Virus record (IMG/VR): IMGVR_UViG_3300015259_000001
DNA: 48,775 bases
Reading direction: 5' to 3' (one strand)
DNA from: a virus
A program made the translations under genes and the position numbers. The notes under the pieces were generated by a model that was not told the DNA's origin, searched no databases, and saw only the letters and a program-made list of their open reading frames with translations. The first letter of the stretch is position 1; every line of letters begins with the position of its first letter. Positions 1-48,775 of the stretch are shown one piece after another.

Positions 1-299
1 CCCATTCTAACAATACTACTATTGCTAATAATTCTTTTGGTAATTCAACGCCACATCCTATACATATAATTGATGGATTTGTTCCTCCTAGATATACACA
101 ACCAATATAACCTTTACTGGGGGGTGCAATAATGGCGTATAACGCTGTTACTATCGAAAAGTTCATTAGCTCTAATACTGTTAATTTCGTTTTGGTGGTA
201 GGGATACACAACCCATAGACCATTTTTGATTTTTCTCTCTTCTTCAGGATAGAATAATTTCTTATCACTAGAAGATACTATTGGGTTCATGCTATCCAT
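1..299 (-). pseudogene. Frameshifted member of the Zn-ribbon (H-x-C...CxxC-xxx-PK[DE]) family, running off the window edge
   Basis: ORF 114..299 resembles the N-half of 9311..9574 (KIKNGLW..HYC). Removing one base from the G6 run at 119-124 continues it as SKGYIGCV...CIGCGVELPKELLAIVVLLEW, matching the C-half of 9311..9574. Confidence 0.7.
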
Positions 300-721
300 T
301 TTTTGATATTATCCGAACAAATCCCACCGGCCTTGTTCAAATCTAAATCCAAAGGCAAAAGCTCTGGATGCACCAGTATACCATCTTCTATAAAGTTACG
401 AGGATAGCACCATATATAACCTTTATTAGTCAAAGTAAATGGATCTCTCTCATGAAAGAAACAATGTACTTGTGGTATTGTTATTAAGGTGCGTAAACTT
501 TCTACATCTTTACAGTGTACCCATATCCCCCATCCTTGAAGAAAAGCTATATTACATGGATACTTAGGTTCATCGTGTCCTAAGTAAAGCTTACCGTTAT
601 GAGTCCTAACATCGCACTCTACATGATACCCACTAGATAGGGCGTTCAATAGATACTCTGGATGGTTTTCATCCTTCGGATTAACTCCATCTATATTACC
701 TCTATGCGCTATATATATCAT
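287..721 (-). CDS. Glycerophosphodiester phosphodiesterase-like protein
   Basis: IAHRGN and VECDV motifs, LGHD, WVHCK. Confidence 0.7.
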   Translation of the reverse strand: MIYIAHRGNIDGVNPKDENHPEYLLNALSSGYHVECDVRTHNGKLYLGHDEPKYPCNIAFLQGWGIWVHCKDVESLRTLITIPQVHCFFHERDPFTLTNKGYIWCYPRNFIEDGILVHPELLPLDLDLNKAGGICSDNIKKWIA

Positions 722-734
722 TCTTTAACTCCAT

Positions 735-1046
735 CTATGCTTTATATATATCATATGTATTCTTTCCCCCACTAATAACATTTGCGGCTGCTGCAACATC
801 CTTTGGGGTAGTTTCATTGCAATCTATACACTCACTTGCTTTTATCTCTTTTAACGTACCACATTTATTATGCCAAAGATAGTAGTAATAATACTTATTG
901 TATGGTACATTTTTGGCCCTTACAACCCACCAATCATCCATTTGTACTAATATTTCAAAGTTCTTGTCACTAAGGAGTAGATCACGCATTGCCTCTACCA
1001 GTCTACGAGTCCTTACAGGACTACTCTTTCTTACACGATTCGACAT
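735..1046 (-). CDS. Zn-ribbon paralog family protein
   Basis: DDWWVV...WHNKC...CIDCNETTPKDVAA. Confidence 0.75.
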   Translation of the reverse strand: MSNRVRKSSPVRTRRLVEAMRDLLLSDKNFEILVQMDDWWVVRAKNVPYNKYYYYYLWHNKCGTLKEIKASECIDCNETTPKDVAAAANVISGGKNTYDIYKA

Positions 1047-1395
1047 AATTCTCTATATCTTTCATGAAGTTTGGGATAAATCCAAATAATCTAATTAATT
1101 CTTTTTCCCATAACTTATTACTTTTATCTAATAGCTTACCACTTTGAGTTAATAACTTACAACCATCAGCCCGGACCCTATCGCCTTCAGTGCAGATATT
1201 ATAACCTTTATCCCATAGTTTATTATATTTAGCTGCGAGCTTACCTACATTTTCATTACGGAGTTTATCACTCTCAACTCGAAGCAGATAGCCTTTATTC
1301 CAAATTTTACCGCCTTCAGTCCAGAGCTTATCGCCTTCGTCCCTAAGATTACAGCTTTTAATGTAAAGTTCTATGGCTTCCTCAAGGTTCGACAT
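1021..1395 (-). CDS. Helical-repeat 'FGFIP' paralog family protein
   Basis: MSNLEEAIELY ... heptad xEGDKLW repeats ... LWEKELIRLFGFIPNFM. Confidence 0.85.
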   Translation of the reverse strand: MSNLEEAIELYIKSCNLRDEGDKLWTEGGKIWNKGYLLRVESDKLRNENVGKLAAKYNKLWDKGYNICTEGDRVRADGCKLLTQSGKLLDKSNKLWEKELIRLFGFIPNFMKDIENYVESCKKE

Positions 1396-1600
1396 AATCT
1401 TCTATGTTCTTCATAAAATCAGGAATAAACCCAAACAATCTAATTAACTCTTCGTTCCACAGTTTATTCCCTTTAACCCTAAGTTTATTGCCTTCATCCC
1501 ATAGTTTTAGACTGAAAGTATCGCCTTCAGCCCAACGTTTTCTGCTTTCAGCATAGATCTTTATGGCTTCTTCCCGCTTACTGATTACCTGTTTATCCAT
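1382..1600 (-). CDS. 'FGFIP' paralog family protein
   Basis: REEAIKIY...LWNEELIRLFGFIPDFM...YVEP. Confidence 0.85.
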   Translation of the reverse strand: MDKQVISKREEAIKIYAESRKRWAEGDTFSLKLWDEGNKLRVKGNKLWNEELIRLFGFIPDFMKNIEDYVEP

Positions 1601-2328
1601 TTTTGTACGTCTTCTGGAGTGCCAAGACTTACCATCTCATCTACTTCAAGGGCAAGAACCGTGCCATTCTTGAATCCATATTGAATAACTTCGTTATACA
1701 CAGGAGCCACATAGTATTCATTATTAACCATTCTTTTATTAAAAATCATATTATCGGCACACTCAAAAAATGCATCTGTTCTAGACCAATAATATATCCC
1801 ACAAGTAGCCCAAGGAGATATTGGATTTTTCTCAACTACTTCCCGTACTTGATTGTATTCATCTATACTTACATAACTCCACTTACTCTCTGTAGCACGA
1901 AATACAGGTATGACCCCACTCACCTCATTAGCATATCTACTAAGTTGAAGCTGATTAGCTATAGTATTAAAGTTAAGTAAGCTAAACTTAACAATCTGAT
2001 CACCATTAATAATGATTAACGGCTTATCTAGTTCGACCACGCTCGATGTACTACTCAGCAATACCGAACAAGCAGCACCTTTAGTGGTACCTTCTGTTGA
2101 TATTATTTGATAGTTAATCCCCATAATTTTACAGAGATTAGTAAGGCGCTTAAAGTATTCTTTTTTGGCTATAAAGGTAAAAACCCCTGCTTCTAGCCAT
2201 GGCCTAGGTAATGATTCTAGTACCGTTTCGATCATGGACTTTCCATTGATATCCACAAAGGGTTTCTCAGGATAACCTGCGTCAGTAAACCGCTTACCTT
2301 CACCTGCTAATGGGACTATAATGTTCAT
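1585..2328 (-). CDS. Sugar-phosphate nucleotidyltransferase (GT-A fold NTP transferase)
   Basis: IIVPLAGEGKRF, KPF, INGDQ, EKNPIS, GIYY, EYYVAPVYN, LGTPED. Confidence 0.85.
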   Translation of the reverse strand: MNIIVPLAGEGKRFTDAGYPEKPFVDINGKSMIETVLESLPRPWLEAGVFTFIAKKEYFKRLTNLCKIMGINYQIISTEGTTKGAACSVLLSSTSSVVELDKPLIIINGDQIVKFSLLNFNTIANQLQLSRYANEVSGVIPVFRATESKWSYVSIDEYNQVREVVEKNPISPWATCGIYYWSRTDAFFECADNMIFNKRMVNNEYYVAPVYNEVIQYGFKNGTVLALEVDEMVSLGTPEDVQKWINR

Positions 2329-2550
2329 AAGTTCTTCCTTTTATAGCTTGTAATGTGTGTCATAACTATGTAAGAATCGACTATTGCCCGAAATCTCAAT
2401 GAATCCATAGGCTTAGAAATATAAAAAGTCTTGTATATTCTCCGTTTATTCTTGACTATCCCAAATCCCCTAACAAATCCAGATACTTATACAGGATGAA
2501 TAACTGTCATAAACAGGTAATATATTTTGCTACCTATAGCTTCTTCAAGA

Positions 2551-2790
2551 TTAGACATATTTGTTTATGTCTCTCATAAAATCAGGAATAAACCCGAACA
2601 ATTTAATTAGCTCTTCATCCCACAGTCTGTACCCCTCAGCCCAAAGCTTATCGCTTTCAGTATAAAGCTGAGAAATTTTAGCACGGAGCTTTTCATCCTC
2701 AGGATAGTTTTTATAGGTCCGGAGCTTATGACCTTCTATACATAACTTATTGCCCTTAGCGTAGAGTTCTAAAGCTTTTTGTAAGCTCAT
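2551..2790 (-). CDS. 'FGFIP' paralog family protein
   Basis: MSLQKALELY...LWDEELIKLFGFIPDFM. Confidence 0.85.
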   Translation of the reverse strand: MSLQKALELYAKGNKLCIEGHKLRTYKNYPEDEKLRAKISQLYTESDKLWAEGYRLWDEELIKLFGFIPDFMRDINKYV

Positions 2791-3044
2791 ACAAAGTCTT
2801 CTATACTCTTTATATAATCAGGAATAAATCCGAATAATTTGATTATCTCTGTCTTCCAAATCTCTCTACTCTCATTGCACAGAATATGACCTTTATACCA
2901 AAGTACATTACTTTTGTCACGAATAGACCAAAGTTCATCTTCACCCGAGTCAATTTTATTTATTCTTTCATCCCAAAGATCACGACTTTGATCGCAGAGT
3001 TTAATCCCTTCAATATAAAGGTCTAAAGCTTTTTGTAAGCTCAT
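2787..3044 (-). CDS. 'FGFIP' paralog family protein
   Basis: Start set at MSLQKALDLY (ATG overlapping the upstream TGA); ends IIKLFGFIPDY. Confidence 0.8.
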   Translation of the reverse strand: MSLQKALDLYIEGIKLCDQSRDLWDERINKIDSGEDELWSIRDKSNVLWYKGHILCNESREIWKTEIIKLFGFIPDYIKSIEDFV

Positions 3045-3295
3045 ACAAAGTCCTCTATACTCTTCATACAATCAGGAATAAATCCAAACAATCTAATTAG
3101 CTCTTTTAACCATATTATCTTTCCTTCAGTCTGGAGCTTATTGCCATTATTAGAGAGCTTTCTGCTTTCATCCCATATCTCTTGTTTCTCAGGCCCCTTC
3201 GGTAGATTCCAGCCCACTTCGTAGAGCCTGTAGCTCTCAATACAAAGTTCATTCCCTTTAATGTAAAGCTTTATAGCTTCTTCAAGGTTCGACAT
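3041..3295 (-). CDS. 'FGFIP' paralog family protein
   Basis: MSNLEEAIKLY...ELIRLFGFIPDC. Confidence 0.85.
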   Translation of the reverse strand: MSNLEEAIKLYIKGNELCIESYRLYEVGWNLPKGPEKQEIWDESRKLSNNGNKLQTEGKIIWLKELIRLFGFIPDCMKSIEDFV

Positions 3296-3530
3296 ACTTA
3301 CGAATATCGCTCATAAAATCAGGAATAAACCCAAACAATCTAATTAGCTCTTCATCCCACAATCTGTACCCCTCAGCCCAGAGCTTATCGCTTTCAGTAT
3401 AAAGCTGGGCAATTTCAGAACAGGATTTTATCCTATCAGGATAACCCCTACAAACCCAGAGTTTATCGCCCTCAGCACCTAGCTTTTTACCCTTAATACA
3501 GAGCTTTATAGCTTCTTCGAGCTTAGACAT
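3282..3530 (-). CDS. 'FGFIP' paralog family protein
   Basis: MSKLEEAIKLC...ELIRLFGFIPDFM...YVEP. Confidence 0.85.
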   Translation of the reverse strand: MSKLEEAIKLCIKGKKLGAEGDKLWVCRGYPDRIKSCSEIAQLYTESDKLWAEGYRLWDEELIRLFGFIPDFMSDIRKYVEP

Positions 3531-3545
3531 ATCTACTTATGTCTT

Positions 3546-4718
3546 TCAAGGTTCGACATAACCCATGAGTTTAGAATCATTTCGTAATTTACGAAGAGTA
3601 TCTTTCTCGATTTGTCTAACTCTCTCTCGGCTAGCGCCTACCATCACCCCTACTTCTTCTAGAGTTTTTATCTCCTCACCCTCTAAACCATATCGGTGAA
3701 TTAGAATAAGCTGCTCAGTCCCGTTGAGATGACTGATAGCTTCCTGCATATCTTCTAACATATTATGTCGCAATAGCGTTTGATATGGATCTTCTTCTTC
3801 TGTAACAATAAGATCTTTTAAGGTTTTAACCCTAGCGTCCCCATCCGCTACTTTAGCGTTAATGCTAAGTTCTAGACTAATAGGCTCACTAGTCATATCA
3901 ATTACCTTCTCAATTCTTTGAGTGCTATAACCAGTAACTCTAGATATCTCTCCAATAGTAGGTTCTCTTTGTAAAGAGAAATTCAATGCATCTTGAGCCT
4001 GCTTAACTCTCATAGCGATATCATAAACGTGGGACGGCAAGCGAATCGTCTTACTAGTATTGCGAATTGCACGAACAAAACCCTGCCGTATCCACCATGC
4101 AGCATAGGTAGAAAACTTAAGGTTTCTACTATAATCAAACTTCTCGATACCTCGGATTAATGCTATATTGCCCTCTTGAATAAGATCAATAATACTAACT
4201 CCAAATCCTTGAAACTTCTTTGCAAAAGCAACAACGAGACGAAGATTGGCTGTAATAAGTTTATTGCGTAGTATAATGATTTCTTCTCTCATAGATACAA
4301 GAGAAGATATGAATGGATCAGAAGGATTAATCTTTTCCAAATCTTTAAGTACCTCAAAATATAGATGTTGTGATAGATTACACTTAACAAGGATATCTTT
4401 CATACCTGCATAGTCTTGATTGGCTACATATTTTTCTAGTTCTAAAAGATACTCTTCCATTCTAGTATTTAATTCTTTAGCTGGGATAGAACCGTAATAA
4501 TCACTTAACTTACTAATGGAACGATTTTCATTCTTAAGAGTCTGCCATTTGGATAGTATAAACTCTGCAGTATACGGTATATCTAATATACTTGCAGTAA
4601 ACTGCTTCATTAATAGATCAAGATGGTAAGCAATTTCTGCCTCTTTATCCTTAGAGAGAAGTCCATAGCTCCTCATATCGTTTATATATCTGGATAACTG
4701 TTCATTGAACTCGTTCAT
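3546..4718 (-). CDS. RNA polymerase sigma70-family factor (RpoD/RpoS-like)
   Basis: Region 2 [34 protein letters not shown]; TIRLPSH; region 4 [15 protein letters not shown]. Confidence 0.95.
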
Positions 4719-4726
4719 ATAACCCT

Positions 4727-5554
4727 TTATTCTTTGATTATCTTGTATTGTTTAGTCTCAAAAACATACATGAGATCATCCCTGATATAACTCTTGAATG
4801 ACTTAAGGAACTCATCTGTGACTAGTCTTGTTTCTTTACTATCAATGCTGTTAACATCAGGTACATCTGCTCGGATAACCGCATCGGCATTGATACCCCC
4901 CATAGCGTCAATAGAATCAGCTATTGTATTCCGATCTTCAACAAATTGAGGAGCCCTAAAGGTTCTAGTTTCTGCCCTAGGAGCGTATTGCATAGTGCAG
5001 ACAAACTCTTCAAAAGCTGTATTAAGTTTCCTTTTGAGAATGCTTCTCAATTCACAACAATCTCGGCTCTTGTTATCCCATTCTACGATCTTTTCCTTGT
5101 CAGGAGATACCTTAGCGTGTTCTTCACGTTTCTTGTTCTCAAAGAATGCGAGTTTATGGACCTCCACAATGAGGCGATCAATAAGATCAGCGATAGTGTC
5201 AACATTAGGAACTCTTTCAATAGGTCTAGGCGATGGAGTTTGACGACCTTTACATCGACAACATACAGGTATTAAATTCTCTCGGCTGATTTCCCCTCCG
5301 AATTTAAGTGGACGATAAAACATTAACACCAATCCATCAGACCCGCGTTTATGAGAACGTAAAGGATACCCACAGAACGCACAGGCTCCATTATACTTAG
5401 CATAAACAGCCTTAGCATCATTCTTATCTAAGTATACTTTCTTACCTTTCTTAGTAAACTTAGCACATTCAAGATTAATATCAGCTAGCGCGGATCTAAA
5501 GGCAGGACTAGCTGCGCCTCTACCTATTGCTCCTCCGGTATATTGCTTAGGCAT
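4727..5554 (-). CDS. HNH-like Zn-binding domain fused to a helical (DUF4254-like) domain
   Basis: CAFCG ... P..FGGE...[10 protein letters not shown], with the catalytic His apparently absent; then [17 protein letters not shown]. Confidence 0.5.
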
Positions 5555-5557
5555 AAT

Positions 5558-5767
5558 TCATACTCTCCCTCGTAGTAGATTCCACACCGCAAATACAAAT
5601 TCTGATGTGTGTTCCTCACATTTACCACAAACTAACGCTGTACATTCATCATTAACCCGACAATATCCTGATTTTCTGTTACTACATTTATGCTGTGTGA
5701 ATGGAGATATTAATGAGATAACCCAATTATCTATCTCTATACTATTATTACCGTCATTACTCAGCAT
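5558..5767 (-). CDS. Zn-ribbon paralog family protein
   Basis: IDNWVI...QHKC...CGKCEEH. Confidence 0.65.
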   Translation of the reverse strand: MLSNDGNNSIEIDNWVISLISPFTQHKCSNRKSGYCRVNDECTALVCGKCEEHTSEFVFAVWNLLRGRV

Positions 5768-6566
5768 AATTATTCTTCTTCCTATTTATCCATCCTTCAC
5801 GGCTCATAGGATAAGCCTTACCGTTCCAATCCCCGTTAAACATTGGAACAGTAGCCAGTATTGTTTCTTTAGTCCGAAGATCCCATGAAGGATATCTCCG
5901 ATGCTTGTCTCCCATTTTAGCATATTTCAACTTGAAATGCGTCGGTCCTCTAAAACCATAATGCGCCAACAATGGAGTTTTTGTGTCTCGGTGATCTGGG
6001 TCAACAACTCCCTTAAAGTATCTAGAAAAACCTGACGGCCATGGTCTCCATGTGTGGGTATAATAAAGGTCAGGCATAGGACGAAAGGTATAGACCATAC
6101 GTTCCATCCGGTGAGCTAGTGGCATAAGATCCTTAACCGGCATACCCCAGTTTGGATATAAGTCAACTTCTTCCCATGTTCCAACAGGACGAACAGCATT
6201 AAGGGCCTGCCATGTCACGGCTATATCTCCTACTGCTCTATCCCGAATAGCTTCTCTTACATCAGTATCCAGAATCATTATATCGGATTCTATAACCTGA
6301 ACCCAAGTATCCAGCGGATTATGCCGTTCTTTAATCTTATTTAATAAAGATGATCTTTGACCGGGATCTCTTATACAGGGATCACGTTGTATAATGATTT
6401 TGGAATCTAAACTTGCCGCTCTTTGAATAATCTCCCAACTATTGTCTGTGCTTCCGTCATCTGCTACGTATAAAAGATCCACATGCTTTATGGCTTCGGA
6501 AATAATCTCTTCTAGAATATCTCCTTCATTCTTATTCCACATCATCCCAACTACATTAACGCTCAT
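5757..6566 (-). CDS. Glycosyltransferase family 2 protein
   Basis: KNEGDIL, VADDGSTDNS, ESD (DxD-like), HYGFR. Confidence 0.85.
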   Translation of the reverse strand: MSVNVVGMMWNKNEGDILEEIISEAIKHVDLLYVADDGSTDNSWEIIQRAASLDSKIIIQRDPCIRDPGQRSSLLNKIKERHNPLDTWVQVIESDIMILDTDVREAIRDRAVGDIAVTWQALNAVRPVGTWEEVDLYPNWGMPVKDLMPLAHRMERMVYTFRPMPDLYYTHTWRPWPSGFSRYFKGVVDPDHRDTKTPLLAHYGFRGPTHFKLKYAKMGDKHRRYPSWDLRTKETILATVPMFNGDWNGKAYPMSREGWINRKKNNYAE

Positions 6567-6786
6567 TTATACCTTTCTCTGCTTTTGCTATTGCCTCCAT
6601 TAATGTATGTCCATAATACCTAACATCTCTATCGTCGGGATGACTCCAACGATGTATACAATATTCGGTATCTATCATTACAGTTTTATCTAATACCTTA
6701 TCGTATCTAGCAATCACACCAGATAAACTCCACCCTTCATCTATTAACTTTTCTAATATCTCTAATGGAGTTTTGATATCTCTCAT
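6556..6786 (-). CDS. Hypothetical protein
   Basis: Tightly packed co-oriented ORF. Confidence 0.6.
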   Translation of the reverse strand: MRDIKTPLEILEKLIDEGWSLSGVIARYDKVLDKTVMIDTEYCIHRWSHPDDRDVRYYGHTLMEAIAKAEKGINER

Positions 6787-6789
6787 GGT

Positions 6790-7062
6790 TTAACAGTAGT
6801 TTCTTCCGTATAGACTACCAGCAGTCATAGTAGAATATATTGCTTTCACATAATCAGGAGCTTCAACTCCACACCTACATTTAAACATTTTTATACTTAA
6901 TACATGCTTACATGTTATATGATGTAGGTATATATAAATATACGGACTAGTTATTTTGCCTTTTATTATGATCCAATCATCTAAGTCTGTAACTATAGGT
7001 GTAAAAGATTCTAATAATTCCTCAGGGTCAAAGATACTTCTACGATGGATCGGATAGGTCAT
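6790..7062 (-). CDS. Zn-ribbon paralog family protein
   Basis: DLDDWIII...HHITC...CRCGVEAPDYVKAI. Confidence 0.75.
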   Translation of the reverse strand: MTYPIHRRSIFDPEELLESFTPIVTDLDDWIIIKGKITSPYIYIYLHHITCKHVLSIKMFKCRCGVEAPDYVKAIYSTMTAGSLYGRNYC

Positions 7063-7487
7063 CTTTCTCCATTCATTATGCGTCTAAACGCTTCGGCATT
7101 GCCAAGTGCATCATGAACCGGGTTATGGTCATGAGGAGTAACTCGTAGCTTCTTCCATTTAGAAGCGTTCCTAAAGTCTCCTACTAATCCAGCATAGAAG
7201 TCTCCTATTCTTCGGGCTGACCATCCAAACGGGTTAGTATTAAAGTATTTCTTCATGTAGAAATGAATAGGAGGCCAATCATAAGCAACATTATCAGTTA
7301 TAAATATCTTTCGTCCGGGACCGAAACTAGTAAGCCAAGTATTAAAGGCTTCGAAGGTTTCTCTGGAACTATCCTTACCGTGAAAGGTAGTCATTGTATC
7401 GTAATGGACTGCTCCGAACTCTCGTAGAGTCCAACCATCTTTAGTAGGGTTAGCATCCTCTGTATCTACGAATATAAGATGACTCAT
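7059..7487 (-). CDS. DEDDh 3'-5' exonuclease (Rv2179c-like)
   Basis: FVDTE, DNVAYDW, NPFG, HNPVHDA. Confidence 0.85.
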   Translation of the reverse strand: MSHLIFVDTEDANPTKDGWTLREFGAVHYDTMTTFHGKDSSRETFEAFNTWLTSFGPGRKIFITDNVAYDWPPIHFYMKKYFNTNPFGWSARRIGDFYAGLVGDFRNASKWKKLRVTPHDHNPVHDALGNAEAFRRIMNGER

Positions 7488-8030
7488 TTATTTTGTGCCC
7501 CTCACAAGAATTATAGGTTCTTGCTTGTAATGAGAACTAATCATTTCAGTTGGTTGAACGACGTTATTAAACCCTATTGACCGAACTAAATTAATTAGTT
7601 TTTCTGGATAAAACCCCCAACGGTGAGCATCTCCCTCCCATCTACCTTTCCCGAATATAGATAAAGTCATACACCGAATAACCTCATCAGCTACAGCTTT
7701 ATCTATTTTATTATCTTTACGTTCTTTATATACATGCAACAATTGTTCGCAGTTTGCAATAAGATTTGGTACTTCTACCAGTATTATTCCTCCCGGCTGG
7801 CATACTCTATAAAGCTCAGTAAGAAAAGGTATATGATCTTTATACTCAACGTGTTCGAGGACATGGATACAATGTATCTCATCGAACATATCATTTGGGT
7901 ACTTTAAACCCGCAAGTGGATCTCCAATCTCGAAATTCTTGGTATCGAATGGGGCCTTATCAATGTTTACCCATAAATCTTTATTACGATACTGTCCTGT
8001 AGTTGTAGAAGATCCTACGTTAAGTTTCAT
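7488..8030 (-). CDS. Class I SAM-dependent methyltransferase-like protein
   Basis: KLNVGS, WVNID, HVLEH, LYRVCQPGG...EVPN. Confidence 0.8.
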   Translation of the reverse strand: MKLNVGSSTTTGQYRNKDLWVNIDKAPFDTKNFEIGDPLAGLKYPNDMFDEIHCIHVLEHVEYKDHIPFLTELYRVCQPGGIILVEVPNLIANCEQLLHVYKERKDNKIDKAVADEVIRCMTLSIFGKGRWEGDAHRWGFYPEKLINLVRSIGFNNVVQPTEMISSHYKQEPIILVRGTK

Positions 8031-8032
8031 AA

Positions 8033-8257
8033 TTAGTCCTGTACCCCTATTATAAGATTAAATACCGCTCTTGCTCCTTCCGGTGGAGACTTTTGACATT
8101 TGCAACATAAAATACTAGAATCAAAATGCCAAACTACCTCATAGTTTATTTTACCATGTCGGTGCATCAGCCATAATCCGTACTCGTAAGATAATGGGTT
8201 ATAACTATTATGTATAAACCACTTACGGCCAAATTTAATCATCTTATTTTTATTCAT
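8033..8257 (-). CDS. Zn-ribbon paralog family protein
   Basis: KWFI...MHRH...CCKCQKSPPEGARAV. Confidence 0.65.
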   Translation of the reverse strand: MNKNKMIKFGRKWFIHNSYNPLSYEYGLWLMHRHGKINYEVVWHFDSSILCCKCQKSPPEGARAVFNLIIGVQD

Positions 8258-8988
8258 GGGAGAATAATCCCAAAATGCTTAGCTTCATGTAGCCCATATA
8301 CAGTATAGGGGCGAGATAGTCTAGCGGCAATTTTGGTCATTACCGTCATATCACGAGATCTATTAACGTCATCAAATATAATAGGCACATCTGCTCTAAA
8401 CAGTTCAAAGTATTTGATAAATCCACTTCTATTCTTCGGTGGCCCATCGACTAGTAATAGATCATAAGATTTAGGAAGCTTTCCACGCAATACATCAGGG
8501 TCATACCATTCTACTACTTCATCCCCGAATCCGCCTACCGGCTTATGTTCTTTCAATGGGGCATGGATATAGTTAGTTTTATACTTTCCTAACCATTCGG
8601 GGTCATGTTCAACTGAATAGACGGTAAAAAACTCCGATAACTCAACAGTACCTTCCCCGCTACCTAACTCAAGGATTGTGCCCTTGACAGGAATAAGATC
8701 CTTTATAACTTCAACTAAAGTGGCGCTAACAGCCCAGTCTGCACCAGCGATAGCATCAACTAGTGGAGGGCTATCCATATAGTAATGTTTACCCTTCATT
8801 TCTTTTACATCTTTAAGAGCTTCGACTAGATTTTCAAGATGCTCCCGCTTGAAAGGACCGAACAGTCTAATCTCATTCCTCGTTCCACTAGTCAGACTCA
8901 TGTAATATGTTTGAGGATCTACGTCATAGTATACCCTTACTGCGCAGACATTTGTTTCATATTCAGCGACCAATTTAGCATTTTTCAT
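8254..8988 (-). CDS. SAM-dependent methyltransferase-like protein
   Basis: ILELGSGEGT, SVEHD, YDLLLVDGP, IIFDD. Confidence 0.75.
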   Translation of the reverse strand: MKNAKLVAEYETNVCAVRVYYDVDPQTYYMSLTSGTRNEIRLFGPFKREHLENLVEALKDVKEMKGKHYYMDSPPLVDAIAGADWAVSATLVEVIKDLIPVKGTILELGSGEGTVELSEFFTVYSVEHDPEWLGKYKTNYIHAPLKEHKPVGGFGDEVVEWYDPDVLRGKLPKSYDLLLVDGPPKNRSGFIKYFELFRADVPIIFDDVNRSRDMTVMTKIAARLSRPYTVYGLHEAKHFGIILP

Positions 8989-9314
8989 GGCGTATAATAC
9001 TCTATCTTAATGTTTTTTTCGTCCATCATCGCATCTACTTGTTTCTCAAGATTCTTAAAACCTTGTAATCTAGCAGCAGTTTCCGCCCTAAGCCACCCTT
9101 GAAACTTATCAGACTTATACATTCGACGGAAAGCTATCTTTTTATTTTGAGACTGATATCTTTCCTCTCGACACTCTCCTACTGCCCCTGACTCACGATG
9201 AATTACACGACAGGCAGAGCTTGTCTTATTCTGCTTTTGTCCTCCCTTACCTCCGGCTCGGAAGAATTGAATCTCTAAATCATCTCTAGTTACAGAGAAT
9301 AATAAGTCTTTCAT
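8985..9314 (-). CDS. GGQ peptidyl-tRNA hydrolase / release-factor-like protein (ArfB/PrfH-like)
   Basis: FFRAGGKGGQKQNKTSSACRVIH..SG, ERYQSQNK..A; start placed at the ATG overlapping the upstream stop. Confidence 0.85.
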   Translation of the reverse strand: MKDLLFSVTRDDLEIQFFRAGGKGGQKQNKTSSACRVIHRESGAVGECREERYQSQNKKIAFRRMYKSDKFQGWLRAETAARLQGFKNLEKQVDAMMDEKNIKIEYYTP

Positions 9315-9574
9315 ATTTTTCGTCCAACGCTTTCTAACCACCCTAACAGTTGACATACTACTAAAAGATCGGAAGGAATCTTTTCTTTACAACCAATACA
9401 TACGATATTTTGTAAAGTATAACTCCATCTAGCTCCTTTTTGTATTTCTGAACATCTATGCCCTAATAATGATCTACCATCCAGACCATAATAATCTACT
9501 TCATCTATATGATAGTAGTATAAACACCATAGTCCTGATTCTATTTTTCGCTTATCATCTAAAATATGCCCCAT
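9311..9574 (-). CDS. Zn-ribbon paralog family protein
   Basis: GLWCL...GHRC...CIGCKEKIPSDL. Confidence 0.75.
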   Translation of the reverse strand: MGHILDDKRKIESGLWCLYYYHIDEVDYYGLDGRSLLGHRCSEIQKGARWSYTLQNIVCIGCKEKIPSDLLVVCQLLGWLESVGRKI

Positions 9575-10507
9575 TTAATTATGTCCTAATCTTGAGGCTG
9601 TAGCCCATTCCTTATACTCATCCCAAGACCAGCTATTCAAAAAATTAATGGTACTTATATACCCATTATGATACAGTCGTTCTTTCTCAATGGCAGTAAG
9701 ATCGAAATTAATAGGTGACAAACCACCAGTTGGAATGGCTATAGTACGGTGCTCATAGTCTTGGGGGCGTACAAATCTCTTGTCGTGGGCCTCCAACATC
9801 GTCTGAATAAGAGCTTTAAAGTATGAGAAGGGTCCATCAATTTCGTGAGCATTACCTGCGCCATCTTCTTTTAATAGAAAACCAAAGGTAGGCCAATCAG
9901 GTGTCGCATCTCCATCCCATATCCAGATAGGGAAATTCGATAGCATCCCACCATCAGCAATATAGCAATCACCAAACTTTACCGGCTCAAAGAATAGCGG
10001 AATTGACATTGACATACGAACCGCTAAAGCAACTTCCATATCGTCAGGGTTTAACCCGTATAGTGTAGCATCATTAGGAAACGTAACCATTCTGCCATTT
10101 GTTAGGTCAGCGGCAATAACCTTAAGACGCCAGCGATACTTTAAATTGCTATGATCTACCGGATCTTTGGATAGAAGATCCTTAAAAGTATAGACTCCTT
10201 TATCGGCTAGAATCTTCTTCATAAAGTTATAGAATTCTTCACCCCGATAAAGACCGTAATGGTTTATAACTCTCCAGTATTTAGTCCACTTATTACCATC
10301 AAGGAATTTAGTATAGTTGATACCCATTACTAGCCGACGTAACTCAGCAGGGGTATAGCCTGCGACTGCGCCAGCCGCTACTATACTCCCACCACTTGTA
10401 CCCGCCGCGTGAGAAAGAGTAAAACCTCGTGCAGTTAAAGCCGCATAAGCTCCAACGTGGCCTATTAATTTCGTCCCTCCACCCTCCAAAGCTAAGTCAC
10501 ATTTCAT
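9575..10507 (-). CDS. Patatin-like phospholipase
   Basis: LEGGG, GTSGG nucleophile elbow, SMSIP.FF, DGG. Confidence 0.93.
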   Translation of the reverse strand: MKCDLALEGGGTKLIGHVGAYAALTARGFTLSHAAGTSGGSIVAAGAVAGYTPAELRRLVMGINYTKFLDGNKWTKYWRVINHYGLYRGEEFYNFMKKILADKGVYTFKDLLSKDPVDHSNLKYRWRLKVIAADLTNGRMVTFPNDATLYGLNPDDMEVALAVRMSMSIPLFFEPVKFGDCYIADGGMLSNFPIWIWDGDATPDWPTFGFLLKEDGAGNAHEIDGPFSYFKALIQTMLEAHDKRFVRPQDYEHRTIAIPTGGLSPINFDLTAIEKERLYHNGYISTINFLNSWSWDEYKEWATASRLGHN

Positions 10508-10707
10508 TGGTTTCTCTTATCTTCCCATTTGATATCTTTAGGTATCGAATCTAAAGATGCTAGATAATGTTGCCCTCTTTCGGCTATTCTATATTCTCCC
10601 TCAGGGTGTCCGGGGTGATAGTCGGCCATCCAAAATATGGCATAATGATATTCACCGCCACGATTTGGACCAGCGTATACTTCAACTCGATGGATTGGAC
10701 TACTCAT
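10504..10707 (-). CDS. Hypothetical protein
   Basis: Overlapping stop/start with neighbours. Confidence 0.6.
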   Translation of the reverse strand: MSSPIHRVEVYAGPNRGGEYHYAIFWMADYHPGHPEGEYRIAERGQHYLASLDSIPKDIKWEDKRNQ

Positions 10708-10964
10708 TGTTTTCCGAATATTGGGTGTACTACCTTAAACAGTTTCTGTAGCTTACTTCTTTCAGCTCCGTCATAGTAACCTATAAAGTATCCTACATTA
10801 TTATCTGCATATTCTGTCATATTACGATACCCTTCCATGAAGCCTTGTGCGAATTCTTTAGCTTCTTTAGAGGGGAGAGATAAAGCCTTAGAAAAGGATT
10901 CAGAGAAAGAACTAAACTCCTCTCCCTTCCATTTAAATACGTAATTCTTTTCTTTTGTTGCCAT
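10704..10964 (-). CDS. Hypothetical protein
   Basis: AAGGA RBS, co-oriented. Confidence 0.65.
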   Translation of the reverse strand: MATKEKNYVFKWKGEEFSSFSESFSKALSLPSKEAKEFAQGFMEGYRNMTEYADNNVGYFIGYYDGAERSKLQKLFKVVHPIFGKQ

Positions 10965-11434
10965 GATTATTCCTTATGTTTTCTGAGTTCTATTTTCATA
11001 GTATAAGCTAAAAGTGAGAAAGTAAAAGACGAAGTAAAGTGTCCAAAACTTAACACGGATACTAGCCCATCTACTATTTGAGCGGCTCCTACTGCCACTA
11101 TACCTAGTTTACTAGGCTTATTACCTGTTCTGGATATGTGTTTCATGTTAGTCGATAACCAATTTGAAGAAGAAAGTAAGTAATACTAAAGCAATTAGCC
11201 AACATAAAGCAGAAAAGGTCAAAATAGTTTTCATTGTAGGCCATGTTTAATAGCTGTAGCTAAAACTCTAACTAAGAGATATAACCCTGATAGTTTAATA
11301 GCCGTATTGATTACAGTAAACAGTATCAAATTAATGAAACCATTTCCGGGAGTAAATCTAAAAGTAAATATAGTCCATTCAAATAAAGCACTAATCATTT
11401 TTTGTCCTTTCTGTTACATAACACATTAAGGATA

Positions 11435-12349
11435 TCACTCCGTATCCTTTCCTTCAAATTGTTTATCTACTAATTTTTCTTTATACCATTCCGGTAGCCC
11501 ACCAGTTACACCACGAAGCACATGACCGATAGCCCATTTGAATAGTACATCCTTCATATCTTCAGTACATTCTTCTTTTATATCATCTCGCACTTCATTG
11601 ATTAGTTTGCCTATATCTTGTGGGCTATCGGTAAGCAATCCCTTTTCTCTCAAGTGCTGAATACCTTTTTCCCATCTAGCAGGGGTCTTGTACATTTCAA
11701 CTAACCTGTCTAGGATATCGCCCGGCCCCGGATTAGATTGCTTCCATGCCGCTCTATGTACTTCTTTAAACGCCTCCGAAACGTGCTTACCCATTAAGAC
11801 TTTACCGTCTGGGCCAAACTGGTAATAGTTTTTGATTACAATTCCCTCAATCTTTTGCCCACCTAGGCAGGATATAGTATCCATAAGACTGCGAAAGTGT
11901 TCAACATTTGTTACTTCACCCTCGAACATGCGAGGTACTACCTCAAGTCCTAATCTATTTGCTTCAGCAGTTTTGTCTTCATAAGACATGAAGCTCTGGT
12001 CTGCCGTCTCTATATCAAATAGAATAATATGATAGTTAGGTATTCTATCATAAGCTAAAGCATTATGCTTTGATTTCTGCAAATACTCACCCCGATAAAC
12101 CCAATCAGGTTTTAGCCCATAAAGCAAGTCAATAGCTTTTATAGCCTCAATAGCTCGTGAGAACATCTTATCAGGCGAATCAAGACGTTGATCTTGTCCT
12201 TTAGATTTAGCCTTTAGCCCTTCGCTAGTTTTACAAAAGCTAAACTGAGAACCATCTATTTTTTCCTCAACAATTACTGGGTTATTAAATAGATTCTCAG
12301 TAAATCTTCCACCGATATTATGAATCTTTGGATACGACCATATACTCAT
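11435..12349 (-). CDS. ATP-dependent RNA ligase (Rnl2-like)
   Basis: YPKI, EEKIDGSQF (motif I), GEY, LFDI, EGIVIK. Confidence 0.85.
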   Translation of the reverse strand: MSIWSYPKIHNIGGRFTENLFNNPVIVEEKIDGSQFSFCKTSEGLKAKSKGQDQRLDSPDKMFSRAIEAIKAIDLLYGLKPDWVYRGEYLQKSKHNALAYDRIPNYHIILFDIETADQSFMSYEDKTAEANRLGLEVVPRMFEGEVTNVEHFRSLMDTISCLGGQKIEGIVIKNYYQFGPDGKVLMGKHVSEAFKEVHRAAWKQSNPGPGDILDRLVEMYKTPARWEKGIQHLREKGLLTDSPQDIGKLINEVRDDIKEECTEDMKDVLFKWAIGHVLRGVTGGLPEWYKEKLVDKQFEGKDTE

Positions 12350-12642
12350 GTTATTCTCCGTTCTAATCTCTTAATAGTGATTTAAGAATATCAAATAAAT
12401 TAGGCAGTTCCATACAATTAACACAATAATTTTCTAAAGAACGAGGGAAATTTCTCATATGAAATAATCTATTTCTATATACTTTAATTCCTAAAGTTGT
12501 ATCAACTACTTTATCATTAAAGAATTCTTTCCTTACCCATATACGCACTACAAGGATTACCTTTAGAGGTATTACTTAAACAAGGTAGGAAACCCAAAGC
12601 CAAATCAACCACTTGTGCATATGTCATTATAGCATTTTTCCA

Positions 12643-12867
12643 TTAAACGTACATACCATGCACCACAGGCTCAGTTGCCACACCCGTAGCAGGAGAAGTA
12701 GTTGCTTTTTTATTCAACGCATCGTCCGATAGCTGCATCAAGAAAGGCATAGTAGGGGATGCAGGTGGGGCTATAAATAAAGCCCAAATAAGTATAAACA
12801 TTCCAACGAATAACGCAGTTGAAATTACTGCTAATTGTAAAGCGATTAAAAATAGAACTAACTCCAC
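12643..12867 (-). CDS. Small membrane protein
   Basis: Long N-terminal hydrophobic segment; GGAG RBS. Confidence 0.6.
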   Translation of the reverse strand: MELVLFLIALQLAVISTALFVGMFILIWALFIAPPASPTMPFLMQLSDDALNKKATTSPATGVATEPVVHGMYV

Positions 12868-12888
12868 TATTTACTCCTACCTTAAAGG

Positions 12889-13425
12889 TTATATAACTCT
12901 CTTTAAAGCCGCTTGACTTAGTATCTTAATGAACCCTCCCCAACCGACATTACGGAGAGCATCCATAGTCCTAGTGCCATAGCTGGCTAGAATAACATCA
13001 TAAGAATTAGCATTAGGATTATATACCCCTATGGCTATAATCTGGAAGTCAATACCTTCGATATATTCTTGCCAAGGACCCTCTACCTTAGCGCCATATA
13101 GGAACATTACCTCATTCGGGGCACCTAGAATTTTATCCGAAATAAGTTTTAATACCTTTTTCTCTTCTTCATTTTCAGCTACAGCTACTACGATTTCAGA
13201 CTTTTCTGCAACAATATTGCCTGTTTGTAGATAGATTATTAGCCTATCCCCACCGTCCTCAATAACAGGAGGCGCAGCTATTGTGCCTTTAATAGTCTCA
13301 TACTCCTCAGTATAGTCCTTAAGAGTAGTAGAACATCCTAGAATCGCTAGAATACAAACTAAACTAGTTAGTCGCATAGGCATTTCTCCCGATTTTTGCA
13401 CGGGCTTTACCCCATTTTCGATCAA
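12889..13425 (-). CDS. Putative lipoprotein
   Basis: MRLTSLVCILAILGC lipobox-like; true start probably internal. Confidence 0.55.
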   Translation of the reverse strand: MIENGVKPVQKSGEMPMRLTSLVCILAILGCSTTLKDYTEEYETIKGTIAAPPVIEDGGDRLIIYLQTGNIVAEKSEIVVAVAENEEEKKVLKLISDKILGAPNEVMFLYGAKVEGPWQEYIEGIDFQIIAIGVYNPNANSYDVILASYGTRTMDALRNVGWGGFIKILSQAALKRVI

Positions 13426-13744
13426 TTATATCTTTTATATGTGCGAATAATTCAACTTCCACAGAGTACGGATCAATTCGATTATTTGTTCTACGCTTAT
13501 TTATATGACGCACTTCGTCCAGAACAGAATCTTGCATTGTATCGAATACATATATTACATTATACTTTATAGCCCTACCAGTAGCAATTTCTCTACCAAT
13601 TCTACGACAAAATTGGTCATTGGGGTGGCAAAATGCTATTCCATATTTATAAAAAGGTACATATATATCTGAATGAGTTATTACTTCATCTTTGATTACA
13701 ACTATAGTAAATAAATTCTTATGGTGAAATATAAGCTGGTCCAT
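13364..13744 (-). CDS. Conserved phage hypothetical protein
   Basis: GIAFCHPNDQFCRRIGREIATGRA motif common in phage proteins. Confidence 0.7.
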   Translation of the reverse strand: MDQLIFHHKNLFTIVVIKDEVITHSDIYVPFYKYGIAFCHPNDQFCRRIGREIATGRAIKYNVIYVFDTMQDSVLDEVRHINKRRTNNRIDPYSVEVELFAHIKDIIDRKWGKARAKIGRNAYATN

Positions 13745-13793
13745 ATTACTCCTTAATTACTCCTTAATTACTCCTTAATTACTCCTTAATTAC
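13745..13793. repeat. 11-bp tandem repeat (ATTACTCCTTA) x4.5 carrying a Shine-Dalgarno on the minus strand
   Basis: Minus strand reads (TAAGGAGTAAT)x4 directly before the ATG at 13744. Confidence 0.9.
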
Positions 13794-14153
13794 AACCATA
13801 TTAGCCATTAGAGTAGCAGATACTTTAACATCTTTAGGAATAGATTCTCCACATTGACATCGGTCATCATACCCATAGCTATCATGATATATTATATCAT
13901 TAAGTGTATAATCTTTTTCCATAGGGATTGACCCCTTATGGAACACCTTATAAAACTCATGTCTTTTAGCTATAACCCAATTATCTATGGTTATTTTCCT
14001 ATTACTTGTTGCGACTATTTTAGTGGCCGGAATAGTTATAGTATTACCTTCTCCAAAAGGCACATAAGTTTTATTACCGTATGATGTAAAGAATGTTCTT
14101 CTATGGGTATCTGTTACTGGTAATTTGTTCCTGCATAAATTTAACGATAACAT
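13779..14153 (-). CDS. Zn-ribbon paralog family protein
   Basis: IDNWVIA...FH...CQCGESIPKDVKV. Confidence 0.7.
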   Translation of the reverse strand: MLSLNLCRNKLPVTDTHRRTFFTSYGNKTYVPFGEGNTITIPATKIVATSNRKITIDNWVIAKRHEFYKVFHKGSIPMEKDYTLNDIIYHDSYGYDDRCQCGESIPKDVKVSATLMANMVVIKE

Positions 14154-14252
14154 ATGTTCTATCTGAGCTTAAAGACCTAGTAGTATATGGACCTAATCTC
14201 CATCTATAATTATACCCATTTATTGCATCGTTATACGTTCTAATTATCATAG

Positions 14253-15515
14253 TCACTTTTGCATCCAATCCAATTCTATTTCAATCAAGTGACCCCACGG
14301 GTTAGGGGCATGATTACCCTCATAACAGCACCAAATTACCGGATACCCCGGTGGAACAGCAGGATATGGACCGTAAAGATCAGTAAACATTACCAATACA
14401 TCTGGCTTATCGTTGCCTACAGTCTCGAATACACAATTAAAATCAGTACCTCCACGTTGTACCGGAATGTTTCTTAGAGCGTCAGGCGTAACCTCACCGT
14501 CATAGTATATCTCAGCATCGCCTAAAAGCAAGCGACCCTTACCTCCATTAAGTTTAATAATAGCACTAATCTCGGACAAAGCTCGCTGTAGTTCAGTATC
14601 ACTTACGGAACCCGATGTATCCATATACAGTACAGCTTGGGGAGGCATAGGATCACGGCCCGGAGTACGGACTACACCAGAGGTACGCCTAGATATACGT
14701 CTCCAAGTCCAGTTGCCTCTAAGATAGGTACTAAGGTATCGGCTAAGTTCTTTACGCCAATTCTTCTTAGGTTTAAGGATATCACCACAAAAAGTACCCA
14801 ATACTCCCGGTAGTTTACCTCTAGTCTTTGCTGCAACCGCAGCCGAAGTTACACGATCTTTCCACTCAGCATTCATTTCTTCTTGAGTCTTGTCTGACTT
14901 ACTTCCATCCTTATTAATCCTCTCGGCTGAATCATCCCACCATGCACCCTTATAGTTACTAGGAGCATGAGAATCCCCGCAGGTAGGACAAGGGTTAGTA
15001 CCCTTTTCCCCACCTTTTCCACCTTTTCCGCCTTTTCCGCCCTTTTTACTATTTTTATGGGCTTCCTTTATCATATCGAAATAAATTTGCTCAGTAGAGA
15101 GATTATCATACTTAGCAAGTTCAGGAAAATGATTCTTATGCAAAGGAGTAATTAAATCAGTAGACGGTAGATTAATCCCAGAATCAACTATCAATTGATT
15201 GATTGCGATATCAGAAGCCTGATTCCACAAACTATGATCTACTACGGGAGGCGCACGTCTTGACGTATCAGTAGCAAGATGCATAATTTCATGCGCCAAA
15301 CAAAAGAAAGCATCTTTAGGTACTTTTAGTGCTTTAGCAAAGAATTCTTCATTGATATAAAGATTACCTCTTATATCTACCCCCAAAGTAGGTATATCAT
15401 CAATTGCCCAAGGCTTGAGATACATAGAAAGCTGAGCGAAAAAGGGGTGATTTGTATTCATCGCAATTCGTAACTTAACGAATTCCTTCATTAACTTATC
15501 ATTTAACGGTCGCAT
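14253..15515 (-). CDS. HEXXH metallopeptidase-like plus VWA domain protein (DUF2201 type)
   Basis: LAHEIMH, WNQASD..IN, DTSGS MIDAS, GGTDF, FTD. Confidence 0.9.
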   Translation of the reverse strand: MRPLNDKLMKEFVKLRIAMNTNHPFFAQLSMYLKPWAIDDIPTLGVDIRGNLYINEEFFAKALKVPKDAFFCLAHEIMHLATDTSRRAPPVVDHSLWNQASDIAINQLIVDSGINLPSTDLITPLHKNHFPELAKYDNLSTEQIYFDMIKEAHKNSKKGGKGGKGGKGGEKGTNPCPTCGDSHAPSNYKGAWWDDSAERINKDGSKSDKTQEEMNAEWKDRVTSAAVAAKTRGKLPGVLGTFCGDILKPKKNWRKELSRYLSTYLRGNWTWRRISRRTSGVVRTPGRDPMPPQAVLYMDTSGSVSDTELQRALSEISAIIKLNGGKGRLLLGDAEIYYDGEVTPDALRNIPVQRGGTDFNCVFETVGNDKPDVLVMFTDLYGPYPAVPPGYPVIWCCYEGNHAPNPWGHLIEIELDWMQK

Positions 15516-15525
15516 AATTTCCCTC

Positions 15526-16650
15526 TTATAGCGAATAAGGAATAGTAAGGTATTCGTGATTCTTCTGGAAGATATCTCTGATAGACTGATCTGAGAGAAT
15601 ATTCAGGATTCCCTTATCCTTCCCTCCAATCTCTGACACAATTACTCGGCAAATCTGAGTCGTATGCTCCTTATGCACAAGGCGATTTGCATACACTATC
15701 GCGGCTTTAGCGTGTTCAACTTTCTTGGTACGGTTAACTTCGTAAACCAATGCTGCTATTGTAGCAAATGTAATGTCGATTTGCTCCTTAGCAGGGATTC
15801 TAGCAGTTAAAGGGTTATCAAGGATTTCCTTCGGTGGAATCAACATAGCATGGTTTTTCAAATAACCCTTGAATGCAACAGCCCAACCTTCCCCGCAAGC
15901 TCCACGCAGAGCAATGAAAAGGTTAGGATCTTCGAGGCCCATAATCTCTTGAATTCTTGAAGCAATAGTTACTGAACGTGGAGTAGCAAATGAAGTCTCG
16001 GTACCAGTCTTTGCACGCTCGAATTGATCAAGTTGATCGGGGTTAGTAGAGATAAAGCCATAAATCTCCGATGTTACCCCGTTCTGCAATGCCCAAGCTA
16101 GCCATTCGTCGGTCTTAACTGCATCAATATCGAAACGAATACAACGGTTAGCCAAAGCAAGAGGTAGTTCTTTAGCTGCTGACTTATCCGTAGCGTTATT
16201 GCCTGTTGCAATAATAAGTACGTTATTTCGTAGCTTGAATACCCCTACTTCACGCTGCTGGAACAAACGAAACAATGCAGCGAATACTTGATCGTTAGCG
16301 GCAGGCATATCATCAAAGCACACTACTGCCGGCCAAGTGTTACCACTCTCTACCGTAAGAGAATAAAGATCCTCAGGCGGCAAGAACCTAGTAACGTTAC
16401 CTACAGGTTGAGGACACCCAACTACATCCGTAGGGTCCATTGTAGCAGTCATGAATACTTTATATTCTGCCCCAAGATCCTTAGCAATTTCCTCAGTAGT
16501 AAGAGTCTTACCTCTACCCGGAGGACCCATGATTAGGATAGAAGGTGGAGCCTTCTTACCGAAGTCTTTACTTACGATTTTTTTAATCGCACTTTTAATC
16601 TGATCAAGAGATGCCATTACTTTAATTCTCCTTTGTGTAAATAGGTACAA
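15526..16650 (-). CDS. MoxR-like AAA+ ATPase, partner of the VWA protein
   Basis: GPPGRGKT, CFDD, ATGN, ALANR, ATPRS. Confidence 0.88.
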   Translation of the reverse strand: MYLFTQRRIKVMASLDQIKSAIKKIVSKDFGKKAPPSILIMGPPGRGKTLTTEEIAKDLGAEYKVFMTATMDPTDVVGCPQPVGNVTRFLPPEDLYSLTVESGNTWPAVVCFDDMPAANDQVFAALFRLFQQREVGVFKLRNNVLIIATGNNATDKSAAKELPLALANRCIRFDIDAVKTDEWLAWALQNGVTSEIYGFISTNPDQLDQFERAKTGTETSFATPRSVTIASRIQEIMGLEDPNLFIALRGACGEGWAVAFKGYLKNHAMLIPPKEILDNPLTARIPAKEQIDITFATIAALVYEVNRTKKVEHAKAAIVYANRLVHKEHTTQICRVIVSEIGGKDKGILNILSDQSIRDIFQKNHEYLTIPYSL

Positions 16651-16915
16651 AATCTTCTATGTTTACTATAAAGTTCTCTATCTCTCGCATAAAATCAGGT
16701 ACAAAACCAAAAAGCCTAATTAATTCCATGCTCCATAACCTATTACTTTGCTCATAAAGTTTCCACGATTTAATCCGAAATTCATCACTTTTAGCTATAA
16801 ATTCATTATATTGAGCTACGGAATTAGAATGGGCTATAGTATAACATCTATTAGCTTCACTCGAATATTTTTGAGCTTGAATATAAAGCTGTATAGCTTC
16901 TTCGAGCTCAGACAT
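16622..16915 (-). CDS. 'FGFIP' paralog family protein
   Basis: MSELEEAIQLY...ELIRLFGFVPDFM. Confidence 0.85.
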   Translation of the reverse strand: MSELEEAIQLYIQAQKYSSEANRCYTIAHSNSVAQYNEFIAKSDEFRIKSWKLYEQSNRLWSMELIRLFGFVPDFMREIENFIVNIEDFVPIYTKEN

Positions 16916-17087
16916 ATTTACTTATGTCTCTCATAAAATAAGGAACAAACCCAAATAATCTAATTAATTCTTTGTTCCATAGTTTATACGCTTCAATACA
17001 GAGCTTATTGCTTTCACCCTTATGGCCCTCAAACCATAGTTTATTGGCCTTAGCGTAAAGCTTCATAGCTTCTTCGAGATTAGACAT
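16908..17087 (-). CDS. 'FGFIP' paralog family protein (59 aa, below the ORF-track cutoff)
   Basis: Manual translation MSNLEEAMKLYAKANKLWFEGHKGESNKLCIEAYKLWNKELIRLFGFVPYFMRDISKYV. Confidence 0.85.
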   Translation of the reverse strand: MSNLEEAMKLYAKANKLWFEGHKGESNKLCIEAYKLWNKELIRLFGFVPYFMRDISKYV

Positions 17088-17100
17088 ATTTATCTATGTA

Positions 17101-18069
17101 TTAAGCAATCCCTGCCAATTTCAAACCAATAGCAAAGCTATCAATCTTCTCTACTGCTAGTTGGAAACTCTTTGCCTTGAGCTTAGCGCCATCTCCCGTA
17201 AGACGAGACTCAACACGCATGGATACCTCATCGTATCCAAATTTATTAGTTCTAACAGTCTTATAGTAGTCAGCATAAATCTGAATGGCGATTACCAATC
17301 CAAACAGAGTTTCTTTGCAAGACGCAAGAGTAGAAGTAGGACCGCTATTGAATATGTCAGTAATTTTTTCCTTAACATTCACTACACGAGTAGAATCACC
17401 GGGCATAAGATCCTCAAGTAGCAAAGTCCTGCGCTCGCTATCACATTCAGTATTAGCCAACCGATGGAACATATCAGCATATTTCTTCCAAAAGTCCTTA
17501 ACTTTCGTCAAAGTAACCTTAGCCTGCCGCATACGCTCCTCGACATTAACCGTATGTCTAATCTCAACTACACTATTGGAGAATGGCGTAAAGATTGTCT
17601 GACTTCCCCCGTGGACAGGAGTACAACTAACAGTCATCGACAATGATCTATTATGTGACGTAGATACTGAAAAGAAACAGGAAATTGTATCATTACCGGG
17701 GAGATTAATAGTTTCATCTGTAGTACAAAGTAGATGAAGTCTAGCTCCACCAAAAGTCAATGACGCAAGAGGTACTATAACCTCTTTATTTTCCATCATA
17801 TCCTTAAGAAACCCTACTGCATCCTTATACTGAACAAGTCCATAATCAGCACTAGCAGCACCGATAATAACATTATTCTCTTTATGAATAATGTTGGACA
17901 TGAAAGGATTTGCCTTAAGTTCAGTTTTACCAGTGATAGGATCTACTTTAACATCGTAGGCAGTAGTCTTTATCGCAGTAAAGTCTGCTTTAATATCAGA
18001 CAAAACCTTATCCAAATTGGTAGGATCAGTAGTCCTAGTAAACATACCAGATACCGGCTTCTTAAGCAT
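17101..18069 (-). CDS. DUF932/DUF945-like phage protein
   Basis: S.DYGLVQ, GGARL, TSHNRS, IRHT motifs. Confidence 0.65.
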   Translation of the reverse strand: MLKKPVSGMFTRTTDPTNLDKVLSDIKADFTAIKTTAYDVKVDPITGKTELKANPFMSNIIHKENNVIIGAASADYGLVQYKDAVGFLKDMMENKEVIVPLASLTFGGARLHLLCTTDETINLPGNDTISCFFSVSTSHNRSLSMTVSCTPVHGGSQTIFTPFSNSVVEIRHTVNVEERMRQAKVTLTKVKDFWKKYADMFHRLANTECDSERRTLLLEDLMPGDSTRVVNVKEKITDIFNSGPTSTLASCKETLFGLVIAIQIYADYYKTVRTNKFGYDEVSMRVESRLTGDGAKLKAKSFQLAVEKIDSFAIGLKLAGIA

Positions 18070-18121
18070 TGAAATGTCCTCTGTGTGTTGTTAATGTATT
18101 GTGGTCCACCCGGACCATCAT

Positions 18122-18138
18122 TGCAATTTTCGTGCCCG
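18122..18138 (-). promoter_or_regulatory. sigma54 (-24/-12) promoter
   Basis: Minus strand CGGGCACGAAAATTGCA, exact GG-N10-GC spacing. Confidence 0.8.
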
Positions 18139-18167
18139 AAAAATTCGGGTCAATTTGGGTTCGGCGA

Positions 18168-18212
18168 CCGGCAAAAGGCCGCAAAATGCGGTCGAGTGCC
18201 GAAAATCGTCAC
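18168..18212. promoter_or_regulatory. 45-bp palindromic upstream element, copy 1
   Basis: CCGGCAAAAGGCCGCAAAATGCGGTCGAGTGCCGAAAATCGTCAC, near-identical to 28724 and 34750. Confidence 0.8.
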
Positions 18213-18847
18213 ATCGTGAATGGAGATTTACGCTTCCTAGCCTTACGAACACCTTCATTAGAGGCTTCAATAATTTGATTATCTCTAGTACGAAGACATG
18301 AATATGTATCATCTCTCGTACCTATTACTTCCATAAGACAAGCAAGGTCGCTAAACCCAGAGGCAAGATCATTATTACTCCATTTTTTGTACTTAGCATC
18401 TTCTATAGTATTTTCTCTTAACCACATAAAAGATTTAGCATTATTTGATCCACGGCCTAACGTTCTAAAGTAACCATTAGCAATGTTCATTACATAATCT
18501 GACGTAGTTATTAAGCATATATCAACCGGATAAAGAGTTTGTCCGTATAATGTAAGTTGATCTTTAGTATTATTATGAATATAAGTTACTGAATGTTCTA
18601 GGTTATCTTGTTCGTATGAAATTAGTTTACTTTCACCTCCGTTATTACCGTATAGGGCTTTAACGTCACAAGGACGACACCAAACATACCTTTCTATAGA
18701 GATATCTACAGTAGCAGACATAGATGCTAATTCTATTGAATCTCCCGGAAAACGGATGTAATCTGTAAAATACTTACGAACATCCTCGTCTATTACTTCA
18801 GCGTCAAATCTACCATAACTTTGAATCTTAAATTTCATAAACGCCAT
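18209..18847 (-). CDS. Hypothetical protein
   Basis: 212-aa co-oriented ORF. Confidence 0.65.
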   Translation of the reverse strand: MAFMKFKIQSYGRFDAEVIDEDVRKYFTDYIRFPGDSIELASMSATVDISIERYVWCRPCDVKALYGNNGGESKLISYEQDNLEHSVTYIHNNTKDQLTLYGQTLYPVDICLITTSDYVMNIANGYFRTLGRGSNNAKSFMWLRENTIEDAKYKKWSNNDLASGFSDLACLMEVIGTRDDTYSCLRTRDNQIIEASNEGVRKARKRKSPFTM

Positions 18848-19205
18848 ACCCTTCTTCGGTAGAATAATATGCTTTAGATATACCCATGCTACCCAATATA
18901 CGAGTGCAAATAAGACAAGGCTTAGCTAGTCCGTAAGAACTATCTTTTCTAATTCTTACCACATAAATATCTGACCCTTCAAGGTCATCTCTTTCTATGC
19001 CTATACAGGCGTCAACTTCAGCATGAATACCCGGAGTCCACAGTTTCCCATAGTTATACTCCCGCATTATAGGATGCGTGCGGCGCATATCGTTCCAACC
19101 CCACGATATAACACGGTTTCGCTTAGCTAGAACAGCACCCAACCTAAATTTAGAACTAGATCTAAGAGCAGTTTTAGCTGCCAATTCAAAATGTCTAATA
19201 TTCAT
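18828..19205 (-). CDS. Cytidine/deoxycytidylate deaminase-like protein
   Basis: LGAV, HAE, AKPCLIC. Confidence 0.8.
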   Translation of the reverse strand: MNIRHFELAAKTALRSSSKFRLGAVLAKRNRVISWGWNDMRRTHPIMREYNYGKLWTPGIHAEVDACIGIERDDLEGSDIYVVRIRKDSSYGLAKPCLICTRILGSMGISKAYYSTEEGYGVYEI

Positions 19206-19512
19206 AATCTTGTATATCTTTTATAAAATCAGGAATAAACCCGAACAATCTAATTAATTCTTTTTTCCAAAGCTTATTACCCTTAACATGTAAGTTATAG
19301 CCCTCAGTATAAAGTTTATAGCCCTCAGCCCGAAGCTTACTACCATTAACCCGTAGCTTATAGCCCTCAGCCCAATCTACGCTGAATCTGATAAGCTCCG
19401 GGCTGAGGGCAATAAGGTGAAGCTTATCGCCCTCAGCACAGAGCTTATCGCCCTCAGCGTAGAGCTTATCGCCCTCAGCGTAGAGCTTCATAGCTTTTTC
19501 GAGCCTATACAT
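19195..19512 (-). CDS. 'FGFIP' paralog family protein with 21-nt internal repeats
   Basis: (YAEGDKL)x3...ELIRLFGFIPDFI. Confidence 0.85.
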   Translation of the reverse strand: MYRLEKAMKLYAEGDKLYAEGDKLCAEGDKLHLIALSPELIRFSVDWAEGYKLRVNGSKLRAEGYKLYTEGYNLHVKGNKLWKKELIRLFGFIPDFIKDIQDYEY

Positions 19513-19564
19513 AAGCCCTCAAATAAGCCCCCTTATTTCTAAGGAGGCTTTGTTCAAGGCTTAT
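19511..19564 (-). other. Conserved intergenic RNA hairpin, copy A
   Basis: AUAAGCCUUGA...UUGAGGGCUUAU(G); arms shared with 26992 and 31104. Confidence 0.7.
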
Positions 19565-19887
19565 TACTTATTTTGCCGAATAATATGATAAAATACCAAA
19601 TTACTGCCCAAAGTACCTTTAGGGTATTGTTAGTATAAATACCCCATATAATTGTTCCAAATGGACAAAACAATGTAGACCATACAGGGTGTTGATCAAA
19701 CCACCATGTTAGAAATTCCATTAGCGTAGCTCCGTAGTGTTAATAGGATAAATATTACCATTATCATCCATCCAAACAAGTTTATTTTTAGGGGCAAGTT
19801 TAACTCTTTTGACACTGATTTCAGTACCAATAACATAACGTGGTCGCGTACCGAGTATAATGCCTCTACGATTCTTTTGACCGGCCA

Positions 19888-20130
19888 TTATTTCTCCCTT
19901 ACAATATCCATAACTGTCTCATCTTCGTATCCATCTGGCGCTTCACCCCAAGGAATACTATTCGCACAATTGGCATCTACCGGGATTTGGGCCTCCGTGA
20001 TACTGTCGGCCTCCATGATATTATTCATTTCTTCTGCAAGCCACGTATGAGCGTCAAATTCCGCATCTTCTTTAGACTCAGCCCAAAAATATGCCACTAC
20101 CTCAACGCTAGCTCGATAAAGTTTATTCAT
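19888..20130 (-). CDS. Acidic hypothetical protein
   Basis: Co-oriented ORF. Confidence 0.6.
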   Translation of the reverse strand: MNKLYRASVEVVAYFWAESKEDAEFDAHTWLAEEMNNIMEADSITEAQIPVDANCANSIPWGEAPDGYEDETVMDIVREK

Positions 20131-20347
20131 ATTTATTTTCCTTAAATTTAATTGATGCAGCTATTATAGAGTCATGCAACTTTGTTAAAAGTCTATTAAG
20201 TTCTTTATCCGTACCCCACGCGAAGATGCTCTTATCGTTTACAGCTTTTTCAAAAATCTCTTTAGTTTTTACAAAATCTTCTACAGTAAACTCTTTATTT
20301 TTTTCACATTCTGCCAAATACGTTCGAATATCATCTATTGCAGTCAT
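20123..20347 (-). CDS. Hypothetical protein
   Basis: AAGGA RBS. Confidence 0.6.
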   Translation of the reverse strand: MTAIDDIRTYLAECEKNKEFTVEDFVKTKEIFEKAVNDKSIFAWGTDKELNRLLTKLHDSIIAASIKFKENKYE

Positions 20348-20375
20348 ATTATCGTCCTTCTATATTGGAATAAAA

Positions 20376-20451
20376 TGGTACCCTCGGAAGGACTTGAACC
20401 TTCAACCTACTGGATATAAGCCAGTTGCTCTAACCATTGAGCTACGAGGGT
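20376..20451 (-). tRNA. tRNA-Ile (anticodon UAU)
   Basis: ACCCTCG acceptor, anticodon arm ACTGG-CT-TAT-AT-CCAGT, GTTCAAGTC, encoded CCA. Confidence 0.9.
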
Positions 20452-20456
20452 GTAAT

Positions 20457-20657
20457 CTAGTACACAGAAGACACGAATAACTCTCTTTCGAGATCGCTGT
20501 CATCTGCTTGCATATATTCAAGAATCAAAAGTCCACAATACAAAGCCTCAAGAGGCTTTAGTGTATTGACCTTTTCTCTGAAATCAGCACGATTACCATT
20601 ACGCCAATCTGATAGCAACTCAATAGCTATACTTTCAATTTCATTACGATCCATCAT
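20457..20657 (-). CDS. Hypothetical protein
   Basis: Co-oriented ORF. Confidence 0.55.
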   Translation of the reverse strand: MMDRNEIESIAIELLSDWRNGNRADFREKVNTLKPLEALYCGLLILEYMQADDSDLERELFVSSVY

Positions 20658-20979
20658 AAAACGGTCCTTTTGCGTATTCCTTAATAAATGCTACTTGTTT
20701 CCCCGATTTACTACGAAGCACTCCTTCGATTGGGGTCTTATAGTAGCAAATTTTCATACCAAGAGCAATCAATTCAGCCAACGACCTTCCGAACCATTCA
20801 GTCAATTGGTTAATCGTTTCAAATCCACAAACATGCCGCATTCCAAAACTGTCGAAGTCTTCATAGGCTCCCTCTCCACGAGGGTTATCATACAATAGCT
20901 TATATTTCTTAGACTCCGTTAGTATACGGGAAGTATACGGACCTCTACCGTTTTTATCTTCAAGTCTATAGATTTTCAT
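20644..20979 (-). CDS. Conserved phage hypothetical protein
   Basis: IYRLE..GRGPY, CGFE..QL.EWF motif. Confidence 0.7.
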   Translation of the reverse strand: MKIYRLEDKNGRGPYTSRILTESKKYKLLYDNPRGEGAYEDFDSFGMRHVCGFETINQLTEWFGRSLAELIALGMKICYYKTPIEGVLRSKSGKQVAFIKEYAKGPFYDGS

Positions 20980-20990
20980 TATTTATCACC

Positions 20991-21290
20991 CTAATCTATT
21001 CTTCCATAAGCTTCAAATATATGTACTAGGACTTTAAAATATTTATTACGAGGAGAATGTCCACAACACACACAACGTATTATTTTTTCAGCTTGAGCTT
21101 TTTCCCAATCTACTTGAAAAGATTTACCATAAATAGTATCTAATGAATAACATGATTCAGTTGCATACCCTATATTTTCAAGACATCCTATATGCAAAAC
21201 AGTATTATAGCTAGATCCATATTCATCTGATTCAATTCTAGCTATTAACCATTTACCTGATTTATAGTATATAGTATGTTTAATCGTCAT
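20991..21290 (-). CDS. Zn-ribbon paralog (recent tandem duplicate)
   Basis: Shares YYKSGKWLIARIESDEYGSSYNTVLHIGC with 21296..21601. Confidence 0.75.
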   Translation of the reverse strand: MTIKHTIYYKSGKWLIARIESDEYGSSYNTVLHIGCLENIGYATESCYSLDTIYGKSFQVDWEKAQAEKIIRCVCCGHSPRNKYFKVLVHIFEAYGRID

Positions 21291-21295
21291 TTATA

Positions 21296-21601
21296 CTAGC
21301 GGCCGTAAGCTTCGAATAGATGAACAAGGGTTTTAAAATACCTACTACGAGGAGAGCGTTCACAATGCCAACAAGTTATGATTTTTGTAGTTTGCACTTT
21401 ATGCCAATCCATTTGAAAAGATTTACCATAAATAGTATCAATGAAATTACACGATTCATTTGTATACATTGTATTTCTAGCTTTAAAGAAAGAATCACAT
21501 CCTATATGCAAAACAGTATTATAGCTAGATCCATATTCATCTGATTCAATTCTAGCTATTAACCATTTACCTGATTTATAGTATATACTGTATTCAATCA
21601 T
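21296..21601 (-). CDS. Zn-ribbon paralog (recent tandem duplicate)
   Basis: As above; CWHC. Confidence 0.75.
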   Translation of the reverse strand: MIEYSIYYKSGKWLIARIESDEYGSSYNTVLHIGCDSFFKARNTMYTNESCNFIDTIYGKSFQMDWHKVQTTKIITCWHCERSPRSRYFKTLVHLFEAYGR

Positions 21602-22527
21602 TATATATCATTTGGGTGACGAAGACCAAGCCATACTGGAAATCTAGGCTTATCCTTCATACCCGTTTTCTGATACTTAAATTTAGCAAGTCTACCTAGA
21701 AATCTATCTCTACCTTTCCAGATTACAAATCTTTCCTTTTCAACAAATCCTGTACCGATCTTAAACTGACCAAATACAGGATGCTCTACAATAATAGCAC
21801 CAAGAGTATTACCGTGTCGCATACCATCTTGTGCTTGGCTACGCTTAGTCCTGCCAAATGCATCTTTCTCTGCGTTATTATCGTTATGTAGGAGTTCCTC
21901 AAACCCAATAATAACAGCTTCATCATCCTCAAAACGCTTTAGCTTAAGTAGATATCCTTCATTCTCCGTACTGCGGCCCTGCTTGTAAGGGCCATAAGCA
22001 GAACGAATCATAACTCCCTCATAGCCTTGAGTAATATACTGTCCTTCAACGTAATTCAATTCCATTTCATTCTTAATTTCTTCAGGAACAACTAGTTTAT
22101 GAGGAAAATTGGACAAATCAAGCTCTGCCAAATCTACCATTCGGCGTAGATAAGCTGTTTTTGGGTTATCCTTTATGTAATCAAATATATGATATACAAA
22201 ATTAGGATTACCGTCTTCACTCATTACATTTGAAGTAATATCAGAAAAGCTAGAGTCTGCATTTTGCAGCATAAGCTCACCATCAAGAACAGAAGGAATA
22301 CCTTTCAATTTATCTTGGATATGTCGATTAGGGATAGGAAGAAATTTCCTAGACAATAGTTTGCCATCTACAACCAAAGCTCGAATACCATCCAGCTTGG
22401 GAGTGACAAATACCGGGTACTTCAAAAGTTTAGGAGATTCGCACTTACCTGCCAGCATCGGCTTTTTAATCATGTTAATCCCAAAGGGCAAAGAAATGAT
22501 TTTGAAACAACTTCCAACCTTCCTCAA
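21601..22527 (-). CDS. ATP-dependent DNA ligase (minimal phage type)
   Basis: KPMLA, TPKLDGIR, LDGE, EGVMIR, LLKLK, GTGF, RFPVW; true start probably MIKKPML. Confidence 0.93.
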   Translation of the reverse strand: MRKVGSCFKIISLPFGINMIKKPMLAGKCESPKLLKYPVFVTPKLDGIRALVVDGKLLSRKFLPIPNRHIQDKLKGIPSVLDGELMLQNADSSFSDITSNVMSEDGNPNFVYHIFDYIKDNPKTAYLRRMVDLAELDLSNFPHKLVVPEEIKNEMELNYVEGQYITQGYEGVMIRSAYGPYKQGRSTENEGYLLKLKRFEDDEAVIIGFEELLHNDNNAEKDAFGRTKRSQAQDGMRHGNTLGAIIVEHPVFGQFKIGTGFVEKERFVIWKGRDRFLGRLAKFKYQKTGMKDKPRFPVWLGLRHPNDI

Positions 22528-22855
22528 ATTCAGCCTTCAACAAGGCATTTTCTCTTTGAGGAGTAACCTTAAGGGTTTCCCATACAGATCCCGGTTCCGC
22601 AATAGTATTAGGATCGTCTTCGATAAACATGCCATCATGCTCAAGCCATAGTTCAATAGCTCTAATCATCTTATTCAACGTTGCTTCCCAGTCTTCCGGC
22701 GTAAAATCAGCAGGATAACCCATTCTGTTATAAGACTTGAAAGCCTTCAATCTAGGAAGAATAAGTCTAAGAATACTGTCATCAAGACTCCATAGTTCAG
22801 AGTCATCGAACCCTCTAGTTCTTCGCTGATACCAAAATTTAATTCGTTTAATCAT
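22475..22855 (-). CDS. Conserved phage hypothetical protein
   Basis: QRRTRGFDDSELWSLD...ALWD. Confidence 0.75.
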   Translation of the reverse strand: MIKRIKFWYQRRTRGFDDSELWSLDDSILRLILPRLKAFKSYNRMGYPADFTPEDWEATLNKMIRAIELWLEHDGMFIEDDPNTIAEPGSVWETLKVTPQRENALLKAEFEEGWKLFQNHFFALWD

Positions 22856-23108
22856 TATTAAATTCCTTATACAATCTTTCGATAGGATAACCGATTCTAG
22901 CGAATTCCGGTTCTACAAATGGCGTATTATATTCTTTACACCATTTTTTGGTTTTATTATAAGTGTATCTTATCCTAAACAGTTTATAGCTATATCGTAA
23001 AGCTTTACGGAGAACCTTATCCTCCATAGGAAATAACTTGGCCGGTTTGCCCGGTTCACTTTTTTCTGATTTATCATATGCTCTATCTAAAATAGCTAGT
23101 TTATCCAA
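22848..23108 (-). CDS. Hypothetical protein
   Basis: ORF immediately downstream of tRNA-Arg. Confidence 0.5.
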   Translation of the reverse strand: MDKLAILDRAYDKSEKSEPGKPAKLFPMEDKVLRKALRYSYKLFRIRYTYNKTKKWCKEYNTPFVEPEFARIGYPIERLYKEFNND

Positions 23109-23109
23109 T

Positions 23110-23184
23110 TGGTACCCCCTGAAGGAATCGAACCCTCATCCCATGGGTAGAAACCATGTGCTCTATCCGTTGAGCTAAGGGGGC
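23110..23184 (-). tRNA. tRNA-Arg (anticodon UCU)
   Basis: CATGG-TT-TCT-AC-CCATG arm, GTTCGATTC, CCA. Confidence 0.92.
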
Positions 23185-23193
23185 TAAAAATTC

Positions 23194-23415
23194 CTAGACT
23201 TCACCGTTAAGGAACGTTCGAGGGTCGCCCTTGATACTATTAAACTGTCGAGTATGTGGCATAACCTGAGATATATACCATAGCGTCAATACAATAGCTG
23301 CTTCGGCGCTATTCCAACCGAAAAAATATCCTATACAAGTGATTAAACTAGCTATTTTCAATCCTAATCCTAGAACAGAATCAAATAGCCTAATTGCTAG
23401 CATAGTTGTACTCAT
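23194..23415 (-). CDS. Small membrane protein
   Basis: Two hydrophobic segments. Confidence 0.6.
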   Translation of the reverse strand: MSTTMLAIRLFDSVLGLGLKIASLITCIGYFFGWNSAEAAIVLTLWYISQVMPHTRQFNSIKGDPRTFLNGEV

Positions 23416-23681
23416 TTTCTAACTCCTTCTTTCATTAAATATAATGCAGCACTTACATCTTTTGGAATATATTTTTTACATTCACAAATTGATGATGTTT
23501 TATCATACAATATAGAAATACAACCTCTATGAAATAAATAAGGATTATTAAGTAAACTTTTTAATTCTACTATCCAATAATCCCCTATTTTAACTTTAAC
23601 TGTCATTCCAATATATGGTGCCAATTGTTGTTCTATCCATTTTTCAGAAAACATAAATCTATTTAACAATCTACTAAACAC
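23412..23681 (-). CDS. Zn-ribbon paralog family protein
   Basis: IGDYWIV...FHRGC...CECKKYIPKDVSA. Confidence 0.75.
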   Translation of the reverse strand: MFSRLLNRFMFSEKWIEQQLAPYIGMTVKVKIGDYWIVELKSLLNNPYLFHRGCISILYDKTSSICECKKYIPKDVSAALYLMKEGVRK

Positions 23682-23683
23682 AT

Positions 23684-23941
23684 TTACCTAGTATATGGAC
23701 CTAAAAGAGTGATAATTACATCTAATTCTTTTGGTATAACAGTATTACAACTAAAACATAGCTTAGTAATAGATGAAGGATTGATACTATAAGCAGATTC
23801 ACAAGCGCATGTATTATGATAAATAAGGGCTGTAGCGCCTAGAATCCTAATATCCCAATCTATATATTTAATTTCTCTAAACCATCTAAAATCTAGTACG
23901 GATATCATATTATTATTAGTTATATGGACCCAAAAGAACAA
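23684..23941 (-). CDS. Zn-ribbon paralog family protein
   Basis: DWDIR...YHNTC...CFSCNTVIPKELDV; true start probably MISVLD. Confidence 0.7.
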   Translation of the reverse strand: MFFWVHITNNNMISVLDFRWFREIKYIDWDIRILGATALIYHNTCACESAYSINPSSITKLCFSCNTVIPKELDVIITLLGPYTR

Positions 23942-24136
23942 TAACTACATCTAATTCTTTAGGTATAGCATCATTGCATCTAAAACATCGTTTAAAATAA
24001 GGCGAAGTATTAACACTATAAGTAGAATCGGTATTACATGGATTATGATAAATACAAGCTGCATAACCTACTACTCTAATAATCCATTCCATATACATAA
24101 TTTGTCTAAACCACTTACCGTAATATGATACAGTTA
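23916..24136 (-). CDS. Zn-ribbon paralog family protein (the 5' part of the listed ORF is tRNA)
   Basis: EWIIR...YHNPC...CFRCNDAIPKELDV, paralog of 23684; start uncertain. Confidence 0.6.
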
Positions 24137-24224
24137 TGGTAGGGACGGTGGGACTCGAACCCACAAGCTCGTTATGAGCAACGGATTTTGAGTCCGTCGT
24201 GTCTGCCAATTCCACCACGTCCCC
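24137..24224 (-). tRNA. tRNA-Leu (anticodon CAA)
   Basis: ACGGA-CT-CAA-AA-TCCGT, long variable arm, CCA. Confidence 0.92.
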
Positions 24225-24235
24225 TCTCATTAAAC

Positions 24236-24311
24236 TGGAGCCAGTAGGAGGACTTGAACCCCCAACCAAGTGCTTACAAGGCACCTGCTCTACCATTGGA
24301 GCTATACTGGC
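24236..24311 (-). tRNA. tRNA-Thr (anticodon UGU)
   Basis: GGTGC-CT-TGT-AA-GCACT, CCA. Confidence 0.92.
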
Positions 24312-24613
24312 ATAACCTTAAATATATGCAATCCGCCTGAATGGCTAGATTCCCAAATAGCCCCCCAAACGATATAATTTTCTTGTAGAGCATAGATTAT
24401 AGATTCATTATCACACCATCCTCCAGTAACAAACTCGTAGATGGTATGTTGAAGTTGCTTTTTATTGTTTAGTGCGATATGATATTCTTCTTTAATTCTA
24501 ATGAGTCCATATGTATTATTCCACATAGACATTGCGTATTTTATAGCTTCAATGGCATACATTGGTCCTTCAGCAGGCCAAAACATCAGTTTCTGTATTC
24601 CATCGTCAAACAT
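24302..24613 (-). CDS. Conserved phage hypothetical protein
   Basis: TGGWCDNE.II..L...WES..GG.H.F motif. Confidence 0.7.
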   Translation of the reverse strand: MFDDGIQKLMFWPAEGPMYAIEAIKYAMSMWNNTYGLIRIKEEYHIALNNKKQLQHTIYEFVTGGWCDNESIIYALQENYIVWGAIWESSHSGGLHIFKVMPV

Positions 24614-24641
24614 AATATAGCCTTTCTTTTTTGAGTATAAA

Positions 24642-24717
24642 TGGTGGGCCGTCTAGGAATCGAACCTAGAACCGACGGATTAAAAGTCCGCTGCTCTGCC
24701 AATTGAGCTAACGGCCC
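24642..24717 (-). tRNA. tRNA-Lys (anticodon UUU)
   Basis: GCGGA-CT-TTT-AA-TCCGT, CCA. Confidence 0.93.
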
Positions 24718-24718
24718 G

Positions 24719-24768
24719 TAAGTATTCAATCGAACCCACGGAATACCGTGGGTTCTGTTCAATACTTA
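24719..24768 (-). other. Conserved intergenic RNA hairpin, copy D, immediately 5' of tRNA-Lys
   Basis: UAAGUAUUGAACAGAACCCACGG-UAUU-CCGUGGGUUCGAUUGAAUACUUA. Confidence 0.65.
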
Positions 24769-25167
24769 AATAGCCTTAATCGCCATCACAAATCCAGTAA
24801 GGATATCAGATGCTTCTTCCTCTACACCGAGCAAAATATCCCGTTCTACCATACGATACTTATCGTCAATTTTATTCATACGAGCATTCGCAATATTAGC
24901 GTGATCATGAATCTTATTATACTCCTTAAACGAAGTACCATAAATATGAGGATAAAAACCACTATCCTTATTAAACGTAAGACCGTGCTTCTTAGCAAGC
25001 TTAGGCGCAATAGTTTGAATATCCTTATAGATCTCAGTAATGAGTGCCGCCAATCTCTTTTCCTCATCTTTACGCCAAAGTCTCTCTGCTTCTATGATAA
25101 CCTTCTTAACGTTTTCTGCTTCCTCTTTCATAAACCTGAGCAAATTGCGCTTAGCAGACTGATTCAT
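24766..25167 (-). CDS. Hypothetical coiled-coil protein
   Basis: AGGAG RBS, 133 aa. Confidence 0.7.
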   Translation of the reverse strand: MNQSAKRNLLRFMKEEAENVKKVIIEAERLWRKDEEKRLAALITEIYKDIQTIAPKLAKKHGLTFNKDSGFYPHIYGTSFKEYNKIHDHANIANARMNKIDDKYRMVERDILLGVEEEASDILTGFVMAIKAI

Positions 25168-25168
25168 A

Positions 25169-25531
25169 TTATTCTCCTAGCTCGATTACTTCAACCATAA
25201 ATCCTGCCTCCTTGGCAGCATTTATCATATCCCTAGTACCTCTGGATTCTGGACTAGGAAATGCAAGTACCAGTTCAATATCAGGATTATCTTTAAGCAT
25301 TTGTCTATTTCTAATAGGGCCTGCTGATTTGCCATATTTGCCCCATTCTGCAGGATATGGCAAATCTTTAATATCATTTTCCATAGCCCATGTTTTAGCT
25401 ATAGAGTCCACACCCGCAGCGGCTCCATGAACAATAATCAAATTCTCTTTCGGTAGACTATTAAGCCTATCTTCCACCAAATGGACAAAACGACGTAGAC
25501 ATATCCTACTACCACTTACTAGAACTTTCAC
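25169..25531 (-). CDS. SLOG-family (YspA/DUF2493-like) protein
   Basis: VLVSGSR, IVHGAA.GVD, PAEWGKYGKSAGPIRNRQM, SRGT..M. Confidence 0.88.
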   Translation of the reverse strand: MKVLVSGSRICLRRFVHLVEDRLNSLPKENLIIVHGAAAGVDSIAKTWAMENDIKDLPYPAEWGKYGKSAGPIRNRQMLKDNPDIELVLAFPSPESRGTRDMINAAKEAGFMVEVIELGE

Positions 25532-26178
25532 TTAACACCCATCATTTTTCTTAGATCGTTAATTGCACTAATCCGATAATGCTGCGAAAGTCTACGGCTC
25601 TTACCCCAAGACTCTGAAATTTCTCTGTCAATCATTGGCTTCTTACCGTTTAGTCCGAAATACTTGACTATTGTTTCTCTTTGCTTTGGTCGAAGCCGAC
25701 GCATAGCCTTATGAAGTCTAGCGATATCTTCACTTCTATCTTCTTCAACTTCAGGTTCAGGAGCAGCCAATTTCTTTTCCAGCAACTCAGTAATGGGATT
25801 AGATCGCTTATATTGAGTAAATTTATTCTCTTTATTAAGCATATGTTCCATATGTTGCCAAATAATAGGTACAACATATGTAGACAATTTGTATTTACGA
25901 GAAATATCAAACCCTCTAATACCTTCATACAAGCCTATCAACCCTTCCTGAAACATATCTTCCCAAGGCATATCCGTGAACCCATTCTTTCGATACTTAT
26001 GTAGTACCATTAGAACAAGTCTAGTATTATGTTTAACTAGATGCAAAACAATCTTATTTGCACCTTTATTTAGACCATAATGCTTACACAAAACCAAAGC
26101 ATTAAACAACGCTGCCTGTTTATCCGCAGGCAACTTAGGAAGTATCATATTATTGACGTATTCAGGTAGCGTAATCAT
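25528..26178 (-). CDS. Second, compact sigma70-family factor
   Basis: HNTRLV, EDMFQEGLIGL, FD.SR.YKLSTY, C-terminal HTH. Confidence 0.88.
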   Translation of the reverse strand: MITLPEYVNNMILPKLPADKQAALFNALVLCKHYGLNKGANKIVLHLVKHNTRLVLMVLHKYRKNGFTDMPWEDMFQEGLIGLYEGIRGFDISRKYKLSTYVVPIIWQHMEHMLNKENKFTQYKRSNPITELLEKKLAAPEPEVEEDRSEDIARLHKAMRRLRPKQRETIVKYFGLNGKKPMIDREISESWGKSRRLSQHYRISAINDLRKMMGVK

Positions 26179-26408
26179 TACGACTCGCTTGAACTCAACT
26201 TCTTATGTACCTTCTTACTATTACGCTTTAGCTTTTCCGTAAGAGGCAACTTCTGGTACGCCTCATTACGGGCCTCAGCTTCAACTTTTCTCTGTGCCTT
26301 GCGCTTAGGAAAATTCATCTTCAACATACCTACACATTTCCTTAGTCCAAATAGGGTTAAGAATACATAAACTAGCATTCTAGCTTCATCCATACAAAAG
26401 TGCATCAT
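26178..26408 (-). CDS. Hypothetical basic protein
   Basis: Co-oriented ORF. Confidence 0.5.
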   Translation of the reverse strand: MMHFCMDEARMLVYVFLTLFGLRKCVGMLKMNFPKRKAQRKVEAEARNEAYQKLPLTEKLKRNSKKVHKKLSSSES

Positions 26409-26731
26409 GAAACCTTATCTGTAAAATTATCAATATCTTCCATAAAATTAGGAATAAACCCGAACAATCTAATTAATTCTTCTTCCCATAGTCTATCGAC
26501 CTCACCCCATAGCTTATAACCTTTAATTCGAAGCTTATTACCCTGAATTTGGAGCTTTATGCTATTACTCCATAACTCCTCAATCTTACCCCAAAACTTA
26601 AGTCTATTTTCAGTATAGAGTTGATCACCCTCAGCTTGGAGCTTACGGCTTTCAGCTAAAAGTTTCTCACTCTCAGCATAAATATTCATAGATTCAGCAT
26701 AAAGTTTTATAGCTTCTTCGAGCTCAGACAT
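26405..26731 (-). CDS. 'FGFIP' paralog family protein
   Basis: MSELEEAIKLY...ELIRLFGFIPNFM. Confidence 0.85.
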   Translation of the reverse strand: MSELEEAIKLYAESMNIYAESEKLLAESRKLQAEGDQLYTENRLKFWGKIEELWSNSIKLQIQGNKLRIKGYKLWGEVDRLWEEELIRLFGFIPNFMEDIDNFTDKVS

Positions 26732-26824
26732 ATTTACTTATGTCTCTCATAAAATAAGGAACAAACCCAAATAATCTAATTAATTCTTTGTTCCATAGTT
26801 TATACGCTTCAATACAGAGCTTAT
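26708..26824. repeat. 117-bp direct repeat of 16892..17008 spanning a 'FGFIP' gene junction
   Basis: Identical by eye from TATAGCTTCTTCGAGCTCAGAC to CAGAGCTTAT. Confidence 0.85.
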
Positions 26825-26993
26825 CACCTTCATCCCAAAGATAAAGTCCTTCATAGATAAGCTTATCGGACGGCCGCCAGTCCGAACCACCCTTAGCCCA
26901 AAGCCTATTGCCATCATTGTAGAGGTTTTCGCCCTTAGCCCGTAGCTTCTTGCCCTCAACGCAGAGCTTCATAGCTTCTTCAAGCTTAGACAT
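26724..26993 (-). CDS. 'FGFIP' paralog family protein
   Basis: MSKLEEAMKLC...ELIRLFGFVPYFM. Confidence 0.85.
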   Translation of the reverse strand: MSKLEEAMKLCVEGKKLRAKGENLYNDGNRLWAKGGSDWRPSDKLIYEGLYLWDEGDKLCIEAYKLWNKELIRLFGFVPYFMRDISKYV

Positions 26994-27075
26994 AAGCCCT
27001 CAAATAAGCCCACCTAGAAGGTTATACACGAGCGGTCTACTTGTGGCTTCTAGGTGGGCTTGAATCAAGGCTTAT
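26992..27075 (-). other. Conserved intergenic RNA hairpin, copy B
   Basis: AUAAGCCUUGAUUCAAGCCCACCUAGAAG...CUUCUAGGUGGGCUUAUUUGAGGGCUUAU. Confidence 0.75.
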
Positions 27076-27377
27076 TCCTCGGTTTCCTCAGCAGCCCTTC
27101 TAGTAAGAAACTTTCTAATACGCATAGCATTGCCCTTAGTGCGGCTTTCTACCGCAACCTTACGAACGTTTCGAATATTCTCTGACTCACTCTGGTAAGT
27201 GTTTTCAGCACACTTAGCATGACCCGAAGTTTCCCTACGAATCTCGAAGCCAACTGTCTGATAACGCTCACCTTCACTGTCCCAGCAATCATAAGTACGC
27301 TGCACGGATTCTACCACGACCTTTACTTGCCGCTCACCCGGAGCAGAAAAAGATCCACAAAATCCACATCGGTACAT
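27072..27377 (-). CDS. Hypothetical Zn-finger protein
   Basis: CGFC ... HAKC. Confidence 0.6.
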   Translation of the reverse strand: MYRCGFCGSFSAPGERQVKVVVESVQRTYDCWDSEGERYQTVGFEIRRETSGHAKCAENTYQSESENIRNVRKVAVESRTKGNAMRIRKFLTRRAAEETEE

Positions 27378-27380
27378 TGG

Positions 27381-27590
27381 TTATCTTTCCTCAGGGTTGT
27401 GAAGTTCTGTTACAATCCAATTTTCGTTCTTGTAATGTGTATTTGCGTGTGCGATGGCATTATCCCGACCTTCAAATGGACCTTCAATAAATGTACCATC
27501 TACAATATTACCAACTACCAATACGCACGGTTCTTCATTATCTACATAATAAACGTCTTTCATTTCGATGGTCATTATTCGTTCTCCCAA
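27381..27590 (-). CDS. Hypothetical protein
   Basis: Co-oriented ORF. Confidence 0.55.
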   Translation of the reverse strand: MGERIMTIEMKDVYYVDNEEPCVLVVGNIVDGTFIEGPFEGRDNAIAHANTHYKNENWIVTELHNPEER

Positions 27591-27824
27591 AATAGATAGA
27601 TTGCGGCTGCCACCATTAGATGCTAATAAAGAAAAGGAACGAAAACCAAGCCAAAATAATAAACAATGCCCATTTCATATTTGCCTCGTTATCAAGGATA
27701 AAATCATGTATTCGATAACCCAGTCAATCATGAGGAAACAATACCAAAATGCCTAGATAGAACAGAAACATCAAAATTCCAAACAAACAAATAGCAGCGA
27801 CCATGTCTATTCCTTCTATAAATG

Positions 27825-28096
27825 TAGGAGCCTAGGGCCTTTATATTCCCAAGGTGAAAAGCTCTCAAAGCAAGCATACCTTTGTCGGCTCCATAAATTG
27901 TCGCTCCATCGTACCTTAAACTGCTGCTACACGGCCCCGTACACCGCCGTATAGCTTGCCGAGCCTCCGTATAACGCTCAGCTTACCTCACCCATTAGTC
28001 TAGCTGTTGCTAAGTTTAGCGTCGTCCTATAAACGTCTATGCTAGTGACGATATAGGCTCTTTGGCGCTAACCTGCTCTTAGGTTCGGGACTCCTA
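27825..28096 (-). ncRNA. Candidate structured ncRNA (about 270 nt)
   Basis: No ORF of 60 aa or more; closing stem UAGGAGUC/GGCUCCUA and several internal helices; strand inferred from context. Confidence 0.4.
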
Positions 28097-28231
28097 AGAC
28101 TACTGCGTTACCGTCGTAACCAGTATTAATAAACATACCAGCAAAGCTCATATGTTTATTGATACCGATGCTAACCCACCCCACCCTTCGTTGGCTAGCT
28201 CACCTTGCCTCAAGCAAGGCTCCCTTTGAAA

Positions 28232-28624
28232 TTACAAAACGTTAGCCCAAATAATTGCGGCTGCCATGTCTGTACCAAATACAGACTTAGCAATCTCATC
28301 CGCAATGCTGTCAAGCTCAGAAACGTAAGGATCACCCTCAATAAGGATACCACTTAGAATAGGCATCCTAACATCCGCACCACCATGGAAGCGTGCCATA
28401 CGCCACACATAATAAGCACGACTACCAATAACGCCATTATCTCGGCGCAACTTAGAAGGAAAGATAGCCCTAAACTTACCGTGTGCTCTACGTCCTCCCA
28501 TGTTGTAGACAAGGCCCACAATAGCAACCTTGTTTACTTCAGGGAAGGTTCCTTTACCGTGACAGAAGGGACAAAGCTGGTCCTTCCAACCTGTACCCTT
28601 ACCTTTGCATTTCGTACAGTCCAT
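28232..28624 (-). CDS. DnaJ-type Zn-finger-containing protein
   Basis: CTKCKGKG...CPFCHGKG; GAGG RBS; first gene after a sigma54 promoter. Confidence 0.7.
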   Translation of the reverse strand: MDCTKCKGKGTGWKDQLCPFCHGKGTFPEVNKVAIVGLVYNMGGRRAHGKFRAIFPSKLRRDNGVIGSRAYYVWRMARFHGGADVRMPILSGILIEGDPYVSELDSIADEIAKSVFGTDMAAAIIWANVL

Positions 28625-28663
28625 GTTTTACCTCGCGCTCTCTATGAGCGCACAACCGACACC

Positions 28664-28680
28664 TGCAAATCCCATGCCTG
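28664..28680 (-). promoter_or_regulatory. sigma54 (-24/-12) promoter
   Basis: Minus strand CAGGCATGGGATTTGCA. Confidence 0.8.
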
Positions 28681-28723
28681 CGCGTCAATTGCGCGCAAGT
28701 GAACCCAAATGCGGGTCCGCGAA

Positions 28724-28768
28724 CCGGCAAAAGGCCGCAAAATGCGGCCGAGTGCCGAAAATCGTCAC
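28724..28768. promoter_or_regulatory. 45-bp palindromic upstream element, copy 2
   Basis: CCGGCAAAAGGCCGCAAAATGCGGCCGAGTGCCGAAAATCGTCAC. Confidence 0.8.
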
Positions 28769-29037
28769 CCCTTATCCGGGGGAATAAGGCTAGCAGTACG
28801 AGTGAGAGAAAGAGGAAACTCAATCTCAGCCTGCATAACCTTAATAATAATGTCTACTTTTTCAATATTCTTAAAAAGCTCCTCACGCATGTTAATAATC
28901 TTCTCTAGGGTAACATTCTCTTGCGTAGAAGAACAACAAGAACATCCAACAGACTGAATGTGCCAGCCTTGGTAATCACTCCATCCAATATTGTTGAATG
29001 GAGCAAAAATATACAGATTTTCTCTAGGGTCTCTCAT
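28765..29037 (-). CDS. Hypothetical protein
   Basis: SVGCSCCS motif. Confidence 0.55.
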   Translation of the reverse strand: MRDPRENLYIFAPFNNIGWSDYQGWHIQSVGCSCCSSTQENVTLEKIINMREELFKNIEKVDIIIKVMQAEIEFPLSLTRTASLIPPDKG

Positions 29038-29255
29038 ATCTTTATCTTTTTCTGATTACAACGCAGTCCGTACCAGAATGCACGAGCTTTACTGCGCTTA
29101 TAATACTCACCTTTACAGCTATACCTACAAAACCCTTGCTGATAAATGCTACTTGTATAGTGGGTTTTGGGCAATTTCCTATCACACCACAAACATCGCT
29201 GCTCTATCACGGCTTCCACCAATATTTCCAAACCTGCGGTTGCTGCATATTCCAT
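29034..29255 (-). CDS. Hypothetical Zn-finger protein
   Basis: CLWC...FCRYSC. Confidence 0.55.
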   Translation of the reverse strand: MEYAATAGLEILVEAVIEQRCLWCDRKLPKTHYTSSIYQQGFCRYSCKGEYYKRSKARAFWYGLRCNQKKIKI

Positions 29256-29510
29256 GCATTTATGGCTCTTAGTAAATCGGCTATACAGTAAAATTGCTCA
29301 GTTTGTAGCTCGCCTTGAACATTGGTTGGTAGATGTAGCCAAACATATGTCAATCTAAGATTCATTTGATATCTTTATGATCCGAAATTGTAAAATTCCA
29401 CCACAGCCAGCGATAAATAGGCGGATTATGAGCAAGAGTTAGCCTATAAGGTCTCCAATACCGCATAGCAACTCTAAAAGATTGTCCCCAAGAAGCTCTA
29501 ACAAACTTCA

Positions 29511-29714
29511 TTACGAAACCTCGTAATTATCCGCAGCATTCTGCATAGCGGACTCTATAGAGTCCCCTCCAAAAATATCACCATCATGGTCAGTAGGCTC
29601 CATGATATCTATATAATAAATATCAGGGTCTCCTTCCCCTCTAGTCATGAATTTACCGATCTCTACTATTTTTCCAGAATTTACAACTTTTTGGCAGAAT
29701 TCTTCAAAAGACAT
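29511..29714 (-). CDS. Hypothetical protein
   Basis: Co-oriented ORF. Confidence 0.55.
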   Translation of the reverse strand: MSFEEFCQKVVNSGKIVEIGKFMTRGEGDPDIYYIDIMEPTDHDGDIFGGDSIESAMQNAADNYEVS

Positions 29715-30458
29715 TACATAATCCTCAGATAAGGGTCAAATTCGGGATTCTCACCACGAGAATCCTCAACATATCCACGAGGATTGCTACGCATATGCGT
29801 AGAACCGATCTCGATATCGCAAGTCTTGTGCGAGTGACCAAAAAGCCACAAGATAGGTTTATAGTAATAAATGATATCATCCAAATTACTAGCATAGGCA
29901 GAATTTAGCTTATTACCTCGATAATCTTTATGCACGCATTGATAACTAGGCAGATGGTGGCTAACTACTACAACCTTTTCGTTTTCTTTTACCCTACTCA
30001 AATGAGTAACTATATTCTCTCTATCTTGCGCGTGCAATATAGCAGAATGTTCTGGCCTAAATAGATTTTGACCATAACGTATAAAAGTATAGTCATTTAG
30101 TTGTCTATTTACATACATGGCAAACATTGGGTCACTCCGGTCATTGTCTGTCCAAAGTGTAGTGCCAATAAATCTAATATCTCCGATGATACATGTACCA
30201 CCGTTCAGGTAATGCACATTGTCAGGCCACGAAAATTCATCCAAGTCTTTACGAACTTGGGTATAGTTTCCTTTGTAAAATTCGTGATTCCCCGCAACGT
30301 ATACTATGCCCTTGAATCGACTTGCCATAGACCAAATCCATTCGGCACCCTGCAAGCCTATGCCGATATCTCCGGGTATCCTCGGAATCCGTAGGCAGAG
30401 AGGGAATCTCAAACCCTTGAAATTCAAGGTGAATATCGCTGATTAGGCGAATAGCCAT
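29714..30458 (-). pseudogene. Calcineurin-like metallophosphoesterase, frameshifted near 30374
   Basis: Motif I (ISDIHLE) is in ORF 30249..30458; GD, GNHE, HH and GHSH motifs are in ORF 29714..30427. Confidence 0.8.
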
Positions 30459-30692
30459 TTAGTTAGTTCTCAAATGAGGATATACTTAAGTCCAGTTAGG
30501 GCATCAAGTATAACATCTTTCCAAAACTTCATTAGAGATTTACCTCTAATAATCAGTCCAGATAACCACGCTTACCAATTTCATAACAAGTAAACACCCA
30601 CACACTCAAAACCCAAAACTGCCAATGTTCTAGTGCGTAGATTCCGCAGATACCAAGAATTAGTCCATTAACACCGCCGAAAATAAGAAATT

Positions 30693-31043
30693 TCATGTTT
30701 TGCTCCAAGTAAATTCACAATTAGCAGGAGCACCCTCAAACATTGGCTTGATTTGCGTTTCTGTATAACCCGCCAGACCGCAACCTATCCGAGTTACATA
30801 GAAATGCAAATCTGGATTCTCTTTGGCATACACAATAAATTCAGATATATATTCTTGAATTTCCTCTATTGGGAGGGTTCGTAGGTTGGCATCTTTTGTA
30901 GGAATCGCATAACTATTGCCAGTCCTACCTTTACCCACACCATATTGTGCGCTATGCAATTGTCTAGCCGTAAGCGCAGCACCTTTGCCATGCCTACCCG
31001 CTAGATTTGAACCAAATACAAAAATCGACATTATGTTATCCAA
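30693..31043 (-). CDS. A1S_2505-like phage protein (macro-like fold)
   Basis: IFVFGSNLAGRHGKGAA, SYAIPT, VTRIGCGLAG. Confidence 0.85.
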   Translation of the reverse strand: MDNIMSIFVFGSNLAGRHGKGAALTARQLHSAQYGVGKGRTGNSYAIPTKDANLRTLPIEEIQEYISEFIVYAKENPDLHFYVTRIGCGLAGYTETQIKPMFEGAPANCEFTWSKT

Positions 31044-31103
31044 AATTGCTTAGGTTCTCAGGCCAGAGGCTTATGCCTATCGTTTGGCAACCTAAGCGGG
31101 TTA

Positions 31104-31192
31104 TAAGTCCTCAAATAAGCCTAGCATTGGGTTGTACGCTTGGAAATCGCGTTTGCGACCGTAGCCCAATGCTAGGCTTGAATCAAGACTTA
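31104..31192 (-). other. Conserved intergenic RNA hairpin, copy C
   Basis: UAAGUCUUGAUUCAAGCC...GGCUUAUUUGAGGACUUA; C-G to U-A compensatory change relative to copies A and B. Confidence 0.75.
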
Positions 31193-31194
31193 CT

Positions 31195-31377
31195 CTAGCA
31201 TGGAATTACACCGTCCGCAGGATACACACCCGTAACCTCCGACCAATAGCCTGCTTCCTTATGCCATTGCTCTACCGTTTGTGGGTCAGGTTCATCGCTG
31301 AATCTGCGAAAAGCCTCATCTTCGCTTTCAGCTTCTACTGAAAAAGCCTTCGTTACTTCTACAATAAACTTAGCCAT
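31195..31377 (-). CDS. Hypothetical protein
   Basis: Co-oriented ORF. Confidence 0.6.
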   Translation of the reverse strand: MAKFIVEVTKAFSVEAESEDEAFRRFSDEPDPQTVEQWHKEAGYWSEVTGVYPADGVIPC

Positions 31378-31555
31378 TTTTACCTTTTTCTGTTCTTAGG
31401 TATTTTTGATAATCTTGATAATCTTGATAATCTTGGATGATCTTAGCTTCAATAAGGTAGTCTTTCTTGACTTCGTCCCAAGTTACCTCGGGGTCAAGGC
31501 ATCCATATTCCTTATCGCGCTCAAAACAAGTCTTAGCAAGCGTTTCAAGATTCAA
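31370..31555 (-). CDS. Hypothetical protein, paralog of 31552..31728
   Basis: DKEYGCL.PEVTWDEVKKDYLIEA; (QDY)x3 9-bp repeat. Confidence 0.6.
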   Translation of the reverse strand: MNLETLAKTCFERDKEYGCLDPEVTWDEVKKDYLIEAKIIQDYQDYQDYQKYLRTEKGKNG

Positions 31556-31728
31556 ACGTGATTCTTTCGTGCTTCACGGGTTTCAAGCTCACGAGCTACG
31601 AAAGCCTCAGCCTCGATAAGGTAATCTTCCTTGACCTCATCCCAAGTTGCCTCGGGATTCGCAAGACATCCTTCCTCTTTGTCGGTACGGAAGAAATGCT
31701 TAGCCAGTAGTTCAATTACATCATTCAT
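31552..31728 (-). CDS. Hypothetical protein (58 aa, not in the ORF track)
   Basis: MNDVIELLAKHFFRTDKEEGCLANPEATWDEVKEDYLIEA...; AAGG RBS. Confidence 0.65.
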   Translation of the reverse strand: MNDVIELLAKHFFRTDKEEGCLANPEATWDEVKEDYLIEAEAFVARELETREARKNHV

Positions 31729-31732
31729 TACC

Positions 31733-32002
31733 TTATTCCTTATAATAGTCGCTAGCAGAGGGTGCTGACTCTACAGTTTCTCCAATAAACTCAATCACCG
31801 TTTCACCGTCCACACCCTCAAAGATCATCCAGTTAGCTGCACTCAGCTTGCTAGTCAGATACTTACAGAGTGGTGAAGCATTAGGAGAAAAAACAGGCTC
31901 ATTCTCAGGACACGCCCTCATGTGAGCCTCGATAAGGGCATTATAAGTAGGATGCTGATAAACATATTCAGCTTCAGGCCCAAGGTCCATGATTACCTCC
32001 AA
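31733..32002 (-). CDS. Hypothetical protein
   Basis: Co-oriented ORF. Confidence 0.55.
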   Translation of the reverse strand: MEVIMDLGPEAEYVYQHPTYNALIEAHMRACPENEPVFSPNASPLCKYLTSKLSAANWMIFEGVDGETVIEFIGETVESAPSASDYYKE

Positions 32003-32587
32003 AAGTTATAGATATCCGGGTCGTAAGGGTCCTTGCACTCGAAAATCTTGCTGAGAACCGCGTTGATACCGTAGTATACGACACCAGCGGTGATATAGCC
32101 AGCAAAAAATACGGCAACAAAAATAATCATTCTTTTACTCCTGAGAGTCGAAGACCTTACCGTCTTCATCCCAAAGCTTTTTGCAATCGTCCATTTTATA
32201 TCCTTTTAGCTTTGATTAGAGCACTACGAACACGCTCTATATCATTAGGTCTACCGATTTTCTTAGCTATAGTTTCAAGGCTATGTACGCCCTTGTCCCA
32301 CAGCTTTATAATTCTCTGATCTGTATGGCTTACCATAAAGACCCCGCCGCGTTTATTCGTCCGCGAAAACGCCTCGAAAACCCGCGTTATCCCGCGTCAC
32401 GATGCGCCAAATGCGCCAGAATCGACGATACCACTCGGATCGGTGTCCGCACCCTCGCGCGTCGGCGTTTGCGCTTCCTGCGCGATTCCTCGCGGTTGCT
32501 GCCGAGTAGTCTTAGCCTCACACTTCTCACAGCAACACCATTCCCAAGGCATATCTTGTGACTGAAGGTATCCAGCGATACAAAACA

Positions 32588-33046
32588 TTATATACTTGCC
32601 GTTCCCTGATTCATGTGCAAGTCCAGAATCAGGCGATAGATTAGTCTATTCGGATGATATGGAGCCTTGAAAAACTCCTCATCCGTACCAAGAAAGATTT
32701 TGCTCAAAGCAGCAGCAACACCAGCACTCCTAGAGATGCCAGCGTCACAATGAACATAAAGCTCTTGGATAGCCAACACATTCCAGCGGATAAAAGCGTA
32801 AATTTCCCTCGCATGGAGCGTATCGGGCAGAATATAGGGCTCCCCATTCATGTCAACCCCACCTGCTTCCGTGGAGTCCATGTCATGAAAAGCTACACGC
32901 TTTATCCCGATATCGTAAGGCTTACGATGCTGAATATAGGCGATATCATCCCCCGGAGTGGTAATAGAAATCCAAGCATGATGCACCTTCGGAGGGGGAA
33001 TAAACTTTTCTGCTTCTTTGCGCGAGAAAACCCTGATCTTTTCCAT
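32588..33046 (-). CDS. Protein-tyrosine/dual-specificity phosphatase-like protein
   Basis: ISIT, FHD, VHCDAGISRS (CX5R), PN.LIY. Confidence 0.88.
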   Translation of the reverse strand: MEKIRVFSRKEAEKFIPPPKVHHAWISITTPGDDIAYIQHRKPYDIGIKRVAFHDMDSTEAGGVDMNGEPYILPDTLHAREIYAFIRWNVLAIQELYVHCDAGISRSAGVAAALSKIFLGTDEEFFKAPYHPNRLIYRLILDLHMNQGTASI

Positions 33047-33051
33047 GTGTC

Positions 33052-33249
33052 TTAGTCCAAATCCGTTACAGGACGGATAGAGTTATTGTTTCGCATGATA
33101 GCGAGCACATTCGCCCGCTCTTTGCGCTTCACTTGCTCGCGATCAATACAAGGAATGCACCTACCGCATCCCTCATCGTGTCGTGGGTGGTAAAAAATAC
33201 TACTCTCAGGGCACTTGACCCACCCAATTGCCGCATAATTATCTGACAT
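33052..33249 (-). CDS. Hypothetical protein
   Basis: Co-oriented ORF with Cys motifs. Confidence 0.5.
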   Translation of the reverse strand: MSDNYAAIGWVKCPESSIFYHPRHDEGCGRCIPCIDREQVKRKERANVLAIMRNNNSIRPVTDLD

Positions 33250-33357
33250 TTCTACTTCCCTTACTCCAAGTTGCCCACGCTAATGCGCTAGGGAATAATA
33301 CCCACATAAATATATGTATCAGGTAATTATTCCATAAAGCACAGAATAGGTCAAGCA

Positions 33358-33564
33358 TTAGTCTTGAGGATACTGACAGGTCATGTGACCTTTGACCTCA
33401 CCTTGCTCGCCGCAATCGGGGCAAAACACCCTTGCGCGTTTCTTGCCTGCACGCTGCGCGTTCTTGACGGATTGACTTTTGCGTGCCGAATACTTATCAA
33501 AAGTCTTGTTATTGCAGCAAGCACAGCCCGGCCTCAAAGCCTGCTTACCATGATAAGGTTTCAT
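33358..33564 (-). CDS. Hypothetical Cys-rich protein
   Basis: GCACC, CPDC. Confidence 0.55.
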   Translation of the reverse strand: MKPYHGKQALRPGCACCNNKTFDKYSARKSQSVKNAQRAGKKRARVFCPDCGEQGEVKGHMTCQYPQD

Positions 33565-33797
33565 GCTAGCAATTTCCTCACGAATAGGGCAGCGTTATGG
33601 TGATACCAGCAATAGCCTTTTACGCTATCGTAATATGAAACTTTGCCGCACTTGCAGCAATAGCCATTGTTTTTTACGAATGCCTCAGCCTCATCTCTTG
33701 TGGAAAAGGATACAATATGTTCCCATTCCCCATTGGAGATAGGCTTGGCAATGTAAAACAATGTCTTGCTTTCACCATGCCAAACGATGATACGCAT
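33561..33797 (-). CDS. Hypothetical protein
   Basis: AAGGA RBS. Confidence 0.55.
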   Translation of the reverse strand: MRIIVWHGESKTLFYIAKPISNGEWEHIVSFSTRDEAEAFVKNNGYCCKCGKVSYYDSVKGYCWYHHNAALFVRKLLA

Positions 33798-33924
33798 TAC
33801 CGGATATCCTTTACGAAATACTTATAACCAAATAGCCTAATATAGACAGCCTTATCACTACCTATGATTAGCCTATCGGCTATCATTCTGACTATTCTCC
33901 GCCCCACAAACCAAATAGGCGGCA

Positions 33925-34200
33925 TTACCAGTCCCAACCCTCACGCTGAGCCTTGCGCGCATAGCACGCAGAATTTTCCCTTTCCCAAGGGAACAGCCAA
34001 TACGTTGACTTGTCTACCTCGCCTTGGGAATTGATTACCAAATCCCCACTTACCTTGCGCTTCATGGCTAGCGATAGGATAGAACCCTCCGATATCACGA
34101 TATGATTCGTGGGGCTACCATATACCAGCCTGAATTTGGGTTTCCAAGGTTTGATGCACTTGCAAATGGGTGAAAGCAACCCACAAAGGATACAACGCAT
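33925..34200 (-). CDS. Hypothetical protein
   Basis: AAGGA RBS. Confidence 0.55.
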   Translation of the reverse strand: MRCILCGLLSPICKCIKPWKPKFRLVYGSPTNHIVISEGSILSLAMKRKVSGDLVINSQGEVDKSTYWLFPWERENSACYARKAQREGWDW

Positions 34201-34213
34201 TGTTTAGATCCTT

Positions 34214-34444
34214 CTACCAAGAGGTAATCTCTGGTACAAACGTCCAAGCGTACAGTCTGGCGGCAGGATAAAAGTAGGCATAACCCTTCTGTCCTACCTT
34301 GAAACCATTGTTGGCGACATAATATCTATCATCACCAATGGTTATGGCTGCTTCATGCCCTGCCAAGCTCACTACTGTAGCAGGATGTCCCTCATGCCCA
34401 TTGATATCCCTACGAATCGTATACTCTGACATTATTTCGTGCAA
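34214..34444 (-). CDS. Hypothetical protein
   Basis: Co-oriented ORF. Confidence 0.55.
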   Translation of the reverse strand: MHEIMSEYTIRRDINGHEGHPATVVSLAGHEAAITIGDDRYYVANNGFKVGQKGYAYFYPAARLYAWTFVPEITSW

Positions 34445-34665
34445 CCTTTCCCGATAGGCTTGAAGTATTCCATGCGCTTCCAGATATTCGTGGAATACGC
34501 AGGAGTCTTAGCCATAGGTGCAGGCTTGACCCGCATGTATCGAAACGTTGCATTCTTGGGGAAACGCACAATACCCTGCGGCTCCCGCTTCCCATAAAGC
34601 TTAGCCACAGCTTCCCGCAGGCTTGCGTTCATACGCAAAGCCTGTATGATTTGCTCTTTGGTCAT
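34432..34665 (-). CDS. Hypothetical basic protein, first gene after a sigma54 promoter
   Basis: GGAGG RBS. Confidence 0.65.
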   Translation of the reverse strand: MTKEQIIQALRMNASLREAVAKLYGKREPQGIVRFPKNATFRYMRVKPAPMAKTPAYSTNIWKRMEYFKPIGKGCTK

Positions 34666-34689
34666 AGCCTACCTCCACCGCCGCAGACC

Positions 34690-34706
34690 TGCAAACGCCG
34701 TGCCTG
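34690..34706 (-). promoter_or_regulatory. sigma54 (-24/-12) promoter
   Basis: Minus strand CAGGCACGGCGTTTGCA. Confidence 0.82.
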
Positions 34707-34749
34707 CACATAAATGAGCGGCAAATGGACCCTACTTGACCCTCATTCC

Positions 34750-34794
34750 CCGGCAAAAGGCCGCATTTTGCGGCCGAGTGCCGAAAATCGTCAC
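34750..34794. promoter_or_regulatory. 45-bp palindromic upstream element, copy 3 (loop inverted)
   Basis: CCGGCAAAAGGCCGCATTTTGCGGCCGAGTGCCGAAAATCGTCAC. Confidence 0.8.
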
Positions 34795-34834
34795 TTGCAC
34801 CTAAAGCAAATATACGCTACCACGCTTACCATAC

Positions 34835-35020
34835 TTACCTAGAGTGAGGGCTCAGTCTATAGTAGTCCGACTAAACTATCTAACCTTTGAAGCTAAAGAA
34901 TCGACTTCCGCATAACGTACTCCACCCTTAGGCTTCAGCATACGTTACTCCGCCTATCTTTAGACTAGGGTAGCTAGTCTAACCCTCGCCTGTCTACCGT
35001 GCAGCTTATACTCTAGGTAA
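34835..35020 (-). ncRNA. Candidate structured ncRNA (about 185 nt)
   Basis: 11-bp closing inverted repeat TTACCTAGAGT/ACTCTAGGTAA, internal helices, no ORF. Confidence 0.4.
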
Positions 35021-35172
35021 ACCTTTTGTTTTTTTCCTATGTTTTATACTATTCGCTGCCCATACTCTGGACAGACGCCTAGTCTAAGGCTAACCCTAGC
35101 CTAACCTAAACCTACCGTAGCAGGCTTGGGTTAGACTAGGGTAGGTTGCAGTCCCTACCCTAGTCCCGTACC

Positions 35173-35508
35173 TCAGACCTCGCCGTTCAGGATGCGGAGC
35201 CGCGCGGCGGAGCCCCGGTCACCCTTCCACGAGAGAAGGTCGGCATTCTGGCGCAGAAAGGCCACGACCTCCGCCTTGTGCTCGTACAGATAGACGAGCG
35301 TCTCGGCGTGCAGGGTAAGGCCGAACTTGATCGAGCTTCCGGGAATACCCCGAAGCTGAACGTTCCGACCCGACCCATCGTCCTTGAGAGGCGTCACCTT
35401 GAAGGACGGCTTGCCGCCCATCGTGGCGATTCCTGCCTCGGCGAGGACGCGCTTCCTCTCCTCGGGCGAGAGGTTGGCCAAAGCCTGCGCGAGATTGACG
35501 TTTTCCAT
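35173..35508 (-). CDS. GC-rich hypothetical protein; probable first early gene
   Basis: 111 aa with G/C-ending codons; GGAG RBS; downstream of the sigma54 promoter cluster. Confidence 0.75.
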   Translation of the reverse strand: MENVNLAQALANLSPEERKRVLAEAGIATMGGKPSFKVTPLKDDGSGRNVQLRGIPGSSIKFGLTLHAETLVYLYEHKAEVVAFLRQNADLLSWKGDRGSAARLRILNGEV

Positions 35509-35650
35509 GACGTAGTTTCTCCGTTGTATGGATAGCTACGCTGGAGTGTTAGTCCTAGTCGATACTCTCTCCCGAGACTACGCTCTCAGCGTAGCCGACC
35601 TTGTTTGCTTCCACGCTCCACCGTGGGGCGTTTCGGCGAAACGACCCTAG

Positions 35651-35667
35651 TGCAGACCTCGTGCCAA
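35651..35667 (-). promoter_or_regulatory. sigma54-like promoter
   Basis: Minus strand TTGGCACGAGGTCTGCA. Confidence 0.7.
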
Positions 35668-35826
35668 GTGCAATTCGTGTGCAACTTCGACCCGCAAGTG
35701 CCCGAATTTGCTCGGGAATATCAGCAACCGGCAAGTTACAATGCCAGCGGAAAAAGTGACAAAATTCGTCACTTTGAGCCGCAAATTGTGTCACTTGCAC
35801 ATTAGTTGCACATTCCCCCGAGCGGT

Positions 35827-35845
35827 GATAATGATAATCAATATC
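35827..35845. promoter_or_regulatory. Fur box
   Basis: GATAATGATAATCAATATC, 18/19 match to the classical consensus GATAATGATAATCATTATC. Confidence 0.75.
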
Positions 35846-35878
35846 AATTCCCTCGCCTTCCCTCATCTCGTAGGGGAT

Positions 35879-36051
35879 TGCAAGAATCGTGCCCAAGTGG
35901 CGCATATAAGAAAGGAATGGAAATTGCTTGCAATGCAATAATCATGCCATGCCTAATGTCTAGGCATATTCGAGGATGCGCGAGGGGATTGCAAGAATCG
36001 TGCCGCCTAGAACATAGGCAAGAGCGTACGGCGTTGCAAAAAGCGTGCCAA
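35879..36051 (-). promoter_or_regulatory. Array of four tandem sigma54 (-24/-12) sites
   Basis: TGGGCACGATTCTTGCA (35879-95), ATGGCATGATTATTGCA (35934-50), GCGGCACGATTCTTGCA (35990-36006), TTGGCACGCTTTTTGCA (36035-51). Confidence 0.85.
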
Positions 36052-36129
36052 GTGCATCTTTTGTGCAAGTTGCCGGTTGTTTTCTAGTGAAAACACCTAA
36101 AGCCGCGTCAATGTTAGATTCTTTAGTGT

Positions 36130-36142
36130 TATCAATGGGTTA
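36130..36142 (+). promoter_or_regulatory. IHF consensus site
   Basis: TATCAATGGGTTA fits WATCAANNNNTTR. Confidence 0.5.
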
Positions 36143-36340
36143 GAAAGCTAGTTGCTTGTGTGTTGCACATGGGGGGTGGCCTTTTTTAGCTAAGGCCGCT
36201 CCTAAATATATCCGCTTTTCCCGTTGGGATTAAAATCCTGTGTAGTTATAGGTTTAAGTATATAGATATACTTAATGTAATATTATTCAATTAGGCTACA
36301 TAGAAGGAATTAACGTATACAATCGTGCGTATAGGCGGGA

Positions 36341-36604
36341 TTATGATCTACTTTGATTATAATAAGTTTTATATTCCATATAGTTAGTACTCATTGCGAG
36401 TATAGCAAGGACATCTTTTGGTATTTCCGCCTCACAATGATAACATTTTTCATTTTCAAACGATGCATTAGTATATTCAGTCATAAAAACTGTACACATA
36501 TGAAACAGTGACATGTATAAAAAAGAACCATTTCCTGTGTATGCCCAGATGCGGTAATCACCCAAATCTATAACTTGGTATTTTATGCCTAATTCTATGT
36601 TCAT
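36341..36604 (-). CDS. Zn-ribbon paralog family protein
   Basis: DLGDYRI...FHMC...CYHCEAEIPKDVLA. Confidence 0.75.
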   Translation of the reverse strand: MNIELGIKYQVIDLGDYRIWAYTGNGSFLYMSLFHMCTVFMTEYTNASFENEKCYHCEAEIPKDVLAILAMSTNYMEYKTYYNQSRS

Positions 36605-36903
36605 ACAGATGGTATTGGTGTTATTATTTTTATTGTCGAGATTATAGCATGTAAATCTTTCGGTATTGGAGTATTACATGCCCAACATTTTCCTTTCGTA
36701 GAAACCCATACTGTAGTCTCTACCGTTGGGTTTCTACAGTTGTGATGTACTACTGAAAGGGTGTTTATATTGTTTTCGTATACACATATAGTCCAGTCTT
36801 CAAAGTTTAACTTAATCTTTAATGAGAAATGTCCTGCATTTGTATTATGGACATACCATATTGTACTATCCGTATCATTAATATAATATACTGTATTATT
36901 CAT
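36601..36903 (-). CDS. Zn-ribbon paralog family protein
   Basis: EDWTI...HHNC...CWACNTPIPKDLHA. Confidence 0.75.
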   Translation of the reverse strand: MNNTVYYINDTDSTIWYVHNTNAGHFSLKIKLNFEDWTICVYENNINTLSVVHHNCRNPTVETTVWVSTKGKCWACNTPIPKDLHAIISTIKIITPIPSV

Positions 36904-37118
36904 TCCGGCCTCAGAGTGTGAATAATTGCAGAAACATCATTGGGGACAGGTGTAGAACAATATACACACTTATGAAATCTTTTGGCTGTATGGGTTGTGA
37001 TGTTTCTTGGAAAAGTATTACAGTTATGTACAAGATTATAGGCACCGTAAAAGTCATCTGGCTCTTTTATCTGTATTATTTTCCAGTCACTGAGATCTAT
37101 TATTACCTCGAATGTCAT
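36900..37118 (-). CDS. Zn-ribbon paralog family protein
   Basis: SDWKII...HNC...CVYCSTPVPNDVSA. Confidence 0.78.
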   Translation of the reverse strand: MTFEVIIDLSDWKIIQIKEPDDFYGAYNLVHNCNTFPRNITTHTAKRFHKCVYCSTPVPNDVSAIIHTLRPE

Positions 37119-37366
37119 ACTGTTGCTATAGTGTGGATAATTGCAAAAACATCATCAGGTACAGGGGTAGAACAATTCACACATTTACGAAATTTCTGGG
37201 CTGTATAGGTTGTTATATTAGCTGGAAAAAGATTACAGTTATGCGTTAGGATATAAATATATTTTATTCCATAAAGATGATCTGCGTCCGTTGCACTTAT
37301 TATATCCCAGTCACCTAGACTTACTAGTGACTCGAATTTCATATCCATTGTTATATCTAGCCCCAT
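37115..37366 (-). CDS. Zn-ribbon paralog family protein
   Basis: GDWDII...HNC...CVNCSTPVPDDVFA. Confidence 0.78.
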   Translation of the reverse strand: MGLDITMDMKFESLVSLGDWDIISATDADHLYGIKYIYILTHNCNLFPANITTYTAQKFRKCVNCSTPVPDDVFAIIHTIATV

Positions 37367-37373
37367 ATTATAC

Positions 37374-37607
37374 CTATGTTAGCCTTAAAGTGTGAATAAT
37401 TGCAAAAACATCATCGGGTACAGGTACAGAGCAATTTATACATTTACGAAATACCTTAGCGGTATAGGTTGTTATATTAGCTGGAAAAGATATACAATCA
37501 TGTATAAGATGATAACTACTTTTTGTTAAAATATTATCTGTACCCTTTGTACTTATTATGTTTATTACTTTCCAGTTATCTAAATCTATTAATACTTGAG
37601 GTTCCAT
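37374..37607 (-). CDS. Zn-ribbon paralog family protein
   Basis: DNWKVI...HDC...CINCSVPVPDDVFA. Confidence 0.78.
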   Translation of the reverse strand: MEPQVLIDLDNWKVINIISTKGTDNILTKSSYHLIHDCISFPANITTYTAKVFRKCINCSVPVPDDVFAIIHTLRLT

Positions 37608-37608
37608 A

Positions 37609-37854
37609 TTATACCCCCATAGTGCAAGCTATTGCTTCTACGTCTTTTGGTACCTCGGCGTTACATGCGGGACAATGATTTACATCTACTAATAGTTTAG
37701 TGAATAATATATCATTGGTAACTGATGTTTTTGTTGCTCTTTGTTTCCAACCAACATAATTAAAAGTACAGTTATGGTATATTCCTTTCATTATACCATC
37801 GGATATAATACTCCAATCATCAATGTTTATTCGTTTCGTTTCTGGATAATTCAT
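37609..37854 (-). CDS. Zn-ribbon paralog family protein
   Basis: DDWSII...HNC...CPACNAEVPKDVEA. Confidence 0.78.
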   Translation of the reverse strand: MNYPETKRINIDDWSIISDGIMKGIYHNCTFNYVGWKQRATKTSVTNDILFTKLLVDVNHCPACNAEVPKDVEAIACTMGV

Positions 37855-38438
37855 ATACTATGTATTATATAGAACCTAGAATCCAGCATTGGGGATATAA
37901 GTTCGTATACGCTCTGCCAGCTTAATTCTCCATTACCGCATCCGACTCGTGGGAGGCATACTTTTTTCCATCCCATTAAATCGGTTAGTTCGATTAGTTC
38001 TTCTACTGAATGTTTTATCAGCGCAAGGTCGCTCTTCGCTTTCCAACCGGGTAACCACTTAAGATTCCTTGTAGGTGTCTTTTGTAATGTTTCAGCCTCG
38101 GCCACGTATCGCGGTAATATCTTTTCGACCTCGTGACACTCAATTCGGGTTGGCTTGGTAGGGAAGCTGACCAAATGATAGGGCAATTCTTGTGATCCGA
38201 GATGAGGGATATTAATGTTATGTCTGTACGGATCGTCGTGGGTAACGAGATGCACGCCATTACCTAGATTATAAACCTTTCGACCCATTATATTAGGCAG
38301 ATCAGGCCAGCGATCCGCTGCTTGGCGGGCAACGCCCGCTCCCATAATCAAGCTACCCATAGCGGTAACGTGCCCGTTTGTTGGAATACAAATAGCGTTG
38401 CAATCTGAGGTAAAAAGATCACCTTCGTTTTGATGCAT
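37851..38438 (-). CDS. Macro-domain (ADP-ribose-binding/hydrolase) protein
   Basis: GDLF, IPTNG, MGAGVA, FPTK, LPRVGCGNG.L.W. Confidence 0.85.
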   Translation of the reverse strand: MHQNEGDLFTSDCNAICIPTNGHVTAMGSLIMGAGVARQAADRWPDLPNIMGRKVYNLGNGVHLVTHDDPYRHNINIPHLGSQELPYHLVSFPTKPTRIECHEVEKILPRYVAEAETLQKTPTRNLKWLPGWKAKSDLALIKHSVEELIELTDLMGWKKVCLPRVGCGNGELSWQSVYELISPMLDSRFYIIHSI

Positions 38439-38472
38439 ACAATAACCCCCATTCGCCTATTTGTAAAATCAT

Positions 38473-38500
38473 TTGCAATCTTCTCTAAATATGCTATAAT
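38473..38500 (+). promoter_or_regulatory. sigma70-type promoter with extended -10
   Basis: TTGCAA-N16-TATAAT with a TGn extension. Confidence 0.65.
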
Positions 38501-38520
38501 TTTGAATGAAAGGAGCCTTT

Positions 38521-38889
38521 ATGAAACGAGCGATAATCGCATTTAGTATTGTAGCATTTCTCCCGATTTTTGCATGGGCCGTCAATCTTCGTCCTGTACC
38601 TGTTGCTGGAGTATATAGCATCAAAGTACAGGCACCATCGGAAATTGACGTGGCGCAGGTTTGTCTGGATCGCGTCGATGCAGCCAATACCAAATTAGAG
38701 CGCTTAATCTGTCTCCCAGCAGGCCCTAATGAGGTTCTAACGTTTAGTGTAACGGTGCCGGTAACGCCCGGCGTAGATGCAACGTTACGTGCTGTTGCTA
38801 TTGACCAATCCGGTAATGAGTCGGCATATTCGGCTGATACGGCTGTTCTAGACTTTACTGCACCAGCATCGCCTTCTTTTGTAGAATAA
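38521..38889 (+). CDS. Secreted beta-sandwich (Ig/FN3-like) protein
   Basis: AAGGAG RBS, Sec signal ending AWA, AVAIDQSGNESAYS. Confidence 0.65.
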   Translation: MKRAIIAFSIVAFLPIFAWAVNLRPVPVAGVYSIKVQAPSEIDVAQVCLDRVDAANTKLERLICLPAGPNEVLTFSVTVPVTPGVDATLRAVAIDQSGNESAYSADTAVLDFTAPASPSFVE

Positions 38890-38911
38890 CATAAAAGACT
38901 ACTATAACATT

Positions 38912-38943
38912 AAGGCCGGGAGGGCTTTCCTTCCCGGCCTTTT
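38912..38943 (+). terminator. Intrinsic terminator
   Basis: AAGGCCGGGAGGG-CTTT-CCTTCCCGGCCTT followed by T-rich sequence. Confidence 0.7.
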
Positions 38944-39081
38944 CATTTAGGAGAACTGAAATGGAACCGGGGATATCGAACGAATAATAGGAGCAAAGCG
39001 TCGGCGGGACAAAAAAGCGGGTATTACAGGTAAGAAATATAGGATTAAACTGAACAAAAAGCCGGAGCGGCATAGCCGCAG

Positions 39082-39585
39082 TTGGTGGAATGTGCTATAC
39101 TACTCTGGCGTAGTCGTATTTCTTTTATTGGGGGTTTTACTGTGGAAATTGATTTGGCTGATGCGAAACGTCTGGAGGAGATGGCAGAAGAAGAACATCT
39201 CCGACTAACAGACCCAGTAGCGTATATTGGTAGAGTTACGGAGCGAATGGATAAACACTATAGACCTACATTCTTTAAGCTCAATAAAGATGGAATGGGT
39301 GATCTTATTCCTGTAGGTAATTGGATAGTAGATCCTGAAGGTATTATTTTAGATATTGTACATTTATGTGATGGTGAATTTAGTTCTCCTACAGTAATGG
39401 TATCTGATAATCGTAAGTCTCATACTTTGTATAAAGATAACAAGAACAGTAAAAGAGAGAAGTGGTCTATAGTATGTGTAACCTGTGGGGCTAAGCCTAC
39501 TGAAGATGTTAATGTAGTTATGGAATTGTTAAAAACTCGAAAAGAGAATATGAACTATGACAATGCACCCCAAAATCCAGCTTAG
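39082..39585 (+). CDS. Protein with a C-terminal Zn-ribbon family domain
   Basis: GNWIV...VHLC...CVTCGAKPTEDV; start uncertain. Confidence 0.6.
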   Translation: MVECAILLWRSRISFIGGFTVEIDLADAKRLEEMAEEEHLRLTDPVAYIGRVTERMDKHYRPTFFKLNKDGMGDLIPVGNWIVDPEGIILDIVHLCDGEFSSPTVMVSDNRKSHTLYKDNKNSKREKWSIVCVTCGAKPTEDVNVVMELLKTRKENMNYDNAPQNPA

Positions 39586-40024
39586 ACCATCATGGGATCA
39601 ATACTTTTTAGATATTGCTGATATCGTATCCTCCAGATCAAAAGATCCCAGAACAAAGGTCGGAGCAGTACTTGTGCGCGAACGACGTATAATCGGAACG
39701 GGATATAATGGATTTCCGAAATACGTTAATGAAAACATAGATGCACGTTGGGAGGTTCCCGAGAAGTACATATGGGTTGCGCATGCGGAACGGAACGCTA
39801 TTGATATGTGCGCCCGAGACGGAGTAGCTACGAAGGGGGCTACGCTTTTTGTGACCCTTCCCCCCTGTAACGAGTGTGCAAAGAGTATTATACAGTGTGA
39901 GATAGATAAGGTAGTTATAGGTAATCCTGCTCCTGCTCATTGGCAGAATAATGTTAATATCGCGGAGTCAATGTTAAAAGAAGCAGCAATCATTATCGAA
40001 CTTGCATTCTCGACAGATTTGTGA
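39557..40024 (+). CDS. dCMP deaminase
   Basis: RPSWDQYF, RSKD..TKVGAV, GYNG, HAE.NA, PCNEC. Confidence 0.93.
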   Translation: MTMHPKIQLRPSWDQYFLDIADIVSSRSKDPRTKVGAVLVRERRIIGTGYNGFPKYVNENIDARWEVPEKYIWVAHAERNAIDMCARDGVATKGATLFVTLPPCNECAKSIIQCEIDKVVIGNPAPAHWQNNVNIAESMLKEAAIIIELAFSTDL

Positions 40025-41189
40025 TATAATGGAAGTACGGCTTCCGGACGCGCAGAACATACGCCGTTTATGGCTCAAGATTCGTCAGTATAGAAGAGGA
40101 GGAAATAGTTTGAGTTATCCATCAGCCTATGATTCTACTGAGGGCGAAAGCGATGGGGCAGGATTGCTTCCTCCTCTTGCTCCTACTCGTCCTAAAGGTT
40201 TGATGCGTTGGAATCCTCATGGAGAATACTGGGAATTTACCAGTCCCTTTGAGACTGTAGATAGTTGCGAGAGTACACCTGCTATTAGAGCTGCTTATCT
40301 TACTCGTAACTATAATGCTATCTTTGCTGCTTTCCAGCCCGGTGATATTGTTTGTACCGCAAATGATATCACTACTTGTGATATGTTTGTTCATATGAAG
40401 TTAGGTACTACTCAACGTATGTTACCTAATGGTGTCTATATTGTAGACTTAGGGACTGATGGTATTATTCTTCGTCCCTATACTGGGACTATTGATGATT
40501 ACGTTGCACTACCTCATTCTGTAGAGCAGCTACCAACAGATATGGCTGTTTTCTTCAATAAGCGTAGTTCTTATGATGCTCTTGGTATGAGGCATAAACG
40601 TGGTGCTCTCGTATACGGTCCCCCGGGTAATGGTAAGACTTTTCGTATAATGAAATGCGCGATGGAGTTTGCTGCTCAACACGATTGCCTAGTCTTTACT
40701 CTAAGCAATTCTATTCGAACCATTGATTTTCTTCAGTACCTTACTCCTGTTATACATGGTAGGAATAACATTGTTATTATTGAAGAGATAACTGAAAGAG
40801 CACAGAACGACGTACAGGCAACGCTACGGTTCCTTGATGGTGATACAAGTTGGAATAATTCATATATTATCGCTACCACCAATTATCCTGAAAGACTTCC
40901 AGCTAATCTAATTGATAGACCGGGAAGATTTGATATCCTACTTGATGTAGGACACCCTGATATACAGTCTAGAAGAACTTATCTAGAGCATTTTCTTGGG
41001 CATGTCGATAATAAGACCTTACAGGAAACCACGAATTACAGTATTGCATACCTTCGAGAAATGATTATTAGAAGTAAATTAGATAATACTCCTTTTATTG
41101 ATACTATCAAGATGATGAGGGACCGTAAAGAAAAAATCAAAAATAAGTTTGCTGCGGAAAATGGAGATATGTATGGAAGATATCAGTGA
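40002..41189 (+). CDS. AAA+ ATPase
   Basis: RGALVYGPPGNGKT, IIEE, LDG, ATTN, DRPGRFD. Confidence 0.9.
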   Translation: MHSRQICDIMEVRLPDAQNIRRLWLKIRQYRRGGNSLSYPSAYDSTEGESDGAGLLPPLAPTRPKGLMRWNPHGEYWEFTSPFETVDSCESTPAIRAAYLTRNYNAIFAAFQPGDIVCTANDITTCDMFVHMKLGTTQRMLPNGVYIVDLGTDGIILRPYTGTIDDYVALPHSVEQLPTDMAVFFNKRSSYDALGMRHKRGALVYGPPGNGKTFRIMKCAMEFAAQHDCLVFTLSNSIRTIDFLQYLTPVIHGRNNIVIIEEITERAQNDVQATLRFLDGDTSWNNSYIIATTNYPERLPANLIDRPGRFDILLDVGHPDIQSRRTYLEHFLGHVDNKTLQETTNYSIAYLREMIIRSKLDNTPFIDTIKMMRDRKEKIKNKFAAENGDMYGRYQ

Positions 41190-41388
41190 AGAGCAAAAGA
41201 CCGATAGCTCCGGTCAAAGTAGAAAAGCCGAGGATATACTAGTAAGGTTAAAACAAAACGGAGAAATAATAGAGATTCCTCTTTTGATGTTATTGGCTGG
41301 TTTATTTGATGATATTGCGGATATTAAATTAAGACTCTCCCTCATAGAAGTGGAAACAACGAAGAAAAGCCCATTGATTAGAGTTTAA
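41149..41388 (+). CDS. Hypothetical protein
   Basis: Co-oriented ORF. Confidence 0.55.
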   Translation: MLRKMEICMEDISEEQKTDSSGQSRKAEDILVRLKQNGEIIEIPLLMLLAGLFDDIADIKLRLSLIEVETTKKSPLIRV

Positions 41389-41419
41389 CCCCCGCCGCAC
41401 TCTCAGGGCCGCCCCCCAT

Positions 41420-41454
41420 AGAACCCCTCCCTAACACGGAGGGGTTCTTTTTTT
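41420..41454 (+). terminator. Intrinsic terminator
   Basis: AGAACCCCTCC-loop-GGAGGGGTTC-T7. Confidence 0.85.
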
Positions 41455-41471
41455 ATATACTATTACTAGGA

Positions 41472-41822
41472 ATGGCAAATAAGACTACAGATATCCCTAG
41501 CGTAAATGCAGAAAACGCTAAGGTACTAGCTGAGCTAGTTATTGAGCCCACGACCCCGGAAGCTCTCAGAATAAAGATTCTGAACAAACTTCTTGAGGCA
41601 TCGGAGGGTTCATCGTTCTTTAGAACAATGTTTGATGAAAAGCTTAGTTTAGCCTCTTGTCCTGATTGTGGTCATGAAAATCATTGGCTAATACCAGAAG
41701 ATGAACTAAACAAAATGGGATGGGTTACCCACGAAAAAGATTCACGAGTTCCACCATTTACTAGCCAAGAAACATGTAAATCTTGGGAAGAAGCTTGTGC
41801 CAAGAAAAAGGTTACCGTATAA
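41472..41822 (+). CDS. Zn-finger hypothetical protein
   Basis: CPDCGH. Confidence 0.65.
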   Translation: MANKTTDIPSVNAENAKVLAELVIEPTTPEALRIKILNKLLEASEGSSFFRTMFDEKLSLASCPDCGHENHWLIPEDELNKMGWVTHEKDSRVPPFTSQETCKSWEEACAKKKVTV

Positions 41823-42292
41823 TGGCTAAACCTATACGCGAACTATATGAAGATATACAGAGAGTTAAGGAGGGTAAACTTTTTAAGTCTGCTGGACGGG
41901 CGGGTCGTTTACAGAGTAAAACTAATACCGGTACATTACGAGCTAGAAGCGCAGCTACGGCTGCATCTATGGATGTAAGACTCAGCAAGACCATATCGGG
42001 AGAGCAATCTCCGCCTGCAAAGATAGCTAGACTTCGACAAAAGGCTGCTCTTAAAGGTTTGGATATTCCTAAGGAAATAGTTGAGAAAAGACTATCTAGT
42101 CCTGCGAAACCAGTTGGAGCGGGTTCCGTTAGTTTTGGTAGATTGGCAAGATTAGCAAGGTTATTAGGTAAGGTAGGGAGTAAGACTAAAATTTTGGGAG
42201 TTGTACCTTTACCGTCTCAGCTTGAAGAGTATAAACAACACATGAAGCCTCTCTCTAAGAAAGAGCAAGAACGAAGTGCTAGAGGTATTTAA
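41822..42292 (+). CDS. Basic protein with shared C-terminal tag (1 of 4)
   Basis: Ends LPSQLEEYKQHMKPLSKKEQERSARGI; start at the TAATG overlap. Confidence 0.75.
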   Translation: MAKPIRELYEDIQRVKEGKLFKSAGRAGRLQSKTNTGTLRARSAATAASMDVRLSKTISGEQSPPAKIARLRQKAALKGLDIPKEIVEKRLSSPAKPVGAGSVSFGRLARLARLLGKVGSKTKILGVVPLPSQLEEYKQHMKPLSKKEQERSARGI

Positions 42293-42780
42293 TGCCTAAA
42301 AGTAAACTACCCAAAGGTGCTCAATCTCTTAGCGACATCGCTAAGATGAGAGGTAGGGGCGGGCAACTACTTAAACAATCCCGTAAATCAGAGTTCAGCG
42401 AACATCCTTCCGAAATGACCGACAGAGGTATGAAGGATTATCGTAGAGCCGTAGCAGGAAAAGAATTTACCTATAGGAAGGGTTTAAGGAGTGAGCTTTC
42501 TTCTGTTACTAGTAACCCTTTAAAGTACGAGAAACCTCCTGTGGTAGCTGGTCTAAAGGTCTCTGATATACATTCTGCTAGAATAGGCAGTCCTCCGATA
42601 AATATAAAAAAACCATATGATCTAATTTCTGCGTATAACCTAAGGACTATAGCCAAAGCAGCAGGTAAGATGAGTGCTATTGGTCAAATTATAACTCTTC
42701 CAGAGCAGGTAAAAGAGTATAAACAACACATGAAGCCTCTCTCTAAGAAAGAGCAGGAGAGATCGGCAAGAGGTATATAA
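42292..42780 (+). CDS. Basic protein with shared C-terminal tag (2 of 4)
   Basis: MPKSKLPKG...EYKQHMKPLSKKEQERSARGI. Confidence 0.8.
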   Translation: MPKSKLPKGAQSLSDIAKMRGRGGQLLKQSRKSEFSEHPSEMTDRGMKDYRRAVAGKEFTYRKGLRSELSSVTSNPLKYEKPPVVAGLKVSDIHSARIGSPPINIKKPYDLISAYNLRTIAKAAGKMSAIGQIITLPEQVKEYKQHMKPLSKKEQERSARGI

Positions 42781-43103
42781 TGGATATTAATGAATTCAAA
42801 GCATGGTTGGATGGTTATATGGAGGCTGGTGGAAAGGACATAAATCGAGTAAGAGAGAAACTACTGGAAGTAGCACCAATATATCCATTGGGTCCTCAAG
42901 TAGTTCCTTCGCCTTGGGTAGTTCCTAATATAATTCCCTTAATTCCCTCTCCTTGGATAATACCTTCTATCACTATTCCCAATAGTTATCCATGGATTAC
43001 TTGGCAGTCTGAGCAGATTAATATAACGAGCGGGACTATAATGGACGGGGTTAATAACATGAATGACTTAACAAAAGTTACTTCTTGTGCTATGGCGGAT
43101 TAA
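42780..43103 (+). CDS. Hypothetical Pro/Trp-rich protein
   Basis: EFKAWLDGY; PSPW repeats. Confidence 0.65.
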   Translation: MDINEFKAWLDGYMEAGGKDINRVREKLLEVAPIYPLGPQVVPSPWVVPNIIPLIPSPWIIPSITIPNSYPWITWQSEQINITSGTIMDGVNNMNDLTKVTSCAMAD

Positions 43104-43381
43104 TGTCAGATCTAGAAACATTAGAACGTAGATTAGACGAACACAGTAGACAGGACTTTGAACAGTTTCAGACTATAAGAGAATCTTTAGAAAATATTAA
43201 TAGTAAGTTAGATAACATTGCCGAGAAGACTATTAGAATAGAGACAATTCATGATACTGCAACAATCTCTGGTGGAGCAGCAGGCGCGATAGCTGGTTCC
43301 AGATGGTCAGCACTTATAGCTATAGTAATAGCAGGAGTATTTCAAGCATGTCAATGGGTAAGCGGTTATTCGCCGCAGTAA
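43085..43381 (+). CDS. Holin/hemolysin-like membrane protein (tentative)
   Basis: Coiled-coil N-terminus plus one C-terminal TM helix. Confidence 0.45.
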   Translation: MCYGGLMSDLETLERRLDEHSRQDFEQFQTIRESLENINSKLDNIAEKTIRIETIHDTATISGGAAGAIAGSRWSALIAIVIAGVFQACQWVSGYSPQ

Positions 43382-43584
43382 TAGTTGTTTTCATTACTGG
43401 ATGTGCGGCTGGATATGCAGATAATAATCATGCTTACGGGGTAGCCCTTGGAAATTCTGAGATATCCGCATGTAGGCAGGATGAAGTAGATGGATGTCCT
43501 AAGGTTGAGGGTGGCTCGATTAGTATAACGGCAGGGGGAGTGATTACTTCCATTGTTTCATTTTTAGCTGGATGGTTTATATGA
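43303..43584 (+). CDS. Lipoprotein with C-terminal TM segment
   Basis: KRLFAAVIVVFITGC lipobox; hydrophobic C-terminus; true start probably internal. Confidence 0.5.
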   Translation: MVSTYSYSNSRSISSMSMGKRLFAAVIVVFITGCAAGYADNNHAYGVALGNSEISACRQDEVDGCPKVEGGSISITAGGVITSIVSFLAGWFI

Positions 43585-43781
43585 GCAGACGAGATAAGTT
43601 AGAACAAGTTAGAAATGAACTAATAGAACAGTATATGGAAGATATTAGTACAGATAAAAAGAGTGACGCAGTCGAGCGAGCACTTGAAAGAGCTTTAGAG
43701 GATACAACTCCGGATAGGGCAGGATCGCCTTGGAGTAATAAGCCTAATACTAAGACTGAAAGTGAGTGGTTCGATGCCTAA
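43572..43781 (+). CDS. Hypothetical protein
   Basis: Co-oriented ORF. Confidence 0.55.
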   Translation: MVYMSRRDKLEQVRNELIEQYMEDISTDKKSDAVERALERALEDTTPDRAGSPWSNKPNTKTESEWFDA

Positions 43782-44241
43782 AAGTAAACTACCCAAAGGT
43801 GCTCAGTCTCTAGGCGATATCGCTCGTATGCGCGGTAGGGGCGGACAAAGAATACGTCATATACGGAAAACTTATCTAGGTATTGCAGAATCTCCTAAAG
43901 GAAAAAGATATGAATCCAGAATGGGGAAATTTCGGGGGTATTCTCAAGAAGCTGCAGAACTAATGTATAAACAGCAATCTAAAGCATATCATAAACCTGA
44001 TGTTTCTCCAAAAATAATAGAGGATATATCTTCTGCTAGACTTCGAGGATCAGAGGCTAAGTCACAATCCGGATATGGGGACCTGATAGGTTCTAGTAAA
44101 TTTAAAGTTTTAGCCAAAGCAGCAGGTAAGATGAGTGCTATTGGTCAAATTATAACTCTTCCCTCTCAAATTAAAGAGTATAAACAACACATGAAGCCTC
44201 TCTCTAAGAAAGAGCAGGAGAGATCGGCAAGAGGTATATAA
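43774..44241 (+). CDS. Basic protein with shared C-terminal tag (3 of 4)
   Basis: MPKSKLPKGAQSL...EYKQHMKPLSKKEQERSARGI. Confidence 0.8.
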   Translation: MPKSKLPKGAQSLGDIARMRGRGGQRIRHIRKTYLGIAESPKGKRYESRMGKFRGYSQEAAELMYKQQSKAYHKPDVSPKIIEDISSARLRGSEAKSQSGYGDLIGSSKFKVLAKAAGKMSAIGQIITLPSQIKEYKQHMKPLSKKEQERSARGI

Positions 44242-44615
44242 TGGCTAATAAACCAAAGTTACCTAAAGGTACAATGAGATTAAGGTTACAGGTTCGCCAT
44301 GAATTGACTCCTCGAAAAGAATATCCTAAAGCAAGAGGATTCAAAATCAAGCATGGTGATGAACCTAGCGCGGAAGAGATAAAAAGAACACGCCGGACTC
44401 AGACTTCTCAATTAGCCAAGTATCTTAGAGAAGGACCGATAAAGAAAAGTTGGACCGGTAAAGCAATATCGAATATTAAGATTGCTGGAAGACTGGCAGG
44501 TAAGCTAGGAGCTATAGGACAAATAGCTACTCTTCCTTCTCAGGTCGAAGAGTATAAAGAACGCATGAAGCCTCTTTCTAAGAAAGAACAAGAAAGATCA
44601 GCTAGGGGAATCTAA
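44241..44615 (+). CDS. Basic protein with shared C-terminal tag (4 of 4)
   Basis: MANKPKLPKG...EYKERMKPLSKKEQERSARGI. Confidence 0.8.
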   Translation: MANKPKLPKGTMRLRLQVRHELTPRKEYPKARGFKIKHGDEPSAEEIKRTRRTQTSQLAKYLREGPIKKSWTGKAISNIKIAGRLAGKLGAIGQIATLPSQVEEYKERMKPLSKKEQERSARGI

Positions 44616-46732
44616 TGGCTAATAAGCGGGAGCTTAGCAAAAACGAAGAAAAGTTCGTTGAGCTAATTGTTGCAGGACTAAAGTCAACTGACGCTTATTC
44701 CAAATCATTTCATGTTAAAGTAGAACCTCATACCGCTGAGTCTCAGAAAGCTAGAAACCTACCTCGACTACCACGAATAAAGAATGCGATTCAAGCCCTT
44801 CGCAAGCAAGAAATCAAACAGGCACAAGTTGAGGCATTAGCCGATACTGTTGATGCTGTCGCTCTAGAAGACTTACGACAATTTGCCTATGATCGCCTCA
44901 TAGAGTTACGAGACGATAAATCTATATCAGCCGCAGCACGCTTTAATGCTATCAAGGCATTAGAGCGTCTTAACGATCCGTCAAAGGATGTTAACCTTAT
45001 GTGGCGGTGGATTGATCTCATGTGGAGAGGCTATACCTCTCACTGTCCATGCTGCCATAGCACAAATCCCCTGTGGAAACTTAAGAATATTAAACTAGAT
45101 AATTACCGAGCTAAGGAAGACATCGCTCCGGATGATAAATTTGAAGATGTTGTAGATCGACGCCTTTTCTTACTTAAAACTTTCGATAGACGTAAGACAC
45201 CCCATAAAAGTCAACTTCCTATTATAGCTGCACCCGAACGGCATATCGTAGGCAGAGGAGCCGCCAGAGCAGGCAAGAGTCTTATACTTGCGTGGTTAGG
45301 AGCGCTTCATTATCTTATACCGGGAGTTCACGTTTGGATTTTGGGTAATACCTTCGAAGATACTAGATGGGAAGTAGAATACTTAGAAGGGTTCCTTAAG
45401 ACTGCTTTCTTCCCTGTATATGAACACATGATTCATAAATATGAAGATAAGAAATCAGGGGAAATAGTATTCTTATCCCGATGGGGATCCGAGTTCCGTG
45501 TCAAGTCCAGTAAAGCTCAACACTCTATCACAGGCTGCGAATTAGAGGCAGCCCTAATAGCAGAGCCCGCATGGGTAAATCAAGAATTATTTGAAGAGAT
45601 TCGAGCTAGAATGTCGTCTAGACTTGGACGTATCCTAGCGTTCGGGACGCCAAAAGGATATGGCGGATTTTTGAACAGAATGGTAAAGATGACCAGTAGA
45701 TCGTTTACTGGGAAAAGGATAAATCCGGGAGATAAACTTATAGCTAACGGTTGCCCATGGGGTCAATCTATAGCTATATTAGATGTTAGTCTTCTAGATA
45801 ATCCTGCTGGTGTTAAGTCAGAATTAGAAGCCGCTAAGCATGAGCTAACTGAATCCGAGTATGCAGCAGAGTTCCAAGGACTAGTAGCTACAGCCGAAGG
45901 TGCTAAGTTTCCTTGTATTCAAGCTCATCACCGCAGAAAGGTTAAACGGGAAGAGCTAGAACTATCTTCATGGATATTAGGTTGCGACCAAGGTGAACGT
46001 AACTTCGGTGCTTGTTTACAGGCATGGGACGGGCATACTGTTTACACCATGCGGGAATTCTTCGATAAAACAGATACTACTATTAAGGCTAATATGATTG
46101 GTCTTAATAGTCAAATTTCATCTATGATAAGATTGGCAGGTGGAAATTCTGATAATTGGAACTTGACTGCATTTGATGCAGATCCTCCCGTACATAACAT
46201 TTTATTAGAATTGGAAGAAGAAAATAGAGGGTGGAAGACCGATATAACTTATCGACCTAAGAACAAGAAAGAACAGCTTTCTTGGAGAACAGAAACCTGT
46301 CTTTGGATAAATGAGATGGCAAAGTCTGGTAATTTGATCTTTGATGAATCCTGTGACATGCTTCACGAGCAGATTATGGAAGCATTGAGGGGGCCAGAAG
46401 ACGATATTGAAACAGACAGGAAGAAAGGATGGATCATCCGGGACCAATATCGCGGGGATCACGTTGTCGATGCTTGGTTGCTAGGTTGTTACTTTATAAT
46501 GACAGGAGCAGTAAAGACTCAACTATTACCTGAGGATAAGATCGAGTCCTTTGAGGAGCAACGCCGAGCTTGGGAGTTCGTGCGACTGAAAGATGAAACT
46601 GCGGAATTAACCGGATTCGGACCGGGATACAAGAAATCCGGTATGTGGGAAGACGAACAATTTACAAAGATCGTAGGGCATAAACCTAGAAAGACTACTA
46701 ATCCTTGGTGGGGCCATTATCCTGACGAATAG
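44615..46732 (+). CDS. terL: Terminase large subunit with TerS-like N-terminal extension
   Basis: HKSQ adenine motif, GAARAGKS Walker A, LIAE Walker B variant, GTP coupling motif, GCDQG and DHVVDA RNase H-like nuclease. Confidence 0.85.
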   Translation: MANKRELSKNEEKFVELIVAGLKSTDAYSKSFHVKVEPHTAESQKARNLPRLPRIKNAIQALRKQEIKQAQVEALADTVDAVALEDLRQFAYDRLIELRDDKSISAAARFNAIKALERLNDPSKDVNLMWRWIDLMWRGYTSHCPCCHSTNPLWKLKNIKLDNYRAKEDIAPDDKFEDVVDRRLFLLKTFDRRKTPHKSQLPIIAAPERHIVGRGAARAGKSLILAWLGALHYLIPGVHVWILGNTFEDTRWEVEYLEGFLKTAFFPVYEHMIHKYEDKKSGEIVFLSRWGSEFRVKSSKAQHSITGCELEAALIAEPAWVNQELFEEIRARMSSRLGRILAFGTPKGYGGFLNRMVKMTSRSFTGKRINPGDKLIANGCPWGQSIAILDVSLLDNPAGVKSELEAAKHELTESEYAAEFQGLVATAEGAKFPCIQAHHRRKVKREELELSSWILGCDQGERNFGACLQAWDGHTVYTMREFFDKTDTTIKANMIGLNSQISSMIRLAGGNSDNWNLTAFDADPPVHNILLELEEENRGWKTDITYRPKNKKEQLSWRTETCLWINEMAKSGNLIFDESCDMLHEQIMEALRGPEDDIETDRKKGWIIRDQYRGDHVVDAWLLGCYFIMTGAVKTQLLPEDKIESFEEQRRAWEFVRLKDETAELTGFGPGYKKSGMWEDEQFTKIVGHKPRKTTNPWWGHYPDE

Positions 46733-47198
46733 TATTTACTATATCGTCCGTTAGTTTATCTAAATTTGGGTTCTGTGGAGTATTTGGGTTATATGACGTA
46801 GCCCTAAAATTAACACCGTCAGCTTTTAATCTATTATACTTCTTTAGTGCTTTTGGATGTGCCCACGATTGAAATACCTCTAGACCGTCATTAGGATTAG
46901 ATGGTTTAGATACCTCAATCTCGTTCATCATATATTCCTCTACATTTTTCAAGTAGAGGCCGTCCACAAACTTTCTCATTCTCCTAGCTAATGATTCTAG
47001 AGTTATAACAATAGGATCAAGAGCGATCCAAGTTAATTTTCTGACTTTCATATAGAAGTTTCGATTAAAATACGGGTCTTTAAACCATACTATTCTGTTT
47101 TTATTTTTAGTAGAGGTGTCTACTTCGCCTACAACTTCAGGAAGATTATTGTTGTCGTGGGATCTCCACACCTCTCCTATTCGATTAATGATTCCCAT
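46698..47198 (-). CDS. Hypothetical protein
   Basis: 166-aa ORF convergent with terL. Confidence 0.6.
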   Translation of the reverse strand: MGIINRIGEVWRSHDNNNLPEVVGEVDTSTKNKNRIVWFKDPYFNRNFYMKVRKLTWIALDPIVITLESLARRMRKFVDGLYLKNVEEYMMNEIEVSKPSNPNDGLEVFQSWAHPKALKKYNRLKADGVNFRATSYNPNTPQNPNLDKLTDDIVNTIRQDNGPTKD

Positions 47199-47588
47199 TT
47201 ATTCTCTCCCTATAATAACAGGATCAGGAGTTCCTCTCTGTGCACCTTTTCTAGGGCCAGAAGTAAGTCTTACTGTGTCTATATGCGAGTTTAAAGAGGC
47301 AGAGAGGAGGCGGATTAAGTCATCCCCATCGTTATGAGTAACGAATAATCCTTTCTCTTCCCCGATACGAGCTAGCGTATGATTTCCATCCTCTGAGAAT
47401 CGGAATTCAAATTTACCCCATTGTAGACTCGGAGGTAAGACTTTACCTGAACAATAAGACATAGCTAAACTAATTAGCTTAGCTAAACTATGAGTTTCAC
47501 TCGGAGCGACAACTAGCTTACTCTCTTCCCGTATAAAGATAATCTTATCTCTATCAACCTGAGACTTAAACGGACCTAGCTCTTGCAC
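47199..47588 (-). CDS. Hypothetical protein
   Basis: Co-oriented ORF. Confidence 0.6.
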   Translation of the reverse strand: MQELGPFKSQVDRDKIIFIREESKLVVAPSETHSLAKLISLAMSYCSGKVLPPSLQWGKFEFRFSEDGNHTLARIGEEKGLFVTHNDGDDLIRLLSASLNSHIDTVRLTSGPRKGAQRGTPDPVIIGRE

Positions 47589-47881
47589 TGTCTATCCTTC
47601 CAACATCTATAGTAGGTAGTTGGTTTACCTTCTTCTATTCTGATACACCAACCATCTGCATCACCCATTATACCGGGTTCGTTAGATTCACGTATAATGT
47701 CTCTCATAACCTTCTCGTGAACTTCAATAAACATTTTATCGTATTCTTGTTCAGTCTTACATTCATCTAGCCATTCAGTCTTACCTTTATCTAGCCATTC
47801 AGCTTTATACTTAGGATAATTCTCTTCTAAAATTTTTCCTAAAGTAGTATTAGTCTTCATTTGCTGCAACCCATGCTGCAT
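47576..47881 (-). CDS. Hypothetical protein
   Basis: KxEWLD repeats. Confidence 0.55.
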   Translation of the reverse strand: MQHGLQQMKTNTTLGKILEENYPKYKAEWLDKGKTEWLDECKTEQEYDKMFIEVHEKVMRDIIRESNEPGIMGDADGWCIRIEEGKPTTYYRCWKDRQCKS

Positions 47882-48452
47882 GGCGCTTCTGATCTTCTTC
47901 GCCCTGTTCGTTTAGCCACATCTGGCACTGGAGTTCAGTTTCAAATACTCTAGGAGGGTTAGTCCACGGAACAGTCTTCTTTGGATCAATGCGCTCGCGA
48001 GTAGGTTTGCGATCCTCAGGCTGTAGTTCCTTCTCATAGAACCGAATTCGCGCAGTAATAGAATTAATCTGCTCTTCTAATTTATGAAAGTTCAACTGTC
48101 TAAGCATCTCTCTAAGAGACTCTTCGCTATCATGAATACCCTGTTGAGCGCGTCTAGCCTTAATGTTATTTACAGACTCAACATACTGTGTACGTTTAGC
48201 CTTTAGGCATCTTTGAAGACAAGACAGAGCTTGAACCTCATAAGGAAGATCCATATCCCGCAGGAAGATACCCTTAGCATCCATCAGAAGCTGGACCTCT
48301 TCACTGCCCGGCTTACCTGCCCGGAAATCATCAGCCTGATTAATATCTAGATCTACGAAACCATCTCCCGGTACGGTGATATCAATACCTGCGTGCCAGT
48401 TGATAACTGCGTTAAACTTTGTACTATTGCATAGCCTATTCGTAATGTTCAT
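47850..48452 (-). CDS. Hypothetical coiled-coil protein
   Basis: 200-aa ORF. Confidence 0.65.
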   Translation of the reverse strand: MNITNRLCNSTKFNAVINWHAGIDITVPGDGFVDLDINQADDFRAGKPGSEEVQLLMDAKGIFLRDMDLPYEVQALSCLQRCLKAKRTQYVESVNNIKARRAQQGIHDSEESLREMLRQLNFHKLEEQINSITARIRFYEKELQPEDRKPTRERIDPKKTVPWTNPPRVFETELQCQMWLNEQGEEDQKRHAAWVAANED

Positions 48453-48634
48453 TACTTACTTCCTATAGTCTTTCTGCCTCGGTGTCTTAGAACTGCCCCA
48501 TTACGTATGAGAGCTGTTCTAACTGTACCGGGAGAGGTGTTGAATTGAGCAGCTAACTCTCTAAGAGTTAGACCACTATTATAGCCTGCTACAATATGAG
48601 GCTCGTTTATTGTTAGTCTTCTAGGTCTCGGCAT
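48452..48634 (-). CDS. Small HTH DNA-binding protein
   Basis: YNSGLTLRELAAQFNTSPGTVRTAL. Confidence 0.8.
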   Translation of the reverse strand: MPRPRRLTINEPHIVAGYNSGLTLRELAAQFNTSPGTVRTALIRNGAVLRHRGRKTIGSK

Positions 48635-48664
48635 TGTTCACTCCTTGATAGTCTTCCTATACAT

Positions 48665-48692
48665 AGCATATCATGTTTATAGGAAATTGCAA
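48665..48692 (-). promoter_or_regulatory. sigma70-type promoter
   Basis: Minus strand TTGCAA-N16-TATGCT with TGn; resembles the 38473 promoter. Confidence 0.5.
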
Positions 48693-48775
48693 GGACTAAT
48701 CAAATATATTGAAATCTTTTTCCATCCCACTCTACAGGTAGGATTTGGAAGTTGGCTAAAGATATAGTTTCTATA

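Follow-up and report, generated by a model that had tools for sequence, protein, structure and literature searches.

A repeated sigma-54-type promoter module with PilR-type upstream sites in phage DNA

We identified a module that occurs four times in the DNA of a phage and consists of a -24/-12 box of sigma-54 type preceded by a 17-bp site of the form GTGAC-N7-G(T/G)CAC. Judging from the sequence, the four copies (P1 to P4) are probably host sigma-54 promoters activated by the host pilin regulator PilR, a reading to which we assign a probability of about 0.75. The window, by which we mean the whole stretch of 48,775 nucleotides analysed, covers about 40% of a 121-kb genome. The DNA comes from an uncultured sediment phage.

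Seven exact matches to GGCAYG-N4-TTGCA are present in the window, all on the minus (coding) strand, compared with a mean of 0.01 over 100 shuffles, a control proposed in a first-pass annotation of this DNA. When the spacer in GGCAYR-Nk-TTGC was varied, k=4 gave eight matches and each other value from 1 to 8 gave none or one. The boxes also fit the RpoN SELEX seed NGGCAYKNNNNTTGCAN. Sigma-70-like sites between 26500 and 39500 are at chance level (33 vs 28.6 expected), as are terminators in the same region (7 vs 9.7 expected), and an Rfam search of the window returned only tRNAs. P1 to P4 are intergenic and oriented with the coding strand; each precedes a gene start, with predicted leaders of 14, 29, 42 and 132 nt. 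They are likely promoters of sigma-54 type.

The first-pass annotation had described three boxes just upstream of genes on the coding strand, each with a near-identical GC-rich 45-mer, and both observations hold. The P1 box (GGCACG-GCGT-TTGCA, 34690..34704, minus strand) has a predicted +1 at 34679, 14 nt before the ATG at 34665, with a GGAGG ribosome site. The downstream gene (34432..34665, minus) encodes a 77-aa protein of no known family and heads a run of small genes. The P2 box (GGCATG-GGAT-TTGCA, 28664..28678, minus; predicted +1 28653, 29 nt from the ATG) precedes a gene for a 130-aa protein with an N-terminal CxxC pair (28232..28624, minus). The P3 box (GGCACG-AAAA-TTGCA, 18122..18136, minus; predicted +1 18111, 42 nt from the ATG) precedes genes for a DUF932 protein (17101..18069, minus), an AAA ATPase (15526-16650) and a DUF2201/vWA-like protein (14253-15515). 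The 45-mers at 18168, 28724 and 34750 start at distances of 32, 46 and 46 bp from the box, counted from its first G, and, with the 28724 copy as reference, differ from it at one, zero and three bases. The 17-mer forms one end of each 45-mer. It has one mismatch in P1 (34778..34794, 73 bp before the box), in P2 (28752..28768, also 73 bp) and in P3 (GTGAC-N7-GGCAC, 18196..18212, 59 bp).

The total of three modules does not stand: a fourth module and a tandem set of four boxes, located at 35651-36049 just beyond the annotated range, had been overlooked. The P4 box (GGCACG-AGGT-CTGCA, 35651..35665, minus; predicted +1 35640) has one mismatch and lies ahead of a gene for a 111-aa protein (35173..35508, minus). 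Its 17-mer, GTGAC-N7-GTCAC, is perfect (35756..35772, 90 bp before the box) and stands at the start of a fourth 45-mer at 35728-35772 that has diverged at 20 of 45 positions. Further upstream is an array of four exact boxes (35879, 35934, 35990 and 36035; 35879..36049, minus) spaced by 55, 56 and 45 bp, from which the next ATG is 360-520 nt away. No PilR-type site was found within 200 bp upstream of the two array boxes that were scored (A4 and A1). Between the array and the P4 17-mer is a Fur-type box (35827..35845) that matches 18 of 19 bases of the Fur consensus, where 0.01 matches are expected at up to three mismatches. As to a possible genome end at the array, one DNA contig crosses it at flat depth.

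The in vitro selected seed for PilR (PA4547) of Pseudomonas aeruginosa, GTGACNNNNNNNGTCAC, is the sole row containing GTGAC in its atlas file (PMC8041468 supplement). This seed comes from one species and may not be the site of this phage's host; the older PilR consensus quoted in papers is TGT-N11-ACA. The host activator can be named as PilR because the 17-mer at the end of the 45-mer matches the site selected for PilR and because the same combination of site and box precedes pilin genes in bacteria. A search of 833 genome rows, some of them repeated and with Myxococcota, Desulfobacterota, Acidobacteriota and Verrucomicrobiota left out, gave 26 distinct matches of site plus box; a reversed control pattern gave one in total. 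A prepilin-type motif lies within 600 nt downstream in 20 of the 26, and NCBIfam confirmed three of these proteins. The pilin association is present in two distant bacterial groups. In two of five enlarged host regions the pilin has a gene for a sigma-54 response regulator no more than a few kb away, accompanied in one of them by a sensor kinase gene. The distance range and the core columns of the weight matrix in hosts are not independent support, because the search pattern set both. The first-pass proposal of a portable enhancer plus sigma-54 module served by one host activator is supported, with PilR nameable from the 17-mer and its activity here predicted. Host-phylum Atlas scores for this phage were below 0.9.

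Activators of the NtrC type usually have two sites, according to the accessible text of PMC11841059. A search for a second PilR-type site gave none above background in P1 to P3 and a single weak one in P4 (35778..35794, minus; score 3.3 vs 24.3), 22 bp upstream of the perfect site. About half of the 20 host pilin promoters likewise show no clear second site over the length scanned. The site-to-box distances of 59, 73, 73 and 90 bp do not share a single helical phase. An IHF site between the activator site and the box is usual but not universal in the PilR regulon. No IHF box was found in P1 to P4 or in the related phage L212, allowing up to one mismatch to the consensus.

In L212 the module is kept at the orthologous place, before a gene whose product is 73% identical to that of the P2 gene, and its 17-mer is perfect. 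The 17-mer with a box was identified in 57 viral stretches (48 sequence clusters), compared with 9 for a 5-bp box spacer and 11 for rearranged half-sites. An exact IHF box is present in 9 of the 57, and a pilin lies downstream in one. Among eight relatives identified by their terminase, clusters of boxes occur only in L125 and L128 within the flank examined. Two complete relatives have one or two boxes, like the control, and PilR-type pairing was found in none of five relatives. Annotated phages gave no terminase or array match, and a literature search found no description of PilR-type phage promoters.

The arrangement is alike in activator site, -24/-12 box and order of site, box and gene to the PilS-PilR/RpoN control of pilins, both at P. 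aeruginosa pilA and in the Nps-Npa system of pilE in commensal Neisseria. However, here it is carried by a phage in four copies and would drive small phage genes instead of pilin. The phage modules also lack an adjoining activator, kinase and IHF box, and three of the sites deviate at one position and are without a strong second site. Pseudomonas phage YuA likewise has a sigma-54-like promoter (P015) that uses the host sigma-54 polymerase, but it is a single promoter for which the accessible text of PMC10914365 names no activator or upstream site, in contrast to the repeated site plus box found here. The box consensus tGGcacg/tTGCt is shared with the Desulfovibrio and Myxococcus sigma-54 regulons, in which the activator sites are mostly no more than 100 nt from the promoter (PMC4641369, PMC11841059).

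The sigma-54 promoters could instead be activated by a different host enhancer-binding protein that recognizes a similar site, or by a phage protein whose gene lies outside the window; we consider this unlikely. About 72 of the 121 kb lie outside the window, six of the 26 bacterial matches precede genes other than pilins, and L128 has five sites of GTGAC-N6-GTCAC type, a different spacing, beside its boxes. However, the pilin association in distant bacteria and the uniqueness of the GTGAC seed both argue for PilR. As the first-pass annotation had stated, no GAFTGA protein is encoded in the window: six reading frames contain no GAFTGA-type motif or relative of an enhancer-binding protein, and PF00158 had no match among the 48 window ORFs scanned. 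PF00158 and PF04552 also had no match in the five relatives, two of them complete, and a stand-alone PilR HTH was found neither in the window nor in the relatives. A novel phage activator, the other option raised at first pass, is not needed by the module, although one may be encoded in the roughly 60% of the genome outside the window. The sites might also serve mainly as decoys, with the 17-mers and tandem boxes titrating PilR and the sigma-54 polymerase such that pilin synthesis falls and the cell is shut to other pilus-using phages. The four tandem boxes without an upstream site of their own fit this idea, as do the 390 viral stretches estimated to carry comparable arrays, with head-to-head pairs in 24 of the 121 loci examined. 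Every box in the window, however, faces downstream on the coding strand, P1 to P4 precede gene starts at normal leader length, and L212 keeps the order of site, box and gene. A mainly decoy role is therefore improbable, though it may coexist with promoter function.

Alternatively, the functional element could be the GC-rich dyad itself, bound by some DNA-binding protein or, as an RNA hairpin, terminating or processing read-through transcripts upstream of each promoter. The dyad (CGGCA-N3-GGCCGCA-N3-TGCGGCC-N3-TGCCG in P2, 28725..28757) folds at -22 kcal/mol with a z of about -4 in P1 (34751..34783, where the central A-tract has the opposite orientation to that in P2 and P3) and in P2, and its core GCCGCA-N3-TGCGG survives in L212. 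However, the fold weakens to -14.8 kcal/mol (z -1.9) in P3 (18169..18201), where one arm is mismatched, the dyad is absent from P4, and its outer arms are eroded in L212. No U-run follows the dyad. The full dyad had no match in viral contigs and one chance-like match in metagenomes, and apart from the latter no other 45-mer (up to 17 mismatches) was found in 0.95 Mb of loci. A related pattern, a CGGC-N5-GCCG tandem together with a box, gave four chance-like genome matches, three of them in long ORFs and none like the module. Motifs of the Desulfovibrio and Myxococcus regulons, such as CGGCA-N6-TGCCG (DVU2956), GCGCA-N5-TGCGC (NmpR) and GTCA-N6-TGAC (DVU2894), were rejected as identities of the dyad, as their spacings do not fit the 45-mer. 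A working role for the dyad is thus very improbable. The weight that the first-pass annotation had placed on the nested dyads is unsupported: these are degraded in both L212 and P4, and elsewhere they have only chance-like matches. The dyad appears to be a passenger that serves at most as a spacer or a weak second site.

Under activation by PilR, host RNA polymerase with sigma-54 would wait on each box as a closed complex, which PilR bound 59-90 bp upstream would open. This scheme supposes that the boxes fire, that the site is recognized by the PilR of the phage's host, and that the arm represents the early region. The three dispersed copies would have arisen by duplication and may boost transcription along an arm of about 35 kb whose genes all point one way. 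Given a PilR site before each box, the phage likely switches on a gene block via the host pilus regulator. PilS is described as activating PilR once the membrane pilin pool falls (accessible text of PMC6058289). The arm would therefore be expressed best in pilus-making cells, and infection would be tied to host piliation state through a membrane sensor of pilin levels. Pili are the receptor for many phages. Well-studied phages are not known to require a host signal at their early promoters. The early regions of T7 and SPO1 resemble this arm: tandem promoters lead into small genes that all run one way, promoter modules recur between genes, and there are long RNase III-type stems. However, their early promoters are activator-free and use the housekeeping sigma-70 or sigma-A.

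A broader reading is more tentative, and we think it somewhat doubtful. The whole early arm may belong to the host PilR regulon, with lytic expression only when PilS-PilR reports active pilus assembly. Iron would be a further input, the Fur-type box gating read-through from a battery of sigma-54 polymerases loaded in advance. Dozens of unrelated phages would share this PilR wiring, making it a widespread, undescribed strategy gated by host state. The combination of site and box, present in the 57 viral stretches, is a sequence handle for finding such phages, and if PilR is the activator, the hosts of these uncultured phages would be limited to PilR-bearing bacteria.

Contigs from two RNA runs span the first genes after P4 and P3; these data are assembled contigs that show neither strand nor start. 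One RNA contig extends beyond the predicted P4 start by 81 nt on the upstream side, and P4 is thus not the sole possible source of that RNA. No contig from RNA runs X5 or X7 covers the stretch just past P1 or P2, which is uninformative as the cover of these runs is sparse and contig-based. The P4 gene product belongs to a small family. A structure model of it (pLDDT 84) had no Foldseek match at E<=0.001 and resembles a PC4/Sub1-like fold weakly (VIA Z 3.5-3.7, rmsd 3.4-3.8 over 52-57 residues), tied with unrelated rows. The third codon positions of this gene are 82% G+C, compared with about 30% in most of the arm.

We identified a repeated, putative sigma-54 promoter module in the window. The first-pass annotation had reported three boxes of the form GGCAYG-N4-TTGCA (P1, 34690-34704; P2, 28664-28678; P3, 18122-18136), each with a 45-mer upstream, and both boxes and 45-mers lie where it placed them. 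The pattern was set after three of the sites had been seen, but it is identical to the RpoN seed NGGCAYKNNNNTTGCAN obtained by independent selection (PMC8041468, supplementary file 2). It matches exactly at seven sites, every one on the minus strand, compared with 0.01 in shuffled controls. This enrichment is found only at a spacer length of 4 bp. The remaining four exact matches, which the first-pass annotation had overlooked, form a tandem array (35879-36049). In addition, a box with one mismatch (P4, 35651-35665) follows a fourth, diverged 45-mer that lies 63 bp upstream. The P4 repeat shares with those of P1-P3 the 17-bp end, a perfect GTGAC-N7-GTCAC in P4, and the closing TTGCCG. The repeated module is a real feature.

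The emphasis initially placed on the GC-rich dyad of the 45-mer is not borne out, as searches elsewhere gave no convincing match to the dyad, and it is absent from P4 and partly eroded in a related phage (L147/L212). In that phage the module precedes an orthologue of ORF 28232-28624 (73% amino-acid identity) and keeps a perfect 17-mer, the box, and a spacer like that of P3. Because the 17-mer and box persist there while the dyad erodes, the near-identity of P1-P3 probably reflects duplication and exchange among copies, and does not prove that every base is working. The 17-mer is found 58–88 bp before a box in 57 viral stretches, which fall into 48 clusters and include L147/L212; extra copies often lie nearby. 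With a box spacer of 5 the count drops to 9 stretches, and with rearranged half-sites to 11.

The 17-mer matches the dimeric HT-SELEX seed of PilR (PA4547), GTGACNNNNNNNGTCAC, from an atlas of factors of P. aeruginosa, which may not be the host of this phage (PMC8041468 supplement). GTGAC is found only in the PilR row of that atlas file. An older PilR consensus quoted in two papers, TGT-N11-ACA, would arise at the junction of two 17-mers 22 bp apart. A strict site-plus-box pattern was matched in 3 of 301 genomes from the class of a Rhodocyclaceae genome and in 3 of 251 from the phylum of a planctomycete-like genome (labelled from its proteins), with a prepilin-type gene downstream of five of the six matches. 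The looser pattern TGAC-N7-GTCA was matched in 3/3, 11/56, 1/101 and 7/121 genomes of four sets; the single match among 101 genomes (the class of a Novosphingobium genome) does not precede a pilin, and all seven in the last set do. After removal of two duplicates, a prepilin motif (called by pattern, and confirmed with NCBIfam for three such proteins) follows 20 of 26 bacterial matches at no more than 600 nt. Most bacterial genomes searched contain no exact match. In two of five enlarged bacterial regions, the pilin has a sigma-54 response regulator nearby. A matrix built from these 20 host sites ranks the four window sites 1-4 (24.3, and 17.2 three times; the next scores 11.3), although its core columns, like the host distance range, were fixed by the search pattern. 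Three host promoters (L208, L211, L234) have GGCA-type variants of the P1-P3 kind as secondary sites.

Several results stand against PilR as the activator. P1-P3 each carry a single imperfect PilR-type site with no clear partner, no IHF box was found in the modules, and the site-to-box distances follow no single helical phase. Among relatives that share the terminase, box clusters occur in the flanks of two of eight, box counts are at background in two complete genomes, and the pairing of PilR site and box is found in none of five. The wiring is therefore not general in this family. One relative, L128, has an N6-spaced palindrome in place of the N7 site, possibly for a different host activator. 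Next to divergent sigma-54 boxes it carries five GTGAC-N6-GTCAC-type palindromes (L128:3387-3883), three of them spaced 33 bp apart, and two copies of a promoter module lie at about 870 and 2580.

On balance, we consider it probable (roughly three in four) that the module is a PilR- and sigma-54-dependent promoter, as if a bacterial pilin promoter had been transferred to the phage and copied four times. Sigma-54 holoenzyme binds the box and is held there until an activator that is bound upstream and driven by ATP acts on it (PMC4641369). PilR activates pilA with sigma-54, and its activity is raised by PilS as pilin levels fall (PMC6058289). The window encodes no activator, and none is present in five terminase relatives. 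Since sigma-54 needs an activator, none is encoded in the window, and PilS-PilR controls pilA, the modules are likely to be on in cells with active PilR, with P4 as the likely lead promoter and P1, P2 and P3 as three boosters of the leftward arm. One sigma-54-like promoter is described for Pseudomonas phage YuA (PMC10914365). In the literature covered, which includes few subscription journals, we came across no description of phage promoters carrying PilR sites, and nothing turned up on phage with PilR or on RpoN early promoters of phages.

The tandem array has no PilR-type site of its own in the 200 bp upstream of the two boxes scored, and similar arrays, in many cases head-to-head, are frequent among unrelated phages; it may therefore serve in loading or as a decoy. 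Among viral contigs, tandem and head-to-head box arrays occur in an estimated 390 stretches, and in 24 of 121 loci (L001-L121) two boxes stand head-to-head no more than 40 bp apart. The array region also contains three TGCA-N7-TGCA palindromes (35669-35683, 35796-35810, 36053-36067), two of which adjoin a box as TTGCACTTGGCACG; terminase relative L125 shows this context too. The sequence at 35827-35845, flanked by the array on one side and the P4 PilR-type site on the other, matches 18 of 19 bases of the Fur consensus. A viral contig, L062, has a 17-of-19 Fur-type box 30 bp from a sigma-54 box. Such boxes (≤4 mismatches) are uncommon near phage sigma-54 arrays, with 7 within 250 bp of boxes in 137 kb versus 10 in 780 kb elsewhere. 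Fur has no row in the P. aeruginosa atlas file (PMC8041468).

The window covers 48.8 kb of a tailed-phage genome; the terminase (44615-46732; at least 168 relatives) is on a contig of at most 121 kb. The DNA is present in seven runs from seven studies, all of freshwater sediment, and three of these runs are possible sources of it. Nearly all genes leftwards from about 38.4 kb are on the minus strand. This arm encodes many small ORFs of unknown function, five tRNAs (A/T-rich codons), DNA ligase, RNA ligase and, downstream of sigma-54 modules, two sigma-70-family proteins (3546-4718 and 25528-26178, minus strand), which suggests that phage sigma factors take over later. Third-position G+C is 82% in the arm-head gene compared with about 30% in most genes further on, suggesting a high-G+C host.

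At both P4 and P3 the first gene downstream is covered by contigs from two RNA runs, mostly at least 99% identical. At P4 one contig stops 13 nt short of the predicted start and the other extends 81 nt past it, although such contigs report presence in RNA libraries, possibly with DNA carry-over, and not strand, start or level. Contigs of both runs also span an intergenic stretch (34835-35020, minus strand), from 34834/34837 to 35014/35015, and the stop common to both weakly hints at a small RNA. The stretch is closed by an 11-bp stem and has several GGA motifs, but its folding is not significant (z -1.5) and it has no Rfam match. Four strong hairpins in a row (35030-35175, minus strand; z -5.4) lie directly 3' of ORF 35173-35508, and both RNA contigs over this ORF end within this stretch (35172 and 35158). 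Gene starts are preceded at three places by related long stems that share an internal loop (19505-19567, 26990-27078 and 31100-31195, minus strand; z -6.6 to -8.9); these are similar to the sites at which RNase III processes early phage transcripts.

At least 11 paralogous small ORFs with a heptad-like repeat occur on the minus strand (1021-3530, 16622-17100, 19195-19512, 26405-26993); most end LW..ELIRLFGF.P, and the one scanned has no family match. Four ORFs preceding the terminase (41783-44615, plus strand) share the C-terminus QxxEYKxxMKPLSKKEQERSARGI. Five tandem copies of an 11-bp unit span an ORF junction at 13734-13799. A 127-aa ORF with a signal-peptide-like start (38506-38889, plus strand) is preceded by an extended -10 sigma-70-like site and is covered by contigs of both RNA runs.
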